Shown here: in pieces, positions 1 to 64,000 of the stretch | How positions within the stretch are numbered: the stretch's first letter is position 1 | Layout: each line of letters begins with the position of its first letter | Position numbers and translations under genes: made by a program | The notes under the pieces: model-generated | The model's database searches: none | What the model saw: only the letters and a program-made list of their open reading frames with translations | What the model was told of the DNA's origin: nothing | Assembly: GCA_963814835.1 (NCBI GenBank) | Contig: CAWFEG010000004.1 | Location: 43,510 to 107,509, forward strand | DNA: 64,000 nucleotides | Direction: 5' to 3' | DNA from: an uncultured Alphaproteobacteria bacterium | Lineage (GTDB): Bacteria > Pseudomonadota > Alphaproteobacteria > Rhodobacterales > Rhodobacteraceae

Positions 1-75
1 TATCAGCGCCGCCGTTGCCCAGTGCAGCAACTGCGCGACCCACCCCCAGCGCGTCTCGGTGTTTCCCGCCGGCAT
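1..75 (-). CDS. cytochrome b561-family protein, first 25 codons only (gene runs off the window start)
   Basis: ATG (rc) at 75-73, 7 nt after the yceI stop. MPAGNTETRWGWVAQLLHWATAALI resembles the first TM helix of YceJ-type cytochrome b561, the usual yceI neighbour. Confidence 0.45.
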   Translation of the reverse strand, partial: MPAGNTETRWGWVAQLLHWATAALI

Positions 76-82
76 GGCGATC

Positions 83-631
83 TCACCGCGCGACCATGTC
101 GAGCCGGATCCTGACGGGCAGGATCGCGGGCACGTCTGCCGGCGCGCCGTTGGCCCCGAAGGCGGCGCGGTCGATGGCGCCCTCAAGATCGAAGGCCGCC
201 GAGCCCGGGTCGTAGCGACGGACCATCGCCTTGAAGAGGATGGGTCGCGTCACGCCGCGGAAGGTGATCCGGCCGTAAATGTCGGCCGTCGACCGCGAGG
301 TCTGCACGAGCCGGTCGAGGTCGAAGCGGATGACCGGGAAGCGGTCGGCGGCGAGGAAATCTTCCGAGCGTGCGACCCGGTCGGCTGGCGGCAGGCCGGT
401 CGTAGCCGCGCCCGCCGCAACCTCGATGCGGGCTGCCGCCGTTTCTGGCGCGGTTGCGTCGAAGTCGATGATGCCGCCGTAGCGCGGGAAGGCTAGTCGC
501 ACGGTGAGGCCGCGCCATGGTACCAGCAATTCGATCTTCGTGGCATCCGTCAGCGCCCACGGCGCTGCCGAAGCCGGCGCGGCCGCCATCAGGAGACAGA
601 GAAGAAGCGCGCGCAGCATGCGCGCAAGCAT
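83..631 (-). CDS. yceI: YceI-family periplasmic protein
   Basis: 182-aa ORF with a signal peptide (LLLCLLMAAAPASA) and YceI-like segments (FPVIRFDLDRL, GRITFRGVTRPI). Confidence 0.8.
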   Translation of the reverse strand: MLARMLRALLLCLLMAAAPASAAPWALTDATKIELLVPWRGLTVRLAFPRYGGIIDFDATAPETAAARIEVAAGAATTGLPPADRVARSEDFLAADRFPVIRFDLDRLVQTSRSTADIYGRITFRGVTRPILFKAMVRRYDPGSAAFDLEGAIDRAAFGANGAPADVPAILPVRIRLDMVAR

Positions 632-711
632 ACCATTCCGTCCGTGATATCGGTGCCACGTCTTCGTGTAGATCGCCCTGCGCGCTGACGAGACGACCGG
701 CCTCCCTGACG

Positions 712-1265
712 ATGCTCCATGGCTATGCCTGGGTCAGTACCACCGACCGGGACCTCTCTGTTCAGTGGCCGCCCTTCGCCCGGCCGGATACACGATCATC
801 CGCGCCGAGAAGAAGCGCCGGGCCCGGCGCTACGGCCGGACCAAGCTCGCCATTGTTCTCGACTTCCTCCGCCCCGGCGACAAGATCGTCGTGACCCGGA
901 TCGACCGGCTTGCCTGTTCCATGAAGTATTTCCAGAAGATCGTCTTCGAGCTGAAGCGGCGCGGCCTCGCCCTGCCCGCCACCGAGCAGCCCGTCGACAC
1001 CGCCACGGCCGCCGGAAAGGCCTTCCTCGACATGCTGGGCGGCTTTGCCGAGTTCGAGACCAATCTGCGGCGGGAGCGGCAGCTCGAGGGAATAGAGGCC
1101 GCCAAGGTACGTGGCGCCTAGAGGGGCCGGAAGGCGTCGATCGACGCCGCCGAAATGCGCCGGCTCCATCGCGAAGATAAACTCGGCCCCACCGCGATCG
1201 CGCGGCACCTCGGGATCGGACGCGCCGCCGTCTACCGTCTCCTAAAACAGGCCGACGGAGCCTGA
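712..1265 (+). pseudogene. serine recombinase (resolvase/invertase) pseudogene
   Basis: Catalytic N-terminus MLHGYAWVSTTD in one frame. Core GDKIVVTRIDRLA...AEFETNLRRERQLEGIEAAK in another. C-terminal HTH GPTAIARHLGIGRAAVYRLL follows an in-frame TAG at 1119-1121. Confidence 0.8.
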
Positions 1266-1359
1266 TCGAAGGATCGAGCGATCGCGCCAAAGACGATTCA
1301 CCTCTCGGCTGAGTCCCCGGTGTCTGTATGATCCAAGGCTACCCAGCCGGAGATCCTCG

Positions 1360-1920
1360 ATGCGCCTGAGACCCTTTGTCTCTGCACTCCCCCTCGCGGT
1401 CGCGGCACTCGCGGTCGCCTCCCCGCAGGTTGCGGCGGCCCAGGTCCACGACATGGATTGCAAGCTCCTCCTCTGCCTGCCGGGCGGTTTTCCGGACGGC
1501 TGTGGCGATGCCTACGACCACATGATCGACCGCCTGCGGGACGGGAAGTCGCCCATCGGCACCTGCGCCACGTCCGGCGGTGGCGCGTACGACGATTACG
1601 AGATCGACTGCGCCTTCAACGGTGCCGCGTCGCGCGAGGGCTGGCAGTGTCCCGAAGGATCGAGCCTCTACCATGCGTCCCGGCCCGTCGAACGCAACCG
1701 GAACGCCGTCAACGTCTTCTGCTACGAGGGCAGCGACACGGTCCGCCTCGGCGAGATCACCCGCACCTACTACACGGGTACGAGCCGTCCCGAGCGCACC
1801 GATTTCACCCTGGACATGGTGATGAACGCCAGCGCCGAGACGCCCTACGAGACCGGCGTGATGCGGTTCAGCACCGGGCGCGCGCGGGACTGGATGACCA
1901 GCATCTACTACATAGAATGA
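1360..1920 (+). CDS. exported cysteine-rich hypothetical protein
   Basis: 186-aa ORF with a clear signal peptide (ALPLAVAALAVASPQVAAA) and several Cys pairs. No family recognised. Confidence 0.5.
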   Translation: MRLRPFVSALPLAVAALAVASPQVAAAQVHDMDCKLLLCLPGGFPDGCGDAYDHMIDRLRDGKSPIGTCATSGGGAYDDYEIDCAFNGAASREGWQCPEGSSLYHASRPVERNRNAVNVFCYEGSDTVRLGEITRTYYTGTSRPERTDFTLDMVMNASAETPYETGVMRFSTGRARDWMTSIYYIE

Positions 1921-2148
1921 CCGAAGGGCTCCGCCTCTCCCTTCTGGCGGCAGCAATCGCGCTGTCCCCGATCACTTCCGGCGCGAAGGTCGCGTGTACT
2001 CCTCCGAAAGAGCCCCACCCCTTCGAGCCCGGCGATCTGGGCCTCGAGCTGCGCCAGATCGTCAACGACCAGCACGAACAGTGCGCCCGCAAGATCGAGG
2101 ACTACCTCAACTGTCTCGGGACCGAGCGCGCCTGGTCGTGTCTCGGAA
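1917..2148 (+). pseudogene. small exported hypothetical protein, 3' end replaced by the IS256 terminus
   Basis: ATGA start/stop overlap with the previous ORF. Reads MTEGLRLSLLAAAIALSPITSGAKVAC..., and the reading frame runs into the IS256 inverted repeat at about 2149. Confidence 0.3.
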
Positions 2149-2670
2149 GTGGGGGAAATTCGAAGGCGGCGTGATCTCCGGGTGATGTGAACCCACCCAG
2201 CCGGCGGCGCCAACCGCCAGGGAGATTGCGCCATGACCGAGATGACCGAGAGCGCTGTCTTTTCGCCGCCGCCCGAGGAGGCGAGCCACGATCCGATCGA
2301 GTATCGGCTTCGGGCGAACGTGCGCGCCACCATCGAGGCGATGTTCGAGGAGGAGCTGGCCGCCTGTCTCGGCCGCTTCCGCCACGGGCGCGGTGGCGAG
2401 GGGGGCGGCGATGCCAGGGGATACCGCCACGGGCACCGAGAGCGGCAGCTCGCCGGGACCTTCGGCACCGAGACCGTGCGGGAACGCAGTTGGGCGCGGG
2501 GCGCCGATGGCCACGGCCAGACCACCGAGCGGCGGTCGAAAGCCCTGCCGCGCTACCGGCGGCTGACGAAGACGGCCGAGGCGCCGATCGCGGCGGTCTG
2601 CCTCGCCGGCCCGAACGCGCGCCGGGTCAAGCGAGCGCTGTTCGGGCTGTTCGAAGGCGCCGTGAGCAGT

Positions 2671-2707
2671 CGCCATTGTCGCCCGGACCGATGGCGCGAC
2701 ACGGCTC
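2671..2707 (-). repeat. type-1 palindromic mini-insertion (37 nt)
   Basis: rc = GAGCCGTGTCGCGCCATCGGTCCGGGCGACAATGGCG. Removing exactly these 37 nt joins GAVSS to VVVSRARAAQVKVGWDA in one frame. Confidence 0.8.
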
Positions 2708-2932
2708 GTTGTCGTCAGCCGCGCGCGGGCAGCACAGGTGAAGGTCGGCTGGGACGCCCGGTGCGTCCGCAACCCTGCCGACGAGGACATTGTCCGCCCG
2801 ATCCTGGACGGGACCGTCATCGGGACCCGGCCGGACAGGAAGGCCGTGAACATCTCGGTGCTGGCCGCCATCGGCGTGCGCCGCGACGGTCAGAAGGTGC
2901 TGCTCTCGATCCGCAACATGGGCGGCGAGAGC

Positions 2933-3000
2933 ACGTCGTCGACCTCGCAGCGCCCCATCGGGGCCCCTGCGTCCGGCTGATGCCGGACCGGTCTCGACCA
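2933..3000. repeat. probable second, longer palindromic insertion in the IS256 transposase
   Basis: 68 nt lie between GGES and WRRFLDD where homologues have about 3 codons. Contains ACGTCGTCGAC and CCGGACCGGTCTCGACCATGGCG, which resemble type-2 and type-1 motifs. Boundaries uncertain. Confidence 0.4.
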
Positions 3001-3911
3001 TGGCGCCGGTTCCTCGACGATCCCGATGCGCGAGGTCTGACGCGGCCCGAGTTCGGGATCCTGGACGGCGCCCCGGGCCTGGAAGCCGCGCTCGTGACCC
3101 TGCGGGGCGAGGAGCCGCCGATCCAGCGCTGCACGGTCCACAAGCATCGCACCCTGCTCGCCCATGCGCCCGAGCACCTGCATGACGAGCCGACCGAGGC
3201 CTGCCGGGACATGATCTGCGCCGGGACGAAGGCCGAGGTCGGGCAGCACCGCCGGGCCTTCCTTCGGACATGGCGGCTGAAATGCAAGGCGGTGGCCGAC
3301 AGCCCGGAAGAAGCCGGGGACCTGCTGTTCGCCTTCACGCGGCCCGATCCCTCGCAATGGAAATCGGCCCGGACGACGAACGCGATCGGGCGGCTGAACG
3401 AGGAATTCCGGCGCCGCATCGAGACCCAGACCGTCCTGCCCGATGCCGGGACCGCGCCCATGCCGTTCCGGGCGCTGCCCGCGTCCGGCCGGATCGTCAT
3501 GCGAAAGATCGACGGATGGGAAACGCTCGACCAACCCATCGCTGCCGAAACCGTCGACCGCGCTGCCTGAAGCAGCCAACCATCATCCGCCCGGAGAACA
3601 CGCTCGGCAATTCCCACCACATCCGCGACACCACCGCGCGCCGAGGCCATGCGGTCAGCCCAGGCGGTCGTCCATCGCTGGGTCCGGTACTTCGGGGCGG
3701 AGGCCGCGCTTCGATATGACGTCGGGGCGGACGACATTCCGGCCGATCGATCGGTCGACTGAATCTCCCCGTTCCTAGTCGTCGAAGAGGTCTTTGGAGG
3801 GCGGGTTGAGGACATTCCGGCATTCGCCCGGAACGTATGAGCCCTAGGCGGAAGGCGATGTTCAGACGCCCTTGCGGGGCAGGTCTACCCCGGCGCATGA
3901 AAGGGCTGAGC

Positions 3912-4604
3912 CTAGACCGACATCATCTGGATAATGCGATCACGGTCGGCCTCGTCCTTCCGGGCGGCATGGGTGACCCGGCCGCGATCCATCACGATGA
4001 TGCGGTCGGCCAGACCGAATGCGAAGGCGAAATACTGTTCGACGAGCACAACGGCGAGGCCCTTTGCCTTCAGATGCGCGATCACCTGCCCGATCTGTTG
4101 AATGATGTTCGGCTGGATGCCCTCCGTCGGCTCGTCGAGGAGCAGGATGCGGGGCCGGATTACCAAGGCGCGTCCGATGGCGAGCTGTTGCTGCTGCCCG
4201 CCGGAAAGATCGCCGCCACGCCGGAGTGCCATCTCGCGTAGGACCGGAAAAAGCTCGTAGATCTCCTCGGGCACGCACCGTTCGGCCTTGGGCAGGCTGG
4301 CGAAGCCGGTCTCCAGGTTCTCCCGCACGGTGAGGAGCGGAAAAATGTCACGCCCCTGAGGCACGTAGCCGACGCCGCGGCGGGCCAGCGCGTGGGCCGG
4401 AACGCGTCCGAGCGCCTCGCCATCCAGGGCGAGCGTACCACCCGACCGCGGGTGGACGCCGGCGATGGCTTTCAGAAGGCTCGTCTTGCCGACACCGTTC
4501 GTGCCCATGACGCAGGTGATCTGACCGGCCTCGGCGTCGAGATCGACGCCGTGGAGGATCTGGCTCTGGCCGTAATGGAGCGTCAGTCCGCGCGCTTCAA
4601 TCAT
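3912..4604 (-). CDS. urtE: urea ABC transporter ATP-binding protein UrtE
   Basis: MIEARGLTLHYGQSQILHGVDLD..., Walker A GTNGVGKT, signature LSGGQQQQL. Last gene of the urtABCDE order. Confidence 0.9.
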   Translation of the reverse strand: MIEARGLTLHYGQSQILHGVDLDAEAGQITCVMGTNGVGKTSLLKAIAGVHPRSGGTLALDGEALGRVPAHALARRGVGYVPQGRDIFPLLTVRENLETGFASLPKAERCVPEEIYELFPVLREMALRRGGDLSGGQQQQLAIGRALVIRPRILLLDEPTEGIQPNIIQQIGQVIAHLKAKGLAVVLVEQYFAFAFGLADRIIVMDRGRVTHAARKDEADRDRIIQMMSV

Positions 4605-4606
4605 GT

Positions 4607-5347
4607 TCAGCGTCCCAGGTAGACGTCGATGACGCGGGGGTTCCGCGTGACGTGATCGAGGCTTCCCTCGGCCAGCACCGATCCTTCGTGCAGCACCGTC
4701 ACCCGGCATTCGAGCCGCCGCACGAAATCCATGTCGTGCTCGACCACGACCACGGCCCGGGTCTTCGCCGCCTGCTTGAGAAGGTCGGTCGTGTGCTCGC
4801 GCTCTTCGAGCGTCATGCCGGCGGCGGGTTCGTCGACCAGCAGGAGGCGCGGCTCCTGCGCGAGGAGCATTCCGATCTCGAGCCATTGCTTCTGTCCGTG
4901 GCTGAGCTCGCCGGCCCTGCGCGCAAGGTGCCTGCCAAGGCCGATTTCCGAGGCGAGGCCCCGCACCCGCTCCATGTCCGCCGGGCTTCGTCGGTAGAAG
5001 AGCGCCGAAACGGGCCCTCGGCGGTTCCTAAGCGCCATGACGAGGTTCTCCTCCACGCTCTGATCCTCGAAGACGGTGGGTCGCTGGAATTTCCGCCCGA
5101 TCCCTTCGCGTGCGATCCGCGCCTCGGACATGGAGACCAGCGAGGTTCCGAGATCGCCCCACCTGACGGTGCCCGTATCGGGCCGCGTCTTGCCGGTCAC
5201 GATGTCCATGAACGTCGTCTTGCCTGCCCCATTCGGGCCGATCACGGCCCGCAATTCGGACTTGCCGATGGAGAAGGACAGGTTGTTGATGGCACGGAAC
5301 CCGTCGAAGGTCTTCGATACGCCCGAAACTTCGAGAAGGCTGCTCAT
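4607..5347 (-). CDS. urtD: urea ABC transporter ATP-binding protein UrtD
   Basis: MSSLLEVSGVSKTFDGFRAINNLSF..., Walker A GPNGAGKTT, LSHGQKQWLEIGM. ATGA overlap with urtC. Confidence 0.9.
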   Translation of the reverse strand: MSSLLEVSGVSKTFDGFRAINNLSFSIGKSELRAVIGPNGAGKTTFMDIVTGKTRPDTGTVRWGDLGTSLVSMSEARIAREGIGRKFQRPTVFEDQSVEENLVMALRNRRGPVSALFYRRSPADMERVRGLASEIGLGRHLARRAGELSHGQKQWLEIGMLLAQEPRLLLVDEPAAGMTLEEREHTTDLLKQAAKTRAVVVVEHDMDFVRRLECRVTVLHEGSVLAEGSLDHVTRNPRVIDVYLGR

Positions 5348-6567
5348 CGGGCCTCCTCCGCGTCGCGCACCGCACCCTCGTCGGGACCGACCGCATCGCC
5401 GTGGCGGTCGGGATTGCGCCGGGCGAGGGCGAGATCGATCAGGCCGGAAAGCCCCTTCGGCGCGAAGATCGTGACCAGCACGAAGCCCAGGCCCAGCATG
5501 ACCTGCCACCAGGACACCCAGGCGATGGTATATCCCAGCACGGTCACGTCGGGCGCGCCGCCACCCGAAAACCAGTTCGACAGCAGGCTGACGCTCGCGG
5601 CCCCCAGGACCGCGCCCCAGATCCGGCCACGCCCACCAATGGCGACCCAGACGGCCAGGTAGATCGAGGCGATGGGCGCAAGCTCGGCCGGATTGATGAT
5701 ACCGGCCTGCGGGTAATAGAGCGAGCCCGCGATCCCCGCCATCACGGCCGACACGGTGAAGACGAAGAGCTTGTAGGACTCCACCGGGTAGCCGAGGAAG
5801 CGCACCCGCGCCTCGTCGTCACGCACGCCGCGGATGACCGAGCCGAACTTGCCCGCCACGATCCAGGCGGCGAGGACGTAGCCCAGTGCCAGTGCGAGCG
5901 CCGATCCCCACACGAACCAGAGCGAGATCCAGGCCTGCGACACGCCGCCGGCATGGGGGATGTTCTGTAGCCCCGACAGGCCGTTGTTGCCGCGCAACCC
6001 GCTTTCGTTCTGAAAGAGGTAGAGCGACAGCGCGAGCGTCATCGCCTGGGTCAGTATGGACAGATACACCCCCGTCACGCGGCTGCGGAACGCGAGCCAG
6101 CCGAAGACCAGCGCGAGCAGTCCCGGCACCAGCACCACGAGCGCGAGCTGCACCGGCAGCGACCCCGCAAAGGTCCAGATCGCCGGCAGCTCGGACGCCC
6201 CGACCACGCCGAAGATCTGCGCCGCGATGGCGTCCTGCACCTCGGCGGTGGTCGGCGGCAACGGCTGGGCCAGCAGCGACGGCTCGACGATCAGGCGCGT
6301 GCGCTCGTACATCAGCCACATGCCGATCATGTAGCCGCCGAGCCCGAAGAACGCGAAATGACCCAGGCTCAGGATCCCCGCATAGCCCCAGACCAGGTCC
6401 ATCGCGATCGCCACGAGGCAGAGGCAGAGCGTCTGGCCCAGGATCTTTATGAAGGAGGTGCTGAGCGCCCCGGTCCCCGTGGCCTCCGAGAGGACCGTCA
6501 CGCCGAGGGTGAAGAGCGCGAGCAGCGACAGGAAGACGAGTACGTGGGGATGGCGCCTGAGGAACAT
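5344..6567 (-). CDS. urtC: urea ABC transporter permease UrtC
   Basis: 407-aa LivM-type polytopic permease in the urt operon context. Confidence 0.85.
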   Translation of the reverse strand: MFLRRHPHVLVFLSLLALFTLGVTVLSEATGTGALSTSFIKILGQTLCLCLVAIAMDLVWGYAGILSLGHFAFFGLGGYMIGMWLMYERTRLIVEPSLLAQPLPPTTAEVQDAIAAQIFGVVGASELPAIWTFAGSLPVQLALVVLVPGLLALVFGWLAFRSRVTGVYLSILTQAMTLALSLYLFQNESGLRGNNGLSGLQNIPHAGGVSQAWISLWFVWGSALALALGYVLAAWIVAGKFGSVIRGVRDDEARVRFLGYPVESYKLFVFTVSAVMAGIAGSLYYPQAGIINPAELAPIASIYLAVWVAIGGRGRIWGAVLGAASVSLLSNWFSGGGAPDVTVLGYTIAWVSWWQVMLGLGFVLVTIFAPKGLSGLIDLALARRNPDRHGDAVGPDEGAVRDAEEAR

Positions 6568-6570
6568 GGC

Positions 6571-8529
6571 TCAATCCCCCGCCGCACGGCCGCGCGGAGC
6601 GACGATGCCCTTCGGCCGGAACTGTATGAAGAGGATGACGAAAAGGATCATGTAGGTCTGTGCGGCGAGCGTGTTCGACGGGTTGAAGCTCTCGATGCCC
6701 TTCTGCAGGACGCCGATCAGCGTGGCGCCCGCCAGCGTGCCCCAGATATTGCCCACGCCACCGATCACCACTGTCATGAAGCTCTGCACGATGTAGTTCT
6801 GGCCGAGTTCCGAGGTGACCTGGGCGAACATGCCGATGGCGACGCCCGCGATCCCCGCGATGCCGGAGCCGAGCCCGAAGGTCAGCATGTTGATCCGGCC
6901 CGGATTGATCCCCATCGACGCCGCCATGCGCGGGTTCTGGGTCACCGCCCGCACCTCGAGGCCCAGCCGCGTGCGGTTGAGGATGAACAGCAGCAGACCC
7001 AGGAACGCGAGCGCAAGGACGAAGATGCCGATCCGCAGATAGCTGATGCCGATGATGTCGTTGACGACCAGCGACCCGGCCAGCCAGTCGGGCGGCGTCA
7101 GAGGCTTTGCCTGGGTGCCGAAGACGTTCTTCACCAGTTGCTGCAGCGCGATCGAGATCCCGAAGGTGGCCAGCAGCGTCTCCAGCGGGCGGTGATAGAG
7201 GTGGCGGATCACCAGCCGCTCCAGCGCGACGCCGGCGGCAAAAGCGACGGCAAAGGCCAGCGGCAGCGCCAGGACGAGCGAGATCGTGTAGTTCGGCACC
7301 TGGGTCTGGACCAGCCATCCGGTGAAGGCGCCGAGCATGATGAACTCACCATGCGCCATGTTGATCACCCCCATCACCCCGAACGTGATCGCCAGCCCGA
7401 TCGCTGCGAGGAAGTAGATCGAGGCGAGGCTCAGCGCATCGAGGCCCAGATCGGCCCATTGCTGCAGCCGCAGCGACAGCGCGATCCGGTCCAGCGCATC
7501 GGCCGCCGCCGCCGTCACCTCGGCCGAGGGGTCGTTGTAGAGTTCGTAGAAGACATGGGAGTCGAGGATGTCTTGGACTTCGCTTTCGAGGGCGGTGGCC
7601 GTGACCACCCCCTCGGCGGCGAGGGCTTCGTAGGCCGCGTCGCGTGCCTCCTGCCCCCCCAGTGCGGCGACGGGCACGCCACCCACGCGGCCGTCCACGA
7701 TATTGGCGATGAGTGCGTCGCGCCGGTCCGCCCGGTCGATCCGTTCGGGCGCCAAGCCGCGCGAGACCAGAAGCGCGTAGGCCTCGTCGAACGAAAGCGC
7801 ATCGCTGCCGGGCGTCAGAAGGCGAGCGACATTCTCCTCCTCGCCCGGCGCTTCGGTGGCAGCCATGCGCCGCGTCGCGACCACCGGGGTCAGCGTCGCG
7901 CGCACGTCCCGCGCCGTATCCGCGCCGAGGCTCTCGATGGCGGCAATGCGCGCGGCATCGCTCTCGCCGTAGGCGACCGTCAGCAGCCGCTCCAGCCGTT
8001 CCATCCGCCCGCGGAGCATGGCGTCGGGTTCGCCCGGAATGACGTTGCGCAGCATGTCCAGGTGTTCCGGCTCGGGATTGCGGGCGATGGACGCGACCGC
8101 CCGGCGCCGTTGCACGATATCCTCGTCCTGCAGCCGGAATTGCGCCAGAGCCGACTGGATCATCGCCCTGATACCCGCGTTGGGCCGGATTTCCGTGAAA
8201 CCGTCGTCGGAGACGATGCCCGCATCGGCCCCCGTCGCGATGTCGGTCAGGGCAAGGGTATCGTCTTCACCCTCCTTCGCGAAGAAGAACATCCCGTCCG
8301 AGTCGCGGCGATAGAGCTCCCGTTCCTGCCACCTGCGCAGGACCTCCCGCGCTTCGGGAAGGCCGCTGTCGCGCAGCGCCGCAATGGCGGGGTCGATCGT
8401 TCGGCGCGAGCTTTCCTCGATGAGTTCGCCCTGCGCCTGCAGAACATCCTCGATACCCTCCTGCGCGAGACCGGCGGCTGGCAGGATGGCAAGGGTCAGG
8501 GCGGCCAGAAGCCGTCGCAGATGGTGCAT
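6571..8529 (-). CDS. urtB: urea ABC transporter permease UrtB with a long N-terminal periplasmic extension
   Basis: LivH-type permease core in the C-terminal ~300 aa. ATG at 8529 gives the signal peptide MHHLRRLLAALTLAILPAAGLAQ. An upstream GTG at 8562 is an alternative start. Confidence 0.8.
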   Translation of the reverse strand: MHHLRRLLAALTLAILPAAGLAQEGIEDVLQAQGELIEESSRRTIDPAIAALRDSGLPEAREVLRRWQERELYRRDSDGMFFFAKEGEDDTLALTDIATGADAGIVSDDGFTEIRPNAGIRAMIQSALAQFRLQDEDIVQRRRAVASIARNPEPEHLDMLRNVIPGEPDAMLRGRMERLERLLTVAYGESDAARIAAIESLGADTARDVRATLTPVVATRRMAATEAPGEEENVARLLTPGSDALSFDEAYALLVSRGLAPERIDRADRRDALIANIVDGRVGGVPVAALGGQEARDAAYEALAAEGVVTATALESEVQDILDSHVFYELYNDPSAEVTAAAADALDRIALSLRLQQWADLGLDALSLASIYFLAAIGLAITFGVMGVINMAHGEFIMLGAFTGWLVQTQVPNYTISLVLALPLAFAVAFAAGVALERLVIRHLYHRPLETLLATFGISIALQQLVKNVFGTQAKPLTPPDWLAGSLVVNDIIGISYLRIGIFVLALAFLGLLLFILNRTRLGLEVRAVTQNPRMAASMGINPGRINMLTFGLGSGIAGIAGVAIGMFAQVTSELGQNYIVQSFMTVVIGGVGNIWGTLAGATLIGVLQKGIESFNPSNTLAAQTYMILFVILFIQFRPKGIVAPRGRAAGD

Positions 8530-8584
8530 CGCGGATGTCCCGGAAAGGCGATGGCGGGGCACGCGTGGCGCCCCACCGATGGCG

Positions 8585-9877
8585 TCAGTAGTTCGACTGG
8601 ATCTGCACGCAGGTGTCCGTCTCGGTGTTGTACATCCCGCAACCGAGTTCCGGCCAATCCGATGTCAGCACGGCGGAATCGGGCAGGTAGTCCGTCCAGG
8701 CATCGCCCGGAACCTCCTCGGTCTGCTCGAGGATGTCGAACTGCCCGTCGGCCGTGATCTCGCCGATCAGCACGGGCTTGGTCAGATGATGATTGGGCAG
8801 CATCTCGGCCTCGCCGCCCGTCAGGTTCGGTACGGTCTGGCCGTACATGGCGTCGCGCACCGCGTCCACGTCGGTGGTCCCGGCCTCCTCCACCGCCTGG
8901 ACCCACATATTGAAGCCGATGTAGTGGGCCTCCATGGGATCGTTCGTGACCGCGTCCTCGCCCATCCGCTCCTTCCAGTTGGCGACCCAGTCGTCGTTCA
9001 GGTCGCTTTCGGCCGACTGGAAGTAGTTCCAAGCCGCCAGGTGTCCGACGAGCGGCCCCGCATCGAGCCCCGAGAGTTCTTCCTCGCCCACCGAGAAGGC
9101 GATCACCGGCAGGTCGAACGCATCGATCCCCTGCGCGGCAAGCTCGGTATAGAAGCCGACATTCGCATCGCCATTGATGGTCGAGATCACCCCGACCTGC
9201 TGGCCCGTCGCCCCCATCGCGACCACGTCCGACACGATGGTCGACCAGTCGGAATGGCCGAAGGGCGTGTAATTCACGAAGATATCCTCTTCCGCGACGC
9301 CGTTATCCTTGAGATACGCCTCGAGGATGCGGTTCGTGGTCCGCGGATAGACGTAATCGGTCCCGAGAAGCGCGAAACGCTCCACCCCGAGCTCGTTCAG
9401 CATGTAATCGGCGGCGGGAATGGCCTGCTGATTGGGCGCGGCCCCGGTATAGAAGACGTTGCGCGAGCTTTCCTCGCCCTCGTACTGGACGGGGTAGAAC
9501 ATCAGGCCGTTGAGTTCTTCGAGCACCGGCAGGACGGCCTTGCGGCTCGCGCTCGTCCAGGCGCCGAAGATCACGTCGACCTGATCCTGCGTCAGCAGAT
9601 CGCGCGCGCGCGCCGCGAAGGTCGGCCAGTCGGACGCGGGGTCGACGACCACGGCCTCGATATCGCAACCGAGAAGCTGGCCTTCGGCGTTACGCTGCTC
9701 GATCAGCATCTCCATCGTGTCCTTCAGCGTGGTCTCCGAGATCGCCATCGTCCCCGAGAGCGAATGCAGGATGCCGACCTTGATGGGGCATTCGGTGGAT
9801 TGGTCCTGCGCCAGTGCCGGTGAGCCGAGGAGGCCGACGAGGGGCACGGCCAACGCTGCGGTCGGAAATGTGTTCAT
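8585..9877 (-). CDS. urtA: urea ABC transporter substrate-binding protein UrtA
   Basis: MNTFPTAALAVPLVGLLGSPALAQ signal peptide and an UrtA/amide-binding fold sequence. AGGAGG lies 7 nt upstream of the ATG at 9877. Confidence 0.9.
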   Translation of the reverse strand: MNTFPTAALAVPLVGLLGSPALAQDQSTECPIKVGILHSLSGTMAISETTLKDTMEMLIEQRNAEGQLLGCDIEAVVVDPASDWPTFAARARDLLTQDQVDVIFGAWTSASRKAVLPVLEELNGLMFYPVQYEGEESSRNVFYTGAAPNQQAIPAADYMLNELGVERFALLGTDYVYPRTTNRILEAYLKDNGVAEEDIFVNYTPFGHSDWSTIVSDVVAMGATGQQVGVISTINGDANVGFYTELAAQGIDAFDLPVIAFSVGEEELSGLDAGPLVGHLAAWNYFQSAESDLNDDWVANWKERMGEDAVTNDPMEAHYIGFNMWVQAVEEAGTTDVDAVRDAMYGQTVPNLTGGEAEMLPNHHLTKPVLIGEITADGQFDILEQTEEVPGDAWTDYLPDSAVLTSDWPELGCGMYNTETDTCVQIQSNY

Positions 9878-11333
9878 GAAGACCCTCCTGAGGATATCCG
9901 CCAAGTCTTCGATGGTGGTGCTGGCGGCACGCGCCATTGAAGGACGCACCGACTTGATCCCGAACGGCTCCCGCAGAACAGATCTTGGCCCTCCGGAATC
10001 TCCGCTTTGATGGCGCTCGATCATATTTTGGTCCGATCGCCCGCCGGGTAGGCGTTCGGCGGATCAGGGGATATCGAGCGCGACACGCCCCCCGACTCGG
10101 GCGCGGTGCCGCCGCTCCCAGCGATGCGGGGTACTCCTCGAACCCAACGGCGATTTTCGAGAGGCGCCGCTGCTCCGGCCGACCGGCGGCGGATGACCGG
10201 TCAGGACCGTGAACGGCACCCCGATCGTGCCACTGCAACGCAGTTTTGTGCCACATCGAGGACGCTCGGGAATCTCGCACAGCCGTCGTCGATCTCGGTC
10301 CAGATCAGCCCGCGTGAGACTGGGTCTTTCCCTGATTACGCAAAGTTCAGGGCACATGCATCCACGCCACCGACCGCGTTTCGGTCGTCAGCCCGACCCC
10401 CGCGGCATCTCAACCGGGAACGGAATCACCAGCACATCCGGGCCCTGGTGCATGGCGACATCGACCGACCCCGCGATCACGACAGCGCAGCGGTGAAGCC
10501 GGAGGAGATCCGGCCATAGATCCATGAGGTGCGAAGCGCGCAGCATAGGGCATGACCCTAGATGTTCGATCCCACGATTTGACGGTGTGACCCTTTCGAG
10601 GGAAGGGAAGGACGCATCCTGGGACAGGTTCGTCACGGGGGAGCGCCACGACCGCGCCCGCCGTCAGGGCTGCAAGACGGCGATCGCAAGCTTCGCTCGC
10701 GCCGCCGATCCAGGAGCCGGGCGTCACCCCGAAGACGGTCGCGAAGTGGCGCCAGCGGGCGACCGTCGAGGATCCGGAGACCGGACCGAAAGGAGCCGCG
10801 CGCGACGGTGCCGCCCGAGGCGGGGGAGGCGATGATCGCCACAGGCTGCTGCCCCCGGAGGACCGCCTCCATGCCCTTCAGCCCCCGATTGCGCCTCTGA
10901 GGCGGTCGGCACGGCCCCGTTGCCTGCGGCGATGCGCGATGTCGCGCCACCGGTCCGGGCGAGGATGACGAATGCCTCTCCCGCCTGCGGGGCATCGAGG
11001 ACGACGAGCCGAAACGGCGGCGGTTCGAGCGCCGCCCGATCGGCTTCCTTCACATCGACATCGCCGAGATGCAGACCGCCGCGGGCAGGCTCCATCCCGT
11101 CGTCGGCATCGACCGAACCCGCAAGTCCGCCGTCACCCGGTCCGCGGAGAAGGCGGACAGGCGCACCGCCCGGGAGGTCCCGCGGCATGTGCCCGCGGCC
11201 TGCGCCGCCCGGCGGCTCGTCCTGCCGGGTTCGCGCCATCCTGACCGACAGCGGCATCCGGTGCGCCGGGCCGCCGCGGAACCGGAACGCGACCCTCTCC
11301 CGGCCGATGCGCTTCGACATGATCCGCGACGGC

Positions 11334-11369
11334 GAGCCATGGTCCGCCATCGGTCCGGGGACGATGGCG
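11334..11369 (+). repeat. type-1 palindromic mini-insertion (36 nt, in frame)
   Basis: GAGCCATGGTCCGCCATCGGTCCGGGGACGATGGCG inserted between FDMIRDG and RGIGHRLTKP of the IS481 transposase. Confidence 0.8.
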
Positions 11370-11592
11370 CGCGGGATCGGGCACCGCCTGACGAAGCCGC
11401 CGCCCCCTGGACCGACGGTCAGGTCGAACGGATGGACCGCACGATCAGGGAGGAGGGGGCACAGCCGATCCGGGGGCTCGGCGGCGGCCGACCGTGAAAC
11501 GCTTCCCCTGCGACAGCCAGGATCGGCGGCGCACCCGGCTCGGCGACTTCATGGCAGCCTGCACCTTCGCATCTCGGCTCGAGACCCTCGTC

Positions 11593-11629
11593 GACCCGTG
11601 TCGCCCGGACCGATGGCGCACAATGGTCG
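11593..11629 (-). repeat. type-1 palindromic mini-insertion (37 nt)
   Basis: rc = CGACCATTGTGCGCCATCGGTCCGGGCGACACGGGTC. Removal joins RLETLV to PLTPCDCSRKIPTSEPDRF in frame. Confidence 0.75.
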
Positions 11630-12199
11630 CCCCTCACGCCCTGTGACTGCAGCCGCAAGATCCCGACCTCGGAGCCGGATCGATTCATCCGCGACCCGAT
11701 CCACCAAATGCCGGGACGGAACAGCTGGGCCCCGCGCCCGGCAGCCATGAGGCGCGCCTATGGCAAGCTTCGTGCATCATCCACGGCCGGCTTCCGGCCT
11801 CCGCACCGCCTGAGCCGCCGCCGTAGCCGGGTCCCGGCTTCACCCGGGTCGCCCCATCCCGGCCCGGTCGCCAGGCCCAGCCCTGAAGAGAGGAAAGCCG
11901 GTCTTTTTTCTGGTATGATCGGTTCTGGGGAAGAGGTGGACACCTTCCGCCCGGATCCTGGCCGATGGATCGGCCCGCGAGAGAGATCGCGGCCGAGGCC
12001 GTGCCTGTCGAGCAGGCACCACAGGGCGCGCGAAGACGCCCGACCCATCGCGACATGCCAGACCGGAGAGGAGGTGATTTCTTTGATCGACTGGACCACG
12101 CGCAGGGCGGAAGCCTGGGCGCTACTGAGGAAGGGCGGCCTCTCCGCCAAGATCGCCCGCACCTTCCTCACCCAGCACGGAACCGTCTGAAACGGCTCC

Positions 12200-12227
12200 A
12201 GGCCTCGCCCCCGAAGGGGCGTGGCCT
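12200..12227 (+). terminator. GC-rich hairpin, possible intrinsic terminator
   Basis: AGGCCTCGCCCC-CGAA-GGGGCGTGGCCT: a 12-bp stem with one mismatch, just after a short ORF ending at 12190. No clear T-tract. Confidence 0.3.
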
Positions 12228-12318
12228 TCCTACCTCGCCCATCCCACCGACACCACAGGAAGCCGGATGCCGGGCGCTGGCCGCGCCCGCAGCCGCGGCC
12301 GATGCATGGAGGTCCCTC

Positions 12319-12581
12319 ATGCCTGACTTAACCGCGCATCGTCATCCCGTCCTTGCCGTCCCCTGCCCCGATTGCCGTGCCCCGATTGCCGTGCCGCGCC
12401 CGGCACCTGGTGCCGCCGGCCGAGCGGCCACCGCGCCGCGGCGCTGCACGGGGCACGGCGCGCGGCAGCGGATCGCAGCTTCGTCGCTGCCTACGGCCCC
12501 TCGGCCGAGATCCGGCAGGATTTCGACGCCGGACGCTGGGAGATCGAGGGAGCGGAGGCCCGCGTCGAGGCCCGGGCATGA
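12319..12581 (+). pseudogene. small CxxC zinc-finger protein disrupted by a 14-bp tandem duplication
   Basis: GGAGG 7 nt upstream of the ATG at 12319. MPDLTAHRHPVLAVPCPDCRA continues as APGTWCRRPSGHRAAALHGAR... once one copy of GCCCCGATTGCCGT (12365-12378 / 12379-12392) is removed. Confidence 0.6.
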
Positions 12582-13038
12582 CGCGAGACCCGCCGTTCAT
12601 TTCCACCGCGGCGAACTCACGCTTCGAGCCCGTCCACGACATTCGTCATGACTGTGCCACAGCAAGGCACGCCTATGACTGCCTGCCCTGTTGGCCATGT
12701 TGGAGGGCCTTTGTTGCGCAAAGGCCGAGCAGATGATTCATCTCGTGAATTTGGCGTGGTAGCTGGTCTGCATGAGCGGACCCATCCCGCCGAGCTGCAA
12801 GACCAGGAACCGGCCGGGCCACGACGAAGCGGCGAGGCAGAGTGGCTCCCTGACTATCTGGTTCGACCCGGAGATGGTGTGGGTGCCGCCGCCGACCGGC
12901 AAGCAGGGCAGGCAGCCGCAGTATGGCGATGCCGCGATCGAATGGCACGCCCGCAAGCATGGCGGTGCGAAACGCCGTCCATGGCGCAAGATCCATATCG
13001 GCGTCGACGAACAGACGCTGGAGATCCGCGCCATCGAG

Positions 13039-13087
13039 AGTTCACTGGCGATTGATCGACGTATATGTCGACGGTCCGAAAGAGCCG
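13039..13087 (+). repeat. type-2 palindromic insertion (49 nt), diverged copy
   Basis: AGTTCACTGGCGATTGATCGACGTATATGTCGACGGTCCGAAAGAGCCG. Removal joins LEIRAIE to VDGSSVGDASMLPE in frame. Confidence 0.75.
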
Positions 13088-13240
13088 GTGGACGGGAGCA
13101 GCGTCGGCGATGCGTCCATGCTGCCTGAACGGCTCAGCCAGATCCCCGCGGATGTGGAGATCGGCACGGTCACCGCGGATGGTGCCTGCGACACGCGCCA
13201 GTGCCACGACGCCGTCGCGCACCGAGGCGCCCATGCGTTC

Positions 13241-13273
13241 GGGCATTCTCTCGGACCAGTGGCGTTCATGCCC
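13241..13273 (-). repeat. type-1 palindromic mini-insertion (about 33-36 nt, in frame)
   Basis: GGGCATTCTCTCGGACCAGTGGCGTTCATGCCC between RGAHA and LPPHKNA. Copy B has the empty site (GDHAVIPPRRN). Confidence 0.75.
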
Positions 13274-14185
13274 TCACTACCGCCGCACAAGAACGCCAGC
13301 ACGTGGAAGCCGTCGACTGCGGGCGCCATCGCCCGAAACGCGGCTCTACGCGCATCGAAGGACCCCGGTCGCGCGATCTGGCGAAAGTGGCGCGGATACC
13401 ACCGCCGAAGTCGCGCCGTGACGACGAGGCATTGCGCGAAGCTGCCGGGGCGGAGCCTCGTGGCACGCGACTTCGATCGCCAGGTCGCCGAACCCCGGGC
13501 CCGCGCCGCCGTGCTCGACGGCTGCACCGCGCTCCGCATCCCGATCGTGGAGCCGGCAGGACAGGTGCGCCTGGGAAAAGGGGAAGTCCGGACTTCACGC
13601 GCATTGCGCAACAGGGCCACCGCATGGGGCTTTGTTGCACGGACCTGTACCGGGCTTCGCTCTGGCTGGTCAGCGGGAGAGCCGGAGGGCATGATGCGAC
13701 CTGCTCCGACCCGCTACCGGACCCTGAACAGGACCGCTTGCAATGCCGCACTGCGTGAGCCGGGCTCACTGACGCTCTGGTTCGACCCGGAGATGACGTG
13801 GGATGCGGCACCGACCGGCAGGCGGGGCGGCCTGCAGCGACGAGGCGATTCGGGCGTGCCTTACGGTCAAGGTCCTGTCCGGGCTGCCGCTTCGTCAAAC
13901 GACCGTTCGGCAAGCCTCACCGTCCAGAGCCTGTTGCGGTTGGCGGCGCTGGACTGGACGGTACCGGATTACAGTACGTTGTGTCGGCGACAGCGGACCT
14001 TGGCGGTCAGACTGCCCTACCGGGGATCGAAGGGGCCGCTGCATCTGCTGGTGGACAGCACCGGGATCACAGTCCGCGGCGAGGGTGCTTGGCATGCCCG
14101 CAAGCATGGTGGCGCTGGCCGGCGCGTTCGTCGGAAGGTCCACCTGGGGATCGACGAAGCGCCGATGGAGGTCCGGGCGGTCGAG

Positions 14186-14234
14186 AGTTCACTGGCGATT
14201 GGTCGACGTATACGTCGACGGTCCGGAAGAGCCA
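14186..14234 (+). repeat. type-2 palindromic insertion (49 nt) with a perfect 18-bp palindrome at 14202-14219
   Basis: AGTTCACTGGCGATTGGTCGACGTATACGTCGACGGTCCGGAAGAGCCA. Removal joins MEVRAVE to VDKSQFGDAPVVPDL in frame. Confidence 0.8.
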
Positions 14235-14408
14235 GTGGACAAGAGCCAGTTTGGCGATGCGCCCGTGGTTCCGGACCTGATCGGTCAGATCCCCATGGCC
14301 GAATCGATCGGCTCGGTCACGGCAGACGGCGCCTACGATACCCGCCGATGCCACGATGCGATCGCCGATCGCGGCGACCATGCCGTCATTCCGCCCCGCC
14401 GGAATGAT

Positions 14409-14446
14409 GAGCCATGTCGCGCCAACGGTCTCAGCGACAATGGCGA
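14409..14446 (+). repeat. type-1 palindromic mini-insertion (38 nt)
   Basis: GAGCCATGTCGCGCCAACGGTCTCAGCGACAATGGCGA. Removal joins IPPRRND to MPWQPDTTGATTRNEA. Copy A has the empty site (PPHKNASTWKP). Confidence 0.8.
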
Positions 14447-15488
14447 ATGCCATGGCAGCCGGACACCACCGGCGCCACAACTCGAAACGAAGCCGGGCGG
14501 GCGTCGAAATATCTGGGCCGATCCCTCTGGCGGCGTCTGACCGGATACCACCGCCGGAGCCGCATCGAGACGAAGATGCATGGCATGAAACTATTGGGCC
14601 AGCGCCTGATGGCGCGTGATTTCGATCGACAGGTTGCCGAACTCCAGATCCGCATCGCCGTGCTCGACCGCTATACCGCACTCGGCACCTCCGTCACTAA
14701 ACCCGCAGGATAAGCCTGTCCGGAGAAAGAGGCAGTCCGTCCAGCAGCCGGGCCATGCAACAATGCCGGGACGCCGCGCGGGAGAGGAGTTCACGATCTT
14801 CAAGAACGGCGGCGGCACGCTGAAGCGAAGCGATTACAGAAAGGAGCCGTTTGCAGGAGAACGTGAAATCCTGCGCCGGGCCGGGAACCTCCCCGCCAGC
14901 CGCGGCGAATGACCCTTCCGGGCCCGCCCTGCTTATCCCTGCATCCCTGCCACTCGCCCGGTTTTGCGCCGCCTTGCGGCCGGTTCTGTCACTGCCGGTG
15001 ACAACGAGATCCCGGTCTATCCTCGTCACCGCCCCGGAAGAATGGTTCAGTTTGACGCCCGCAGAAGTCCCGTGGTCGGGAAACGTGATCGAGTCAGGCC
15101 AAACCGTCGGATCAGGCTGCGCGACGGCTTTCCTCCGGGCGGGATACGACACGTCTGGAAGGCTTCTGGTCCGCATAACTCGCGTTCAGTGCGGCGATCT
15201 CGTGCGGGAGCCTGCCAAGCAGGAAACGGCGCTTCTTGCCTTGAGCCTCCGGGGCGTCGAACCAGGAAGAACCGGTTCGCGCATAAATTCCGAAATAGCC
15301 AAGCATGGGATCTCTCCACTGAGTAAGTTCTCAGTATCGATGTGCGCCCCTGGCGGTCACGCCACAACGCAGGCTTGGGGGAAGCCGTCCTGCATCTGGC
15401 GCATGGCGGGGCAGAACCGATCGAACCCGGTGTTCGCACGCGCGGGCGCTTCAGCGGGTCCGATGGGGAGATCCGTCGGGCCGCGCTC

Positions 15489-16490
15489 TCAGCTCCCCCA
15501 GCAGTTTCGCACACCATACGCGATGTCGTTCAACTCCACACCTGGCGCTGGATCCCCGGTGATGAGCCTTACGCCGGTATCAAGGTTGCCCCCGAGGGCC
15601 TCGCCCTCGCGGATGGCGTTGGCCAGGGCGCGGACGCCCTCCCGCGCCATGTTGGCGGGGAATTGCATGGCCGTCGCGTCGATCTCGCCTGGCCGCACGG
15701 CGTTTTTCATCGCCCGGCACCCGCCGTCGATCGAGACGAGGATCGTCCGGTCGAGATCTGCGCCCGCCTCCTTCAACGCGTCGAGTGCCCCAAGCGCGGC
15801 GGGCTCGTTCACCGTATAGACGACGTTGACCTCCGGGGTCTCGGAGAGGATCTCGGACATGCGCGCCCGAGCTATGTCCCGGTCGCCTTCCGTGTCGGTC
15901 GTGGCGACGATGGCCGGGTCTCCGTCTGAGAGTCCGAAGCCGTCGAGGAACCCGTTGTGCCGCAACTCTCCGGACCTGATTCCCGGCGCCAGGTCGAGCA
16001 TCGCGATCTTGGGGTCGAGCCGCATCTGCTGCGCCTTGACCGAGGCGTATTGCCCGACGAGCCGGCCCGCCTCCGCGTTGTCGGTGGCGAAGAAGGCATC
16101 GACGGCGTCCAGCGGATCGACCGGGGTATCGACGGCAATGACGATGACCCCCAGTTCCTGCGCCGCCTTGATCTCGGGCACAAGTTCCGTCGAACTCGTC
16201 GGCGCGATCAGGATACCCTTGGCGCCGTCGGCGACCATCTGTTCCAGCGCACGTTTCTGGCTCTCCACATCGACGTCGCTCGTGCCCGTCGCCGTCAGTA
16301 GCTCGACGTCGCTGTCCTCCGCCGTCTCCTCTGCCACTTCCCGCATGGTCACCCAGTAGGGGTTCACTTCCTGCTTGGTAATCAGGCCGATGGTCACTTC
16401 GGGCTCTTCCGAACAGGCCAGCAGCGTCGCGGCGAGAGACGCCAGCGCAAGTACCCTGGAAACCCTGAGGGCGTTCTTCGAGATATCCAT
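15489..16490 (-). CDS. periplasmic sugar-binding protein (RbsB/LacI-fold ABC-type SBP)
   Basis: MDISKNALRVSRVLALASLAATLLACSEE lipoprotein-type signal, then a typical PBP type-I sugar-binding sequence. No ABC permease or ATPase gene is adjacent. Confidence 0.8.
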   Translation of the reverse strand: MDISKNALRVSRVLALASLAATLLACSEEPEVTIGLITKQEVNPYWVTMREVAEETAEDSDVELLTATGTSDVDVESQKRALEQMVADGAKGILIAPTSSTELVPEIKAAQELGVIVIAVDTPVDPLDAVDAFFATDNAEAGRLVGQYASVKAQQMRLDPKIAMLDLAPGIRSGELRHNGFLDGFGLSDGDPAIVATTDTEGDRDIARARMSEILSETPEVNVVYTVNEPAALGALDALKEAGADLDRTILVSIDGGCRAMKNAVRPGEIDATAMQFPANMAREGVRALANAIREGEALGGNLDTGVRLITGDPAPGVELNDIAYGVRNCWGS

Positions 16491-17842
16491 CAGATCGCCC
16501 CCCCGACCGACGCCTCGGCATCGTCTTCCTCGTCGATGATGGCCGGTCGCGTGTTTCTCAGGTCGAACAGGGCGTAGGCGGCGACGAGGGCGAGGCAGAT
16601 CGCCGGCACGATGTAGCCCTTCGACGGCCCCGCAACGTCCATGACCGCGGCATGAAGCATCGGCATGATCGCCCCGCCGAGGATCGCCATGACCAGTCCC
16701 GCGGAGCCGAACTTCGCGTCCTCCCCGAGCCCCTGCAGGGCGAGGCCGTAGATCGTCGGGAACATCAGCGACAGGGAGGCGGAGGTCGCGACGACCGCGA
16801 TCAACCCGACGATGTTCAATGCTACGAGCGAGACGAGGCAGCAGACGACCCCGAACACCGCCATGACCAGGAGCAGGAGGGCGGGACGGATGACGCCCAG
16901 AAGCCAGGTCATCAGGAACCGCGAGAACAGGAAGATGATGAGACTGCCCTGCAACCACCAGCCGGCCGCCTCCGGCGACAGGCCCACCACGTCCTGCGCG
17001 TAGAGGATCGTGAAGGTCCAGACGCAGGTCTGCGCCGCGACGTTGAAGAATTGCGCCATCACCCCGTAGCGGTAGTGCCGGTTTCTCCAGAGCCGGCTGG
17101 CCACGCTGCCCGAGGGGATCTCCCCCGCGGCGGCGAGCTTGGCAGGGGATTTCTGCTTGGGAAGCTCGAACTTCCGGAAAAAGATCAGCAGCCAGATCGC
17201 GATGAGCACAAAGGCGATGCCGAGATACGGCGTCAGGACGAGGTTCAGATCCGCCTCCTGGCTGGCCAGGAGCTGCTCCTCGGTCATGATCGCCTTGCTC
17301 GGTTCCGGCGTCAGCGCCGGCAGGATCAGAAGGGCCCCCAGAAGCACGCCGATATTCGCCCCGATCGGATTGAACGATTGGGCGAGGTTCAACCGTTGCG
17401 TCGCGGTCGATTCCCGTCCCATGGCGATGACGAACGGATTGGCCGAGGTCTCGAGGATCGAGAGCCCGGCTGCGAGCGTGAAGAGCGCCAGCAGGAACAT
17501 CTCGTAGACCAGCAGTTCGCTCGCCGGCAGGAACATCAGCCCGCCGGCGGCTGCGAGGCCGAGTCCGAGAAGCACTCCCGTCTTGTAGCCGTAGCGGTTG
17601 ATGACGAAACCCGCCGGCAGCGCCAGCAGGAAGTAAGCTCCGTAATAGGCGAACTGGACCAGCGAGGACTGGAAGTTCGACATGTCGAAGATGCCGCGGA
17701 AGACGCCCACAAGGATGTCGGTGAGGTTGGCCGCCGCGCCCCAAGCCGTGAAGCACAACACGAGAAGGACGAACGGCACGACGAGCTCTCTCGGCACGAA
17801 AGACTCGGAATTCGACACGTCCTTGTCTTCGAGCCTCGCCAT
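16490..17842 (-). CDS. MFS sugar:H+ symporter of the FucP / glucose-galactose transporter type
   Basis: 450-aa 12-TM protein with FucP-like motifs (FRGIFDMSNFQSSLVQFAYYGAYF, LGLALQGLGEDAKFGSAGLVMAILGGAIMP). Its stop overlaps the SBP start by one base. Confidence 0.8.
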   Translation of the reverse strand: MARLEDKDVSNSESFVPRELVVPFVLLVLCFTAWGAAANLTDILVGVFRGIFDMSNFQSSLVQFAYYGAYFLLALPAGFVINRYGYKTGVLLGLGLAAAGGLMFLPASELLVYEMFLLALFTLAAGLSILETSANPFVIAMGRESTATQRLNLAQSFNPIGANIGVLLGALLILPALTPEPSKAIMTEEQLLASQEADLNLVLTPYLGIAFVLIAIWLLIFFRKFELPKQKSPAKLAAAGEIPSGSVASRLWRNRHYRYGVMAQFFNVAAQTCVWTFTILYAQDVVGLSPEAAGWWLQGSLIIFLFSRFLMTWLLGVIRPALLLLVMAVFGVVCCLVSLVALNIVGLIAVVATSASLSLMFPTIYGLALQGLGEDAKFGSAGLVMAILGGAIMPMLHAAVMDVAGPSKGYIVPAICLALVAAYALFDLRNTRPAIIDEEDDAEASVGGAI

Positions 17843-18109
17843 CTGCTCCCCCCCGGTTCCTGCTTATTTTCCGTCCATCTCCGAAATCTTCTCTAGCAGG
17901 CGCGCAGTCCGTTCCGATGCGATGAGCGAAAGCCCGACCTGTTTCTCACCATGGGCGCGCGGCGAAATAGGGGCAAGCTTTTGCTGACCGTTCCGCGGAG
18001 ATGACCCGTCGGACGGACTTAACTGGTGACTGGATCGAGAGGAAAATACCAACCGCATGGACTGCCTGGCAGATGCTGGTCCCATCACCGGGAGGCACAA
18101 CGCCTCAGC

Positions 18110-18419
18110 CTATCGAGGTGCTTCCCAGTTCCGGACGACAAGTCCCGGAACGTGCTCAAATTCCTTGGTGTTCGCCGCCACGATGAGCGGGTCCCGCGCC
18201 TTGGCCTGTCCCGCGATCAGCACGTCGAACGGTCCGATCGGCATGCCCTGCCCCGAGAGATGGGCGCGGACCGCCCCGGCGCCGGCGGCGTCCTCCTCGG
18301 TAAACGGAAGGACCTCCGGTGGGCCTGCCAAGAGAGCATCGATCCGCGCGTGGTTCCGGTCCGGGCGTGCGCTTCGGTCGGCGCCGCACCGAAGCTCCAA
18401 GATCACCGTGGAGGATATT
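18110..18419 (-). pseudogene. vapC: VapC-type PIN toxin, C-terminal two-thirds, truncated by an IS3 insertion
   Basis: ISSTVILELRCGADRSARPDRNHARIDALLAGPPEVLPFTEEDAAGAGAVRAHLSGQGMPIGPFDVLIAGQAKARDPLIVAANTKEFEHVPGLVVRNWE. The N-terminus and any vapB are missing. Confidence 0.75.
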
Positions 18420-19578
18420 TGGCCTGCCCCTGTCGGGCGGTCCGGTTTCAGCCTTGGTGCAGGACGGGTCTCGGCGCCAAGGCGGTTGCCTCGGACGCGG
18501 TCGGCTGTCCGGTGTGTGACGGCCAGTGGACGGCCTCCGCTGGCGGCCGGTAGCCCGGCGACGAATGGGGTCTGACGGGATTGGAGTGGACCCGCCATGC
18601 CTCGATCACGGCGCGGGCCTCGGCCATCGAAGGGAAGATCTCCCCGTTCAGGTGATCGTATAGGATCACCGTCGCGAAGCTTGGAGTTGAAGCTCTCGCA
18701 GGAGCCGTTCTCCCAGGGACTGCCCGGCTCGATGAAGGCCGTCTTCGCGCCCACGGCGGCGATCCAGTCCCTCACCGCCCTGGCGATGGGCTCATTCGGG
18801 CGTCGCCCTCATCATTGTCCGGGCGGACGTGGCCGGGCCCACCCCGTGAGGCATGAACAGATCGGTCAGGACATCGACCACGGCGGTCGCGTTCCGCGTC
18901 CGGTCGATCCGGATCGCCAGGCACTCCGTGGTGAACTCGTCGACGATGTTCCGCATCCTGGACTTCCTTCCGTCCCGTGCCCGGCTCTCGACGACATCGC
19001 AGGACCGGACGCGGTTCGGGCGCTCAGGGCGCAGGCGGAGGCGGGACCCGTCATCGATCCGGAGCCGCCCCTTCCCGGGTTGCTTCCGCGGCACCGTCGG
19101 CTTGGTCGGGGGACACGCCCCACTGGGGCCTTTCCCGATCCCCCTCAGTCCCGCCGCCACTCGCCATCGTCCTCGAACCGGTGGCGGACAGGGGCTCGTC
19201 GCTCCCCGCGCTTCACGATCACGGCCCCGCCGGCATCGCGCAGCATGGCCGCGATCCGACGGTAGCCGCAGCGCCCGTATCGGGACGCGAGCGCGACGAT
19301 GTCCGCGGTCAGCGCCTCCTCGTCGGCCCGTCCGCGCGGCCTCTTCCGACGGGCGACCGATCCGACGCGAAGCCCGGCGGCGGGCGGGGCTGGGACGTTG
19401 CGCTGGTGCGGACCTTCGGATCCCGACGCGGCCTCCCGGAGGATCAGCTTCTCGAGCGTCAGGTCGCAGACGGCCTTGCGCAGCCGTTCTTCTCCTTCTC
19501 GAGCTGCTTCGGCCGCTTCACCTGGTCGGTCTTCAGACCGCCGACCTCCTTGCGCCACCGGTCACAGGTGAACCGGGT

Positions 19579-19615
19579 CGGCATGGCACTCGGACCGATG
19601 GCGTGCTCATGCCTC
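19579..19615 (-). repeat. type-1 palindromic mini-insertion (37 nt) in orfA of IS3 copy D
   Basis: rc = GAGGCATGAGCACGCCATCGGTCCGAGTGCCATGCCG. Copy C has the empty site (IGVTQFTYYRWRKE). Confidence 0.8.
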
Positions 19616-19630
19616 ACCACCGATGGACCG

Positions 19631-19648
19631 GTCGACGTCTGCGTCGCC
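19631..19648. repeat. type-2-like palindrome in orfA of IS3 copy D
   Basis: GTCGACGTCTGCGTCGCC, at the same orfA position as 54777-54794 and 29671-29688. Confidence 0.6.
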
Positions 19649-19884
19649 CCTCGGGCACCGATCGGCCCTGCGCTACCAGCACCTCGACCTGACGAAGCTT
19701 CGCGACGAGCTCTTCCGGCTTGGGCCTCGTCTGTCCCGTTCCTGCGTCCTCCATCCGGATCGAAAGCCTGCGTCAGGGAAGACCACTCTTCAGGGGGCAG
19801 ACCACCGCGCCGCCACGGCCATGAGGTTCGGTCGAGTCAATTATTCTCTTGCAGGCGACATCACCATTGATCCGGTCGCCAACA

Positions 19885-21354
19885 TCAATAGGCACAATCC
19901 GTCTTGAAGAGGCTGATAGGGGTCCGCAGCAGGATCTTCAGGTCGAGCCAGAGCGACCAGTTCTCAATATACTCGAGATCGTATTGTACTCGTTGTTCCA
20001 GCTTGGCGGGGTCGTCGATCTCTCCCCGCCAGCCGTTGACCTGAGCCCATCCAGTAATGCCCGGCGGCAACCGGTGCCGTGCGGAATATCCGTCGACAAT
20101 CCGCGTGAACCTTTCCTGCTGGGTCGAGACGGCGTCGACGGCATGCGGACGAGGCCCGACCAGCGACAAGTCGCCTTTCAGGACATTGAAGAGTTGCGGA
20201 AGCTCGTCGATCGAGCTGCGCCGCAGGAACCGGCCGACACGCGTGACGCGGACGTCGCCACGGGTCACGACACGGCGCGCTTCGGGATCCGTCTGGTCGT
20301 CATACATGGAGCGAAACTTCAGCACGGTGAGGATGCGGTCGTTGTAGCCATGCCGCCTCTGCCGGAAGAACACCGGGCCGTTGCTCTCGAGGCGGATCGC
20401 AAGGGCGGCGATAGCCATGATCGGCAAGACCAGCACCAGGACGGCCAGCGCAAGGACGATGTCGAAAGTCCTCTTCGTCAATCGGCACTGCGGGGAGAAA
20501 CTGCGCCGGATCGCCGAGATCAACGGGTCGCGACCCGCCTGGGCGAACGTATAGTTCTGGCTGTAGGCCGACAGGCGTATCTCGACCGGCAGCACTTTGA
20601 ATGCGTCGAGCAGCCACTCGATCCGGGCCTCTGCATCCAGCGGCAGCGAGATGATGATCATGTCGATTTCGGAAACCCGGGCGAAGGTGATCAGTTCGTC
20701 GTACCCGCCTATCTTGGGAACGCCCAAGATCTGGCACGGAGAGCGAGCGTCGTCCCGGTCGTCGAAGATGCCGTACACCTGCACGTCGTTGCCCGGCCGA
20801 CGGGCAAGACCGCGCACCAGCTGCACCGCGTGTTCCCCACCGCCGGCGATCACAGCTCGGCGACTTAACAGGCGGTTGTCGGTCATCCATCTGGCGACCA
20901 TCGCGCCGCCGATCCGTGTCGGAACGGTGACCGCCGTCAGCGAAGCAATGGCAGCGACGAGAAACGCGCCCGAGGTCCCGCCGGGCACGGTGATGGCGAT
21001 AGCTCCGACAGGGACCAGGCAGGCAAGGAACGTCCGCAAGGCGAAGCGCAGGGGACTGTGAAGAACCGAGGGATCATAACCTGAAGAGGCCGCAAGCGTG
21101 GCAGACGAAACGACCGCTGCGAGGACTCCCGCGAGAGCCGCGGATACCGGTGAGAAAGCCGCATTCGAAAGCACCGCATATTGCGCGAACCACAAGGCCG
21201 TCGCGAAGACCGGCACGTCGACACAGGCAGCCACGCAAACAAGCCAAATCGGAGCCAGAGCCGATCGTTGCAAGGCTTGAGCAATGTTGGCAGCCGCCTC
21301 GCCAAGTCCATCGGGGCTCTGAGTCGTTAGGTCGGTCATGCGGGCATTATCCAT
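19885..21354 (-). CDS. polyprenyl-phosphate hexose-1-phosphate transferase (WbaP/ExoY-type priming glycosyltransferase)
   Basis: C-terminal bacterial sugar-transferase domain (KRTFDIVLALAVLVLVLPIMAI...GPVFFRQRRHGYNDRILTVLKFRSM...SLVGPRP) after N-terminal TM segments. An alternative ATG lies at 21339. Confidence 0.85.
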   Translation of the reverse strand: MDNARMTDLTTQSPDGLGEAAANIAQALQRSALAPIWLVCVAACVDVPVFATALWFAQYAVLSNAAFSPVSAALAGVLAAVVSSATLAASSGYDPSVLHSPLRFALRTFLACLVPVGAIAITVPGGTSGAFLVAAIASLTAVTVPTRIGGAMVARWMTDNRLLSRRAVIAGGGEHAVQLVRGLARRPGNDVQVYGIFDDRDDARSPCQILGVPKIGGYDELITFARVSEIDMIIISLPLDAEARIEWLLDAFKVLPVEIRLSAYSQNYTFAQAGRDPLISAIRRSFSPQCRLTKRTFDIVLALAVLVLVLPIMAIAALAIRLESNGPVFFRQRRHGYNDRILTVLKFRSMYDDQTDPEARRVVTRGDVRVTRVGRFLRRSSIDELPQLFNVLKGDLSLVGPRPHAVDAVSTQQERFTRIVDGYSARHRLPPGITGWAQVNGWRGEIDDPAKLEQRVQYDLEYIENWSLWLDLKILLRTPISLFKTDCAY

Positions 21355-21525
21355 GCACAGTCGTCTCGAACGGAACGATGCACCGAGAGGCTTAAGTTCG
21401 GGATAATCGGTGCCTGGTGCTTCCTGCGGCCAAGCATGCCGGCGGGGTTGCTGAACTGGCCCCCGTTTCGACCGGACACTTGGGCATAGCCATGGAGGCT
21501 TGGGCATATGCCTGAACACGTGCTC

Positions 21526-21869
21526 ATGTCCGAGATCGAGATCATCACCGATGGCGGCCGGCGCCGCCGCTGGTCCGCGGCCGAGAAGCTGCGGATCGTG
21601 GAAGAAACCCTGGACGAGCGGGAGAGCATCTCGGTGGTCGCGCGGCGCAATGGCGTGGCTCCGAACCTCCTCTATCGTTGGCGCAGTCTGATGCTGGAGG
21701 GAGGGAGCGTGGCGGTGACCGGCGACGACGAGGTGACCGGGTCGAGCCTGCGAGACGGGCCGTCCGGCAGATGGAGGACCGCATCCGCGAGTTCGAACGC
21801 CAGCTTGGGCGCAAGACGCTTGAGGTGGAGATCCTCAAGGAGGCGCTGGACAAGTCACGGGCAAAATAA
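21526..21869 (+). pseudogene. IS3 type II orfA (HTH protein), reading frame changes near 21736
   Basis: MSEIEIITDGGRRRRWSAAEKLRIVEETLDERESISVVARRNGVAPNLLYRWR... continues as ...VEPARRAVRQMEDRIREFERQLGRKTLEVEILKEALDKSRAK in the -1 frame. Copy 2 has the same break. Confidence 0.6.
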
Positions 21870-21910
21870 CCGACGTTGCTCGTGCAGTCGCCGCTGAAGG
21901 GCGGTTCCCG

Positions 21911-22744
21911 ATGGCGGCCGTGGCCCAGACGCTCGGGATGTCGCGCTCGAACCTGCATGACCGGCTGAGCGGAAGGACCAAGCCGCGGCGGCGCTACTAC
22001 AAAGCGCGAGACGCGGCGGTGCTGCCGTTGATCACGGCGCTCGTGGCGGCGCGACCGACCTGCGGCTACCGGCGGATCACGGCGCTCCTGAACCGCCAGC
22101 TGCGGGCGCAGGGGCTGGCGCCGGTGAACCACAAGCGCGTCTACCGGGTCATGCAGACCAACAACCTGCTTCTCGCGCGGAGCAGGACCGAGCGGCCGGC
22201 GCGCACCCACGACGGCAAGGCCCTCGTCATGCGCTCGAACCTGGGATGGTGCAGCGACGGCTTCGAGTTCACGTGCTGGAACGGCGACATCGTCCGCGGC
22301 GCCTTCGTCATCGACGCCCACGACCGGGAGATCATCGCCTGGCGCGCCGTGGCGAACGCCGGCATCAGCGGATCCGATATCCGCGACATGATGCTCGAGG
22401 CGGTGGAGACGCGGTTCAGCGCGCACCGCGCCCCGCATCCGGTCGAGATGCTCAGCGACAACGGCTCGCCCTACACCGCCCGCGACACGCGCATCTTCGC
22501 CAGCCAGCTCGGCCTGAGGTCCCGCTTCACGCCGGTCAAGAGCCCGGAGAGCAACGGCATCTCGGAAGCCTTCGAAAACACGCTCAAGCGTGACTGCGTG
22601 CGCGTCACGCCGTTGCCGGACGCTCAGGTCGTCCTCGACCTCGTCAGCGGGCGGATCGAGGACTACAACGACAACCACCCGAACTCAGGGCTGAAGTTGC
22701 GCTCGCCCCGCGAGTTCATCGCAGCTCAAACCGCAACCGCCTGA
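21911..22744 (+). CDS. IS3 type II orfB (DDE integrase-core transposase)
   Basis: 277-aa ORF with an rve core (WCSDGFEFTCWNGDIVRGAFVIDAHDREIIAW...LSDNGSPYTA...SPESNGISEAFENTLKRD). Probably expressed by a -1 shift at GCAAAATAA (about 21861-21869). Confidence 0.8.
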   Translation: MAAVAQTLGMSRSNLHDRLSGRTKPRRRYYKARDAAVLPLITALVAARPTCGYRRITALLNRQLRAQGLAPVNHKRVYRVMQTNNLLLARSRTERPARTHDGKALVMRSNLGWCSDGFEFTCWNGDIVRGAFVIDAHDREIIAWRAVANAGISGSDIRDMMLEAVETRFSAHRAPHPVEMLSDNGSPYTARDTRIFASQLGLRSRFTPVKSPESNGISEAFENTLKRDCVRVTPLPDAQVVLDLVSGRIEDYNDNHPNSGLKLRSPREFIAAQTATA

Positions 22745-23163
22745 GTGTCCGGCGAAACGGGGGCAATATCAGCTCGCCGATTCAGCGGCTGATGCCGGCC
22801 GCTCGGGGAAACGCAACCTGGACGCTTCCGGAAAGTTCGCTCTGAACGGTTTCGAGATGTTCCGGCCGGTGCTGGAGGGTGCCCTCGGGCGGCCGGCCGC
22901 CCTTCGACCCCGTGCTGAAGGTCCGCCTGCTCGTCTTGCAATCGCTGCCCGGGCTTTCGCTGGAGCAGACGGAGTACCTTGTCCGGGACCGGCTGTCGTG
23001 GATGCGGTTCTGCCAGCTCGGCCGTGAAGACCGGGTGCCGGACGCGAACACGCTGTGGGACTTCCGCGAGGCTCTGATCGCAGCGAACGCGTTGGAGGAC
23101 CTCTTCGATCGGCTCGACCGGGCGATCACGGCGGCGGGCTACCTGCCGCGGGGCGGCCAGAAC

Positions 23164-23199
23164 GAGCCAATGTCCGCCATTGGTCCGAGGGCAATGGCG
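23164..23199 (+). repeat. type-1 palindromic mini-insertion (36 nt, in frame)
   Basis: GAGCCAATGTCCGCCATTGGTCCGAGGGCAATGGCG between GYLPRGGQN and NDASLVAAPRQRNT. Confidence 0.8.
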
Positions 23200-23454
23200 A
23201 ACGATGCGAGCCTGGTCGCCGCGCCCCGGCAGCGGAACACCGACGGGGAGAAGGCGACGATCAGGGAGCGCAGGTCCGCCGCGAAGATCTGGCCGGACAA
23301 GCTGGCGAAGGCGCGCCAGAAGGACGTCGATGGGCGCTGGACGGTCGAATACTCGAAGGCAACGGTCCGGACCGACGACACGAAGCCGGTCGATCTCGCG
23401 ATCCCGGTCTAGGGCTACAAGTCCCACATCTCGATCGACCGGATGCATGGGCTC

Positions 23455-23491
23455 GCCATTGTCCCCGGACCAATGGCGGACAATGGCTGCG
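23455..23491 (-). repeat. type-1 palindromic mini-insertion (37 nt), opposite orientation in the same gene
   Basis: GCCATTGTCCCCGGACCAATGGCGGACAATGGCTGCG. Removal joins SIDRMHGL to LRRQAVTDAARHDG in frame. Confidence 0.8.
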
Positions 23492-23925
23492 CTCCGCCGC
23501 CAGGCCGTCACCGATGCCGCCCGGCATGATGGGAGGCGGATGCGGGAGGGACTGATCGCCCGGTCCAACACGGCCCGCTTGGCCTGGGCGGACAGCGCCT
23601 GCCGCTCGGCCGAGAACGAGGCCTGGCTGGAGGCGCAGGGCATGGTCAGCCGCATCCATCGTCGCAAGCCGAGGGGCCGCCCGATGCCGAAGCCAACCCG
23701 CCGCGCCACCGCCGCGAAGTCCGCGCTGCGCTCGAAGGTCGAACACGTCTTCGCCCACCAGAAGGCCCGCATGGGGATGACCATCCGCACCATCGGGCTG
23801 GCATGCGCGGGGGGGCGATCACGCTGGCCAACATGGCCTTCACCATGACCCGATGGCGGTGGCTCGACAGCCGATCTGCACCAGCCTGACCGGGATCGGC
23901 CGGCGATCCGGCGTCATCAGGCGCC

Positions 23926-24005
23926 AGCGACGGCCCGAGGCCGCTCGCCAGCGCCGCAACCGTGATCTTCTGGCTCTGAAGATCAATGAGTTTGGAGCCT
24001 AGGGT
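23926..24005 (+). mobile_element. terminal fragment of an IS427-group IS5 element
   Basis: GCAACCGTGATCTTCTGGCTCTGAAGAT matches the last codons (ATVIFWL*) and downstream end of the element at 29930-30800. Confidence 0.5.
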
Positions 24006-24182
24006 GGGCCCATCTGATCGATCCCGACTCCCCCCCGCGAGAGTGTGTTCTGTGTGTGAGGGGTCGGATGGAATTCAACCCGCGATTGCGGCGGCGAGGT
24101 ACGCGATCTCACCGCACGTCTATCGACCGAAGAACCTGTATCCGATCCGCCCACCTTGCTCCGGGCGGGGGAAGGGCCGCCC

Positions 24183-25366
24183 ATGCAGACGCTCACTCGT
24201 ATCGCCTCGGCCGGATCGGCCGCCACCGCCGTCGCCTTCGGGCCCGCGCGGATCGGATTCGGCCTCTTTCTTCCGCAGTTCCGCGAGGCCTTCTCGATCT
24301 CGACCGGCACGGCGGGAATCATCTCGAGCCTCGGCTTCGCGGCCTTCTTTATCGGCCTCGCCTGCTCCTACAAGCTGATCGCCCGCGCGGGCCCCCGCGT
24401 GCCCATCGTGGTCGGCATGATCGCGGCGACCCTTGGCTTGGCTGCCGTCGCCGCAGCGCCGAACGCCATCATCCTCGCCATCGGCGTCTGCCTGGCCAGC
24501 GCCAGCGCGGGGTTCTCGTGGACTCCGTTCAACAACGCCGCCCAGAGGGTTCTCCACGAGCGCGACCGCCCCGGCGCGTTGTCGATGATCAGTTCGGGAA
24601 CGGCGGTTGGGGTGCTGCTCGCGGGCCTTCTCGCGCTGTCGCTTGCCTTCTTCGGCTATGGCTGGCGCGTCGTCTGGGCGGTCTTCGCCGCCGGTGCGGC
24701 CGGGGCGGCGCTCGCCAACCTCCTGGCCCTGACCGACACGGTGGAGCCCGCCGGCGATGCGCCGCCGCGCAAATGGGGCGAGCTCGCCACCCGCTCGGCC
24801 ATCCCGCTCTATCTCGTCGCGTTCTCCTTCGGCGTGACCAACGGTATCTACGTCACCTTTGCCGCCGACCGCGTGACCGAGCAGGGCGGGCTCGCCGGGC
24901 TCCCCTCGCAGGCCAGCGGGGCGATCGTCTTTGCCGCCTACGGGGCGCTCGGGCTGCTGGGGCTCCTGACGGCCCGGATCAAATCCGCGATCGGCCTGTC
25001 CTGGCTTCTGCGCGCGCTCAACATCGGCGCGGCGCTGTCCCTCGCGATCATCGCGTGGGTGCCAACGTCGTGGGGCGGCGTGATCGTCTCGGCGGGCCTG
25101 CAGGGCATTTTCGTGATGATGATCAGCGCGGTTCTGTCGCTCTGGTCGGAGCGGCTCTTTCCGATCTTCCCTCGCTCAGTTTCACCGCGGCGCTGCTGAT
25201 CACCGGCGCGGGCAACATCGCGGGGCCCGCCCTCGCGGGTGTGGCGTCGTCGGTCTTCGGCCCGGTGCCAATGTTCTTCGGTACCGCAGCGCTCGCGCTC
25301 GCCACGGCGCTCGTGCTGAAGCCCGGCATCATCCGAGAACAGGCGTCGACGACGGAGGCAGCCTGA
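24183..25366 (+). pseudogene. MFS transporter (YbfB/YjiJ-like), single frameshift near 25161-25165
   Basis: About 12 TM segments. WSERLFP continues as DLPSLSFTAALLITGAGNIAGPALAGV... in the frame of 24056-25366. Could be a real lesion or a base-call error. Confidence 0.6.
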
Positions 25367-25597
25367 CGGCAGACCGTCACGGCGCTTCCAACAAAGCGAC
25401 ACGACGATTGAGCGTGGCACCGAAGCCCAGGTTCAACAGAAACCTTCAACGGAAGACCGGTCCCGCAAAGCGTGAATCCATCGCCGCTGGGCCGTGCCAC
25501 CGCGGCGAATAGCCGGTTCGGTGAGCCGCATTGCAGCGGCCGGCGATGTCGCCATGGTTCGCATTGGACCGCCCGGAGAAGCGGGCGGCCCCGCCGC

Positions 25598-26228
25598 TCA
25601 GATCTCGACCGCCCCCGAGATGGCGAGCGCATCCTCCAGCTCGACGCCGAGGTAGCGAACGGGACTATCCATCTTCGTATGGCCAAGCAGGAGCTGAACG
25701 GCGCGGAGGTTGCCGGTCTTGCGGTGGATCTGTGCCACCTGGTTCGGCGCATCGAGTGGCTGCCGTGGGAGCCGGCTCCGGCCCGATCGAGGTGACCCAG
25801 CCCCGGACGAGGCGGGCATGCTGGCGGGTCGAGATGTGGAGCCGCTCGTGGAACCGTCCGGGCCAGAGATATTCCGAGCCGACCAGTAAGGGATCGTCGA
25901 GCCACGCCAGGAGAGACTTCCGCGTCCCTTCGGTGACCTCGAAGCGGACCGGTTGCCGGGCCTTGCTCCGGGTGATCGAGACCCGCTCCTTCATCTGGCC
26001 CGCCGCGTAGACGTCGGCGACCCGGAGGCGGACGAGATCGCAGCCGCGCAGCTTGCTGTCGATCGCCAGATTGAAGAGGGCGAGGTCACGGGTGCGGTCG
26101 GCGAGTTCGAGCCCGACGCGGATCGCCCAGACATGTTTTGGTAGGAGCGGGCGTTTCTGGCCCACGAGGCGGCCCCTGTTCCAGGCTGGCCGGCACGCAC
26201 GGATGGCGGGAAGGTTCGAGGCGGGCAT
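25598..26228 (-). pseudogene. small tyrosine recombinase (phage-integrase family), two frameshifts
   Basis: GGAGG upstream of ATG 26228. LLPKHVWAIRVGLELADRTRDLALFNLAIDSKLRGCDLVRLRV..., HGSHSMRRT, QIHRKTGNLRAVQLLLGHTKMDSPVRYLGVE spread across three frames. Confidence 0.75.
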
Positions 26229-26476
26229 GGCAATTCCTCCGATCCGCCGCGCTCCTCCCCATCGCCGACATGACACCGGCGCCGCATGGTAGCACGCCGC
26301 GCCGCCGCAGGTCCGCTCGGAGCCCTGAGAAACTGGGCAAGCCCTTCGCGTGGATGTCTGCTTCATGCGGTTCCGACGCCGGAGCAAATGTGCGGATCAG
26401 TTTGCAAGTAGCCTTCGTTTGCCGACGGATCAGGACTACAAGAATGGTTGTCAGCCTGAACAGGAGAGTACCAGAC

Positions 26477-28285
26477 ATGACCCGACACCTGTACGGACCG
26501 GCGGTCATTGCGGGCATTTTTGTCATGGCCGGGGCGGTCTCGGCGCAGGAGATCGCCGAGACGATCTACACTGGCGGACCTATCCTCACCATCGACGACG
26601 CACAACCTGCCGTCGAGGCCGTGGCGGTCAAGGACGGGCGCATTCTCGCGGTTGGCGCGCTGGCCGACGTCAGCGCGCATCAGGGCGAGGAAACCGAAAT
26701 CTTCGACCTCGACGGGCGGGCGATGCTGCCCGGCTTCGTCGACAGCCATGGGCACGTCGTCATGGGCGGCCTCCAGGCTCTGTCGGCGAACCTGCTGGCG
26801 CCCCCCGACGGCGAGGTCAGGGACATCGCCAGCCTACAGTCGGCGCTGTCGGCGTGGGCGGAGAAGAACGCCGACGTCGTTGATCAGGTGAACATGATCG
26901 TCGGTTTCGGCTACGACAACGCTCAGCTGGCCGAGTTGCGCCACCCGACGCGCGAAGACCTAGACGTCGTCTCGACGGAAATTCCGATCATCATTGTGCA
27001 CCAGTCCGGGCACCTCGGCGTCGCGAACTCGAAGGCGCTAGAGATGGCCGGGGTCGACGCCTCGACAGAGGACCCGGCGGGCGGCGTGATCCGGCGCACT
27101 CCGGACAGGGAGCCGGACGGAGTGCTGGAGGAACATGCCTTCTTCACCGTGCTGGTGCCGATGATGTCCGGGATCGGTCCCGAGGGCTTGGCCGCCTTCG
27201 CCCGGGCGGGGGCCGAGATGTGGGCGCGTTTCGGGTACACGACGGCGCAGGATGGTCGTTCCTCCGCCGCGCTCGTCGAAACGCTCATGGCTATCGACGC
27301 CGCCGGCGACCTGCCGATCGACGTCGTCGCCTATCCCGACGTCCTGGAGTCCAGGGACTACATCGAGGCGAATGTCTCCGAGGACTACGCCGGGCGCGTC
27401 CGCGTCGGCGGCTGCAAGCTGACCATCGACGGCTCGCCGCAAGGGTTCACCGCGCTGAGGGACCGCCCCTACTACGCCCCGGTGGGCGACTACCCGCCGG
27501 GCTACGCCGGCTACGCGGCCGTCACCATCGAGCAGGTGCAGGACGCCGTGAATTGGTGCATAGGGAACGGCATCCAGATCCTCACCCACGCCAACGGCGA
27601 GGGCGCGTCCGACATGCTGATCGCTGCCATAAGCGCGGCGCAGGACAAGTACGGCGATCCCGGCAACCGGCCCGTGCTGATCCATGGCCAGTTCCTGCGC
27701 GAAGACCAGCTGGACAGCTACAAGGAACTGGGCGTTTTCTTGTCGCTCTTTCCGATGCATACCTTCTACTGGGGCGACTGGCACCGCGACCACACGGTCG
27801 GGCCGGTGAACGCCGACAACATTTCTCCGACCGGCTGGGTTCGTGAGCGGGACATGATGTTCGGGTCGCACCACGACGCGCCCGTGGCCTTCCCGGACTC
27901 CATGCGCATCCTGTCGGCCACCGTCACCCGCCGGACCCGGTCAGGCGATATCCTTGGTCCGGACCAGAGGGTCGACGTGATGACCGCCCTCAAGGCGATG
28001 ACGATCTGGCCGGCGTGGCAGCATTTCGAGGAGGACGACAAGGGCAGCATTGAGGCGGGCAAGATCGCCGACTTCGTGCTCCTCTCTGACGACCCCACCG
28101 CCGTCGACCCCGAGACGCTCGCCGACCTCCGCGTTCTTCTCACGATCAAGGACGGCGGAGTGATCTACGAGGCTGAAGAAGGCGAGGACGAGACAAGGCT
28201 GAGGGAGTCTCCGTTCACGTCGGACCCGGTCACAGCCCATCGGTTTCTCGAGGCGATCGAGGATGGGATGGGACGCTTCCAGTAG
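26477..28285 (+). CDS. secreted metal-dependent amidohydrolase (amidohydrolase-3 / YtcJ-like)
   Basis: AGGAG upstream. Signal peptide MTRHLYGPAVIAGIFVMAGAVSAQ. LPGFVDSHGHVVMGG metal-binding motif, THANGEGA, and HHDAPV near the C-terminus. Confidence 0.85.
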   Translation: MTRHLYGPAVIAGIFVMAGAVSAQEIAETIYTGGPILTIDDAQPAVEAVAVKDGRILAVGALADVSAHQGEETEIFDLDGRAMLPGFVDSHGHVVMGGLQALSANLLAPPDGEVRDIASLQSALSAWAEKNADVVDQVNMIVGFGYDNAQLAELRHPTREDLDVVSTEIPIIIVHQSGHLGVANSKALEMAGVDASTEDPAGGVIRRTPDREPDGVLEEHAFFTVLVPMMSGIGPEGLAAFARAGAEMWARFGYTTAQDGRSSAALVETLMAIDAAGDLPIDVVAYPDVLESRDYIEANVSEDYAGRVRVGGCKLTIDGSPQGFTALRDRPYYAPVGDYPPGYAGYAAVTIEQVQDAVNWCIGNGIQILTHANGEGASDMLIAAISAAQDKYGDPGNRPVLIHGQFLREDQLDSYKELGVFLSLFPMHTFYWGDWHRDHTVGPVNADNISPTGWVRERDMMFGSHHDAPVAFPDSMRILSATVTRRTRSGDILGPDQRVDVMTALKAMTIWPAWQHFEEDDKGSIEAGKIADFVLLSDDPTAVDPETLADLRVLLTIKDGGVIYEAEEGEDETRLRESPFTSDPVTAHRFLEAIEDGMGRFQ

Positions 28286-29618
28286 GCTCGTCTGCTTCCC
28301 AGAACGCGGGACGGCATGGCATATTCCCCTGCAAACCTGCCTTCGGCAAGATTCATCGAGACGACAAGAAAGTCCGCGGTCCGGTCCTTGCTCCTTGGGT
28401 GGCCTGCCCCTGTCGGGTGGTCCGGTTTCAGCCTTGGTGCAGGACGGGCCTCGGCGCCAAGGCGGTTGCCTCGGACGCGGTCGGCTGTCCGGTGTGTGAC
28501 GGCCAGTGGACGGCCTCCGCTGGCGGCCGGTAGCCCGGCGACGAATGGGGTCTGACGGGATTGGAGTGGACCCGCCATGCCTCGATCACGGCGCGGGCCT
28601 CGGCCATCGAAGGGAAGATCTCCCCGTTCAGGTGATCGTATAGGATCACCGTCGCGAAGCTTGGAGTTGAAGCTCTCGCAGGAGCCGTTCTCCCAGGGAC
28701 TGCCCGGCTCGATGAAGGCCGTCTTCGCGCCCACGGCGGCGATCCAGTCCCTCACCGCCCTGGCGATGGACTCATTCGGGCGTCGCCCTCATCATTGTCC
28801 GGGCGGACGTGGCCGGGCCCACCCCGTGAGGCATGAACAGATCGGTCAGGACATCGACCACGGCGGTCGCGTTCCGCGTCCGGTCGATCCGGATCGCCAG
28901 GCACTCCGTGGTGAACTCGTCGACGATGTTCCGCATCCTGGACTTCCTTCCGTCCCGTGCCCGGCTCTCCACGACATCGCAGGACCGGACGCGGTTCGGG
29001 CGCTCAGGGCGCAGGCGGAGGCGGGACCCGTCATCGAGCCGGAGCCGGCCCCTTCCCGGGTTGCTTCCGCGGCACCGTCAGCTTGGTCGGGGGACACGCC
29101 CCACTGGGGCCTTTCCCGATCCCCCTCAGTCCCGCCGCCACTCGCCATCGTCCTCGAACCGGTGGCGGACAGGGGCTCGTCGCTCCCCGCGCTTCACGTT
29201 CACGGCCCCGCCGGCATCGCGCAGCATGGCCGCGATCCGACGGTAGCCGCAGCGCCCGTATCGGGACGCGAGCGCGACGATGTCCGCGGTCAGCGCCTCC
29301 TCGTCGGCCCGTCCGCGCGGCCTCTTCCGATGGGTGGAGCGATGCTGGCCGAGCACGCGGCAGGCGAAGCGCTCCGAGACCTGGAACTTCCGCCGGGCAT
29401 GATCGACGCAAGCCCGGCGGCGGGCGGGGCTGGGACGTTGCGCTGGTGCGGACCTTCGGATCCCGACGCGGCCTCCCGGAGGATCAGCTTCTCGAGCGTC
29501 AGGTCGCAGACGGCCTTGCGCAGCCGTTCTTCTCCTTCTCGAGCTGCTTCGGCCGCTTCACCTGGTCGGTCTTCAGACCCCCGACCTCCTTGCGCCACCG
29601 GTCACAGGTGAACCGGGT

Positions 29619-29655
29619 CGGCATGGCACTCGGACCGATGGCGTGCTCATGCCTC
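29619..29655 (-). repeat. type-1 palindromic mini-insertion (37 nt) in orfA of IS3 copy E
   Basis: Same sequence and position as 19579-19615. Removal gives IGGTRFTCDRWRKE, colinear with IGVTQFTYYRWRKE of copy C. Confidence 0.8.
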
Positions 29656-29670
29656 ACCCCCGATGGACCG

Positions 29671-29688
29671 GTCGACGTCTGCGTCGAC
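29671..29688. repeat. type-2-like palindrome in orfA of IS3 copy E
   Basis: GTCGACGTCTGCGTCGAC (7-bp arms GTCGACG/CGTCGAC). Confidence 0.6.
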
Positions 29689-30005
29689 CCTCGGGCACCG
29701 ATCGGCCCTGCGCTACCAGCACCTCGACCTGCCGAAGCCTCGCGACGAGCTCCTCCGGCTTGGGCCTCGTCTGTCCCGTTCCTGCGTCCTCCATCCGGCT
29801 CGAAAGCCTGCGTCAGGGAGGACCACTTTTCAGGCGGCAGGCCACGCGTCCCGCCGACCGCCGCGGAATCATCCCACCGCTACTTTGGCCAACTTTATCA
29901 CCGGAATTCTCACAATTCCTTCATTCCTGTTAGGCTCAGGACCCATTGATCAGCTTGTAGCTAGGCCGTCCGGATGCTTCATGCTCCCGAACTCACGGGG
30001 GCATC

Positions 30006-30353
30006 ATGGGCAATCTTTTCTGGCTGACCGACGATCAGATGGCGCGGCTTCGGCCCTACTTCCCCAAGAGCCATGGCAAGCCTCGGGTCGATGATCGTCG
30101 CGTTCTGAGCGGGATTATCTTCATCAATCGCAATGGCTTGCGGTGGAGCGACGCACCGGAGGCATATGGGCCGCACAAGACCCTGTACAATCGATGGAAG
30201 CGGTGGTGCGACATGGGGGTCTTCGCGCGGATGATGCAGGGGCTGGCGGCGGAGAGCGGCGCGCAGACAACGATCATGGTGGACGCGACCTACCTGGAGG
30301 CGCACCGCACGGCCTCGAGTCTGTGCGTGAAAAAGGGGGGCGCGGACGGCTGA
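30006..30353 (+). CDS. IS427-group transposase orfA
   Basis: MGNLFWLTDDQMARLRPYFPKSHGKPRVDDRRVLSGIIFINRNGLRWSDAPEAYGPHKTLYNRWKRW... Confidence 0.8.
   Translation: MGNLFWLTDDQMARLRPYFPKSHGKPRVDDRRVLSGIIFINRNGLRWSDAPEAYGPHKTLYNRWKRWCDMGVFARMMQGLAAESGAQTTIMVDATYLEAHRTASSLCVKKGGADG
30332..30338 (+). promoter_or_regulatory. candidate programmed -1 ribosomal frameshift heptamer A_AAG_GGG
   Basis: Perfect X_XXY_YYZ heptamer in the orfA frame, 13 nt before the orfA stop. The -1 frame continues LIGRTKGGMNTKLHAVTDAQGRP...DRGYDADWFREAL...ATVIFWL to 30763. Confidence 0.55.
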
Positions 30354-30803
30354 TTGGGCGCACCAAGGGCGGGATGAACACCAAGCTTCACGCCGTCACC
30401 GACGCCCAAGGCCGACCCATCCGCTTCTTCATGAGTGCCGGCCAGGTCAGCGACTACACCGGTGCGCGCGCGATGATGAGCAGCCTTCCCATGGCCGAGT
30501 GGCTGATCGCCGACCGTGGTTACGACGCCGACTGGTTCCGGGAGGCGTTGCGAGACAAAGGGATACGAGCTTGCATCCCGGGCCGGAAGTCGCGTGACAA
30601 GCCGGTGCGATACGACAAACGTCGCTACAAGCGCCGCAACCGCATCGAGATCATGTTCGGTCGTCTCAAGGATTGGCGGCGCGTCGCCACCCGTTACGAC
30701 AGGTGCCCGAAGGTCTTCCTCTCCACCGTCGCCCTCGCCGCAACCGTGATCTTCTGGCTCTGAAGATTGAGTTAGGCTAGAGCCATCGATTAGATTGAGG
30801 CTC

Positions 30804-30836
30804 TGAACTGCCGCCCATTTCGACCGGACAGTCCGG
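30804..30836 (+). repeat. solo terminal inverted repeat related to IS3 type II
   Basis: TGAACTGCCGCCCATTTCGACCGGACAGTCCGG versus TGAACTGGCCCCCGTTTCGACCGGACACTTGGG at 21452. Confidence 0.5.
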
Positions 30837-31398
30837 AATAATCAATGCGAAGATTCACCAGCGGAAGCCCGGACGTTTTCAGGCGAAACAGGCCACTTAT
30901 GTTGCCAATGAAGGGCAATAATTCACCTTCCGCGATGCTCCGTTACGTTTCAACAAACTAAAACCGTTTTACGCCCTCCTCATCACTGAAACAGACAAGT
31001 GACCCGTACTGTGAGCGTCAATCTAACTGATACGAATTTTCACGCACGGCGCCGTGAACGGCTGGTTCCGCTGGGGCCGCGTCATAGCTTTGCACCCGCA
31101 GAGAAGGTCCGCTTACCGCCCTCTACCGGAGTGCCGTGTACGGCCCTTTGGTGGCTCGGATCCAAACGTTTGGCGGCGGAGCGACGCCACGTACCTGCCT
31201 TTCATCCATGGCGCAGCCGGCGGAGTGCCGCCGAGGTCAACAGCGTGAAGGCAGGCAGTTGGCACACATATCGGCGGAAAGAGGCCGCTCATCGGACCTC
31301 TGAAAGCACGGTTTCAGAACCGGCCTCCCACGCGAGGCCGGTCGCTACACCGATAGGCCGCTCTACGTGGACACCTGAGCGAATTAAGGAGGTTCATC

Positions 31399-32415
31399 AT
31401 GAGTAGGGAACGATCGAAAGTGCAGCCGCTCGACCCCTACCGGGTTGCGGCCATCGAAGCGTTCGGTGGCCGGATCGTCCCTCTGGCCCCCATCGGAGCG
31501 CAGGTGAGCGGCATCGACCTGACATCCCAGACTCCGCCGCCGCAGAGGGTGCGCGAGGCGCTGGAGCAGGAAATGGCCCATCGCGGTTTCCTCGTGTTCA
31601 AGAACGACAGGAAAATCGAGCACGAGGACTTTCTGCGCGCGAGCTGCTGGTGGGGCGGCCGGGAGTTGCACAGTACCCATGGCGTCCACCCGGAGACACC
31701 CGGCGGAAACCCCCATATCTTCCGCCTCTCGAACGATCGCCGCCACGGGATTCCGGATGTCGGCCCGCAATGGCACAACGACGGAAGCTTCCTTCCGGCG
31801 ACCTTCTCGCACTCGGGCTACCACATTATCCGCCCGGCCGAGCGCGGCGGCGGCACCCATTTCGCCCACCAGGGCATCGCCTACGAGGTCCTCCCGGAGG
31901 ATCGAAAGGAGCGGTGGGCCCGGCTCTCCTCGGTGAACTCCGCCTCGGGCGTCGTGCATCCCTTGGTGCACGAGCACCCGGTATCCGGCCAGACATGTAT
32001 CTGGCTGCACTTGGGCATGACCGGGGCGATCATCGAGAAATTGCCGGACAACGGGGGGTTCCGCCTTCTCGACGCCGAGGACATGAAGCGAGTCTGCCGC
32101 GACTACAACGACGTGCTCAACGCCGGTCTCGAGAGCGGATATGGCATCGCCTACGAGTACGAGGAGAACGACTGCGTCTTCATCGACAACCTGGCCGTCG
32201 CGCACCGGGCTTCGCCCGAAGCCCACATGCCTGTCGAGCAGCAGGGTCTGAGGATCATGCATCGCAGCACCGTCCGCGGCATGCACGACCTCGCCCCGAG
32301 TTTCGGATTGCCGCTCCGCGTGGATATCGACGGCAGCAACCCGTTCGGAAGCGGCGTCTGGCAAGGCGGCGGTGTCGGCTTCCGCTGGGACGAGGCGATC
32401 CCGATGCGGAACTGA
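31399..32415 (+). CDS. TauD/TfdA-family Fe(II)/2-oxoglutarate dioxygenase
   Basis: AAGGAGG upstream. 338 aa with a WHNDGSF (HxD) motif and a distal His region (NLAVAHRA), typical of taurine-dioxygenase-like enzymes. Confidence 0.8.
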   Translation: MSRERSKVQPLDPYRVAAIEAFGGRIVPLAPIGAQVSGIDLTSQTPPPQRVREALEQEMAHRGFLVFKNDRKIEHEDFLRASCWWGGRELHSTHGVHPETPGGNPHIFRLSNDRRHGIPDVGPQWHNDGSFLPATFSHSGYHIIRPAERGGGTHFAHQGIAYEVLPEDRKERWARLSSVNSASGVVHPLVHEHPVSGQTCIWLHLGMTGAIIEKLPDNGGFRLLDAEDMKRVCRDYNDVLNAGLESGYGIAYEYEENDCVFIDNLAVAHRASPEAHMPVEQQGLRIMHRSTVRGMHDLAPSFGLPLRVDIDGSNPFGSGVWQGGGVGFRWDEAIPMRN

Positions 32416-32738
32416 GGCGCTCCATCGATGAACTGCGGCCAAGTCATCGGGCGAAGCCCGGTGCGCGGTCCGGCCAGGCTGCCCCCTATCGTATTGCCGC
32501 GCGGTCGACGCAGATCACGCCGGCATCGCCCGCCGAATGCAGCGCTGCCGATGACCAGCCTCGCACTTCCCGATTCTCCGAACCGAAACGATCAGCCCCT
32601 TATTGGCGCGGTGTGCCGGGTGATCAGAGGACAGCGCCGCCTCGACGCGACCGAAGAAGCGCGCCGAATTCCCGACAGCGGTCGGGTTCGGCTCCGGGGC
32701 GGTGGCCGTGGAACCTCCCGCGGGGAGGGGCGCCCGCT

Positions 32739-33290
32739 TCAGGAGACCTCGGCGTCGTAATCGAGAACGTCCTCGAGTATCCACCGGCCTTCGATCTCCT
32801 CTTCCGCGTGGCCGTGCAGGACATGGATCTTGCCCGTTCCCTCCATGACCACGGCCTGAACCGCGCCGAGGTCGAGGACGTTGCTGGCGCGCAGATGGGC
32901 GCGCAGATCGCTTTCGGTCACCCGCGCCGCCCTCATACCGTTCCGCTTGAGGCGGCCGCCGGGTCCGACCAGCAGGATGGGTGTATTGTCCGTGGCCCTC
33001 CTGAAGCCCGGAATGCCGAGGCGCAGCCTCGACGCCGCGAGCTGGATCGCGAACAGGGTTGCCAGGGCCACGACCCCCTGGAGGAGGGACGGCGACTTGG
33101 TCGCGACTGTCGTCGCCAGCAGCGAGCCCACGGCGATCGTCACCGCGATGTCGAAGGCCGACATCTCCGCGAAGCTGCGGACACCGGACCATCGGGCGAG
33201 ACCGAGTAGGGTCAGGTACATCCCGCATGATCCGGCCACGACCCAGAGGAGGACCCATGGGGAGTCCGGGTAGAACCATTCCGTCCACAT
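32739..33290 (-). CDS. DUF421 (YetF-like) membrane protein
   Basis: N-terminal TM helices, then ...NTPILLVGPGGRLKRNGMRAARVTESDLRAHLRASNVLDLGAVQAVVMEGTGKIHVL. Start chosen at the second ATG (33290) on RBS spacing. Confidence 0.7.
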   Translation of the reverse strand: MWTEWFYPDSPWVLLWVVAGSCGMYLTLLGLARWSGVRSFAEMSAFDIAVTIAVGSLLATTVATKSPSLLQGVVALATLFAIQLAASRLRLGIPGFRRATDNTPILLVGPGGRLKRNGMRAARVTESDLRAHLRASNVLDLGAVQAVVMEGTGKIHVLHGHAEEEIEGRWILEDVLDYDAEVS

Positions 33291-33506
33291 GGGCATTCCT
33301 TTCGCAGATGCGGCCTCGGAAACCCGGTTCGTTTGCCATCGCGACGTCCGGCACCGGGCGCCAGCCGAGGTTCCCACCAATCGCGACCCGCCTCAATGGG
33401 CGAGCGTCTCTCCGGTGGCCGCAACTGCCGGCGTGCGGCGCGCCCTTTTCAGCCGAGGCTTGCAGCCACCGCGCGACCGCGGCGCGGGTCGAACAGGATC
33501 AGATAT

Positions 33507-35110
33507 GGGCCGAGGCTGTGTGGAAACTCCCTGCCGGAGTGCCCCGAAGGTGCTGTGGTCGCCCTATTCCCGATCGTTCCGCTGCTTGGCCGGGATGATC
33601 GGCTCTTCTCAGGTCGACAGCGCCGTCATCGGCCCCCGGGTGCCGAGTATCGAGAGCATCCGCTTCATGTTGTAGGCCAGGACTTGAAGCGCCATCTCGG
33701 TTCGGACCTTCGGCAATCGACGCGTCGGGACGTGGGTTGCTCCCATCCAGCTCTTGATAGGGCCGAATGGGTGCTCGACGGTCGAGCGGCGCAACCGCAT
33801 CCATCCCTCTCGACCTGCGATGCGTTCGGTCATCTCGTCGACCAGGTGCTCGTGCTCCCACCTTGTTACCCGGCGCTCCCTGGCCGTCGTGCAACGGGAC
33901 TTGAACGGGCAGTCCCGGCAGGCGGTCGTCCAGTATCGCCGCATCCCGAGGCCGTCCTCCTCGCGGGTGTGGCGGCAGGTCGGCTCCTCGCCGGCCGGGC
34001 AACGGTAGACGTCGGCCTCGGCGTCGCAGGCAAGGTCGGCCTTCACGTAGAGGCCCGTCTTGCGGTTGCCGGAGGTCTCGGGCCGCGGAACGGTCGGGAC
34101 GATCCCGGCCTCGTGGCAGGCCGGGATCTGGCGTCCGCTGACGTAGCCCTTGTCCGCGACGACGCTCGTCCCGTCATGGTCCAGGGCCACCTGCGCTGCG
34201 ACCGCCATCAAATTCGGCTGGTCGCGGTCATGACCGGCATTGGTGACTTCGTGCGCGACGATCAGATGGGTTTCGGTATCGACCGCCGCTTGGACGTTGC
34301 AACCCACGAGCCCGCTGCGCCTCGCACTGGTCGCCATGGAGCGAGCGTCCGGATCGGTCAGCGAGACCTGTCCGTCGGACGCTTCCTCTACACGTCCCTC
34401 CATGGCTTGCAGAGGCTGTATCTCCCCCTTCACGCGAGCGTGGCGCCGGCCGGGGTTGTCGACCTTCCCGGTCCGCGCCTCGCCTTCCTCTTGGCGGTCG
34501 ATCCGGACCATCTCGTCGATGTATCGCGCGACACTGGCCTCCAGGTGAGCGAGCCGGCTCGCTATCTTGCCCTTCGGGAAGTTCCGATCCCGGTTGTCGA
34601 CCGCCTTGAACTTGCTGCCATCGACCGCAACGCAGTCGCCCTTCAGCACCCCCGCCCGGCGGCCGAGTTCGACGAAGAGGGCGCGGGTCCGGCGGATGGC
34701 GGGGCCGTTGTCGCGCCGGAAGTCGGCAATCGTCTCGTGGTCCGGCACCAACCGTCCGGTCAGCCCCATCACCTCGACATTCCGCCCAGCCTCGCGCTCG
34801 AGCCGCCGGCTGGACGGAACGCGGTTCAGGTAACCGCAGATGAAGAGCTTCGGCAGGACGGCGGGATGGTAGCCCGGCCGGCCCGTTCGCGCAGCGGCGA
34901 CACGCTCGAAGCCAAGGTCTCCAAGCTCGAGATCATCGACGAAGAGGTCGATCACCCGGACCGGATCGTCTGCGTCCATCCAGTCCTCAAGCCGCTCGGG
35001 AAACAGCGTCGACCGGCTTCGCCCGACACCTTCGATCGAACCTGCCCATGCCTGCTCCTGCCGTTCCCAGCAGCATGCATCAGCGGAGTGTTCTCACGCA
35101 GCCTCGGCCC
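33507..35110 (-). mobile_element. IS1182-family element (full length)
   Basis: Inverted repeats GGGCCGAGGCTGTGTGGAAACTCC / ...GAGTGTTCTCACGCAGCCTCGGCCC. The right end is defined by comparison with the partial copy at 55940-56459. Confidence 0.8.
33609..35076 (-). pseudogene. IS1182-family transposase with a 1-nt insertion near 35037
   Basis: 456-aa ORF from MDADDPVRVIDLF... The N-terminus MLLGTAGAGMGRF(IEGVGRSRSTLFPERLEDW) is out of frame relative to the partial copy, which reads TTCGATGAA where this copy reads TTCGATCGAA. Confidence 0.75.
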
Positions 35111-35162
35111 TTTGCGGGAATTCGGTTCGTCTGCGGCGGGTCGCAGCACCATGCCCTCCGCA

Positions 35163-35966
35163 TCATGTGCGCCTGTACAGCCACAGGGTGACGGGCGCCA
35201 GCACGGCGGTAAGCAGGACGGGCGCGAGGAGGGCGAGCCCGACCTGCGCCAGTGTCGCCGAGCCCGCCATCAGCCCGCGCATGGCGGTGGTCATCAGGGT
35301 GATCGGGTTCACCTCGACGAAGGCGCGCAGCCAGCCGGGCATCGTCTCCGGCTGCACCATGATGTTGGAGGCGAAGACCACCGGGAAAAGCACCGTGAAG
35401 CCCAGCGTCATCACCGTGGTCGGCGTGCGGATCAGCAGGCCGAGCACGATGAATACCCACCCGATCCCTAAGCCGATCGCCAGGAGAAGGAGGGCCGCCC
35501 CCGCCACCCCCGCCGCGCCCGCCTCGGGCCGGTATCCCAGCGCCAAGCCGATCCCGAGAATGATCCCGCCTGCGATCAGGTGGCGCAATAGATCCCCCAC
35601 GACCAGCCCGGCGAAGGGCGCCAGCGGCCAGATCGGCAGGCTGCGGAACCGGTCGAACAGCCCCTTGCCCAAGTCCGTGGACAGGCCCATCCCCGAATAG
35701 ACCGCGTTGAACGCCACCGTCTGCACCAGGATTCCCGGCAGGAAGAACTGCAGGTAATCCCCCGTCGATCCGGCGAGCGCGCCGCCGAAAACGAAGGTGA
35801 AAAGCAGCGTGAACATGATTGGCGTCATCACGAGATCGAAGAGTTGCTCGGGCACGTGGCGGAACTTGAGCACCGCCCGCCAGCCGAAGGTGAGCGCATT
35901 CGATAACGCCGAGGGCCGCGGCGGCCGCGGTGTGTGCTGCAACGTGGCGGGGGTGACCTCGGTCAT
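35163..35966 (-). CDS. ABC-2 type exporter permease (DrrB-like)
   Basis: 267 aa with 6 TM segments and an ABC-2 family look (FRHVPEQLFDLVMTPIMFTLLFTFVFGG). ATGA-type overlap with the upstream ATPase. Confidence 0.8.
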   Translation of the reverse strand: MTEVTPATLQHTPRPPRPSALSNALTFGWRAVLKFRHVPEQLFDLVMTPIMFTLLFTFVFGGALAGSTGDYLQFFLPGILVQTVAFNAVYSGMGLSTDLGKGLFDRFRSLPIWPLAPFAGLVVGDLLRHLIAGGIILGIGLALGYRPEAGAAGVAGAALLLLAIGLGIGWVFIVLGLLIRTPTTVMTLGFTVLFPVVFASNIMVQPETMPGWLRAFVEVNPITLMTTAMRGLMAGSATLAQVGLALLAPVLLTAVLAPVTLWLYRRT

Positions 35967-36967
35967 ACGGCCTCCTCCGGGTACGGCCCGGTGCCGCCGG
36001 TGAGAGCGAAGAACACCTCTTCCAAGCTGGGTGCGCCCATCGCGAAATCCTCCAGAGCGATGCCTGCCGCGACCAGGGCGGACAGCGCCGCGTTCGCCGC
36101 CTCCGGGGTTCGCGCCATGACCGAGAGGTGCGCGCCCTCCGGGCCGCGCTGAACCGGTGCGTCCAGGCGCTCCTCGAGCAGCCCGGCCGCCCGGTCGAGT
36201 TCCGCCGGGTCGGCGAGCGTCACGTGGAGGAACCCCGATCCGGTGGCCGCCTTGAGCTCCCGGCTGGTACCCTCGGCAATCTTGCGGCCGTTATCGATCA
36301 CGGCGATCCGCTGCGCCAGCTGGTCGGCCTCCTCGAGATACTGCGTGGTAAGCAGCACGGTGACGCCCGACTGGGCGAGCTGCCGGATCATCCGCCACAC
36401 ACGCAGCCGGGCCGTCGGGTCGAGCCCGGTGGTCGGCTCGTCGAGGAACAGCACCCCAGGAGTGACGATCAGCGAGGCGGCGATGTCGAGGCGTCGCCGC
36501 ATCCCGCCCGAGTAGTCCTTCACCTGCCGGTGGCGGGCCCCGCTCAGTTCGAAGGCGGAGAGGAGATCGTCGGCCCGACGGCCGGCGGCCCGGCCGCCGA
36601 AGCCCCAGAGCCGCGCGAGGAAGACCAGGTTCTCGCGGCCCGTCAGGTCCTCGTCGAGCGAGGCGAACTGGCCGGTCATCGCGATCGCGCCCCGCACCGC
36701 GCCGGGATCCGCCAGAAGGTCGTGCCCCATCACCTCGGCCGTCCCTTCGTCCGGCCGCGTCAGCGTGGCGAGCATGCGCATCAGGGTCGTCTTCCCGGCC
36801 CCGTTCGGACCCAGGATGGCGAAGATCATGCCGCGCGGCACGTCGAGGTCGATGCCGTCCACCGCCGTCAAGCCGCTGAAACGCTTGGTCAAACCATGCG
36901 CTCGGATGGCCAGTGCTTCACTTCTTGCCTCACGGGGCGAGGGGGTCTCTGGGGTGACCTCCGCCAT
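35963..36967 (-). CDS. ABC transporter ATP-binding protein (DrrA-like)
   Basis: Walker A GPNGAGKTT, signature YSGGMRRRLDIA, Walker B LFLDEPTTGLD. GAGGA upstream of the ATG at 36967. Confidence 0.85.
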   Translation of the reverse strand: MAEVTPETPSPREARSEALAIRAHGLTKRFSGLTAVDGIDLDVPRGMIFAILGPNGAGKTTLMRMLATLTRPDEGTAEVMGHDLLADPGAVRGAIAMTGQFASLDEDLTGRENLVFLARLWGFGGRAAGRRADDLLSAFELSGARHRQVKDYSGGMRRRLDIAASLIVTPGVLFLDEPTTGLDPTARLRVWRMIRQLAQSGVTVLLTTQYLEEADQLAQRIAVIDNGRKIAEGTSRELKAATGSGFLHVTLADPAELDRAAGLLEERLDAPVQRGPEGAHLSVMARTPEAANAALSALVAAGIALEDFAMGAPSLEEVFFALTGGTGPYPEEAV

Positions 36968-37483
36968 TGTTCCTCGGCTCAATCATTCGCTTTCCGCCGA
37001 GCCATAGCACGGGGAGAGCGCGCGTTGATGGATCTTTGCGGGTCCGAGCGACCCGATGTCGAACCTCCATCCCCATCGGATCAGGGGCGCGATGGTCACG
37101 GGGGATCGTCGGTTTACCAACCAATTCTGCCGGGGCCCAGCTGTTCAACTATGACTAGAAGCCATGCGGATGTTCGCAGACCAAACGCACGCACTGGTGA
37201 GCAACGGCAACTTCGCCCCGTAGAGTCTGACTCCGTGTCGACCTCGATCTTGCAACCTTCGCGAACGGCCGGTTTGGTAGAGTTAAGCCGCAGCGGCTGG
37301 CGGTGCCGCGGAAGCCCGGAACGCCGTTCACGTCGATCAATGAGCTTTGGCAAAGCGGCTGAAGCGCCAAATCCACAAGGGACCCAAGGGCTCTGCGTCC
37401 GCCCTCGTACCCGTCGCGCGGCCGCGTTTCCGCGTGTCTTTCTCCGATCCGATCTCCCGACCGTCACAGCGGAAGGTCGAGAG

Positions 37484-38702
37484 ATGTCGGAACGGAACCT
37501 GGTCTCTCCCGTCGTCATGCGGATGCAGGGGCTCTGGCCCCGCGATGTCGCCGGGTATGAACGACATCGGACCCGCCGGGGCGGGGATCTCGGCCATGTC
37601 GATCCATCGCGCAGCGGCCTGAACAGGCGGCTGATCGGGAAGAAGGCCTGGGCGCAGGAGGCGTGGAACGAGATCGGCGAGATGCGCCGAGAACCACGTC
37701 CGCGAGCTCGAGCAACTCAAGAAGCGCCGACGCAAGGCGGAGACGCTCCGGCGCATCGCCGAGGGGCCACGGGATCCCTGGCGGGCGACGCGGCACGGCC
37801 CGATGCGCGAGATCGTCCTGACGGCCAACCGGCGGTGGTTCGAGGACGACCTGACCGGGTTCCTGGGCGAGAGCGGCCCGACCCGCGAGGAGGAGTTCGA
37901 GGCGCGCGCGATCGCCTGGCTGAAACACCATTTCGGGGAGGATTGCGTGCATGCCCGCGCCGACCGGGACGAGGAGGCCCATCACGTCCACGCCGTGATC
38001 CTGCCGCGCGCGACCACGAAGGACGGGCGGCGCATGCTGCAGCCCTCGGTGCATGCCATGATCCGCGACTACGAGAAGGCGCGGGAGGATGTCGGCGCCC
38101 GGTTCTCCGGGATCGGCCTGACACGCGGCGCGCGGCGCAAGCAGGCGATCCGGGATGCGCCCGAGCAGAACCGGAAACTCCGCGAGGATGAGGAGGCCGG
38201 AAAGGACGTGACGGACGCCCCGGTGGCGGTGCCGCGCCATCGCCGGCACGTCTCTCCGCGGCAGTGGCGCGAGACATAGGAGAAGGCCCTGGCCGAGCGC
38301 GACCTCGCCGTCGGCGCGCAGGAAGAGGTCCTCGATGCGCGCGAGGCGGCCACGGCGGAGAAAGCCGCCGAGGTGGCCGAGGGACGTATCGGCCCGATCG
38401 CCGCCATCGAGGAAAGCGAGAGGGAGCCCGAGGACCCTGCGGGTTCCCCGTCACCCGCCGGGCTCTTCGCGCGGGCCTTCGCGGCGCGCCGGACCAGAGC
38501 GCGGGAGGGCGAGCTGAAGACGGCCTTCGACGAGATCCGGGCGGCGGATGCCGCGATCGTCGGGATCGCGCGGCAGATGCCGGCCGCAGTGCGACGGAAG
38601 ATCGCCGAGGCCCGCACGTCGCTGGCCCGGTCCATCATCGGCCTGCATCGTACGGCGCGGTCCTGGCTGCCGTTCGAGAAGGAGCCCGATCGCGACGGCT
38701 GA
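37484..38702 (+). pseudogene. Mob/Pre-type (MobV-like) plasmid mobilisation relaxase, one frameshift (~37687) and in-frame TAG 38277-38279
   Basis: GGAAGG RBS. MSERNLVSPVVMRMQGLWPRDVAGYERHRTRRGGDLGHVDPSRSGLNRRL and ...VHARADRDEEAHHVHAVILPR (HxH relaxase motif). Confidence 0.65.
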
Positions 38703-38833
38703 AAAGGTTCGCCACGGGGTCGACAGTCGTTTCCGCGCTCCAAGGGCCGTTCGCATTTCCTCCACAGTCGAGGATCGAACGGCCCGGACGGGCTTCTCGG
38801 CTGACATCGCAACCCGCTTCGGAGGAACACATC

Positions 38834-39231
38834 ATGGCCAGGAAACGCCGCCCCTCATCGACTACGATCATCTCACCGACCGCCAGAAGCGGATGCAGGA
38901 CCGCGCGAACGCCCTGCACGCCGGTATCGCCCTCGACCAGCACGTGGGACACGAGCGCGCCCTCGATGCCGCCCGCGACACGTTCGACGACGCCATCGCC
39001 GCATGCCACGGCGGAAAGCTGCATCACGAGATCTTCTCTCCCTTCGGACGCGCGGCGACGATCGCCAATGCCCGGCGCATCGCGGCGCACCCCGATTGCC
39101 CTGCATCCGTCCGGAAGGAAATCGAACTGCGCGTCTCGGCGGGTCAGGCGCCGGCGAACACTCCCTCCGCGCCGGCGCAGGCGAAGGGCGACGCCGCGAG
39201 CGGTGAAGCGCCACCCGACCCGAACGAGTAG
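38834..39231 (+). pseudogene. hypothetical protein, frame lost just after the start codon
   Basis: GGAGGAACACATCATG start. The sensible reading (PPLIDYDHLTDRQKRMQDRANALHAGIALDQHVGHERALDAARDTF...) is in the neighbouring frame from about codon 4. Confidence 0.3.
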
Positions 39232-39367
39232 GCTCGCGTCGACGCTTCGACCGGGCCGAGATCGAAGCTCATCGAGGGCGCGAACCGAGGTTCGCGTCCT
39301 CTCTGCGTCCACGGTCTCCGGAAACGGGGCCGTCGGCAGGCGTCGAGATCGCGCCGCTTCTGGCCTC

Positions 39368-39790
39368 TCAGTCCCACGGCGCGGGGCCGTCGGCCACGAC
39401 CTGCCCGAAGATGGTCTCGCGATGCCAGGCCAGGTTCGCCGGATGCGGCCGATCGCGAGGATCCTCGGGCAAGTGCAGCTCACCGGAGGGCGAGATCAGC
39501 CGGTCCACGACCTCTCCCGGGACCTTGTTGTGGGAGACGAGGGTCGTGCGCGCGTCATCGGCCACCGAGAGCAGGCCACGCTCGAACATCCAGTGCAGCG
39601 TCCCGACAGCGCCAGTCCGTTGCGCACGGAATCGCTGCCCTCCCGCTCGACCGGCCGGATATGCGCGGCCTGGACCTCCGGGCGGCCGCCGCCGTTCCGC
39701 AGCCGCAGGCCGGGCGCAGCAGGGGCGGCGGACGTGGCCTCTCCACCCCGCCGGAACGGTCAACTGACGGTCGCGCGAAGTGACGAGAAA
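39368..39790 (-). pseudogene. HNH endonuclease (restriction-endonuclease-like HNH) remnant, frameshifted and N-terminally truncated
   Basis: AAHIRPVEREGSDSVRNGLALSG then TLHWMFERGLLSVADDARTTLVSHNKVPGEVVDRLISPSGELHLPEDPRDRPHPANLAWHRETIF. Confidence 0.65.
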
Positions 39791-40320
39791 CGATGGCGAA
39801 TGCTCACGGCGCCTTCGAACAGCCCGAACAGCGCTCGCTTGACCCGGCGCGCGTTCGGGCCGGCGAGGCAGACCGCCGCGATCGGCGCCTCGGCCGTCTT
39901 CGTCAGCCGCCGGTAGCGCGGCAGGGCTTTCGACCGCCACTCGGTGGTCTGGCCGTGGCCATCGGCGCCCCGCGCCCAACTGCGTTCCCGCACGGTCTCG
40001 GTGCCGAAGGTCCCGGCGAACTGCCGCTCTCGGTGCCCGTGGCGGTATCCCCTGGCATCGCCGCCCCCCTCGCCATCGCGCCCGTGGCGGAAGCGGCCGA
40101 GACAGGCGGCCAGCTCCTCCTCGAACATCGCCTCGATGGTGGCGCGCACGTTCGCCCGAAGCCGATACTCGATCGGATCGTGGCTCGCCTCCTCGGGCGG
40201 CGGCGAAAAGACAGCGCTCTCGGTAATCTCGGTCATGGCGCAATCTCCCTGGCGGTTGGCGCCGCCGGTTGGGGGGGGTCACATCACCCGGAGATCACGC
40301 CGCCTTCGAATTTCCACCAC
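39791..40320 (-). mobile_element. IS256-family fragment (left end plus the first ~150 codons), copy 2 of the element at 2149-3620
   Basis: MTEITESAVFSPPPEEASHDPIEYRLRANV...FEGAVS, near-identical to copy 1. Homology stops within the first ~9 nt of the type-1 insertion (CGATGGCGA at 39791-39799). Confidence 0.85.
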
Positions 40321-40699
40321 GTGCTCGGACACTAACGAGCTACCACCACATACGGGTGATGCGGCCTTAGAAAGCGGCTTCTCGGGAAGGGTTCTGGAGC
40401 CTGCCGGAACCTGTGACGAGAGCGATACGCCGGGACAGAAGATGCCGAGGTCATCCCGCTGCGTCAGCCACATTCTGGGGAGGATCCTCTGACCGGGATC
40501 GCTCGTGAAGGAGCCCGCCGGATGCCGGCGGCGGCGGTGCGGACAGAGGCGGATGCCCTTGGTGCTGAACCGGCCGGGAGCGCTTGACCGACGGGCGCCG
40601 GCAAGTGGTGGGACCCCCGCCACGGGCCCAAGCGGATGATCCAGACCGGTATCGGTGGCTTGGCGGTACGGCGGTCGAAGATCCGTGTCCGGGCCAAGG

Positions 40700-41535
40700 G
40701 ACCATCATAGAGTAGGGTTAAGACTCACCACAAGAACATGACGGTTGCGGCGATGCGGATGGCGGAGAGCAACAGTTCTCCGGATCTGTCGCAGCAGGTA
40801 GCGATCCGGCACCAGTCCGTGAGCCGAGCGAACAGGTTCTCGATCCGGTGACGCCGCTTTTTTGGAGCCTGAGGTCATGGCAGGCAGGAACCTTGCGGCC
40901 GCGCCAGGCTGGAATGCAGGCGTCGATCCGCTTGTCTTAAAGGGCTCTGCGGAACCTAGCGGCGTCGTACCCCTCGTCGGCCAGCAGTACCTTGGCGGGC
41001 GGCAGAGCTTGGAGCAGCGCCAGAGCGCCCTTTGCGTCACTCATCTGACCGGGCGACAGGAAGAAAGTTAGACGCCGCCCCGCCCGTCGCAGACCATGTG
41101 CAGCGTCGAGTTCAGCCCGCCCTTTGTCCGTCCGATGGCCCGCGTCCGAGGCCACCTTTTGAGAGGCTTGCCACCGTGCGGTGAGCCATGAGGTGGCTGC
41201 TGTCGATCATGATCATGTCGCCATCCGGCCCCGGCTGCGCGAGCTCAAGAAAATCCCGGCGAGCACCCCCATGCGCGACCAGCGGACGAACCGGTTGTAG
41301 AGCGTTTTGGCAGGGCCATAGACAGATTGCGCGTCCTTCCACTGCAACCCGTTCTTCTTGAGTTGGATTATCCCGCTCAGAACCTGCCGGTCATCGACCC
41401 GAGGCTTGCCTCGGGGCTTGGGAAAGAACGGTTGCAGCCGCCCCATCTGCTCGTCGGTTAGCCAGAAATGTCCGCTCATCATGCCCCCTCAGTTCGGGAG
41501 CTTGAATCACGCTGCCAAGACCCCCTTGCTGTGAC
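40700..41535 (-). mobile_element. IS427-group IS5 element, degenerate
   Basis: MMSGHFWLTDEQMGRLQPFFPKPRGKPRVDDRQVLSGII..., IGRTKGGLNSTLHMVCDGRG, LLADEGYDAARFRRAL spread across several frames. Ends approximate. Confidence 0.7.
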
Positions 41536-42276
41536 CCCCGATCTTCATCCACCCGAAGCCGGAGCCTGGCGGTCAGCGTGGCGCGATAGCCACGGCGGTC
41601 CCCCGTCTGGAGACCCCTCTACCGGTCCTGTACCTGCACAGGGTCTCCACCCGGGACCTGCAGGAAGCCTTGTCGGCTCTGCTCGAGGAGACCGGGATCG
41701 ACCTGTCGTCCGGATGCTGTCGCGACTGACCGGGGAGCGGGAGGGCGACGGCCGACGCCGGCAAACCCCGCGATCTCTCCGCGCGGCGATATGTCCGCGT
41801 CTGGGGGCACGGAGTCTAATCTCCAAGCGCGCAAGGAGCCGCATGCCGGGTGGATTCTGGCGATGATCGGGGCAGCGCCGGAGGGGAAGAAAGAACTCTT
41901 CGGTTTCCAGATCGGCATGGTCGAAAGCGCCCAGAGCCGGCGCGAGTTCCTGATCGATATCAGGGCGCGTGGTCCGAGAGTGGCACCCGAGATCGCCGTG
42001 GGTGACGAAGCGCTCGGCTTCTGGAAGGCTCTCGACGAGGGGTTCCCCCGGTACGCGGCATCAGCGCTGTTGGGTCCCCATGACCTCGAACGTCCTCAAT
42101 TACGTACCAAAGTCGATCCAGCCCGCGGTCAAATCCGACCTCCGCAAGCTCTGGCAGGCGGAGACCCGTGCCGCCACCGTGACCGCAATGGATGTCGCGC
42201 CGAGAAGGTCGCAAGATGCCTGAGCAAGGACCGCGAGTCCTTGCTGGCCTTCTACGACTTCCCGGCGGAGCACTAA

Positions 42277-43173
42277 GAGCGCCTAGCAGAACCGGTGGAT
42301 CTGCTTGATGCAGATGAGGACTGCGGCGAGGGTGCTGAAGGCTTTGTGGAGGTCCGCGCGACGCTCGTAGCGAGTGGCGAGGCGTCGAAACCAGGCGAGT
42401 CAGGCGAAGGTTCGTTCCACGACCCAGCGATGGCGCCCGAGATGGGCGGAACTCTCGATGCGCTTGCGGGCGATGCGAGGCATGATGTTCCGGGCGCGGC
42501 ACGCCATGCGACATCGCCGGCTGTCGTAGGCCTTGTCGGCGTGCAGCTTGTCTGGGCGCTTTCGGGGCCGCCCCCGACCGCCGGGGCGCACGCCCGGCAC
42601 GGCATCGAGGACGGGCGCCAGCGCCATGCTGTCATGACGGTTCGCTCCGGTGGGGATCAGGCCGAGCGGTGTGCGTTCGCCATGGATCTCGAACCGATGC
42701 GACCCATGGCTCACCGGTCGGTGACGATGTGGCGCTTCGTCCCCGGCTTGCCCCTGTCCGTCGGGCTTGGCCCCGTTGCGGCACCCCCCCTTTCGGGCCC
42801 GATCGAAGCGCTGTCGATCGAGGCGCGCGACCGGTCGATCTCCCCTGCCTGATGCAGCCGTTCCAGAAGCACCCGGTGCAGGTGGCCCCGCACCTCGGCT
42901 TGCTGCCAGTCCCGCATCCTGCGCCAGCACGTCATTCCGGAACAGCCGAACGCCTCCCGGGGCAACATCTCCCAGGGAATGCCGGATCTCAGCACGAACA
43001 CGATGCCCCGCAGCGCATCGCGATCGCTGCATCGGGTCCGGCCGCCTCTCGGCTTCGCGGGCTCCTGGGGGAGAAGCGGCGCGATCGCCGCCCAGAGATC
43101 GTCGGATACAAGCTCGCCTCGTGCCATGCCGGAACAACGCGAGCGGCCCCAAGAGAGGTTCTGTTAGGCGCTC
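42277..43173 (-). mobile_element. nested IS5-family element (897 bp) with a target duplication
   Basis: Inverted repeats GAGCGCCTAGCAGAACC / GGTTCTGTTAGGCGCTC flanked by TAA (or CTAAG) on both sides, inside the IS256-type gene. The transposase is broken by the 38-nt insertion and a TGG-to-TGA change. Confidence 0.85.
42676..42713 (-). repeat. type-1 palindromic mini-insertion (38 nt)
   Basis: rc = TGAGCCATGGGTCGCATCGGTTCGAGATCCATGGCGAA. Its first TGA terminates orfA. Removal joins KRHIVTDR to RTPLGLIPTGANRHDSM in frame. Confidence 0.8.
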
Positions 43174-43532
43174 TAAGACCACCTGCGCACCGCCGACCCG
43201 ATCGAAAGCGTCTCCGCCACGGTCAGGCTTCGCACCGTCCGGACCAAGAGCGCGCTGTAGCAGAAGATCGCTGACCTCGTGGTCTAGATGCTCATCCAGG
43301 CGGCCTCTAATGGATGGCTCCCCCTAAAAGGCTCCAGTCAGTTGGCAATGGTCGTCGAGGGCTTCAGAATCACCGACGGCACCGCCGAGATCGGCGACGC
43401 CAGCCGCGTTACTTGGTCAGGGCGCGTCACCCAAATTCAGCCATTAGCTCTCTCAGCCTGTCCCCGCATCGTTCGTCGGCTCACGCGGCGCCACTGCCGC
43501 CACGATCTGCCGCACCATCTTTCATGCGCTGC

Positions 43533-43800
43533 TTAACGAACGGCGTCATGTAGACTGACGGGAGGAGACGAACCACGTGCCCCAGCCTTTGGATCTCCCG
43601 TCCCCCGGAGATTGGCGCCGCCGCAGGCTTTCATCACAATCACGCATGTGGGAAGGCGGCCGAGGAAATCGAGAACCTTCTCCCGTCTCAGCTTCTTGCG
43701 GAGCACGACGTGCCGGGCGCTGTCAGCCCCGTCCAGTTGGAGAACACCCTTCAAGAGATCGAAACCGAACGCGGTAATCCCCGAGATGACCGGCCTCCTT
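43533..43800 (-). mobile_element. IS110-family transposase N-terminal fragment
   Basis: VVLRKKLRREKVLDFLGRLPTCVIVMKACGGA... matches the N-terminal RuvC-like region of IS110 transposases. Confidence 0.55.
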
Positions 43801-44249
43801 TGTGGATCGTTATTGACCCGTTGGCAGATTGATGCCGCCGGCAGGCGGTCATATCGTCATCGCCTCACATGACGGTCGTTCATCCGCGCGCAACAGAGGA
43901 ACGTGACACGATCTGAGATTTCACGGGCTGATCGAAACCATGAAAGGCGGCAAGATGGGAGTAGAGCGGACATCTCGACATCTACGATCGCGAGGTGGAA
44001 GCGTTGCTGGCCGATCGCGAGCTCACTACACCTGTCGCTCCCGGGAAGCAGCCCCGCGCGGTTCGGGCACATCGGCATCGCGCCGAGAACCGGCCCGGTT
44101 GGATCTATCCATGGCGCAAGCTCAAACGCCGAAAGAAGATCCGCCGGATGCTGGAAGGGCACTAGCGCCCCCGCGCGGCGCTGAGCGCAACCGCCCGACC
44201 TGGTTCCCGCGGCCGGACCTTGAACCCGGCCCCGCCTCGGCCGCCGTCA

Positions 44250-45405
44250 TCAGCGGGGTAGTGCCAGCTTTGCCCCGTCAATGTCGGCCATGATTTTCAA
44301 GTACTGCTCCGCGATGCGGCGCCAGGAATAGCGCGCGGCGTGGGTAAGGCCGGTGCGAACCTGCGCCAATCGCAAATCGCTGTCGCGGAAGAGCCGTTCG
44401 ACCTGATCCGCCCAGGCGGAGGGGTCGTCCGGGCTGGCATAGAGCGCCGCCGAACCGCAGATCTCGGGCAGGCAGGGCGCGGGCGCGCAGACGACCGGGC
44501 ATCCGCAGGCCATCGCCTCGACCGCGGGCAATCCGAACCCCTCCATCCGCGAGGGGAACAGGAAGCAGACCGCTCCTTGGAGGGCCTGCCTGAAGTCGTC
44601 GTCGCTTATCCGGCCAAGCAGGCGGATATTGGGCGGCGCCGTCTCGGAATATTGCGCGACCATTCCCTCGTCCGCCTCTCCCGCCAGCCACAGGTCCAGT
44701 CCCAGGCGGTCCAGCAGGGGCGCGAGACGCACGAGAAGATCGGGGCTCTTGTGCCACTGCGTTCCGGCCCAGGGCCAGGGCGTAGGGGCGGCTCGCCGCA
44801 GCCAGGCTGGACCGGGCGGCATCCCAGCGCTCGGCATGATCGCTGCCGTTATAGGTGACGGTGATCTTGTCGCTCCCGGCGATACCGCCGCGCACCAGAT
44901 GATCGCGCGAGAACGACGAGACCGTCGTGATATGAGCGGCCCGCCGACCGAGGATCGGCAGGATGAGGTCATGGGCCAGGCGGAACCCGCGGCTGTAGCT
45001 TTCGGGTACGAGCCGCGTATGCAGATCGTGTATGCAGACGATCTGTCGACGGACCGCGATCGGGGCGAGATTGCAGAAGCTCAGCAGGCCGCCGCGGACA
45101 TGACGGGGCAATTGCAGTTGGACCCAGACCTGTGGCAAGCGCGGACGCTTGAACTCGGGCAGGATCTCCAGCCTCAGCGCATGCAGCGCCAACGGTTCCA
45201 CGCCCGCCTTCGGCGCGACGATCGCCAGGTCGAGACCCTCCGCGAGAGGATGCGACTCGGCAATCAGCAGATCCAGCGCAAGCGTGACCTCCCTCGCGTA
45301 TCGGGCCACGCCGTTCGGCTGCAACGCCAGAAAATCGCCGTTTATCGTCCATTTGCGGCGCGCATCGGGACCGTCCCCGGCGGCGGCGCGGGGCGGGGGG
45401 GGCAT
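44250..45405 (-). pseudogene. GT4-family glycosyltransferase with one frameshift near 44765-44775
   Basis: N-terminus WTINGDFLALQPNGVARYAREV...RPYALALG in one frame. HKSPDLLVRL...FLFPSRMEGFGLPAVEAMACGCPVVCA... in another. Could be a base-call error. Confidence 0.7.
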
Positions 45406-45524
45406 GCTTTCGGATCGAACGCTGGACCGGCCCGAGGCCGCCGTTCCGGTTCCGGCCATGCGCGATGAAGCCGCCATCCGACGGGTCGCCGGCCAGCCGC
45501 CGAGGCCTCCGGGACTTTCACCGA

Positions 45525-46505
45525 TCATGTCGCGCCCCGCCGCAGCGCCTCGGCGATCACGCTGGGGGCACGGCGGACGGCGCTCCGCCCCGGCCGAAGG
45601 TGCCAGACGGGCGGTGGCGCCGGCCAGCCTGCGCTATTGCGCCGGGCGAACGCGAAGAGCGCCGTCGCCTGCGCCCTCCTGCCGCGAACCAGATGCGACA
45701 GTCCCGACCAGTATCCCCACGCGGCCAGCCGCCGGTGCACGCTCGCCTGAAGTCGGTCGGCTCCGCGGAGCCCGGCGCCCTCGTTCGCGAAGAAGCTGGC
45801 GAACACGTCCTCTCGCTCCATCAGGTCGCGGAGCCGGTCCTGCCAGATCGACCGCGAGATGCTGCCGCCGTGCAAACCCGTCACCACCAACGGTGCGGAG
45901 AGTTCCGCCACCGCGCCTTGGCAGGCCAGCCGCAGGGCCATCTCGAGATCGTCCATGAGCGGCAGCGACCTGCGATAATGGCCGGCTGCCTTTTGCGCCG
46001 AGGTTCGGACCAGCATCGCGTTCGCGGTGATGTCCACGCCGATCACCCGGCAGCATCGCGCGACGAAGTCGCGGGACGGGATCATCCGCCCTCCGGTATG
46101 CTCCGGAGGAACCGGTATGAACCCGTCGCGCCAGGGCTCCATCCCGGGTGCGCCGAGTGCGACGGCGGCCTCCGGGTGCCGCTCCAGCAAGCCGATCCCG
46201 GTGCGCAACGCTCCCGGCGTAAGAACGTCGTCCGCGCGGAGGATCATCATGTAGTCCGCCGTGGCGAGATCGATGCCTTCGTTGAACGAGCCATGGGAGC
46301 CGACATTCTCTGCGTGGCAGCCGACCTCGATCCTCTCGTCCTCCGCCGCGAGCCGATACGCGACCTCGACGCTGTCGTCGGCCGAGGCATTGTCGATGAT
46401 GATGACCCGCAGCGGCGCGACGCCCTGGGACAGGACACTCCGGACGCACTGGCGCAGCAGATGGCCGTAGTTGCAGCACGAGATCACGACATCGACGCTC
46501 GGCAT
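45525..46505 (-). CDS. GT2-family glycosyltransferase
   Basis: GGGGGAGG RBS. MPSVDVVISCCNYGHLLRQCVRSVLSQGVAPLRVIIIDNASADDS... and ILRADDVL (DxD-like). Confidence 0.8.
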   Translation of the reverse strand: MPSVDVVISCCNYGHLLRQCVRSVLSQGVAPLRVIIIDNASADDSVEVAYRLAAEDERIEVGCHAENVGSHGSFNEGIDLATADYMMILRADDVLTPGALRTGIGLLERHPEAAVALGAPGMEPWRDGFIPVPPEHTGGRMIPSRDFVARCCRVIGVDITANAMLVRTSAQKAAGHYRRSLPLMDDLEMALRLACQGAVAELSAPLVVTGLHGGSISRSIWQDRLRDLMEREDVFASFFANEGAGLRGADRLQASVHRRLAAWGYWSGLSHLVRGRRAQATALFAFARRNSAGWPAPPPVWHLRPGRSAVRRAPSVIAEALRRGAT

Positions 46506-46810
46506 GGCGAGACCTCCCCCATCAGTATCGGCGGCGGGGCCACTCCGGCCCGCCAGCACGCGGCGAATCGATGTCGGGACCATGCGACCGGCCGCGCCCG
46601 ACCCTAGGGCCGTCGCGCCACGGCCCCGCCTCCCTCGATAGGCGTAAGCGGCGCGTGACATTCCCAACTCGGTCGCCTCCGACCAGAGGCCCGGCCCGGA
46701 TCGGCGCGGGTGGCTACGCCGAATGCGTCGCTCCGCGGCGCGCGGGTTCCGGTCAGGGTGAGGCCGAGGCATCGCGGCACGGACGTCGCGGCAAATCGCG
46801 GAGGGTGATC

Positions 46811-48019
46811 GTGCGATCCCGCTGGGCCATCAATGGCCGTTTCCTGTCGCAGCCGACCACCGGAGTGCAGCGCGTCGCCTGCGAGGTCGTGCGCGCGTTG
46901 GACGCCCTCATCGGAAGCGACCCGGCGCTGGAGCGATCCCTGTCGCTGGAACTCGTCCTGCCTCCCGACGCCGCGATGCCCTGGAGGCTCGACGCCATCC
47001 CGCATCGCCGCGCGGGGCGCGTGCGCGGGCACGCATGGGAGCAGGGCGTCCTGCCCGCCCACGCGCCCGGCGGCCTGTTGAGCCTGTGCAATACCGGCCC
47101 GCTTCTGCACCGCAAACAGATCGTCTGCATCCACGATGCCACCACCCGGTCGTCCCCGGACAGCTACACGTTCGGCTTTCGCGCGCTCTATCGTGTCCTG
47201 CTGCCGATGCTCGGACGCAGGGCCCGCGCGGTCACCACGGTGTCGTCCTATTCCGCGCGGGAGATTCGCCGCCTGGGCATCCGCCCGTCCGGTTCCATCA
47301 GGGTCGTCCCGAACGGGCACGAACATGCCATCCGGTGGAGTCCCGCCCATTCGGACCGAACCCGGGCCGTGGCGGGGCGCGACACCGTCGTTGTGATCGG
47401 CAGCCCGGCGCCGCACAAGAATATCGGCCTTCTCCTCGGAATTTCCGAACGTCTCGAAGCGGCCGGCATCCGGCTGGCGGTGGCAGGCGGGGTCGATCCG
47501 CGTGTCTACGCCTCCGGTCCCTCGCCGGGTGCCGGCGTGGACTGGCTCGGCCGGATCACCGATGCAGAGATGGCGGCCCTCCTGCAGGACAGCCTGTGCC
47601 TTGCCTTTCCGTCGCTGACGGAGGGCTTCGGCATGCCGCCGCTCGAAGCGATGGCTCTGGGCTGCCCCACCATCGTCAGCGACCGGGCAAGCCTGCCGGA
47701 AATCTGCGGCGACGCCAGCCTCTATGCCCCGGCCTCCGATCCCGAGGCCTGGTTCTCGCGGATCTGCGAGTTGCGGCACTCGCACGCCCTGCGTCAGGAT
47801 CTGGCCGGGCGCGGAAAGGTGCAGGCCGCCAGGTTCCGCTGGTCGGATGCGGCCGCGGCCTATCTGGAGATCATGGCGTCGCTCGACGGCCAGGCGAAAC
47901 CGGCGGCGGCCCGGCCCCGGATCGCCCGACCCGGGGCGTCGCCATGCGAGCCGGTATCGCGGCCCGCCGCCAGAATCGCGCCCCTGCCGGAGTCGGCGCG
48001 CGCCCCGGGCGGAGCCTGA
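46811..48019 (+). CDS. GT4-family glycosyltransferase
   Basis: GTG start 6 nt after GGAGG. RSRWAINGRFLSQPTTGVQRVA... and PSLTEGFGMPPLEAMALGCPTIVSD (E-x7-E region). Confidence 0.8.
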   Translation: MRSRWAINGRFLSQPTTGVQRVACEVVRALDALIGSDPALERSLSLELVLPPDAAMPWRLDAIPHRRAGRVRGHAWEQGVLPAHAPGGLLSLCNTGPLLHRKQIVCIHDATTRSSPDSYTFGFRALYRVLLPMLGRRARAVTTVSSYSAREIRRLGIRPSGSIRVVPNGHEHAIRWSPAHSDRTRAVAGRDTVVVIGSPAPHKNIGLLLGISERLEAAGIRLAVAGGVDPRVYASGPSPGAGVDWLGRITDAEMAALLQDSLCLAFPSLTEGFGMPPLEAMALGCPTIVSDRASLPEICGDASLYAPASDPEAWFSRICELRHSHALRQDLAGRGKVQAARFRWSDAAAAYLEIMASLDGQAKPAAARPRIARPGASPCEPVSRPAARIAPLPESARAPGGA

Positions 48020-48220
48020 GCGACCCCGCGGGCCGGTCCTTTCAAGCGCACAGATCGCCGGGAAACCGTTTCCTGCCGATCCCCGCCACGCGCTCGGAGC
48101 GCCAACCCCAGGCGGCAACCGCACGCGCCCGCCTGTTTTTCCCCTGCCGGGCGCTGGGAACCTCGATCCCCCACACAGCCGAGAGGCAACAGGGCCGGGA
48201 TGGCCCGTGGGCGGCCGGAG

Positions 48221-49420
48221 CTAGCCTTCTGCGCAGGCCAGTTGCGCCGCCGCCAGCGACCGGGCAATCATCGCGTCGAACCGGGGCTCCGAGAACCTGC
48301 CCGCGTTGTCCCGGCAGGCGCGGGGCGTGATCGCATGGCCCTCCCGCTCGAACCGCTCCACCGCTTCGCACAGCGCCGCCTGGCTCTGCTTCCGGAACAG
48401 AATGCCGGTCGGGTGTTGCGCCGATTCGAGCGGCCGGACGATATCGACGGCGCCGCCCCGGCCGAACGCGATCAACGGCGTCCCGCAGGCCTGCGCCTCG
48501 GCCAGCGCGATGCCGAAATCCTCGCACCCGGCGAAGACCACGGCACGGGCGCGCGCCACGGCGCGCACGTAGTCGCGCCGTGGCAGATGGCCGAGAAAGG
48601 TGACGTTCGGCCCGGCAAGCGCGCGCAGGTCGCGGTTCGCGCCACCGCCCACCACGAGCAGGCGGCGATGCGGCATGTCAGTGAAGGCCCGAACCACGAG
48701 ATCCGTGCGCTTGTAGGGCGCCTCGAAGCAGGCGGACAGGAAATAGTCATCCTTGTCCTCCACGTAATCCATCGCGTCCACGGCGACCGGGGGATGGACC
48801 ACCTCGGCATCCCGCCCATAGATCCGCCGGATGCGCGACCGGACATAGCTGGAATTGGCGAGCATGAGATCCGGACCGTGGGCGGTTCGGGTATCCCACA
48901 TCCTGAGATTGTGCAGCATGTGCCGGTAGAGGATTCCCTTCGGTCCGTAGTTCAGCCGCCCGCGGTTCAGGTAGGAGAACTGCTCGTCCCAGGCGTAGCG
49001 GACGGGGCTGTGCACATAGCACAGATGCGGCTGGTCCGGACGGGTGATCACCCCGCGGGCGAAGGCCGAGGAGGAGGAGATCACGGCGTCATAGCCCGTG
49101 ACGTCGAACTGCTCGACCAGGAACGGGCAGAGAAAGAACAGGGAGCGGTAGTATCGCTCGACCATGGGCAGCCGGTTGGCGGGCGAGGTGTGGAACGACA
49201 CGCCGCTGAAATACTCCTGTTTCACGTCTTCGGGCAGGAAATCGAACAGGGTGAAGACTTCGGCATTCGGGAACTGCGCGCAGATCCGCGCGACCACCCG
49301 CTCGCCGCCGCGGAAGTTCGGGCACCAGTCGTGCACCACGGCGATCCGCAGGTCGCGCAGGGACGAGGGCGTTGCCGAGGGTGGCGTTGCGCGGCCCGCT
49401 TCGGAGCCGAGGGCATTCAT
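48221..49420 (-). CDS. GT4-family glycosyltransferase
   Basis: LRIAVVHDWCPNFRGGERVV... and CEDFGIALAEAQACGTPLIAFGRGGAVDIV. Confidence 0.8.
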   Translation of the reverse strand: MNALGSEAGRATPPSATPSSLRDLRIAVVHDWCPNFRGGERVVARICAQFPNAEVFTLFDFLPEDVKQEYFSGVSFHTSPANRLPMVERYYRSLFFLCPFLVEQFDVTGYDAVISSSSAFARGVITRPDQPHLCYVHSPVRYAWDEQFSYLNRGRLNYGPKGILYRHMLHNLRMWDTRTAHGPDLMLANSSYVRSRIRRIYGRDAEVVHPPVAVDAMDYVEDKDDYFLSACFEAPYKRTDLVVRAFTDMPHRRLLVVGGGANRDLRALAGPNVTFLGHLPRRDYVRAVARARAVVFAGCEDFGIALAEAQACGTPLIAFGRGGAVDIVRPLESAQHPTGILFRKQSQAALCEAVERFEREGHAITPRACRDNAGRFSEPRFDAMIARSLAAAQLACAEG

Positions 49421-49722
49421 GTCCAGCAATGGTGAACCTCCCCATTTGCCGACGGCCCATCCCGCCGGGTCGCATCGGCAGCAGGCTACCGGCGGCCCTG
49501 GCCTGTCGGAACGACCCAGTTTGTGGCCCGGGCGCACGAATCGCGGAATTTCTAGCCATTCGAGGGCGGGTTCCCTCCGATGGGCAAGGCGCCTACGCCA
49601 AAGCGTCATGGCCCGGGGCCGATGACGTGCGGACCCTACCGAACAACCATGCTGCCCCGGGATCGGCCGCGCCGTATGGTGGGGCGCGCTCGATTGCGAG
49701 TGAGTGCCCCGAGGGGATCGGC

Positions 49723-50586
49723 ATGAAGCTTATTGTCGCCATTCCGACCTACGGTCGGCGCATGCAACTGGAGACGCTGATTCGCTATCTGGCGGAGCAG
49801 ACACGCCTGCCCGACGCGGTCGTGGTCTCGGCGCCGGACAAGTCGCATGTGAGCCTGCCGGAGGACTCCCCCTTTCCGGTGCGCGCCGTCTACGGCCAGG
49901 GACTTTGCGCGCAGCGCAACGCCCTGCTGGCGGAGGCGGCCGATCGCTGCGACATCATCACGTTTCTCGACGACGACTTCGTCCCTGCGAAGGACTACCT
50001 CGCGCGCGTCGAGGTGGCGTTCGAGGCGCCGGAGCAATATTCCGTCGTGATGGGACGCGTCGTGCTGGACGGCATCTCCGGCGCGGGGATCTCCTGGGAA
50101 GACGCGCTGGCGGCACTGGACGAGCCCGACCGCCATCGCGGCCCGGAGGTCGTCGATCACGTGGGCGCCTACGGCTGCAACATGTCGATCCGGACCGCCA
50201 TGATCGGCGATCGGCGGTTCGACGAGCGGCTGGTCCTCTATGGCTGGCAGGAGGACATCGATTTCACCTGTGACCTGAACAAGCTTGGCCGGGTGGTCTG
50301 CGTCACGGCGATCCGCGGCGTGCATCTGGGCCTCAAGGGAGGGCGGATCAGCGGCCTGCGCTTCGGCTATTCGCAGGTCGCCAATCCGATCTACCTGATC
50401 CGGAAGGGCTCGGTCCCGGCCTCCTTCGCGCTGCCGTTGATGATCCGCAACCTGGCGGCCAATCTCGTGAAGAGCCTCCGCCCGGAGACCCATGTCGACC
50501 GGCGCGGGCGCCTGCGGGGCAACTGGATCGCGATCCTGGACGTGCTGAGGGGCCGGATCGAGCCGGAACGGATCCTCGACCTCTGA
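49723..50586 (+). CDS. GT2-like glycosyltransferase
   Basis: GAGGGGA RBS. MKLIVAIPTYGRRMQLETLIRYLAEQT... and FLDDDFVP (DxD). Confidence 0.75.
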   Translation: MKLIVAIPTYGRRMQLETLIRYLAEQTRLPDAVVVSAPDKSHVSLPEDSPFPVRAVYGQGLCAQRNALLAEAADRCDIITFLDDDFVPAKDYLARVEVAFEAPEQYSVVMGRVVLDGISGAGISWEDALAALDEPDRHRGPEVVDHVGAYGCNMSIRTAMIGDRRFDERLVLYGWQEDIDFTCDLNKLGRVVCVTAIRGVHLGLKGGRISGLRFGYSQVANPIYLIRKGSVPASFALPLMIRNLAANLVKSLRPETHVDRRGRLRGNWIAILDVLRGRIEPERILDL

Positions 50587-50629
50587 CCACCATTTCCACG
50601 CAAGAGACCCGGACATCGCGCAGAACCAC

Positions 50630-52015
50630 ATGCCACTCCGCTCCCCCCTCCCTTCCTTGCAGCGGCTCTTCGCGACCGTGTCGCTCGGGGTCCTCGTTCT
50701 CTTCGCATCGCAGGGGCCGGGCCTGGCGCAGTACCGTCTGGGACCGCAGGACAGGGTCCGGCTCAAGATCTACGAATGGCGGCCGTCGCGCGACACGATC
50801 TTCGAATGGACCGCGCTCAACGACGAGTTCACCGTCGGACCGGACGGGTCCCTGTCGCTGCCCTTCGTGGGCGCGGTCAAGGCGGCAGGACAGGAGCCGG
50901 TCGAGCTGTCGCTGACCATCGCGGACCTCCTCGTGCGGGCGATGGGGCTCGGCGTGGCGCCCGATGTCGCCGTGGAGATCGTCGAGTTCCGGCCCGTCTA
51001 CATCACCGGCGACGTGGTGGAGCCCGGCGCATTCCCCTATCGGCCCGAGTTGACCGTGTTGCAGGCAGTCAGCCTGGCCGGCGGAGTACGCCCCCGGAGC
51101 GACAAGGACGAGCGGTTCGTGCGCGAGCTGATCGCCGGGCGGGGCGAGGTCAATGTCCTGGCCGTGGACCGGCTCAGCCTCGTGGCCCGGAAGGCCCGGC
51201 TCGAGGCCGAACTCGAAGGCGCCGAAAAGATCGCATTCCCGTCTTCGGTGTCCGAGCGACAGTTCGACGACATGGGCACGATCTTCATGGAGCAGGAGAC
51301 CGCGATCTTCGAGGCGCGCCGCGCCGGCCTCGACGCCCAGCTTCGCGCCCTCGCCAGCCTGCGCGCCTTCCTCGAACGGGAGGTGAGGGCGCTGCAGAAA
51401 CGGCTGGATCTGCTCGACCAGCAGATCGCGAGCCTCGAGGCCGAGTTCGCCAATGTCGGACAGCTCGTCGAGCAGGGCCTGGCGGTGGCGCCCAGGGAAA
51501 TGGCGCTGGAGCGGTCCCTGCTGCAGATCCGCAGCGACCGGGTGACGGCCGAATCCGCGCTCCTGCGCGCCCAGCAGGATATCAGTCGAACCGACGTCTC
51601 GATTCTGGAATTGCGGAGCAACCGCGACAACGAGGTCGCGAGCCTGTTGAAGGAGGTCCAGGCGGAGCTGAACCAGACCGAGCGCCGCACGGACACCGCG
51701 CTCCTGCTCCTGCGGGAGTCGGAGACCTACGCCCCCTCGACATTCATGGGCTCCGAAGCAGCCCAACTCCCGCCGCGCATCACGATCGTTCGGCCGACGA
51801 CGGACGGTATCGTCGAGATCCCGGCCGAGGAGACCTCCGCCTTGAACCCGGGCGATACCGTCAAGGTGGAACTCCTTTCCGTTCGAGGCCGCGCCGGCGC
51901 AGGCCGCCGCGGTGCCGGCCCGCGCGGTCGCCGAGGTGCGAACTACGCCCTGAGGCGTCGCTCCTCGTCTTTGGATGCCATCATCGCACATCGCGCGCGG
52001 GATCGCCCAGGATGA
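50630..52015 (+). CDS. polysaccharide export protein (Wza/ExoF-like, with a long coiled-coil region)
   Basis: Signal peptide. Poly_export-like YRLGPQDRVRLKIYEW...FTVGPDGSLSLPFVGAVKAAG and SLBB-like VYITGDVVEPGAFPY, then about 200 aa of heptad-rich sequence. Confidence 0.75.
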   Translation: MPLRSPLPSLQRLFATVSLGVLVLFASQGPGLAQYRLGPQDRVRLKIYEWRPSRDTIFEWTALNDEFTVGPDGSLSLPFVGAVKAAGQEPVELSLTIADLLVRAMGLGVAPDVAVEIVEFRPVYITGDVVEPGAFPYRPELTVLQAVSLAGGVRPRSDKDERFVRELIAGRGEVNVLAVDRLSLVARKARLEAELEGAEKIAFPSSVSERQFDDMGTIFMEQETAIFEARRAGLDAQLRALASLRAFLEREVRALQKRLDLLDQQIASLEAEFANVGQLVEQGLAVAPREMALERSLLQIRSDRVTAESALLRAQQDISRTDVSILELRSNRDNEVASLLKEVQAELNQTERRTDTALLLLRESETYAPSTFMGSEAAQLPPRITIVRPTTDGIVEIPAEETSALNPGDTVKVELLSVRGRAGAGRRGAGPRGRRGANYALRRRSSSLDAIIAHRARDRPG

Positions 52016-52139
52016 TCCGCAGGCGGCGCCTACGCCGCATTCTCTTCCGGTCTCGCCCTCCGCGCGGCGTCTGATCTATGCCTTCGTCGTAGGTCGGTAG
52101 AATGCGATTTCTGACGGGTTTACGGGACGCTACGAGGTT

Positions 52140-52570
52140 CTCGAGGAGCGCGTGGCCGGGCGTCGGACGTGGCCCTGGGACGTGAAGCTGCGGATCGTTG
52201 CCGAGAGTCATGCGGCCGGGGTGATGGTCACCGCGGTGCCGCGGCGGCATCGACGGAGGCCCTCGCAGGGGACGACCTGGCGGCGCCTGCACCGTGAGGG
52301 GAAGTTGCGGCCTTGCCAATGCTCGGACCGCTGATGCTGGAAGATCCCGAACTCTCCCGGCCCGCCCCGAACTCCACGGCCGATCCGGAGCCAAGAGCCT
52401 CCGAGCTGATCGAGATCGAGGCCCGCGGGGCGTGGTGATCCGGCTGGGGTCCGCGACGCCGGCGGCGCGGATCGCCGAGATCGCGTCAGCCCTGCGCGAG
52501 CCTCGGCGGTGATCCTGCCGGGGCAACGCCTGCCGATCGTGGGGCGGCTGTTACCCGGTCGGGCCAAGGG
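52140..52570 (+). mobile_element. IS66-family remnant (tnpA-like accessory ORF and the start of tnpB)
   Basis: RRTWPWDVKLRIVAESHAAGVMVTAV(A)RRH... and IEIEARG... resemble IS66 orf1. Truncated and frameshifted. Confidence 0.45.
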
Positions 52571-52958
52571 TATCGTTCGGGGTCGTCAGAACCGCCTGCT
52601 CGTTCGGGTGTTTCATTCTACGTCGTCCCAATCCCTGCGCCACGCCGTCACGGCGACACAGGGGATCTAAGATCAACAAGAAAACGGGCCGAAAAGAAGA
52701 ACGGGCGAAAATTCTGCGCGAGCCGGCCGCGTCCAGATCGGACGGGGCAGCCGGCAGCTACGGCGCCCTCGCCGGCAGCCAGATTCCGAGGCTGCGGCAG
52801 AGATGGTGAACGGCGCCGTACCCAGAGCGGACATCCGCCACGGGCACCTTGGACTGCAGTTGTGCGCACGAAGCCGATGGGGTGGATGGCTCCTGCTCCC
52901 CCGGCGTCGCGATGCGCCATGCTGCAGGTGTCATGATCTGCATGTGGAGGAGCCGCCC

Positions 52959-53889
52959 ATGAGAGTTTCCACCATCGGTCTGGACCTGGCCAAGAGCATT
53001 TTTCAGGTTCATGGCGTTACCGATCAAGGCGAGGTCGCGTTCAACCGACCGCTCCGCCGGGCGCGGGAACTCTCGAAGCTCGGTCACGAGGTGCGGCTCA
53101 TCCCGCCTCTGTACGTCAAGCCATACGTCAAGCGGGGCAAGTCCGACGCGGTCGACGCCGAGGCGCGTCTCGCGAGGCGGTGACGCGCCCGACCATGCGG
53201 TTCGTCGAGATCAAGACCGGGGACCGGCAGGCGCTGCTCAGCCTGCACCGGATGCGCGATCTGGCGGTCCGACAGAGCACGCAGCTGGTCAACATGCTCC
53301 GTGGCCTGCTGGCCGACTGCGGGATTACCATCCCCAAGGGTATCGGCAGGGCGCTCGGATACGCCAGGGATATGACCGAAGGTGCCTCGCCGGAGATCCC
53401 GGAGATCGCCCGGGTCTTGTGCCGCCAATTGAAGGCCCTGAATACCTGGATCGGCTGGTACGAGGCGCGACTGAAGATCGAGACCCGGGCAAACCCGCAG
53501 GTCAGTCTGCTCCAGACGATCCCCGGGGTGGGCCCAATCAGGCCTCGGCGATCGCGGCCACGGTCGGCAGCGGACGTCTGCTCCGAAGCGGCCGCGACTT
53601 CGCGGCGTGGCCGGGCCTGACTCCCCTGAACCGATCCAGCGGTGGCAAGGAGCGCCTCGGCCGGATCTCGAAGATGGGCGACCGATACCTGCGACAATTG
53701 CTGGTCGTGGGCATGACTTCACGGGTCCGGCAGGTCCGCAACCATTCCGACCGCGCTGACCCGTGGCTCGCGCGCTTGCTCGACCGCAAACCAGCGCGTC
53801 TCGCCACGGTTGCCATGGCGAACAAGACCGCCCGTATCGTCTGGGCCGTGCTGACGAGAAACCGCCCCTACGCCCAGACTGCGGCCTGA
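52959..53889 (+). pseudogene. IS110-family transposase (internal N-terminal deletion and frameshifts)
   Basis: MRVSTIGLDLAKSIFQVHGVTDQGEVAFNRPLRRA|RELSKLGHEVRLIPPLYVKPYVKRGKSDAVDAEA..., LQTIPGVGP, GKERLGRISKMGDRYLRQLLVVGMTS..., ATVAMANKTARIVWAVLT. Confidence 0.8.
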
Positions 53890-54329
53890 GAAGGGCGGCA
53901 TTCGAGATAGCAGACCAACGATGTGATGGGTGCACCCTCGGCCGCAGCGTTCAGGATACCCCGCCGAATGGCAAGGGCTCAATGGCCCGCAGGGCCAACA
54001 GGGAGTCGATCCGCGGGCCCCATCAGGGCCAGCGGTCAGATGCACCGCGCAAACAGGCCGGACATACGACCGCTTCTGAAAGGTGCGCGCCAGACCATTT
54101 TCGGCTTGCTATGCAGGAGCCATCCACACAGGCCATTCGATGCGATTGACACGAAAATCCGTTTCTACAGGGCATGCCGTAAGCGGATGCTTATTCTGAA
54201 ACCTATTCTAGCCGCAGCCATCGGCGTTCGATACTCCTTGCCGATCTATTGTTTATTGGCGCGTTTTCTGGGTATGTAGACAAGCTGCGGACGATTACGG
54301 ATTTCATGGGATGTGAATGATCGCTTTGA

Positions 54330-54620
54330 TGCACTGCTAGATACGGCGATCCGCTCATTGAGATGATGGAACCCATCTACGAGGGTCCGCAACGTCGCTC
54401 GTGCCGTCTTGGGCAAGGTGCCTTCGGATACCTCGACCAGCTCGATCAGGCGACGTGCGCTCCACGTCGAATAGGGAACGACTTTTCCGAACTCGGTCAG
54501 GTGCCTCCGCAATGCTTCCATTGCTGTTGTACAGGATGAAATTCTCGCAGGAACCTGAAGCACCTATCCGCAGCGTAGCTTGCGCCTCAGCACCGTTCTG
54601 CCAGAAGCGTCCGCCCCGTG
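54330..54620 (-). mobile_element. fragment of a different IS110-family transposase, cut by IS3 copy C
   Basis: ALRRHLTEFGKVVPYSTWSARRLIELVEVSEGTLPKTARATLRTLVDGFHHLNERIA resembles the central IS110 region. Visibly lower GC. Confidence 0.45.
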
Positions 54621-54775
54621 TGGTCTGCCCCCTGAAAAGTGGTCCTCCCTGAAGTAGGCTTTTGAGCCGGATGGAGGACGAAGGAATGGTGCAGAAGAAA
54701 CACAAGCCGGAGGAGATCGTCGCGAAGCTACGGCAGGTCGACGTGCTGGTATCGCAGGGCCGTCCGGTGGCCGAG

Positions 54776-54800
54776 GGTCGACGTATACGTCGAGCGGTCC
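54776..54800 (+). repeat. type-2 palindromic block in orfA of IS3 copy C
   Basis: GGTCGACGTATACGTCGAGCGGTCC: 25 nt where related OrfA proteins have 4 codons, so a net +13 nt. A 17/18 palindrome lies at 54777-54794. Confidence 0.7.
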
Positions 54801-55525
54801 ATCGGTGTGACGCAGTTCACCTACTACCGGTGGCGCAAGGAGTTCGGAGGGCTGAAGACCGACCAGGTGAAGCGGCTGAAGGAGCTCGAGAAGGAGAACG
54901 AGCGGCTTCGCAAGGCGGTCTCCGATCTGACGCTTGAGAAGCTCATCCTGCGAGAGGCTGCCTCGGGAAACTACTGAGCCCCGCCCGCCGTCGAGCCTGC
55001 ATCGACCATGTCAGGCAGAAGTTCCGGGTCTCGGAACGGCTTGCCTGTCGCGTGCTCGGCCAGCATCGCTCCACCCAGCGGAAGGCACCGCGTGGGCGGG
55101 CCGACGAGGAGGCACTGACCGCGGACATCGTCGCGCGGGCGCGCCAGTATGGGCGCTACGGCTATCGCCGGATCGCGGCCCTTCTCCGAGATGCCGGGTG
55201 GACGGTGAACGTGAAACGGGTCGAACGGATCTGGCGACGGGAGGGGCTGAAGGTGCCACAGAAGCAACCCGGGAAAGGCAGGCTCTGGCTGAACGACGGG
55301 TCATGCATCCGCCTGCGGCCGGGGCGTCCGAACCACGTCTGGTCCTACGATTTCGTGGAGAGCCGGACTCACGACGGAAGGACGTTCCGGATGCTCAATG
55401 TCATCGACGAGTTCACGCGGGAATGCCTGGCCATTCGCGTCGACAGGAAGCTGAACTCGACCGCGGTGATCGACGTGCTGACCGATCTGTTCATCCTTCG
55501 AGGCGTGCCCGGCCATGTTCGTTCG

Positions 55526-55566
55526 GAGTTGCCCATCGCGGCGCCATCGGTCCGAGCCCGATGGGC
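55526..55566 (+). repeat. type-1 palindromic mini-insertion (41-nt variant) in orfB of IS3 copy C
   Basis: GAGTTGCCCATCGCGGCGCCATCGGTCCGAGCCCGATGGGC between GHVRS and DGPEFIARAVRDW. Arms GCCCATCG/CGATGGGC. Confidence 0.8.
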
Positions 55567-55939
55567 GACGGCCCTGAGTTCATCGCCAGGGCCGTGCGGG
55601 ACTGGATCGCCGCGGTGGGGGCGACGACGGCGTTCATCGAGCCCGGCAGCCCCTGGGAGAACGGCTATTGCGAGAGCTTCAACTCGAAGCTCCGCGACGA
55701 GCTGCTGAACGGGGAGATCTTCTACTCGCTGGCCGAGGCCCGCGTGATCATCGAGGCGTGGCGGGTCCACTACAATACCGCCCGCCCCCACTCGTCGCTG
55801 GGCTATCGACCACCCGCGCCGGAGGCCGTTCACTGGCCATCCCGCGATGGCGGATCAGCACCTTCCCAGGCATCCGCCTTGGCGCAGAGACCGGTCATGC
55901 AATAAGATTGAAACTGGACCACCCGATAGGGGCAGGCCA

Positions 55940-56459
55940 CCGGTTGTCGACCGCCTTGAACTTGCTGCCATCGACCGCAACGCAGTCGCCCTTCAGCACC
56001 CCCGCCCGGCGGCCGAGTTCGACGAAGAGGGCGCAGGTCCGGCGGATGGCGGGGCCGTTGTCGCGCCGGAAGTCGGCAATCGTCTCGTGGTCCGGCACCA
56101 ACCGTCCGGTCAGCCCCATCACCTCGACATTCCGCCCAGCCTCGCGCTCGAGCCGCCGGCTGGACGGAACGCGGTTCAGGTAACCGCAGATGAAGAGCTT
56201 CGGCAGGACGGCGGGATGGTAGCCCGGCCGGCCCGTTCGTGCAGCGGCGACACGCTCGAAGCCAAGGTCTCCAAGCTCGAGATCATCGACGAAGAGGTCG
56301 ATCACCCGGACCGGATCGTCTGCGTCCATCCAGTCCTCAAGCCGCTCGGGAAACAGCGTCGACCGGCTTCGCCCGACACCTTCGATGAACCTGCCCATGC
56401 CTGCTCCGGCCGTTCCCAGCAGCATGCATCAGCGGAGTGTTCTCACACAGCCTCGGCCC
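55940..56459 (-). mobile_element. IS1182-family partial copy (right end plus the first ~175 codons), truncated by IS3 copy C
   Basis: Near-identical to 34590-35110. Intact N-terminus MLLGTAGAGMGRFIEGVGRSRSTLFPERLEDWMDADDPVRV... Confidence 0.85.
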
Positions 56460-57461
56460 AAACCGGACGTCCAGCGCGTGTGGTGCTGCTACGGTGCAGT
56501 TTCACCGAAACGGCCATTCACGCGGAAGCGGGTCCGCGCCCGAATCACGGTCTGCGACCCAATGACCGTCGTGCCAGTTTCTACAGGCTTGCGATCGAGC
56601 GTCTTGCGGATTCGATATCCGGAAGAGAGAGCGGAAAAGACGGAATTCGTTGCGCTGCGGAGTAAATTGCGGGTGCACAATGAATGGGCCTCGCGATAGC
56701 AGATAGAAGTGTATGCACCTTTTTCTTTTCAGGACCTCTGTCTTTCCTCCGTCTCGATCGCTTGGCGGCGGAGATGACATAGCGCAGTGCGATGGTCGGA
56801 TCTTCGTGCGAGACCCTGGAGGAGAAGGCAGGCTCATCAGGACCACGCACGCCATGCGCGCCTCTTAGAACCCGACTCTGAAACTCCATGATGTTCGACG
56901 ATGCCTTGCGAGATGGCGGGTGACGCGGCGAATGGGGGCAATGGTGATCCATGCCTCGGCACTGGCGATGGTTTCCTCCCGGTCTTTCGCGCGCCGGCGG
57001 CATCGGCCGAGCCAGGCGAAGGCGCGTTCGACGACCCAGCGGCGGGGGAGCACCTCGAAGCCTTTGGCGGCGTCGGAGCGCTTGACGATTTCCAGCGTCC
57101 GGTCGCCGATCTTGTCCAGCGCGCTGCGGAGCTTCGGCCCGGCGCAGCCGCCGTCGGCGAAGAGGTGCCGCAGCCGGGGAAACGCATGGCGGATGGATCC
57201 GAGCACCGCTGGCGCGCCGTCGCGATCCTGGATGTCGGCCGCGTGCGCGACCAGCCCGACCATCAGGCCGAGCGTGTCAGGGACGCTATGGCGCTTGCGT
57301 CCCTTGACCTTCCTGCCGGCATCGAAGCCGCTAACCCCTCCGCTTTCCGTGGTTCTTGCGCTCTGGCAGTCGATCACGCCGGCTGAAGGCGTGGCGTCGC
57401 GACCATCGCGCTCGCGCGCCGCCCTCACCAGATACTGGTTGACGGCCTTCGGCCGGCCGCT

Positions 57462-58781
57462 TGATATTGCCCCCGTTTCGCCGGACACTCAGGCGGTTGC
57501 GGTTTGAGCTGCGATGAACTCGCGGGGCGAGCGCAACTTCAGCCCTGAGTTCGGGTGGTTGTCGTTGTAGTCCTCGATCCGCCCGCTGACGAGGTCGAGG
57601 ACGACCTGAGCGTCCGGCAACGGCGTGACGCGCACGCAGTCACGCTTGAGCGTGTTTTCGAAGGCTTCCGAGATGCCGTTGCTCTCCGGGCTCTTGACCG
57701 GCGTGAAGCGGGACCTCAGGCCGAGCTGGCTGGCGAAGATGCGCGTGTCGCGGGCGGTGTAGGGCGAGCCGTTGTCGCTGAGCATCTCGACCGGATGCGG
57801 GGCGCGGTGCGCGCTGAACCGCGTCTCCACCGCCTCGAGCATCATGTCGCGGATATCGGATCCGCTGATGCCGGCGTTCGCCACGGCGCGCCAGGCGATG
57901 ATCTCCCGGTCGTGGGCGTCGATGACGAAGGCGCCGCGGACGATGTCGCCGTTCCAGCACGTGAACTCGAAGCCGTCGCTGCACCATCCCAGGTTCGAGC
58001 GCATGACGAGGGCCTTGCCGTCGTGGGTGCGCGCCGGCCGCTCGGTACTGCTCCGCGCGAGAAGCAGGTTGTTGGTCTGCATGACCCGGTAGACGCGCTT
58101 GTGGTTCACCGGCGCCAGCCCCTGCGCCCGCAGCTGGCGGTTCAGGAGCGCCGTGATCCGCCGGTAGCCGCAGGTCGGTCGCGCCGCCACGAGCGCCGTG
58201 ATCAACGGCAGCACCGCCGCGTCTCGCGCTTTGTAGTAGCGCCGCCGCGGCTTGGTCCTTCCGCTCAGCCGGTCATGCAGGTTCGAGCGCGACATCCCGA
58301 GCGTCTGGGCCACGGCCGCCATCGGGAACCGCCCTTCAGCGGCGACTGCACGAGCAACGTCGGTTATTTTGCCCGTGACTTGTCCAGCGCCTCCTTGAGG
58401 ATCTCCACCTCAAGCGTCTTGCGCCCAAGCTGGCGTTCGAACTCGCGGATGCGGTCCTCCATCTGCCGGACGGCCCGTCTCGCAGGCTCGACACGGTCAC
58501 CTCGTCGTCGCCGGTCACCGCCACGCTCCCTCCCTCCAGCATCAGACTGCGCCAACGATAGAGGAGGTTCGGAGCCACGCCATTGCGCCGCGCGACCACC
58601 GAGATGCTCTCCTGCTCGTCCAGGGTTTCTTCCACGATCCGCAGCTTCTCGGCCGCGGACCAGCGGCGGCGCCGGCCGCCATCGGTGATGATCTCGATCT
58701 CGGACATGAGCACGTGCTCAGGCATATGCCCAAGCCTCCATGGCTATGCCCAAGTGTCCGGTCGAAACGGGGGCCAGTTCA
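57462..58781 (-). mobile_element. IS3-family element, type II, copy 2 (inverted relative to copy 1)
   Basis: Same termini as 21452-22771, with a few substitutions. Flanked by AGTGG / AGCGG (imperfect 5-bp duplication) inside the host IS5 gene. Confidence 0.85.
57489..58322 (-). CDS. IS3 type II orfB (DDE transposase), copy 2
   Basis: 277-aa ORF differing from 21911-22744 by one residue in the translations (ARSSTERP versus ARSRTERP). Confidence 0.8.
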   Translation of the reverse strand: MAAVAQTLGMSRSNLHDRLSGRTKPRRRYYKARDAAVLPLITALVAARPTCGYRRITALLNRQLRAQGLAPVNHKRVYRVMQTNNLLLARSSTERPARTHDGKALVMRSNLGWCSDGFEFTCWNGDIVRGAFVIDAHDREIIAWRAVANAGISGSDIRDMMLEAVETRFSAHRAPHPVEMLSDNGSPYTARDTRIFASQLGLRSRFTPVKSPESNGISEAFENTLKRDCVRVTPLPDAQVVLDLVSGRIEDYNDNHPNSGLKLRSPREFIAAQTATA

Positions 58782-59548
58782 CCACTGTCGCGCCATTCGT
58801 GGAAATGGCGCTGCACCGTCGCGGGCGGTGGAACGTCCTTCGGCAGACAGGCCCACTGGCAGCCGGTCGACGCCATGTGGAGGATCGCGTTCATCACCTC
58901 GCGCAAATCGGTCGTTCGAGGCCGGCCGATGCGACGCGGCGAGGGCATGGAGGGCCCGATCAGCGCCCGTTCCCGATTTGTCGGATCGCTTGCGTAGCGG
59001 CCGCCGCGCCGATCATGCTCAAGCCGGGCGGTTTCAGTCCAAGGCATGTGACCCTCCGGCCAGTCTGGCAACCGGACAGAATCACGAGGCACCGAAACTG
59101 CTCGACGCTTTTCGGGTTGGGCTCTGAGGGACCTCCAATCCCGATTCGATAGGTCGCCAAGTGGCTTGATCGGGTGGACGCGGATGAGCGTCCGGCGCGG
59201 CCCCTCGCGACCATGCGCGGTATCGGGATGCTCTCATCACCCGCCTTCGCAGCCAACACGCCGAATGTGGAAACGTATCGAAGCGCGCGACTACGCGACA
59301 TCGCTCGAACTGAGGCCGCGGGCGCGTTCGAGCGGCGTCACGGAGCGACACTGGCGTGCTTCAAAGGCCGGAAACAGGTGTCCCGATGGCTGCTCTGCCT
59401 GGATGCCATCGCAGTCATCAGCGCCCGGCGGGAACAACTGAGGCTACCCTCGGCCCAAGCCGCCAACTGGCTGGAGCGCATGGGTGGCCGAGTGCCGCAC
59501 CGACGCATCCGCTTACATCTCGTATTTCCGCTCACACCGTCCGCAGGG

Positions 59549-60616
59549 TGCGCCGCGCCGATGGAATGGTCCGGGTTCGGTCTCGATGCAAGACGGGTCT
59601 GGAAGCTGCATTCGGAGTGGCCGGATAAGCGGCTACGGATGCCGGAACCGGCGGCGGCACGACCTCCGGAAACGAGGGCTCGTAGCCAGCGAGGAGCGCG
59701 GTCACATCCTGGCGCCACTTGTCTATGACAATCCTGGCCCCTGCGAGGTTGCAGAAGTCCTCGCCCTTGAGTGGCTTTCAGCCGAGCTTCGCGTCGAGGC
59801 TCTTCCGGTAGCCTCCGTCGCAAGGGCTGCCCGGCTCGATGCAGGCGGTCCCGGTGCTCACGGCAGCGACCCACTCCCTCACCCTCTCTATCAAGAATTC
59901 CAGGCGTTGTCGGACCTCACCCGATCCGGGACGACCCGCGGGATGGACCGTCCGGTCAGCACGTCGAGGACGTCCTCCGATCGACGCGGATCGCCAGGTA
60001 TCCCGGTTGAACTCTTCAACCCGCCTGAGTACGCAAAACGCCCTTCCGTCATGGGTCCGGCACTCGATGAAGTCGATCGACCAGGCATGGTTCGGACGCT
60101 CCGCCCGGAGCCGAACGCAGGACACCTCGTCGAACCAGAGGCGCCCGTCCTTCGGTTGTCTCAAGCGAACTTCCAGCCCGTCTCCGGTATGGTCCCCGGG
60201 ACGATAACGGTCCCATGCCAAGGCACCACATCCGCTCGACCCGCTTCCCCTTCACGGCCCAGCCTGCACCACGCATCAGGATCGCGATCCGGCAATAGCC
60301 GCATCGTGCAAACTGCGACGCCCGCACGGTGATGTCCGGCTCGAGCGCCTCCTCATCAGGACGCCCGCGCGGTATCTACCGGTATACAACCGATGCTGCC
60401 CGAGCACATGGCGGGCGAGGTGTTGCGAGACGCGGAACGTCTGCCCGACATGAGGGACACAACGACGGCGGCGAACTGGGCCCGAAAGTTTCACCGCGGA
60501 CCTTCGATTTCCGACGCAGCCTCCACAGATCGGCTTCTGCCGTCGGAAGCACCCCTCATCCTCCAATTGGCTCGAAAGGCTCCTTCGGGGCGGAGGACTT
60601 TTCAGAGGGCAAGCGA
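59549..60616 (-). mobile_element. IS3-family type I, copy F (heavily decayed, orfA mostly deleted)
   Basis: RLWFDEVSCVRLRAERPNHAWSIDFIECRTHDGRAF..., REWVAAVSTGTACIEPGSP. The left inverted-repeat remnant CCCTCTGAAAAGTCCTCC overlaps the 3' end of the RND gene. Confidence 0.65.
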
Positions 60617-63600
60617 TCGACCCGGAACAGCCTCATCACGACCACGAAGAACAGCGGCACGAGCAGCACGCCGAGGAGGGTGGCCGACAGCGTCCCGCCG
60701 AGCACGCCAGACCCGATCGCATTGCGCCCCCCGGCCCCCGCGCCGGTGCTCAGCACCAGGGGCAGGACCCCCAGGGAGAACGCCATCGAGGTCATCACGA
60801 TGGGCCGGAACCGCTGCCGCGCGGCCTCGGTGACGGCGGTCAGGAGCGGCTCCCCGCCCTGCAGCCTGTCGCGCGCGAACTCCACGATCAGGATCGCGTT
60901 CTTGCCGGTCAGGCCGATCACGGTCAGCAGTCCCACCTGGAAGAAGACGCCGTTCTCGAACCCGCCCGCCCAGGCGCCGAGCAGCGCACCCAGCACGCCG
61001 ATCGGCATGGCCAGCATGACCGAAAACGGGATCGTCCAGCTCTCGTACAGCGCGGCCAGGGAGAGGAACACCGCCGCGAGGGACAACGCATAGAGGAGCG
61101 GCGCCTGGTTTCCCGAGGCCCGTTCCTCCAGCGACAATCCCGTCCAGGCAAGCGAGAACCCCTCGGGCAGCTGCCCGGCGAGCCGCTCCATCTCGGCCAT
61201 GGCCTCGCCGGTGGTGACGCCCGGCGCGGGGGACCCCTGGAGCTGCATGGCAGGAACGCCGTTGTAGCGATAGATGCCCTGCGGACCCTGGCTCCAGCCG
61301 CCGGTGGCGAAATTGGAGAAGGGGACGAGGCCGCCCGTCTCGTTGCGCACGCGCCACTCGTCGATGTCGGACGGGGTCGAACGGGATTCGGCCTCGCCCT
61401 GCACATAGACCCGCTTGATCTGGCCGCGATCGATGAAATCGTTGACGTAGGTGCCCGCCCAGGCCGTGGCGAGGAGGCTCGACACATCCGTGGCGGAGAC
61501 CCCCATCGCGCCGGCCTTGCGCCAGTCGATGTCGATGTTGAACTGCGCCGCGTCCTCCAGCCCGTTCGGCCGCGCCGAGGCGATCAGGTCGCTCTGCGCC
61601 GCCAGACCCAGAAGCTGGTTGCGCGCCTGCAGCAGTTCCTCGTGCGTCTGCCCGGCCCGTGCCTGGACGTAGAGGTCGAAGCCGGAGACGTTGCCGAGCT
61701 CGATCACCGAGGGCGGAACGACGGGGAACACCATCGCATCGCGGATTTGCGAGAAGACGGGGAAGGCGCGACCGGCAAGGGCCTGGGCGCTCTGGTCCGC
61801 GCCGGGCCGCTCGTCCCAGTCCTTCAGGCGGACGAAGGCGAGCCCCATGTTCTGCCCCGCGCCGCCGAAGCTGAAGCCGCCGACGCCGAACACGGATTCC
61901 ACGGCCTCGCTCTCGGTTTCCAGGTAGTGGTTCTCGACCTGCTCGATCACGTCCACGGTGCGGTCGAGGGTGGCGCCCGTCGGCGCCTGGACGATGGTGA
62001 AGAGGATGCCCTGGTCTTCCTCGGGCAGAAAGCCGGTGGGGGTGCGGACGAACAGGACTCCCATCACGGCCACAAGCATCAGGTAGAGGAGCCCGACCCG
62101 GAGCGGCCGCCGAACGATCCAGCCCACCGCCCCCGCATAGCCACCCAGCGTCCTGTCGAAGCCGCGGTTGAACCAGGCGAAGGGGCCGCGCCGGGCACGG
62201 TGGCTGGAGGGCTTGAGCAGCGTGGCGCAGAGCGCCGGCGTCAGGGTCAGCGCCACCACGACCGACAGTGCCATCGCCGAGACGATGGTGATCGCGAACT
62301 GCTGGTAGATCACGCCGGTCGAGCCGCCGAAGAAGGCCATCGGCACGAAGACGGCCGACAGGACCATGGCGATGCCGATCAGCGCGCCGGTGATCTGGCC
62401 CATGGACTTGCGCGTGGCCTCGCGGGGGGACAGCCCCTCCTCTTCCATCACGCGCTCGACGTTCTCCACCACCACGATGGCGTCGTCGACCAGCAGCCCG
62501 ATCGCCAGCACCATGGCCAGCATGGTGAGCGTGTTGATGGTGAACCCGGCCACGGCGAGAATCCCGAAGGTGCCGAGCAGGACCACCGGCACCGCCAATG
62601 TCGGGATGATCGTCGCGCGGAGGTTCTGCAGGAACAGCAGCATCACGAAGAAGACGAGGATGATCGCCTCGAACAGGGTCTTCACCACCTCCTCGATGGA
62701 AATCTCGACGAAGGGGCTTGTGTCGTATGGGATGACGTAATCGATCCCCTCGGGGAAGTTCCGCGCGAACTCCTCCATACGCTCCTCCACCGCCGTGGCG
62801 GTGTCGAGCGCATTGGCCCCCGACGCGAGGCTGATCGCCATGCCGGCGGCCGGGTTGCCGTTGTAGCGCGATTCGTAGGCGTAGCTCTCGGCGCCGATCT
62901 CCACGCGCGCCACGTCGCCCAGAAGGACCAGCCCGCCGCCGGTCTCGGCGCGCAGGACGATCTGGCGGAAGTCGTCGGGCGTCTGCAGCAGCGATTGCGC
63001 GGTGATCGTCGCGTTCAGTTGCTGGCCCGCCTCGGCGGGCCGGGTGCCGAAGGCGCCGGCCGAGATCTGGGCGTTCTCCTCCGACACCGCGGCGACGACA
63101 TCGGCCGCCGTCAGGCCGTAGGCGGCCAGCTTCGAAGGGTCGAGCCAGATGCGCATCGCGTAAGGCGCGCCGAAGACCTGAACGTCGCCGACCCCGTCGA
63201 TCCGGCTGATGTCGTCGCGCAGGTTCGAGACGAGGTAGTCAGACAGGTCGGCCTGGTCGTAGCTGCCGTCGGGCGAGATCAGCGAGACGACCTGCAGGAA
63301 GCCCGAGGACGACTTGCGGACCGTCACGCCCTGCCGCTGCACCGGCTCGGGCAGGAGCGCGCTGGCCTGGCTGATCTTGTTCTGCACCTGGACCTGGGCG
63401 ATGTCGGGATCGGTCCCGGTCTCGAAGGTCAGGGTGATCTGGGTCGAGCCGGCCGAGGAGGAGGTCGAGGAGAAGTAGCGCAGCCCGTCGAGGCCGGTCA
63501 TCTGCTCTTCGAGGACCTGCGTCACCGTGTTGGCCACTGTCTGCGCGGAGGCGCCGGGATAGGTCGCGCTGACCTCGACCGTGGGCGGCGCGATCTGCGG

Positions 63601-63705
63601 ATACTGCGCGATCGGCAGGACGCGGATGGCCAGCAATCCGATCCCCATGATGAGGATCGAGATCACCCAGGCGAAGACGGGTCGGTCGATGAAGAAGCGG
63701 GCCAT
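60556..63705 (-). CDS. RND multidrug efflux permease (AcrB/MexB-type, HAE1 family)
   Basis: 1049 aa. [57 protein letters not shown]..., colinear with AcrB throughout. About the last 19 codons are IS-derived. Confidence 0.9.
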
Positions 63706-64000
63706 TACTCCGCTCCGGTCCCGGCCGAAGACGCGGCTCCGGGCCCGGCATCCGCCAGGTCCCGATCGTCGCCATCCGCATTCTCGCCGCGCTCCTCGGG
63801 CACGACGGTCGCCCCGGGCGCCACCTTCTGCAGCCCGGCGACGATCACGCGGTCGCCCGGGTTCAGCCCCTCGCTGACGATCCAGTCCGATCCGCGGTCT
63901 TTCAGGATCGTCAGATCGCGCTGTTCGACCACGTTGTCGCCGTTGACCACCAGGGCCGTCGGATTGCCCCGTCGGTCACGCGATACGCCTTCCTGCGGAA
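63705..64000 (-). CDS. RND periplasmic adaptor (membrane fusion protein), C-terminal part; gene continues beyond the window
   Basis: ...[53 protein letters not shown]. The stop overlaps the RND permease start (ATGA). Confidence 0.75.

Follow-up and report, generated by a model that had tools for sequence, protein, structure and literature searches.

Why should a palindrome of some forty nucleotides recur in the transposase genes of unrelated IS families? The window that raises the question is a 64,000-nt stretch of a contig from an uncultured Rhodobacteraceae bacterium, and in it the core GCCATYGGTCCGRG has eight exact matches with 0.03 expected, a number reached by none of 100 shuffles. A scan for loop plus stem added three copies with diverged cores, at 13241, 14409 and 42676, and gave no further convincing copy in the window (shuffled windows gave 0-5 weak matches). 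The eleven copies of the preliminary description are thus all present, with its coordinates right to within 2-4 nt and its self-complementary arms differing between copies as it had them; its unit size of 36-41 nt was too short, as GA and two mutually complementary bases belong to the unit on each side. All eleven copies (10 independent) are IS-borne and, since IS-related DNA makes up only ~25% of the window, this is far from chance.

Copy 1 (2668-2709, minus strand; exact core, fold with hairpin at 2672-2705 and GA..GA flanks) lies antisense in an IS256-like transposase gene (Transposase_mut; 2191-3567, plus strand). A truncated paralogue of this host at 39790-40320 (minus strand), 98% identical to 2149-2679, stops ~7 nt into an element arm (TCGCCAT), which puts its breakpoint inside a former element copy. 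One decayed IS481 gene (10639-11725, by tblastn) carries both copy 2 (11332-11372, plus; GCGA-hairpin-GCGC), sense and in frame, and copy 3 (11590-11631, minus), antisense. Set beside copy 1, copy 3 has arms like those of its reciprocal chimera. Two tandem IS5 paralogues (DDE_Tnp_1_5) hold copy 4 (13237-13277, minus; GTGA-GGGCAT..ATGCCC-GAAC), antisense and in frame in paralogue A, and copy 5 (14407-14448, plus; ATGA-hairpin-GAAT, diverged loop), sense and frame-breaking in paralogue B at a site only 8 codons away from that of copy 4. Copy 6 (19576-19617, minus; GTGA-GGCATG..CATGCC-GACC) is sense in IS3-like copy A, for which the IS3-like copy at 54.6-55.8 kb supplies the empty site, and copy 9 (29616-29657, minus) is its duplicate in IS3-like copy A', which is 99% identical to A. 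An InsH-like IS5 gene (22888-23803) likewise has two, copy 7 (23162-23202, plus), sense and in frame, and copy 8 (23451-23491, minus), antisense and frame-shifting. Copy 10 (42675-42714, minus; GTGA-hairpin-GAAC, 1-nt loop deletion) is sense in an IS5 (42400-43182, DDE_Tnp_1), and copy 11 (55526-55571, plus; GA-GTTGCCCATCG..CGATGGGCGAC) is sense in IS3-like copy B, at the S-D-N-G catalytic motif; the three IS3-like hosts were assigned by rve_3 and tblastn.

Domains and tblastn bear out all the hosts originally named (IS256, IS481, the IS5 paralogues, the InsH-like IS5, an IS5 and three IS3), and the in-frame additions proposed for three copies also hold. The additions at 11334, 13241 and 23164 are each +12 codons against a reference or paralogue: RFDMIRDG[EPWSAIGPGTMA]RGIGHRLT for copy 2 (IS481 reference), HA[FGHSLGPVAFMP]SLPPHKN for copy 4 (its IS5 paralogue) and GGQ[NEPMSAIGPRAM]ANDASL for copy 7 (IS5 reference). 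The frame is broken at 19579/29619 (+37 nt against the 54.6-55.8 kb copy), 23455 (+37 nt) and 14409 (~+38 nt), and the IS genes broken in this way are visibly decayed, with further stops and frameshifts. The intact IS3 (21449-22771 and 57462-58784), IS427-like and IS1182 copies of the window have no element, and neither do its cellular genes, again as first described.

The unit, 41-45 nt long, has the layout 5'-NN GA [stem 9-11 nt] GCCAYYGGTCCGA [stem'] GA N'N'-3', in which a covarying stem of 9-11 bp bears a conserved 13-nt loop. At the stem base is a tandem G.A/A.G mismatch in a Y-GA-R context, through which the stem continues to two closing base pairs; the flank consensus is R-N-Y-GA..GA-R-N-G, the outer dinucleotides being mutually complementary. 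Among 94 unique units there are 76 different left arms and only 13 different loops, 55 of the loops being identical. Stem positions 4-7 pair in 90-96% of units, against ~52% in shuffles, and use 3-4 pair types per position. On this pattern of covarying arms and conserved loop, the hairpin is evidently under constraint. An intergenic form has paired TC..GA flanks in place of the Y-GA..GA-R of the IS-borne form, and GACG stands 3' of some intergenic copies only. As for a known structured RNA family, no Rfam 15 covariance model gave a gathering-score match in the window, and eight element-bearing loci gave only a tRNA.

Judged by filled against empty sites, the element is a true insertion. The one near-identical pair (n=1) is that of two IS21 istA genes of a single strain of Paracoccus liaowanqingii, 99.8% identical, of which the filled one (L124) reads GGCA[GCGA-33 nt-GAGC]GCGG and the empty one (L126) GGCA[CCACC]GCGG: a 41-nt unit stands in place of 5 nt, a net gain of 36 nt with no target duplication. 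The same 41-for-5 replacement is seen at two terminase sites, in IS3 OrfA, in IS66 and in another IS3, making six sites with IS21. Net insertion size is usually 36 nt, or 35-39 nt as estimated from diverged pairs. CAYCG, the sequence of the loop's 5' half, is present in five of seven empty sites. The P. liaowanqingii IS21 and an unrelated IS3 (L111) have the same 42-nt unit in common. IS chimeras and homology breakpoints fall exactly at elements.

All six frames of the element are free of stop codons (one representative copy read), and a copy of +36 or +39 nt therefore just adds 12-13 residues, an addition that is tolerated and inherited. Exactly 12 are added at two terminase sites and in IS21, IS3 OrfA and IS66, and 13 in IS256, where proteins of 417 aa stand against others of 404 aa; an annotated intact istA with the element is 522 aa, and the ORFs of capsid, terminase and GTA g15 genes carrying it remain open. 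The reading (S)A(I/T)GP(R) is found in 8 of 12 in-frame copies, with (S)AIGPR a recurrent peptide, and the commonest added peptide, …EPLSAIGPRTMA…, occurs in terminase, capsid, IS66 and IS3 genes.

Beyond the window the family is native to, and spread across, Rhodobacterales, where almost all copies lie. Two unbiased scans, one of a single genome per species and the other of metagenomes, put 62 of 89 and 55 of 73 copies respectively (70-75%) in IS genes, so that the enrichment anticipated from the window is borne out. The IS hosts belong to at least 10 families (IS3, IS5, IS21 in both istA and istB, IS66, IS110, IS256, IS481, IS630, IS1182 and IS4), and both orientations relative to the host gene occur, the loop being non-palindromic. 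Most non-IS copies are in an intergenic hairpin motif of the variant form, about a quarter of all copies being intergenic. Not one of these ~160 copies is in an ordinary cellular gene; over ~180 copies, genic hosts are confined to IS, phage and GTA genes, with in-frame copies in intact phage terminase, capsid, GTA tail and helicase genes as well as in intact IS21, IS256, IS3 and IS66 genes. The initial claim that the element is found only inside transposase genes therefore stands for the window and falls outside it. Mobile-element genes do carry a strong excess of copies, which could arise if mobile DNA is preferred as target or substrate, or through survival and hitch-hiking; the latter two alone do not explain the absence of the GA..GA form from ordinary intergenic DNA, nor the nearly identical units in at least five IS families.

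In size and shape the closest known sequences are REPs, and in behaviour the Rickettsia palindromic elements (RPEs). REPs are dispersed imperfect palindromes of 20-40 bp, mainly extragenic with few intragenic, numbering tens to thousands per genome, with stems conserved within a family and one end tagged by an unpaired GTAG or CGTC according to super-family; the CGTC REPs, predominant in alphaproteobacteria and with no known transposase, have loops of 4-5 nt and stems of 8-9 bp (PMC3733652). The present element too is a small dispersed imperfect palindrome. However, it has the tandem G.A mismatch at its base instead of either tag, a longer, conserved loop on highly varied arms, and a low copy number (its main variant matches only 34 of 72,556 plasmid records) with most copies inside IS genes. 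As a weak test, a search for a RAYT or other Y1/IS200-like ORF in 1.12 Mb of neighbourhoods sampled around the copies gave no match. RPEs are selfish palindromic repeats in unrelated protein-coding genes, where they are read in frame as a recurrent peptide and tolerated (PMC10969869). The element shares with them its in-frame position in ORFs and the encoding of a conserved peptide, but RPEs are of ~100-150 bp and occupy, in an obligate intracellular bacterium, genes of ordinary metabolism, whereas at 41-45 bp it occupies mobile-element genes, plus one intergenic motif, of free-living Rhodobacterales; host range and clade set it apart.

Other comparisons go less far. MITEs, usually 50-500 bp and so larger, have terminal inverted repeats like those of a parent IS and duplicate their target site; here 5 nt are replaced without target duplication, and the varied arms of the unit correspond to no IS end. 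The suggestion of a REP/MITE-like nano-element preferring transposase genes survives as to a mobile palindrome of that size and an IS excess, and not as to exclusivity. CRISPR repeats are set aside by scattered copies, in both orientations and irregularly spaced. IS608 is known for strand-specific hairpin recognition, the lack of target duplication and a short target related to the element's own sequence, and in these respects IS200/IS605 elements and PATEs are alike to ours; they have, however, a Y1 transposase and a pair of dissimilar subterminal hairpins, and insert 3' of a fixed tetra- or pentanucleotide that is not deleted, while a single hairpin here takes the place of ~5 nt and the CAYCG-containing 5-mer is removed, not kept. 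Small dispersed repeats of cyanobacteria, said to have been described in Genome Research in 2008, are reportedly mobile repeats of tens of nucleotides nested in other mobile or repeated elements; these share tininess and frequent nesting with the element and differ in sequence, clade and structure. We know of no report of a conserved loop with covarying stems, or of a 41-for-5 replacement rule, and the hairpin mini-element is apparently previously undescribed.

What best accounts for the whole, and is in our judgement probably right, is a family of non-autonomous palindromes, 41-45 bp long and native to Rhodobacterales, that are inserted whole, tolerated in frame and carried by mobile hosts. 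The unit would be placed into its target as one piece, replacing ~5 nt that usually contain CAYCG. A trans-acting enzyme may recognise the single strand in its folded state, gripping it by the loop and the G.A base, and the same specificity would choose the CAYCG target. Copies of +36 or +39 nt would be tolerated by intact transposases, terminases, capsids and GTA proteins and then move along with these mobile hosts, in one genome or from one to another; those that break the frame would survive only where the IS is dead, as in the window.

Could the hairpin have been copied in by repair or replication with no dedicated enzyme, by a switch of template among mobile DNAs that replicate together or by the joining of an excised hairpin fragment into a break, with the extent of the copied segment set by the hairpin base? 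Loss of ~5 nt of target without duplication, the somewhat variable net size, the breakpoints and chimeras exactly at elements, the reciprocally chimeric look of arms in two window copies, and a target resembling the loop, which could serve as microhomology, would all suit this. Yet a passive route gives no reason why a 13-nt loop should stay the same throughout an order as the stems drift, nor for the constant replacement rule at six sites and the strand-specific GA..GA frame; we think it unlikely.

Selection on the host element might instead keep the hairpin, for example as a protein-binding or regulatory site, or as a structure that stimulates frameshifting or acts in the transcript. Lineages compared at the IS256 site share 90-94% of the element's sequence, against 77-83% for the flanks (54-67% at the flanks' third codon positions), with compensatory arm changes, which hints at host function or conversion rather than a purely selfish passenger. 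Several IS3 copies are directly 3' of the A6G slippery site at the end of orfA, and several insertion sites adjoin the catalytic motifs DNG, LID, DGLKG and FLDE. But copies point either way and their positions are many and unrelated, non-coding spacers and dead IS copies have them as well, close IS relatives without the element show no sign of defect and the best-preserved IS copies of the window lack it, so that such a function has only a slender chance of being the explanation.

Distinctly improbable is a host- or competitor-encoded system that recognises mobile DNA and disables it by hairpin insertion, an interpretation already raised in the preliminary description. The confined host range, the insertions beside catalytic motifs and the restriction of the element to degraded IS copies in the window speak for it, but the commonest outcome in intact genes is a tolerated in-frame addition of 12-13 aa; because many copies are in frame in intact, annotated and still-diversifying transposases, inactivation of IS is not supported. 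The intergenic quarter of the copies also tells against it, as does a GTA tail gene, probably host-beneficial, among the carriers. That transcripts lose the insert like a mini-intron, or that ribosomes skip it by programmed bypass, also raised at the outset, scarcely merits belief, for although the hairpin is compact and stable and removing 35-38 nt would restore some hosts, copies with a non-palindromic loop occur in genes in both orientations, those in frame are read through and require no removal, frame-breakers are in genes with other stops and frameshifts, and the element has no Rfam match in the window or in eight loci that bear it.

Returning to the inserted mobile family, we entertain, tentatively and as doubtful, that it is a parasite of parasites: a hairpin nano-element with insertion machinery specific to the mobile DNA of IS, phages and GTAs. 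Such machinery might act on single-stranded or replicating intermediates of mobile DNA, with a nicking-joining enzyme that would read the CAYCG/loop sequence on element and target alike. If so, the near-exclusive host range would be mechanistic and not survival bias, and one hairpin, replacing 5 nt without duplication, would constitute a new minimal class of DNA mobility.

The eleven copies of the mini-element in the window are real: its core, GCCATYGGTCCGRG, has eight exact matches there against 0.03 expected, the other three copies were recovered by mismatch or loop-plus-stem scans, and neither kind of scan of the 64-kb window yielded a further convincing copy. Pfam and tblastn bore out the preliminary description as to the host genes, namely one IS256-like gene, one IS481 gene (two element copies), two tandem IS5 paralogues (their copies oppositely oriented and separated by 8 codons), one InsH-like IS5 (two copies), a further IS5 and three IS3-like copies; two IS3-like copies in the window are reciprocal empty sites. 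The urt operon, MFS transporters, amidohydrolase, TauD and ABC-2 transporter are confirmed as free of the element, as are the glycosyltransferases, the polysaccharide exporter, the ORF earlier named an RND pump, and the intact IS3, IS427-like and IS1182 copies. Since IS-related DNA makes up only about one quarter of the window, the occurrence of all 11 copies in IS genes is not due to chance.

The window has a G+C content of 67%, its closest plasmid matches are from Rhodobacterales, and an identical copy of its IS3 is present on a contig of ENA metagenome assembly ERZ25039549. In PLSDB no near-identical empty sites were found for the IS5, IS481 and IS256 hosts of the window, the best matches being 62-90% identical. 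Two 100%-identical IS3 copies, both without the element (21449-22771 and 57462-58784, inverted, 34.7 kb apart), bracket most of the IS-rich region, and possibly form a composite element or a substrate for inversion. At the left edge (672-1118) a resolvase-domain ORF and a YceI-like ORF adjoin the IS256-like copy, and the region resembles an accessory, plasmid-like island.

The palindrome originally delimited is indeed a hairpin, though the true unit is longer. Alignment of the window copies with about 100 from other genomes, anchored on the loop, gives the layout NN-GA-[stem]-GCCAYYGGTCCGA-[stem']-GA-N'N', in which the two opposed GA dinucleotides form a tandem G.A/A.G mismatch (context Y-GA-R) and the outer dinucleotides are complementary (GT/AC, GC/GC, AT/AT or TC/GG). 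In a set of 94 unique units the left arm takes 76 forms and the loop only 13, with 55 loops identical; pairing at stem positions 4-7 is found in 90-96% of units versus about 52% with shuffled partners, with three or four pair types at each position, and structure prediction folds the single strand into the expected hairpin. Hairpin and loop alike are being selected for or maintained. No Rfam family matches the element, and its anatomy fits neither a CRISPR repeat nor an attC site. Loops of the ATCGGTCCG type include CGGTCCG (e.g. 11346-11359), a recognition sequence of RsrII, an enzyme from Rhodobacter sphaeroides, and GGTCC, a recognition sequence of AvaII-type enzymes, is in all loops of the window copies. 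The copies at 2668-2709 (minus strand, IS256-like host) and 11590-11631 (minus strand, IS481 host) have mirror-image arm irregularities, in that one copy's left arm matches the complement of the other's right arm. It seems that two arm variants crossed over inside the conserved loop, and such recombination would explain the mirrored arms better than a flip-flop inversion of the loop in these copies (first delimited from 2671 and 11593).

How the unit sits in its target is best seen in Paracoccus liaowanqingii strain 2251, where a filled and an empty IS21 istA copy, carried by different plasmids, share 99.8% identity. The filled copy reads GGCA[GCGA GCCGTTGTCC GCCATCGGTCCGA GGACAATGGC GAGC]GCGG and the empty one GGCA[CCACC]GCGG, so that 41 nt stand in place of 5 nt, a net gain of 36 nt with no target duplication; the protein changes from HYGTA[VV]PARP to HYGTA[LAIVLGPMADNGSL]PARP, and the filled gene is still annotated as intact. 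The same 41-for-5 rule is seen at two sites in phage terminase genes, each the other's empty site, at the end of an IS3 orfA, in a further IS3 and in IS66. An unrelated IS3 of another organism carries the same 42 nt, which shows that the unit moves from one IS family to another and hence between unrelated hosts. In 5 of 7 empty sites the replaced position carries CAYCG, which recurs as the 5' half of the loop, and for this a rough estimate, made post hoc with the motif already known, puts the chance probability far below 1e-6. What emerges is a discrete unit of 41-45 nt that replaces about 5 nt at a CAYCG-like target without duplication and has a strand-specific frame. We infer a trans-acting enzyme that would recognize both the unit as a folded single strand and, in the target, the short sequence shared with it. 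A search of 1.12 Mb of sequence around element copies, a weak test, found no Y1 transposase.

The GA..GA flanks suggested a 2-nt target duplication, which is ruled out by the 99.8% filled/empty pair and by exact insertions of 12 or 13 amino acids: the unit brings both GA dinucleotides with it, for a net gain of hairpin+3 or hairpin+4. Creation of the arms from the target by inverted duplication is likewise rejected, given identical units in unrelated hosts and the lack of the arm in empty sites. Some insertions are on arm-like GAC AAT GGC (DNG) codons, and the arm sequence GACAATGGC is identical to the D-N-G codons. Many sites adjoin codons of catalytic motifs (S/T-D-N-G, L-I-D, D-G-L-K-G and the Walker-B F-L-D-E), as in IS3/IS481 (loci L022 and L063 of other genomes, and 55526 in the window), IS5 (L025, L037, L049, L092), IS256 (protein P0003) and terminase (L145); this proximity could be coincidence, target preference or selection. 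IS-copy homology, and the junctions of IS66/IS256 chimeras, stop exactly at or inside element copies (39790-40320 versus 2149-2679 in the window; L025:6650-7750; L127), and breakage or recombination may be concentrated at the elements.

In the IS256 family, some transposases have 417 aa, 13 more than their 404-aa relatives, and the extra residues (RHCLSDQWRSNGS and variants) are the antisense reading of the element. One site, QTC|IV|HLV (L110, L276-L279), is filled in the same orientation and frame in at least four lineages, and the five lineages with such inserts comprise three arm sub-families with compensatory changes. Between these lineages the element region is 90-94% identical, the flanks 77-83% and the third codon positions of the flanks 54-67%, and in a rough tree the filled lineages are intermixed with empty ones, which suggests either a hot spot that was filled repeatedly or conversion of short patches. 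Of 12 copies in long ORFs open across the element, 8 are read in the sense direction with the loop as (S)A(I/T)GP(R), as if a harmless peptide that forms a turn had been selected. Hairpin mini-insertions of other sequences are also found in these kinds of host: further in-frame inserts, GEADQKTIRGIVFPPN and PSHGLRANHCRVT, are present in IS256 transposases (P0001/P0074, P0003), a GA-GCCGG..CCGGC-GA hairpin lies next to the A6G slippery site of an IS3 (L121:1546-1600, P. yeei pYEE1), and a second hairpin, of 45 nt, adjoins a copy in Roseivivax halodurans (L043, about 5860-5905). A larger superfamily may thus share the GA-hairpin-GA frame.

A one-genome-per-species collection has at least 119 loci, some being chance matches without the left arm; among the matches listed nearly all are from Rhodobacterales, in dozens of genera, and a few probably reflect transfer or misbinning. 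Clustering, Pfam and tblastn served to assign contexts. Of 89 hairpin copies among the genome matches listed, 62 are in IS genes and 27 unassigned, almost all of the latter being a variant with TC..GA flanks; of 73 in metagenomes, 55 are in IS genes, one is in a GTA tail gene and 17 were initially unassigned, six of ten later tested with Pfam proving to be IS too. Viral contigs have 18, with seven in IS genes, four in major capsid, three in terminase large subunit and three in GTA g15-like tail protein genes and one in a helicase gene, the ORF staying open in all the non-IS cases. The IS hosts are IS3 (orfA, orfB), IS5, IS21 (istA, istB), IS66, IS110, IS256, IS481, IS630, IS1182 and IS4. No ordinary cellular gene carries the element among the genome matches listed or the metagenome and viral-contig copies. 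The main variant is matched by only 34 PLSDB plasmids, all from Rhodobacterales, and the family is therefore low-copy. The TC..GA variant, its flanks fully paired, is nested between genes in a common spacer motif, AAATATCCCGGGGG...GGGGCAGAGCCCCC. This motif is widespread in Rhodobacterales (L012, L042, L100 and about 20 other loci) and without an Rfam match; its variable middle slot, often a small GA-hairpin-GA module, is where the intergenic form of the element sits.

Survival bias and hitch-hiking surely contribute to the bias towards mobile DNA, in-frame copies travelling with active IS elements and phages while dead IS copies tolerate anything, yet they leave unexplained both the absence of the GA..GA form from ordinary spacers and the nearly identical units in five or more IS families. 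The suggestion of a REP/MITE-like nano-element was right as to kind and wrong as to exclusivity for transposase genes, in view of the terminase, capsid, GTA, helicase and spacer copies. Origin by repair or template switching is possible and would fit the breakpoints at elements. A system for inactivating IS copies is hard to reconcile with filled transposases that are intact and diversifying, or with the GTA-gene and spacer copies. Removal at the RNA level is contradicted by the presence of both orientations, by in-frame copies that need none and by frame-breaking copies in otherwise decayed genes.

The closest relatives in behaviour are the Rickettsia palindromic elements (PMC10969869), which differ in size and host range, and in size and form REP sequences come nearest, among them the CGTC class of alphaproteobacteria, which has no known transposase (PMC3733652). 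The element lacks the defining tag, short loop and extragenic location of REPs, and the terminal repeats and duplication that define MITEs. No published description was found in the literature searched by sequence and by concept. The really unusual property is the confinement to mobile-element genes. The Paracoccus strain with both a filled and an empty IS21 copy offers a clean testable system, and trap-plasmid assays already exist for the genus (PMC3281130). Some practical effects do not depend on what causes the bias. Transposases, terminases, capsids and GTA proteins throughout a major order of marine bacteria gain 12-13 residues from the element, which also reveals permissive insertion sites in them, marks the breakpoints of IS rearrangements, and causes frameshifts that pipelines annotate as pseudogenes. 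A mechanistic basis for the bias would make this a minimal mobile element living almost only inside other mobile elements, and would point to a new way of telling mobile from chromosomal DNA, or to a new nicking-joining enzyme for a single 41-nt hairpin.

Follow-up and report, generated by a model that had tools for sequence, protein, structure and literature searches.

We conclude, with a probability of about 0.7, that two distinct insertion sequences (ISs), here called copies A and B, were hit independently by small, non-autonomous hairpins, that the larger of the two hairpin types (type 2) entered both at TCGAG|GTCAC, that insertion trimmed the target, and that the ISs were inactivated. Both copies lie in the window, meaning the whole stretch of 64,000 nucleotides that was analyzed, which holds further carriers of the smaller hairpin (type 1).

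Insertions in two adjacent IS5-group elements

Copies A and B are distinct IS5-group elements that inserted side by side. They lie head to tail across an 8-bp spacer (ACCGCATG), A with the IS5-type inverted ends GGGCCTTTGTTGCGC...GCGCAACAGGGCC (12705-13618) and B with the ends GGGGCTTTGTTGCAC...CATGCAACAATGCC (13627-14767). Identity is 83.7% between A and ISRusp1, 71.7% between B and ISPko1, and only 65% between A and B, which places the two copies in different IS5 lineages and bears out the description of a diverged tandem, 8 bp apart, in an earlier note on this DNA. Searches with blastn matched A and B to ISRusp1, ISPko1, and annotated IS5 transposases, with full-length alignments that include both ends; the copies are collinear with ISRusp1 and ISPko1, their reconstructed proteins align along the whole of a DDE_Tnp_1-type DDE transposase, and their inverted repeats are of the GGC(T/C)TTGTTGC type. 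The features of the pair are as follows.

12705-13618, plus strand: copy A, an ISRusp1-like IS5-group element with a type-2 insertion, a type-1 insertion, and an additional in-frame 225-nt deletion, its open reading frame (ORF) otherwise open
13039-13093, plus strand: type-2 element in A, AGTTCACTGGC...GCCGGTGGAC, with a 10-nt terminal inverted repeat within its 55 nt
13239-13273, minus strand: type-1 hairpin in A, core CGCCACTGGTCCGAG, variant stem GGGCAT/ATGCCC, net +36 nt
13627-14767, plus strand: copy B, a more divergent IS5-group element with lesions of -8, +11, +49, and +38 nt
13909-13919, plus strand: 11-nt non-hairpin insertion in B
14186-14240, plus strand: type-2 element in B, site and 6-nt replacement as in A, with the perfect 18-nt palindrome GTCGACGTATACGTCGAC (14202-14219)
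14406-14446, plus strand: type-1 hairpin in B, GATGAGCCATGTCGCGCCAACGGTCTCAGCGACAATGGCGA, net +38 nt

The four-way alignment of A, B, intact ISRusp1 (L001), and intact ISPko1 (L002) resolved three blocks: (i) a 49-nt block present in A and B only, in one shared column (13038/9-13086/7 and 14185/6-14233/4); (ii) a 36-nt block in A only (about 13242-13277), where B, ISRusp1, and ISPko1 are uninterrupted; and (iii) a 38-nt block in B only (about 14411-14448), where A, ISRusp1, and ISPko1 are uninterrupted. Since intact ISRusp1 and ISPko1 lack these segments, they are insertions in A and B and not, as the earlier note had allowed, deletions from a longer ancestor. The shared site of type 2 and the reciprocally filled and empty sites of type 1 had been read correctly from the sequence, to within the junction ambiguity of about 3 nt, and there is support for the view that a repeated and evidently mobile family inserted here in separate events. 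The regional target preference proposed for type 1 is not needed, the estimated chance of two insertions about 30 nt apart in 1-kb elements being about 6%; type-1 positions in other IS5 carriers (L016, L020) are quite different from those in A and B. The type-1 copies of A and B are in opposite orientations, and that of B belongs to the subfamily (AATGA...GAATG flanks) of the Limimaricola and Paracoccus yeei plasmid copies.

Structure and junctions of the hairpins

The type-1 element is a hairpin of about 41 nt with a near-invariant core, CGCCAYYGGTCCGRG, the unit reading GT(Y)/YGA-GCCATTGTCG-CGCCAYYGGTCCGRG-CGACAATGGC-GA(N). Across 22 aligned copies, the loop or core is almost invariant and the stem variable yet complementary, and the left flank is YGA in 15 copies, with GTT, GTC, TGG, and others in the remainder. 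The first half of the core can pair alternatively with the right arm; at core position 7, T is found with A in the right arm in 6/6 copies and C with G in 5/9 (Fisher p = 0.044). Stems of 6 to 11 bp were obtained in DNA folds of nine copies. Terminal inverted repeats of 10 to 13 nt are present, as GT(Y)GCCATTGTCG / CGACAATGGCGAC in L018, L019, and the element IS3b and as GTTCACTGGC / GCCAGTGGAC in type 2. Allowing at most one mismatch, the window has 16 occurrences of the core CGCCANNGGTCYNAG, where 1.4 are expected, and 16 or more were reached in 0/100 shuffles.

Type 2 derives from type 1: its outer stem (GTTCACTGGC/GCCAGTGGAC) is new, and nested inside is an 18-nt palindrome (GTCGAC-GTATAC-GTCGAC) that adds 13 nt; the type-2 37-mer occurs twice in the window, with 0 occurrences expected. 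Insert sizes across the family are about 35 to 55 nt, with net gains of 35, 36, 37, 38, and 40 nt for type 1 and +49 nt for type 2, so that most inserts break the frame and occasional ones add 12 codons. At gathering thresholds, no Rfam match was found in the 64 kb, and an E-value scan of 12600-14900 gave one irrelevant weak match.

Clean pairs of filled and empty sites, with flanks at least 96% identical, number two; the other junctions were read against homologues of 70 to 87% identity. In Paracoccus liaowanqingii (filled), compared with P. marcusii (empty), CCAGT is replaced by 41 nt, and within one strain of Limimaricola variabilis, plasmids p1 and p4 (filled), compared with p5 (empty), have 41 nt in place of CATT. 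No target-site duplication or direct repeat was found at these two pairs, 4 to 5 target bases being lost instead, and the junctions are similar in IS3b (42 nt for 4) and B (41 nt for 3). Insertion thus replaces 3 to 6 target nt without duplicating the target.

Carriers in the window

Beyond A and B, the window has the following carriers of type-1 hairpins and of the palindromes.

2666-2712, minus strand: type-1 hairpin in the transposase gene of an IS256-family element (about 2130-3640)
10929-11634: three type-1 hairpins in a degraded transposase pseudogene, cores at 10945 (plus), 11345 (plus), and 11604 (minus)
18652-18669, plus strand: second +13-nt palindrome, GTGATC-(C/G)TATA(C/G)-GATCAC, in orfB of the element IS3a, with a copy at 28632-28649
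19156-19619, minus strand: two type-1 hairpins in IS3a, cores at 19172 and 19589
23159-23494: two type-1 hairpins in a DUF772/DDE_Tnp_1 (IS5-family) transposase gene, at 23175 (plus) and 23464 (minus)
42672-42716, minus strand: type-1 hairpin in an IS427-group IS5 transposase gene, net +35 nt
54776-54793, plus strand: palindrome GGTCGACGTATACGTCGA in IS3b orfA, net +13 nt, its core being that inside type 2
55528-55569, plus strand: type-1 hairpin in IS3b orfB at the SDNGPEF motif, GTTGCCC...GGGCGAC, 42 nt replacing 4

The pseudogene at 10929-11634 was read as IS481-like from its translation, and its ORFs have no Pfam match. A second IS3a copy carries the same two type-1 hairpins, at 29153 and 29629, and IS3a has a degenerate copy of the IS3b orfA palindrome at the same site (19631-19646; 29671-29686). 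IS3 and IS630 transposase genes also contain the type-2 palindrome core, either by itself or nested. Comparison with intact homologues showed the segments to be insertions in the IS3, IS256, and IS427-group carriers as well, and the intact IS copies of the window are hairpin-free.

Distribution among gene classes

The preference of type 1 operates at the level of the gene class: all copies found are in transposase genes. The independent insertions number 21 (12 in the window, 1 in another metagenome-assembled genome [MAG], and 8 in cultured Rhodobacterales plasmids), and 21/21 lie inside transposase genes, representing nine IS families, the MAG and several plasmid loci having been found through IS-linked queries or under pseudogene-blind annotation. 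In the window, 12/12 events are in IS genes, which for an IS share estimated at about 29% corresponds to 0.29^12 = 3.5e-7, and no type-1 copy was found in the window's intergenic DNA or in its other dispensable genes (e.g., glycosyltransferases and transporters). The copy in the MAG (CAVZOJ01) is in a gene read from its translation as IS21 istA. A search of PLSDB returned 19 plasmids with type 1, 18 of them from cultured Rhodobacterales; in the nine that were inspected, the carriers are IS3 (three elements, one as two copies), IS5 (two), IS481, IS66, and IS1595, assigned by reading translations, with record annotation for the IS66 gene only, and no type-1 copy outside an IS gene was seen at the inspected loci. 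Finished plasmids of Limimaricola, Paracoccus, Cereibacter, Thioclava, Sagittula, Leisingera, and Octadecabacter contain the 41-nt element, with about one copy per plasmid in cultured strains, all as single units. With 12 copies sense and 9 antisense to the carrier gene, orientation shows no bias, and it lends no support to a strand-specific single-strand mechanism; the carriers have moved since.

It is possible, although we consider it somewhat doubtful, that the hairpins insert anywhere and that the IS-only pattern results from filtering, whether by purging elsewhere, by favored silencing of ISs, or by spread through IS mobility and horizontal transfer. Several points are in keeping with filtering: (i) the carriers were functional until recently, the inserts being their main lesions; (ii) insert-bearing ISs still multiply; (iii) the window has intact IS copies without a hairpin; (iv) no strand or orientation bias was seen; and (v) selection alone could give rise to an IS-only pattern. 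What speaks against filtering is that all 21 independent sites are in IS genes and none in intergenic DNA or the window's other dispensable genes, that the inspected plasmid loci agree, and that small insertions outnumber deletions in these pseudogenes, copy 2 of IS3a having 9 insertion blocks against 3 deletion blocks. The filtering question addresses the cause of the bias and not the nature of the elements.

Origin of the two type-2 copies

The net gain from type 2 is +49 nt and not 55 because about 6 target nt (GTCACC in the intact relatives) are missing. The A and B copies share an identical 6-nt replacement, GTGGAC for GTCACC/GTCACA, which requires either a deterministic mechanism or conversion between the neighbors. 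The inserts are identical at 46/49 positions between A and B, compared with 65 to 67% in the surrounding IS (P for at least 46/49, 2.5e-6 to 6e-6), and the 60-nt flanks are identical at 39/60 and 42/60 positions, with mismatches 5 to 8 nt from the left junction. Parsimony-informative sites group A with ISRusp1 (49 sites) over A with B (17) and the third grouping (11). The target hexamer TCGAGG occurs once or twice per coding strand of each intact IS, and at that rarity two independent, site-specific hits are the simpler reading. A second genome carries B with its type 2. Type 2 was absent from PLSDB and the JGI metagenomes searched, while its pattern was found in representative genomes as five copies in one MAG, in an IS630 variant, together with two unrelated matches; the MAG insert, 52 nt and type-2-like, is common to five IS630-like copies.

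A single type-2 insertion followed by short-tract gene conversion to the neighbor 1.1 kb away, which would dispense with site specificity, appears improbable. The adjacency and direct orientation of A and B, the identical 6-nt replacement that accompanies the insert, and the great rarity of type 2 would suit conversion; the flanks, however, are just 65% identical, and the tract would have to match the element exactly, with differences 5 to 8 nt from the left junction and again right after GTGGAC. Moreover, the same palindrome-bearing hairpin follows GAG in an unrelated IS630 transposase and the bare palindrome follows CCGAG in IS3b, which argues for a sequence-directed process.

We regard as very improbable the claim of the earlier note that type 2 predates the divergence of A and B, that is, that it entered their common ancestor once and was inherited, with type-1 events alone being recent. 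Site and orientation are equal in both copies, as is the GTGGAC replacement of the same 6 downstream nt, and the palindrome shared by IS3a and IS3b, 10/13 identical, tracks its flanks (81% identity), so that old shared inserts may exist in the system. For A and B, on the other hand, identity reaches 94% in the insert but 65% in the flanks (P of about 1e-6), A pairs as sister with ISRusp1, which lacks the insert, and ISPko1 is empty too. An ancestral type 2 would thus need at least two precise losses, together with strong constraint on a frame-breaking insert across a dS of about 0.9, and the claim is left unsupported.

State of the carrier genes

With the inserts taken out, A, B, IS3b, and one IS256 copy each have an ORF that is open throughout. 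In B this leaves a stop-free 311-codon frame, with the DDE-region motifs kept and an 8-nt deletion as the sole break; the 11-nt insertion and this deletion, which lies upstream of it, shift the frame for about 25 codons. The dN/dS ratio is 0.16 for B relative to ISPko1, 0.29 for A relative to ISRusp1, and 0.07 to 0.08 when IS3b is compared with an intact IS3 of Roseivivax. The inserts are the main lesions of these transposase genes, on which purifying selection acted until recently. The carriers still move: the two IS3a copies have all inserts in common in different flanks, five IS630-like copies in one MAG share their 52-nt insert, and a filled IS3 is found on four plasmids of one Paracoccus strain.

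That the inserts are not lesions and act as off-switches on functional ISs, being removed before or during expression or reversibly excised (by DNA excision, RNA processing, or ribosomal bypass), we find hardly credible. The open ORFs and low dN/dS values would agree with it, as would the transposition of insert-bearing ISs, the several inserts of exactly 36 nt (one such IS66 gene is annotated as an intact coding sequence), and the GAG...GAG codons that flank type 2 in A, a hop between which would restore the frame. Yet ordinary frameshifts are also present in B, IS3a, and IS256, selection on the IS3a branch is relaxed (omega 0.40) and its SDNGPEF motif is gone, the GAG...GAG hop gives the wrong frame for type 1 of IS3b and type 2 of IS630, net sizes vary (35, 36, 37, 38, and 40 nt), and no relevant Rfam ribozyme or intron was matched. 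Programmed bypass of the T4 gene 60 type was considered and rejected, as GAG...GAG restores the frame for type 2 of A only.

An origin of the inserts in errors of long-read assembly or polishing, in repeated metagenomic DNA, could be suspected because the related MAG is a Microflora Danica bin (presumably a long-read assembly) whose IS630 copies differ in homopolymer length; it is effectively refuted by the 41-nt element in finished plasmids of cultured strains, by filled and empty alleles held together in one strain, by compensatory variation of the stems, and by recurrence of B with its type 2 in a second genome.

Possible mechanism

In the account that we favor, A and B each acquired type 2 on their own, at the rare and conserved target TCGAG|GTCAC. 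The elements may move as short single-stranded or hairpin DNA or via a short structured RNA, presumably with the help of a trans-acting enzyme encoded outside the window, and joining would proceed by a target-trimming break-and-join that is neither classical DDE strand transfer nor seamless HUH transposition of the IS200 type. A tblastn search of the window and the MAG loci with an approximate IS200 TnpA query, a weak test, gave no match. The confinement of the elements to transposase genes may mean that IS DNA is truly targeted, or else may reflect strong selection for IS-inactivating insertions together with hitchhiking.

A dedicated transposon of transposons or anti-transposon device, in which the conserved hairpin of about 41 nt and its derivatives with a nested, GTATAC-centered palindrome are actively delivered into transposase genes of many unrelated IS families by a break-and-join that trims a few target bases, and the ISs are switched off, possibly reversibly, is a speculative and, in our judgment, unlikely extension. 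Its agent could be a hyperparasite of ISs or a host system that recognizes multicopy mobile DNA. Possible leads here are the Argonaute proteins of Rhodobacterales, which reportedly sample transposon sequences, and the Ku/LigD end joining of many alphaproteobacteria.

Comparison with known elements

Small palindromic repeats are common, but a family confined to transposase genes, of nine IS families and in several genera, is undescribed in the literature that was searched, in which the hairpin family found no match. REPs and REPINs, mobilized by the tyrosine-HUH protein RAYT (TnpA-REP) and including GTAG- and CGTC-tagged superfamilies (PMC3733652, PMC3116915), are likewise non-autonomous, hairpin-forming, imperfect palindromes of 20 to 40 nt with compensatory stem changes, and REPs occur occasionally inside ORFs. 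However, REPs are overwhelmingly extragenic, lying downstream of genes in hundreds of copies and often as inverted pairs, whereas type 1 is rare per replicon, is found as single units, and lies in transposase genes in 21/21 cases. The GTAG/CGTC tag, as defined for REPs (PMC3733652), is present in 0/22 type-1 copies, whose ends are GTY/YGA-GCC... and ...GGC-GA(N). In type 1, moreover, the conserved part is the loop and not the foot of the stem, insertion removes 4 to 5 target nt, and no RAYT was found nearby.

MITEs, the deletion derivatives of DDE ISs (Correia, RUP, and TIMEs), share with the hairpins terminal inverted repeats, short length, lack of coding capacity, dispersed copies, and a sometimes intragenic position. 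MITEs measure about 80 to 400 bp. At 35 to 55 nt, the hairpins are far shorter, too short for a paired-end complex on duplex DNA, and target bases are lost and not duplicated. No parent IS with matching ends was found, and half-length blastn matches (L025, L026) are not the ends of larger elements.

The single-strand "peel-and-paste" elements of the IS200/IS605 group and their palindrome-associated derivatives (PATEs) resemble the hairpins in their hairpin dependence and lack of target duplication; the hairpin size is physically compatible with a single-stranded intermediate only, and the frequent 5'-YGA left flank of type 1 resembles a short target motif. Their insertion is seamless, 3' of a fixed tetra- or pentanucleotide, whereas here 3 to 6 nt are replaced, the left flank is inconstant, and no strand bias was seen for type 1. 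Rickettsia palindromic elements, selfish DNA free of stop codons, also are palindromic repeats in ORFs, and several type-1 copies add exactly 36 nt (12 codons); the Rickettsia elements, however, are 100 to 150 bp long, always in frame, and present in many kinds of housekeeping genes, in contrast to hairpins of 35 to 55 nt that mostly break the frame and reside in transposase genes only. Some ISs target other mobile elements, as do IS1111-attC (integron attC sites), IS4321/IS5075 (Tn21 ends), and IS1397 (REPs). They too represent one class of mobile element living on another, but they are full size and recognize one defined sequence or structure, while the 41-nt element is found at many unrelated positions in nine IS families.

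Implications

The hairpins cause misannotation: most of the PLSDB carriers examined lack a listed gene where the hairpin sits, and one is recorded as an intact IS66 gene. Both filled and empty alleles occur together among cultured strains (Limimaricola variabilis OXR-209, Paracoccus liaowanqingii versus P. marcusii, and Cereibacter), so that the question of the IS bias is directly testable. If the bias is mechanistic, it would mean a novel, class-level recognition and disabling of ISs by bacteria or by a hyperparasite or, alternatively, an insertion chemistry that removes a few bases without target duplication. Should the bias instead be selective, the elements would still serve as markers of recent IS inactivation.

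Neighbouring IS5-group copies A and B

The two IS5-group copies are separated by the spacer ACCGCATG and are arranged as follows:

Copy A: 12705-13618, direct orientation with B, inverted ends of the GGC(C/T)TTGTTGC type
Copy B: 13627-14767, direct orientation with A, inverted ends of the GGC(C/T)TTGTTGC type

In blastn searches against PLSDB, the closest relative of A was ISRusp1 of Ruegeria sp. PR1b, and those of B were ISPko1-like elements; with such separate nearest relatives, A and B are not close paralogues. Over the 815 columns common to all four sequences, identity was 83.7% between A and ISRusp1, 71.7% between B and ISPko1, 70.6% between B and ISRusp1, and only 65.2% between A and B. 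The four-way alignment contained a 49-nt block at the same column in A and B and confined to them (type 2, a derivative with a nested palindrome), a 36-nt block confined to A, and a 38-nt block confined to B (both type 1, a family of ~41-nt hairpin inserts). Since the intact ISRusp1 and ISPko1 are uninterrupted at all three positions, the segments are insertions and not deletions, as the earlier note had proposed; its insert coordinates were right to within about 3 nt, and the type-1 sites are indeed reciprocal, filled in A only or in B only and empty in the references. A further carries an in-frame 225-nt deletion, and B an 8-nt deletion and an 11-nt insertion.

Type 2 and its palindrome

The earlier note had also placed the type-2 insertion before the divergence of A and B, a reading that is not supported: the insert is identical at 46/49 positions, compared with 39/60 in the 60 nt to its left and 42/60 in the 60 nt to its right, and A groups with the insert-free ISRusp1. 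If the background identity is taken as 65-67%, 46 or more matches in 49 have a probability of 2.5e-6 to 6e-6. Parsimony-informative sites favored the grouping of A with ISRusp1 and of B with ISPko1 (49 sites vs 17 and 11 for the alternatives), which holds on both sides of type 2, and ISPko1 lacks the insert as well. The insert lies directly after TCGAG and ahead of the place where intact elements have GTCAC(C/A); each intact element contains TCGAGG only once or twice on that strand. The simplest account is that type 2 entered A and B independently, at a target that is both rare and conserved. A short-tract conversion, by which type 2 spread from one neighbour to the other, is improbable, as the tract ends would have to match the element exactly.

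Where intact relatives have GTCACC or GTCACA, A and B have GTGGAC, and because these bases complete a 10-nt terminal inverted repeat of type 2 (GTTCACTGGC/GCCAGTGGAC), the element measures 55 nt and replaces about 6 target nt. An out-of-frame ORF through type 2 of B (13803-14540) is represented in a public collection as a predicted protein (P0001), and a six-frame protein search for the insert peptide had just two matches, this window's own ORF and a B orthologue in a second genome (P0002, about 95% identical, also with type 2). This orthologue diverges completely past ...TADGAYD, which indicates a rearrangement there.

Type 2 minus 13 nt (GTCGACGTATACG) gives GCGATTGTCGACGGTCCGG, which resembles the left arm and core of type 1 (GCCATTGTCG...GGTCCGG), and the block sizes match (49 - 36 = 13). 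The +13 event occurs alone in orfA of the IS3 copy IS3b (54776-54793), with a degenerate version at the same site in IS3a, an IS3 present in two copies; a second +13 palindrome, GTGATC-CTATAC-GATCAC, is found in IS3a orfB, and an IS3 orfA of the MAG CAVZOJ01 (uncultured alphaproteobacterium MFD01721.bin.1.305) has the palindrome GTCGAAC-GTATAC-GTTCGAC. The palindrome adjoins TCGA(C/G)(C)GGTC in three contexts (type 2, IS3b orfA, and MAG IS3 orfA). These palindromes may be mobile units in their own right, or they may arise as by-products of the chemistry that inserts the hairpins.

Structure of type 1

The type-1 segments of A and B have a common core in opposite orientations, and a search with CGCCANNGGTCYNAG, allowing at most one mismatch, gave 16 matches in the window vs 1.4 expected, to which a looser core search with a stem required added one copy, at 42688. 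In the aligned copies, a 15-nt core is almost invariant and is flanked by arms that vary among copies and stay complementary (GCCATTGTCG/CGACAATGGC, GGGCATGAA/AGAATGCCC, GGCATGAGCA/TGCCATGCC, and GCCCATCGCGG/CCCGATGGGC). CGCCATYG, which makes up the first half of the core, directly repeats the left arm and can pair with the right arm in its place; core position 7 covaries with its right-arm partner (T-A in 6/6 copies, C-G in 5/9; Fisher p = 0.044). Copying of the stems from target flanks was rejected, as the arms are identical in unrelated hosts, and so were excision footprints of a larger IS, which would keep the stem and not the loop.

One subfamily has common extended flanks, (A)ATGA|GCCATGTCG...CAATGGCGA|ATG (window 14406-14446; retrieved loci L015:1498-1542, L016:1498-1542, L021, and L023), in five unrelated carrier genes, including IS5 copy B, a Limimaricola IS3, a Paracoccus yeei IS5, and a Leisingera IS3. 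With identical flanks in unrelated carriers, the mobile unit probably takes in those bases. Native IS3 orfA itself resembles the type-1 core at two places (19553-19567/29593-29607 and 19620-19640): its YRWRK codons read as the core-like CGCCACCGGTCACAG on the opposite strand, and CGGTCCATCGGTG, just upstream of the insertion at 19589, has the 8-mer CCATCGGT in common with the core. This likeness may be a coincidence, or it may hint at where the element came from or how it is targeted.

Distribution of the insertions

Type-1 cores and intact, hairpin-free IS copies in the window
Core 2682: IS256-family gene
Cores 10945, 11345, 11604: transposase pseudogene, IS481-like by translation, without Pfam match
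Core 13250: IS5 copy A
Core 14420: IS5 copy B
Cores 19172, 19589: IS3a, both repeated in the second IS3a copy
Cores 23175, 23464: DUF772/DDE IS5-family gene
Core 42688: IS427-group gene
Core 55542: IS3b
21.5-22.7 kb: intact IS3
33.6-35.1 kb: intact IS1182-type
53.0-53.9 kb: intact IS110
57.5-58.7 kb: intact IS3

No type-1 copy was found in the non-IS DNA of the window (roughly 70%), which includes ABC and MFS transporters, glycosyltransferases, an AcrB pump, an amidohydrolase, and intergenic DNA, and none of the intact IS copies of the window has a hairpin. Under uniform retention and an IS fraction estimated at ~29%, the probability that 12 independent events all fall in IS sequence is ~3.5e-7. 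IS-derived sequence makes up an estimated 29% of the window, in 16 or more complete or fragmentary copies of the IS3, IS5, IS427-group, IS1182-type, IS110, and IS256 types, the IS481-like pseudogene included. The window also has a truncated serine-recombinase ORF (672-1118).

Beyond the source genome, the type-1 consensus matched 19 PLSDB plasmids by blastn, 18 of them from cultured Rhodobacterales, and nine plasmids were inspected.

Type-1 insertions on PLSDB plasmids (carrier genes read from translations)
Limimaricola: IS3 orfA, two copies of one element
Paracoccus yeei: IS5
Sagittula stellata: IS5
Cereibacter sphaeroides: IS481
Paracoccus liaowanqingii: IS3 orfB, one allele on four plasmids
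Thioclava sp. GXIMD2076 p2: IS66 tnpC, L019:1166-2647, in-frame, annotated intact CDS
Leisingera: IS3
Octadecabacter: IS1595

The in-frame Thioclava insert codes for SPLSRHRSKRRWRR where relatives carry a CxxC zinc-finger-like motif. Since type 1 also occurs in cultured strains whose genomes are finished, an assembly artefact is excluded. Scanned for the type-2 palindrome with GGTCC, a genome collection yielded five IS630-like copies in CAVZOJ01 (L003, L004, L005, L007, and L008), two other matches being due to chance. All five are interrupted exactly at the first catalytic-acid motif (WWQ(D)E|ARVGQK) by an identical, frame-breaking 52-nt hairpin, TTCGCCATGG...GGTCGACGTATACGTCGAC...GGTCCGAGGCCCATGGCG, which contains the GTCGACGTATACGTCGAC palindrome, and they differ by several small indels, some within A-runs; the same MAG has one type-1 copy, in a gene read from its translation as IS21 istA. 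The type-2 palindrome with GGTCC gave one chance match in JGI metagenomes, inside an ordinary ORF, and type 2 gave only chance fragments against PLSDB. In total, 21 independent type-1 insertions were counted in nine IS families, all in transposase genes, with the families of the plasmid and MAG carriers and of the window's IS481-like pseudogene read from translations and not from profile searches.

Junctions and possible insertion chemistry

The junction rule is based on two clean filled/empty pairs, both with near-identical flanks. Paracoccus marcusii has the empty site GAA|CCAGT|GCGCG and P. liaowanqingii the filled site GAA|GTTGCCATTGTCGCGCCATTGGTCCGAGCGGCAATGGCGAC|GCGCG, with flanks 96% identical; within one strain of Limimaricola variabilis, plasmid p5 is empty (GACAG|CATT|GCCGAG), and plasmids p1 and p4 are filled (GACAG|TGAGCC...GGCGAAT|GCCGA). 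In both, a 41-nt unit stands in place of 4-5 target nt, with no duplication, which contradicts a 2-bp GA target duplication; consistent replacements are seen in IS3b, B, and type 2, where 42, 41, and 55 nt, respectively, take the place of 4, 3, and 6 nt. Target duplication is a trace of classical DDE transposition, and IS200/IS605-type transposition is seamless. Replacement of target nucleotides, with none duplicated, argues against classical DDE transposition, IS200/IS605-type transposition, and conservative site-specific recombination. Insertion could instead proceed by a break-and-join or template-primed route with target trimming, and the intermediate may be single-stranded or hairpin DNA, since the element is too short for synapsis as duplex DNA. 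A tblastn search of the window and the MAG loci with an IS200 TnpA, a weak test, gave no match, and the half-length blastn matches L025 and L026 were not ends of a larger parent element.

State of the carrier genes

When only the columns missing in the intact reference were deleted and the remainder was translated, the carriers read as follows:

B: 311-codon frame without stops, the 8-nt deletion its sole break
A: open except for the in-frame deletion
IS256 copy: 408-codon frame, open
IS3b: orfA and orfB intact, sole lesions the +13 palindrome and the type-1 hairpin (55528..55569)

The dN/dS ratio was 0.07-0.08 for IS3b vs a Roseivivax IS3, 0.16 for B vs ISPko1, and 0.29 for A vs ISRusp1. Ribosomal hopping was rejected, as the frames fail in general, and a total indel length divisible by 3 (true for B, IS256, and IS3b, not for A) is not significant. 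The IS256-family gene has a 59-nt structured insertion (2938-2996; GTCGACC-TCGCAGCGCCCCATCGGGGCCCCTGCG-TCCGGCTGATGCCGGA-CCGGTCTCG) 240 nt downstream of its type-1 hairpin, with a type-1-like core, CCCCATCGGGGCC; the two inserts (59 and +40) add 99 nt, so that the long ORF 2191-3567 remains open.

IS3a is older. Nine insertions interrupt it (two are type-1 hairpins, two are +13 palindromes, and the others add 44, 21, 23, 2, and 1 nt), the SDNGPEF motif is lost, and the branch omega is about 0.40, hand-computed from pairwise values; this pseudogene has more small insertions than deletions. Individual blocks are the following:

19105-19148 and 29086-29129: +44 nt, GGGGGA...TCCCCC arms
19400-19420 and 29440-29460: +21 nt, contains GGTCCG
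~18.9 kb: 23-nt mini-hairpin (TGA-GGGCGACGCCC-GA), positioned almost where IS3b has the full type 1

As repeated families, the +44- and +59-nt inserts were rejected, with no other copies within the window, and the +21-nt insert likewise, being located in the two IS3a copies only. These copies (18425-19880 and 28405-29920) are about 99% identical, with common ends TGGCCTGCCCCTG...CAGGGGGCAGACCA, and have every insert in common and unrelated flanks; IS3a was thus mobilised after gaining its inserts, and this dead IS3 moved in trans. Copy 1 lost 59 nt after mobilisation. The hairpins are thus the dominant early lesions in ISs that were functional until recently.

Relation to known elements

As short palindromic insertions, the hairpins are like REPs, MITEs, IS200-type PATEs, and Rickettsia palindromic elements (RPEs). 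They lack a defining feature of each of these classes: (i) REPs differ in location and tag; (ii) MITEs are defined by a target duplication, which the hairpins lack; (iii) IS200-type elements insert seamlessly, unlike the hairpins; and (iv) RPEs differ in size, frame, and host-gene range. Rfam had no relevant match (whole window, and the locus at a permissive setting), and no description was found in full-text literature searches. The restriction to ISs could be explained by selection and hitch-hiking, without targeting; what is unexpected about the hairpin elements is this confinement to transposase genes.
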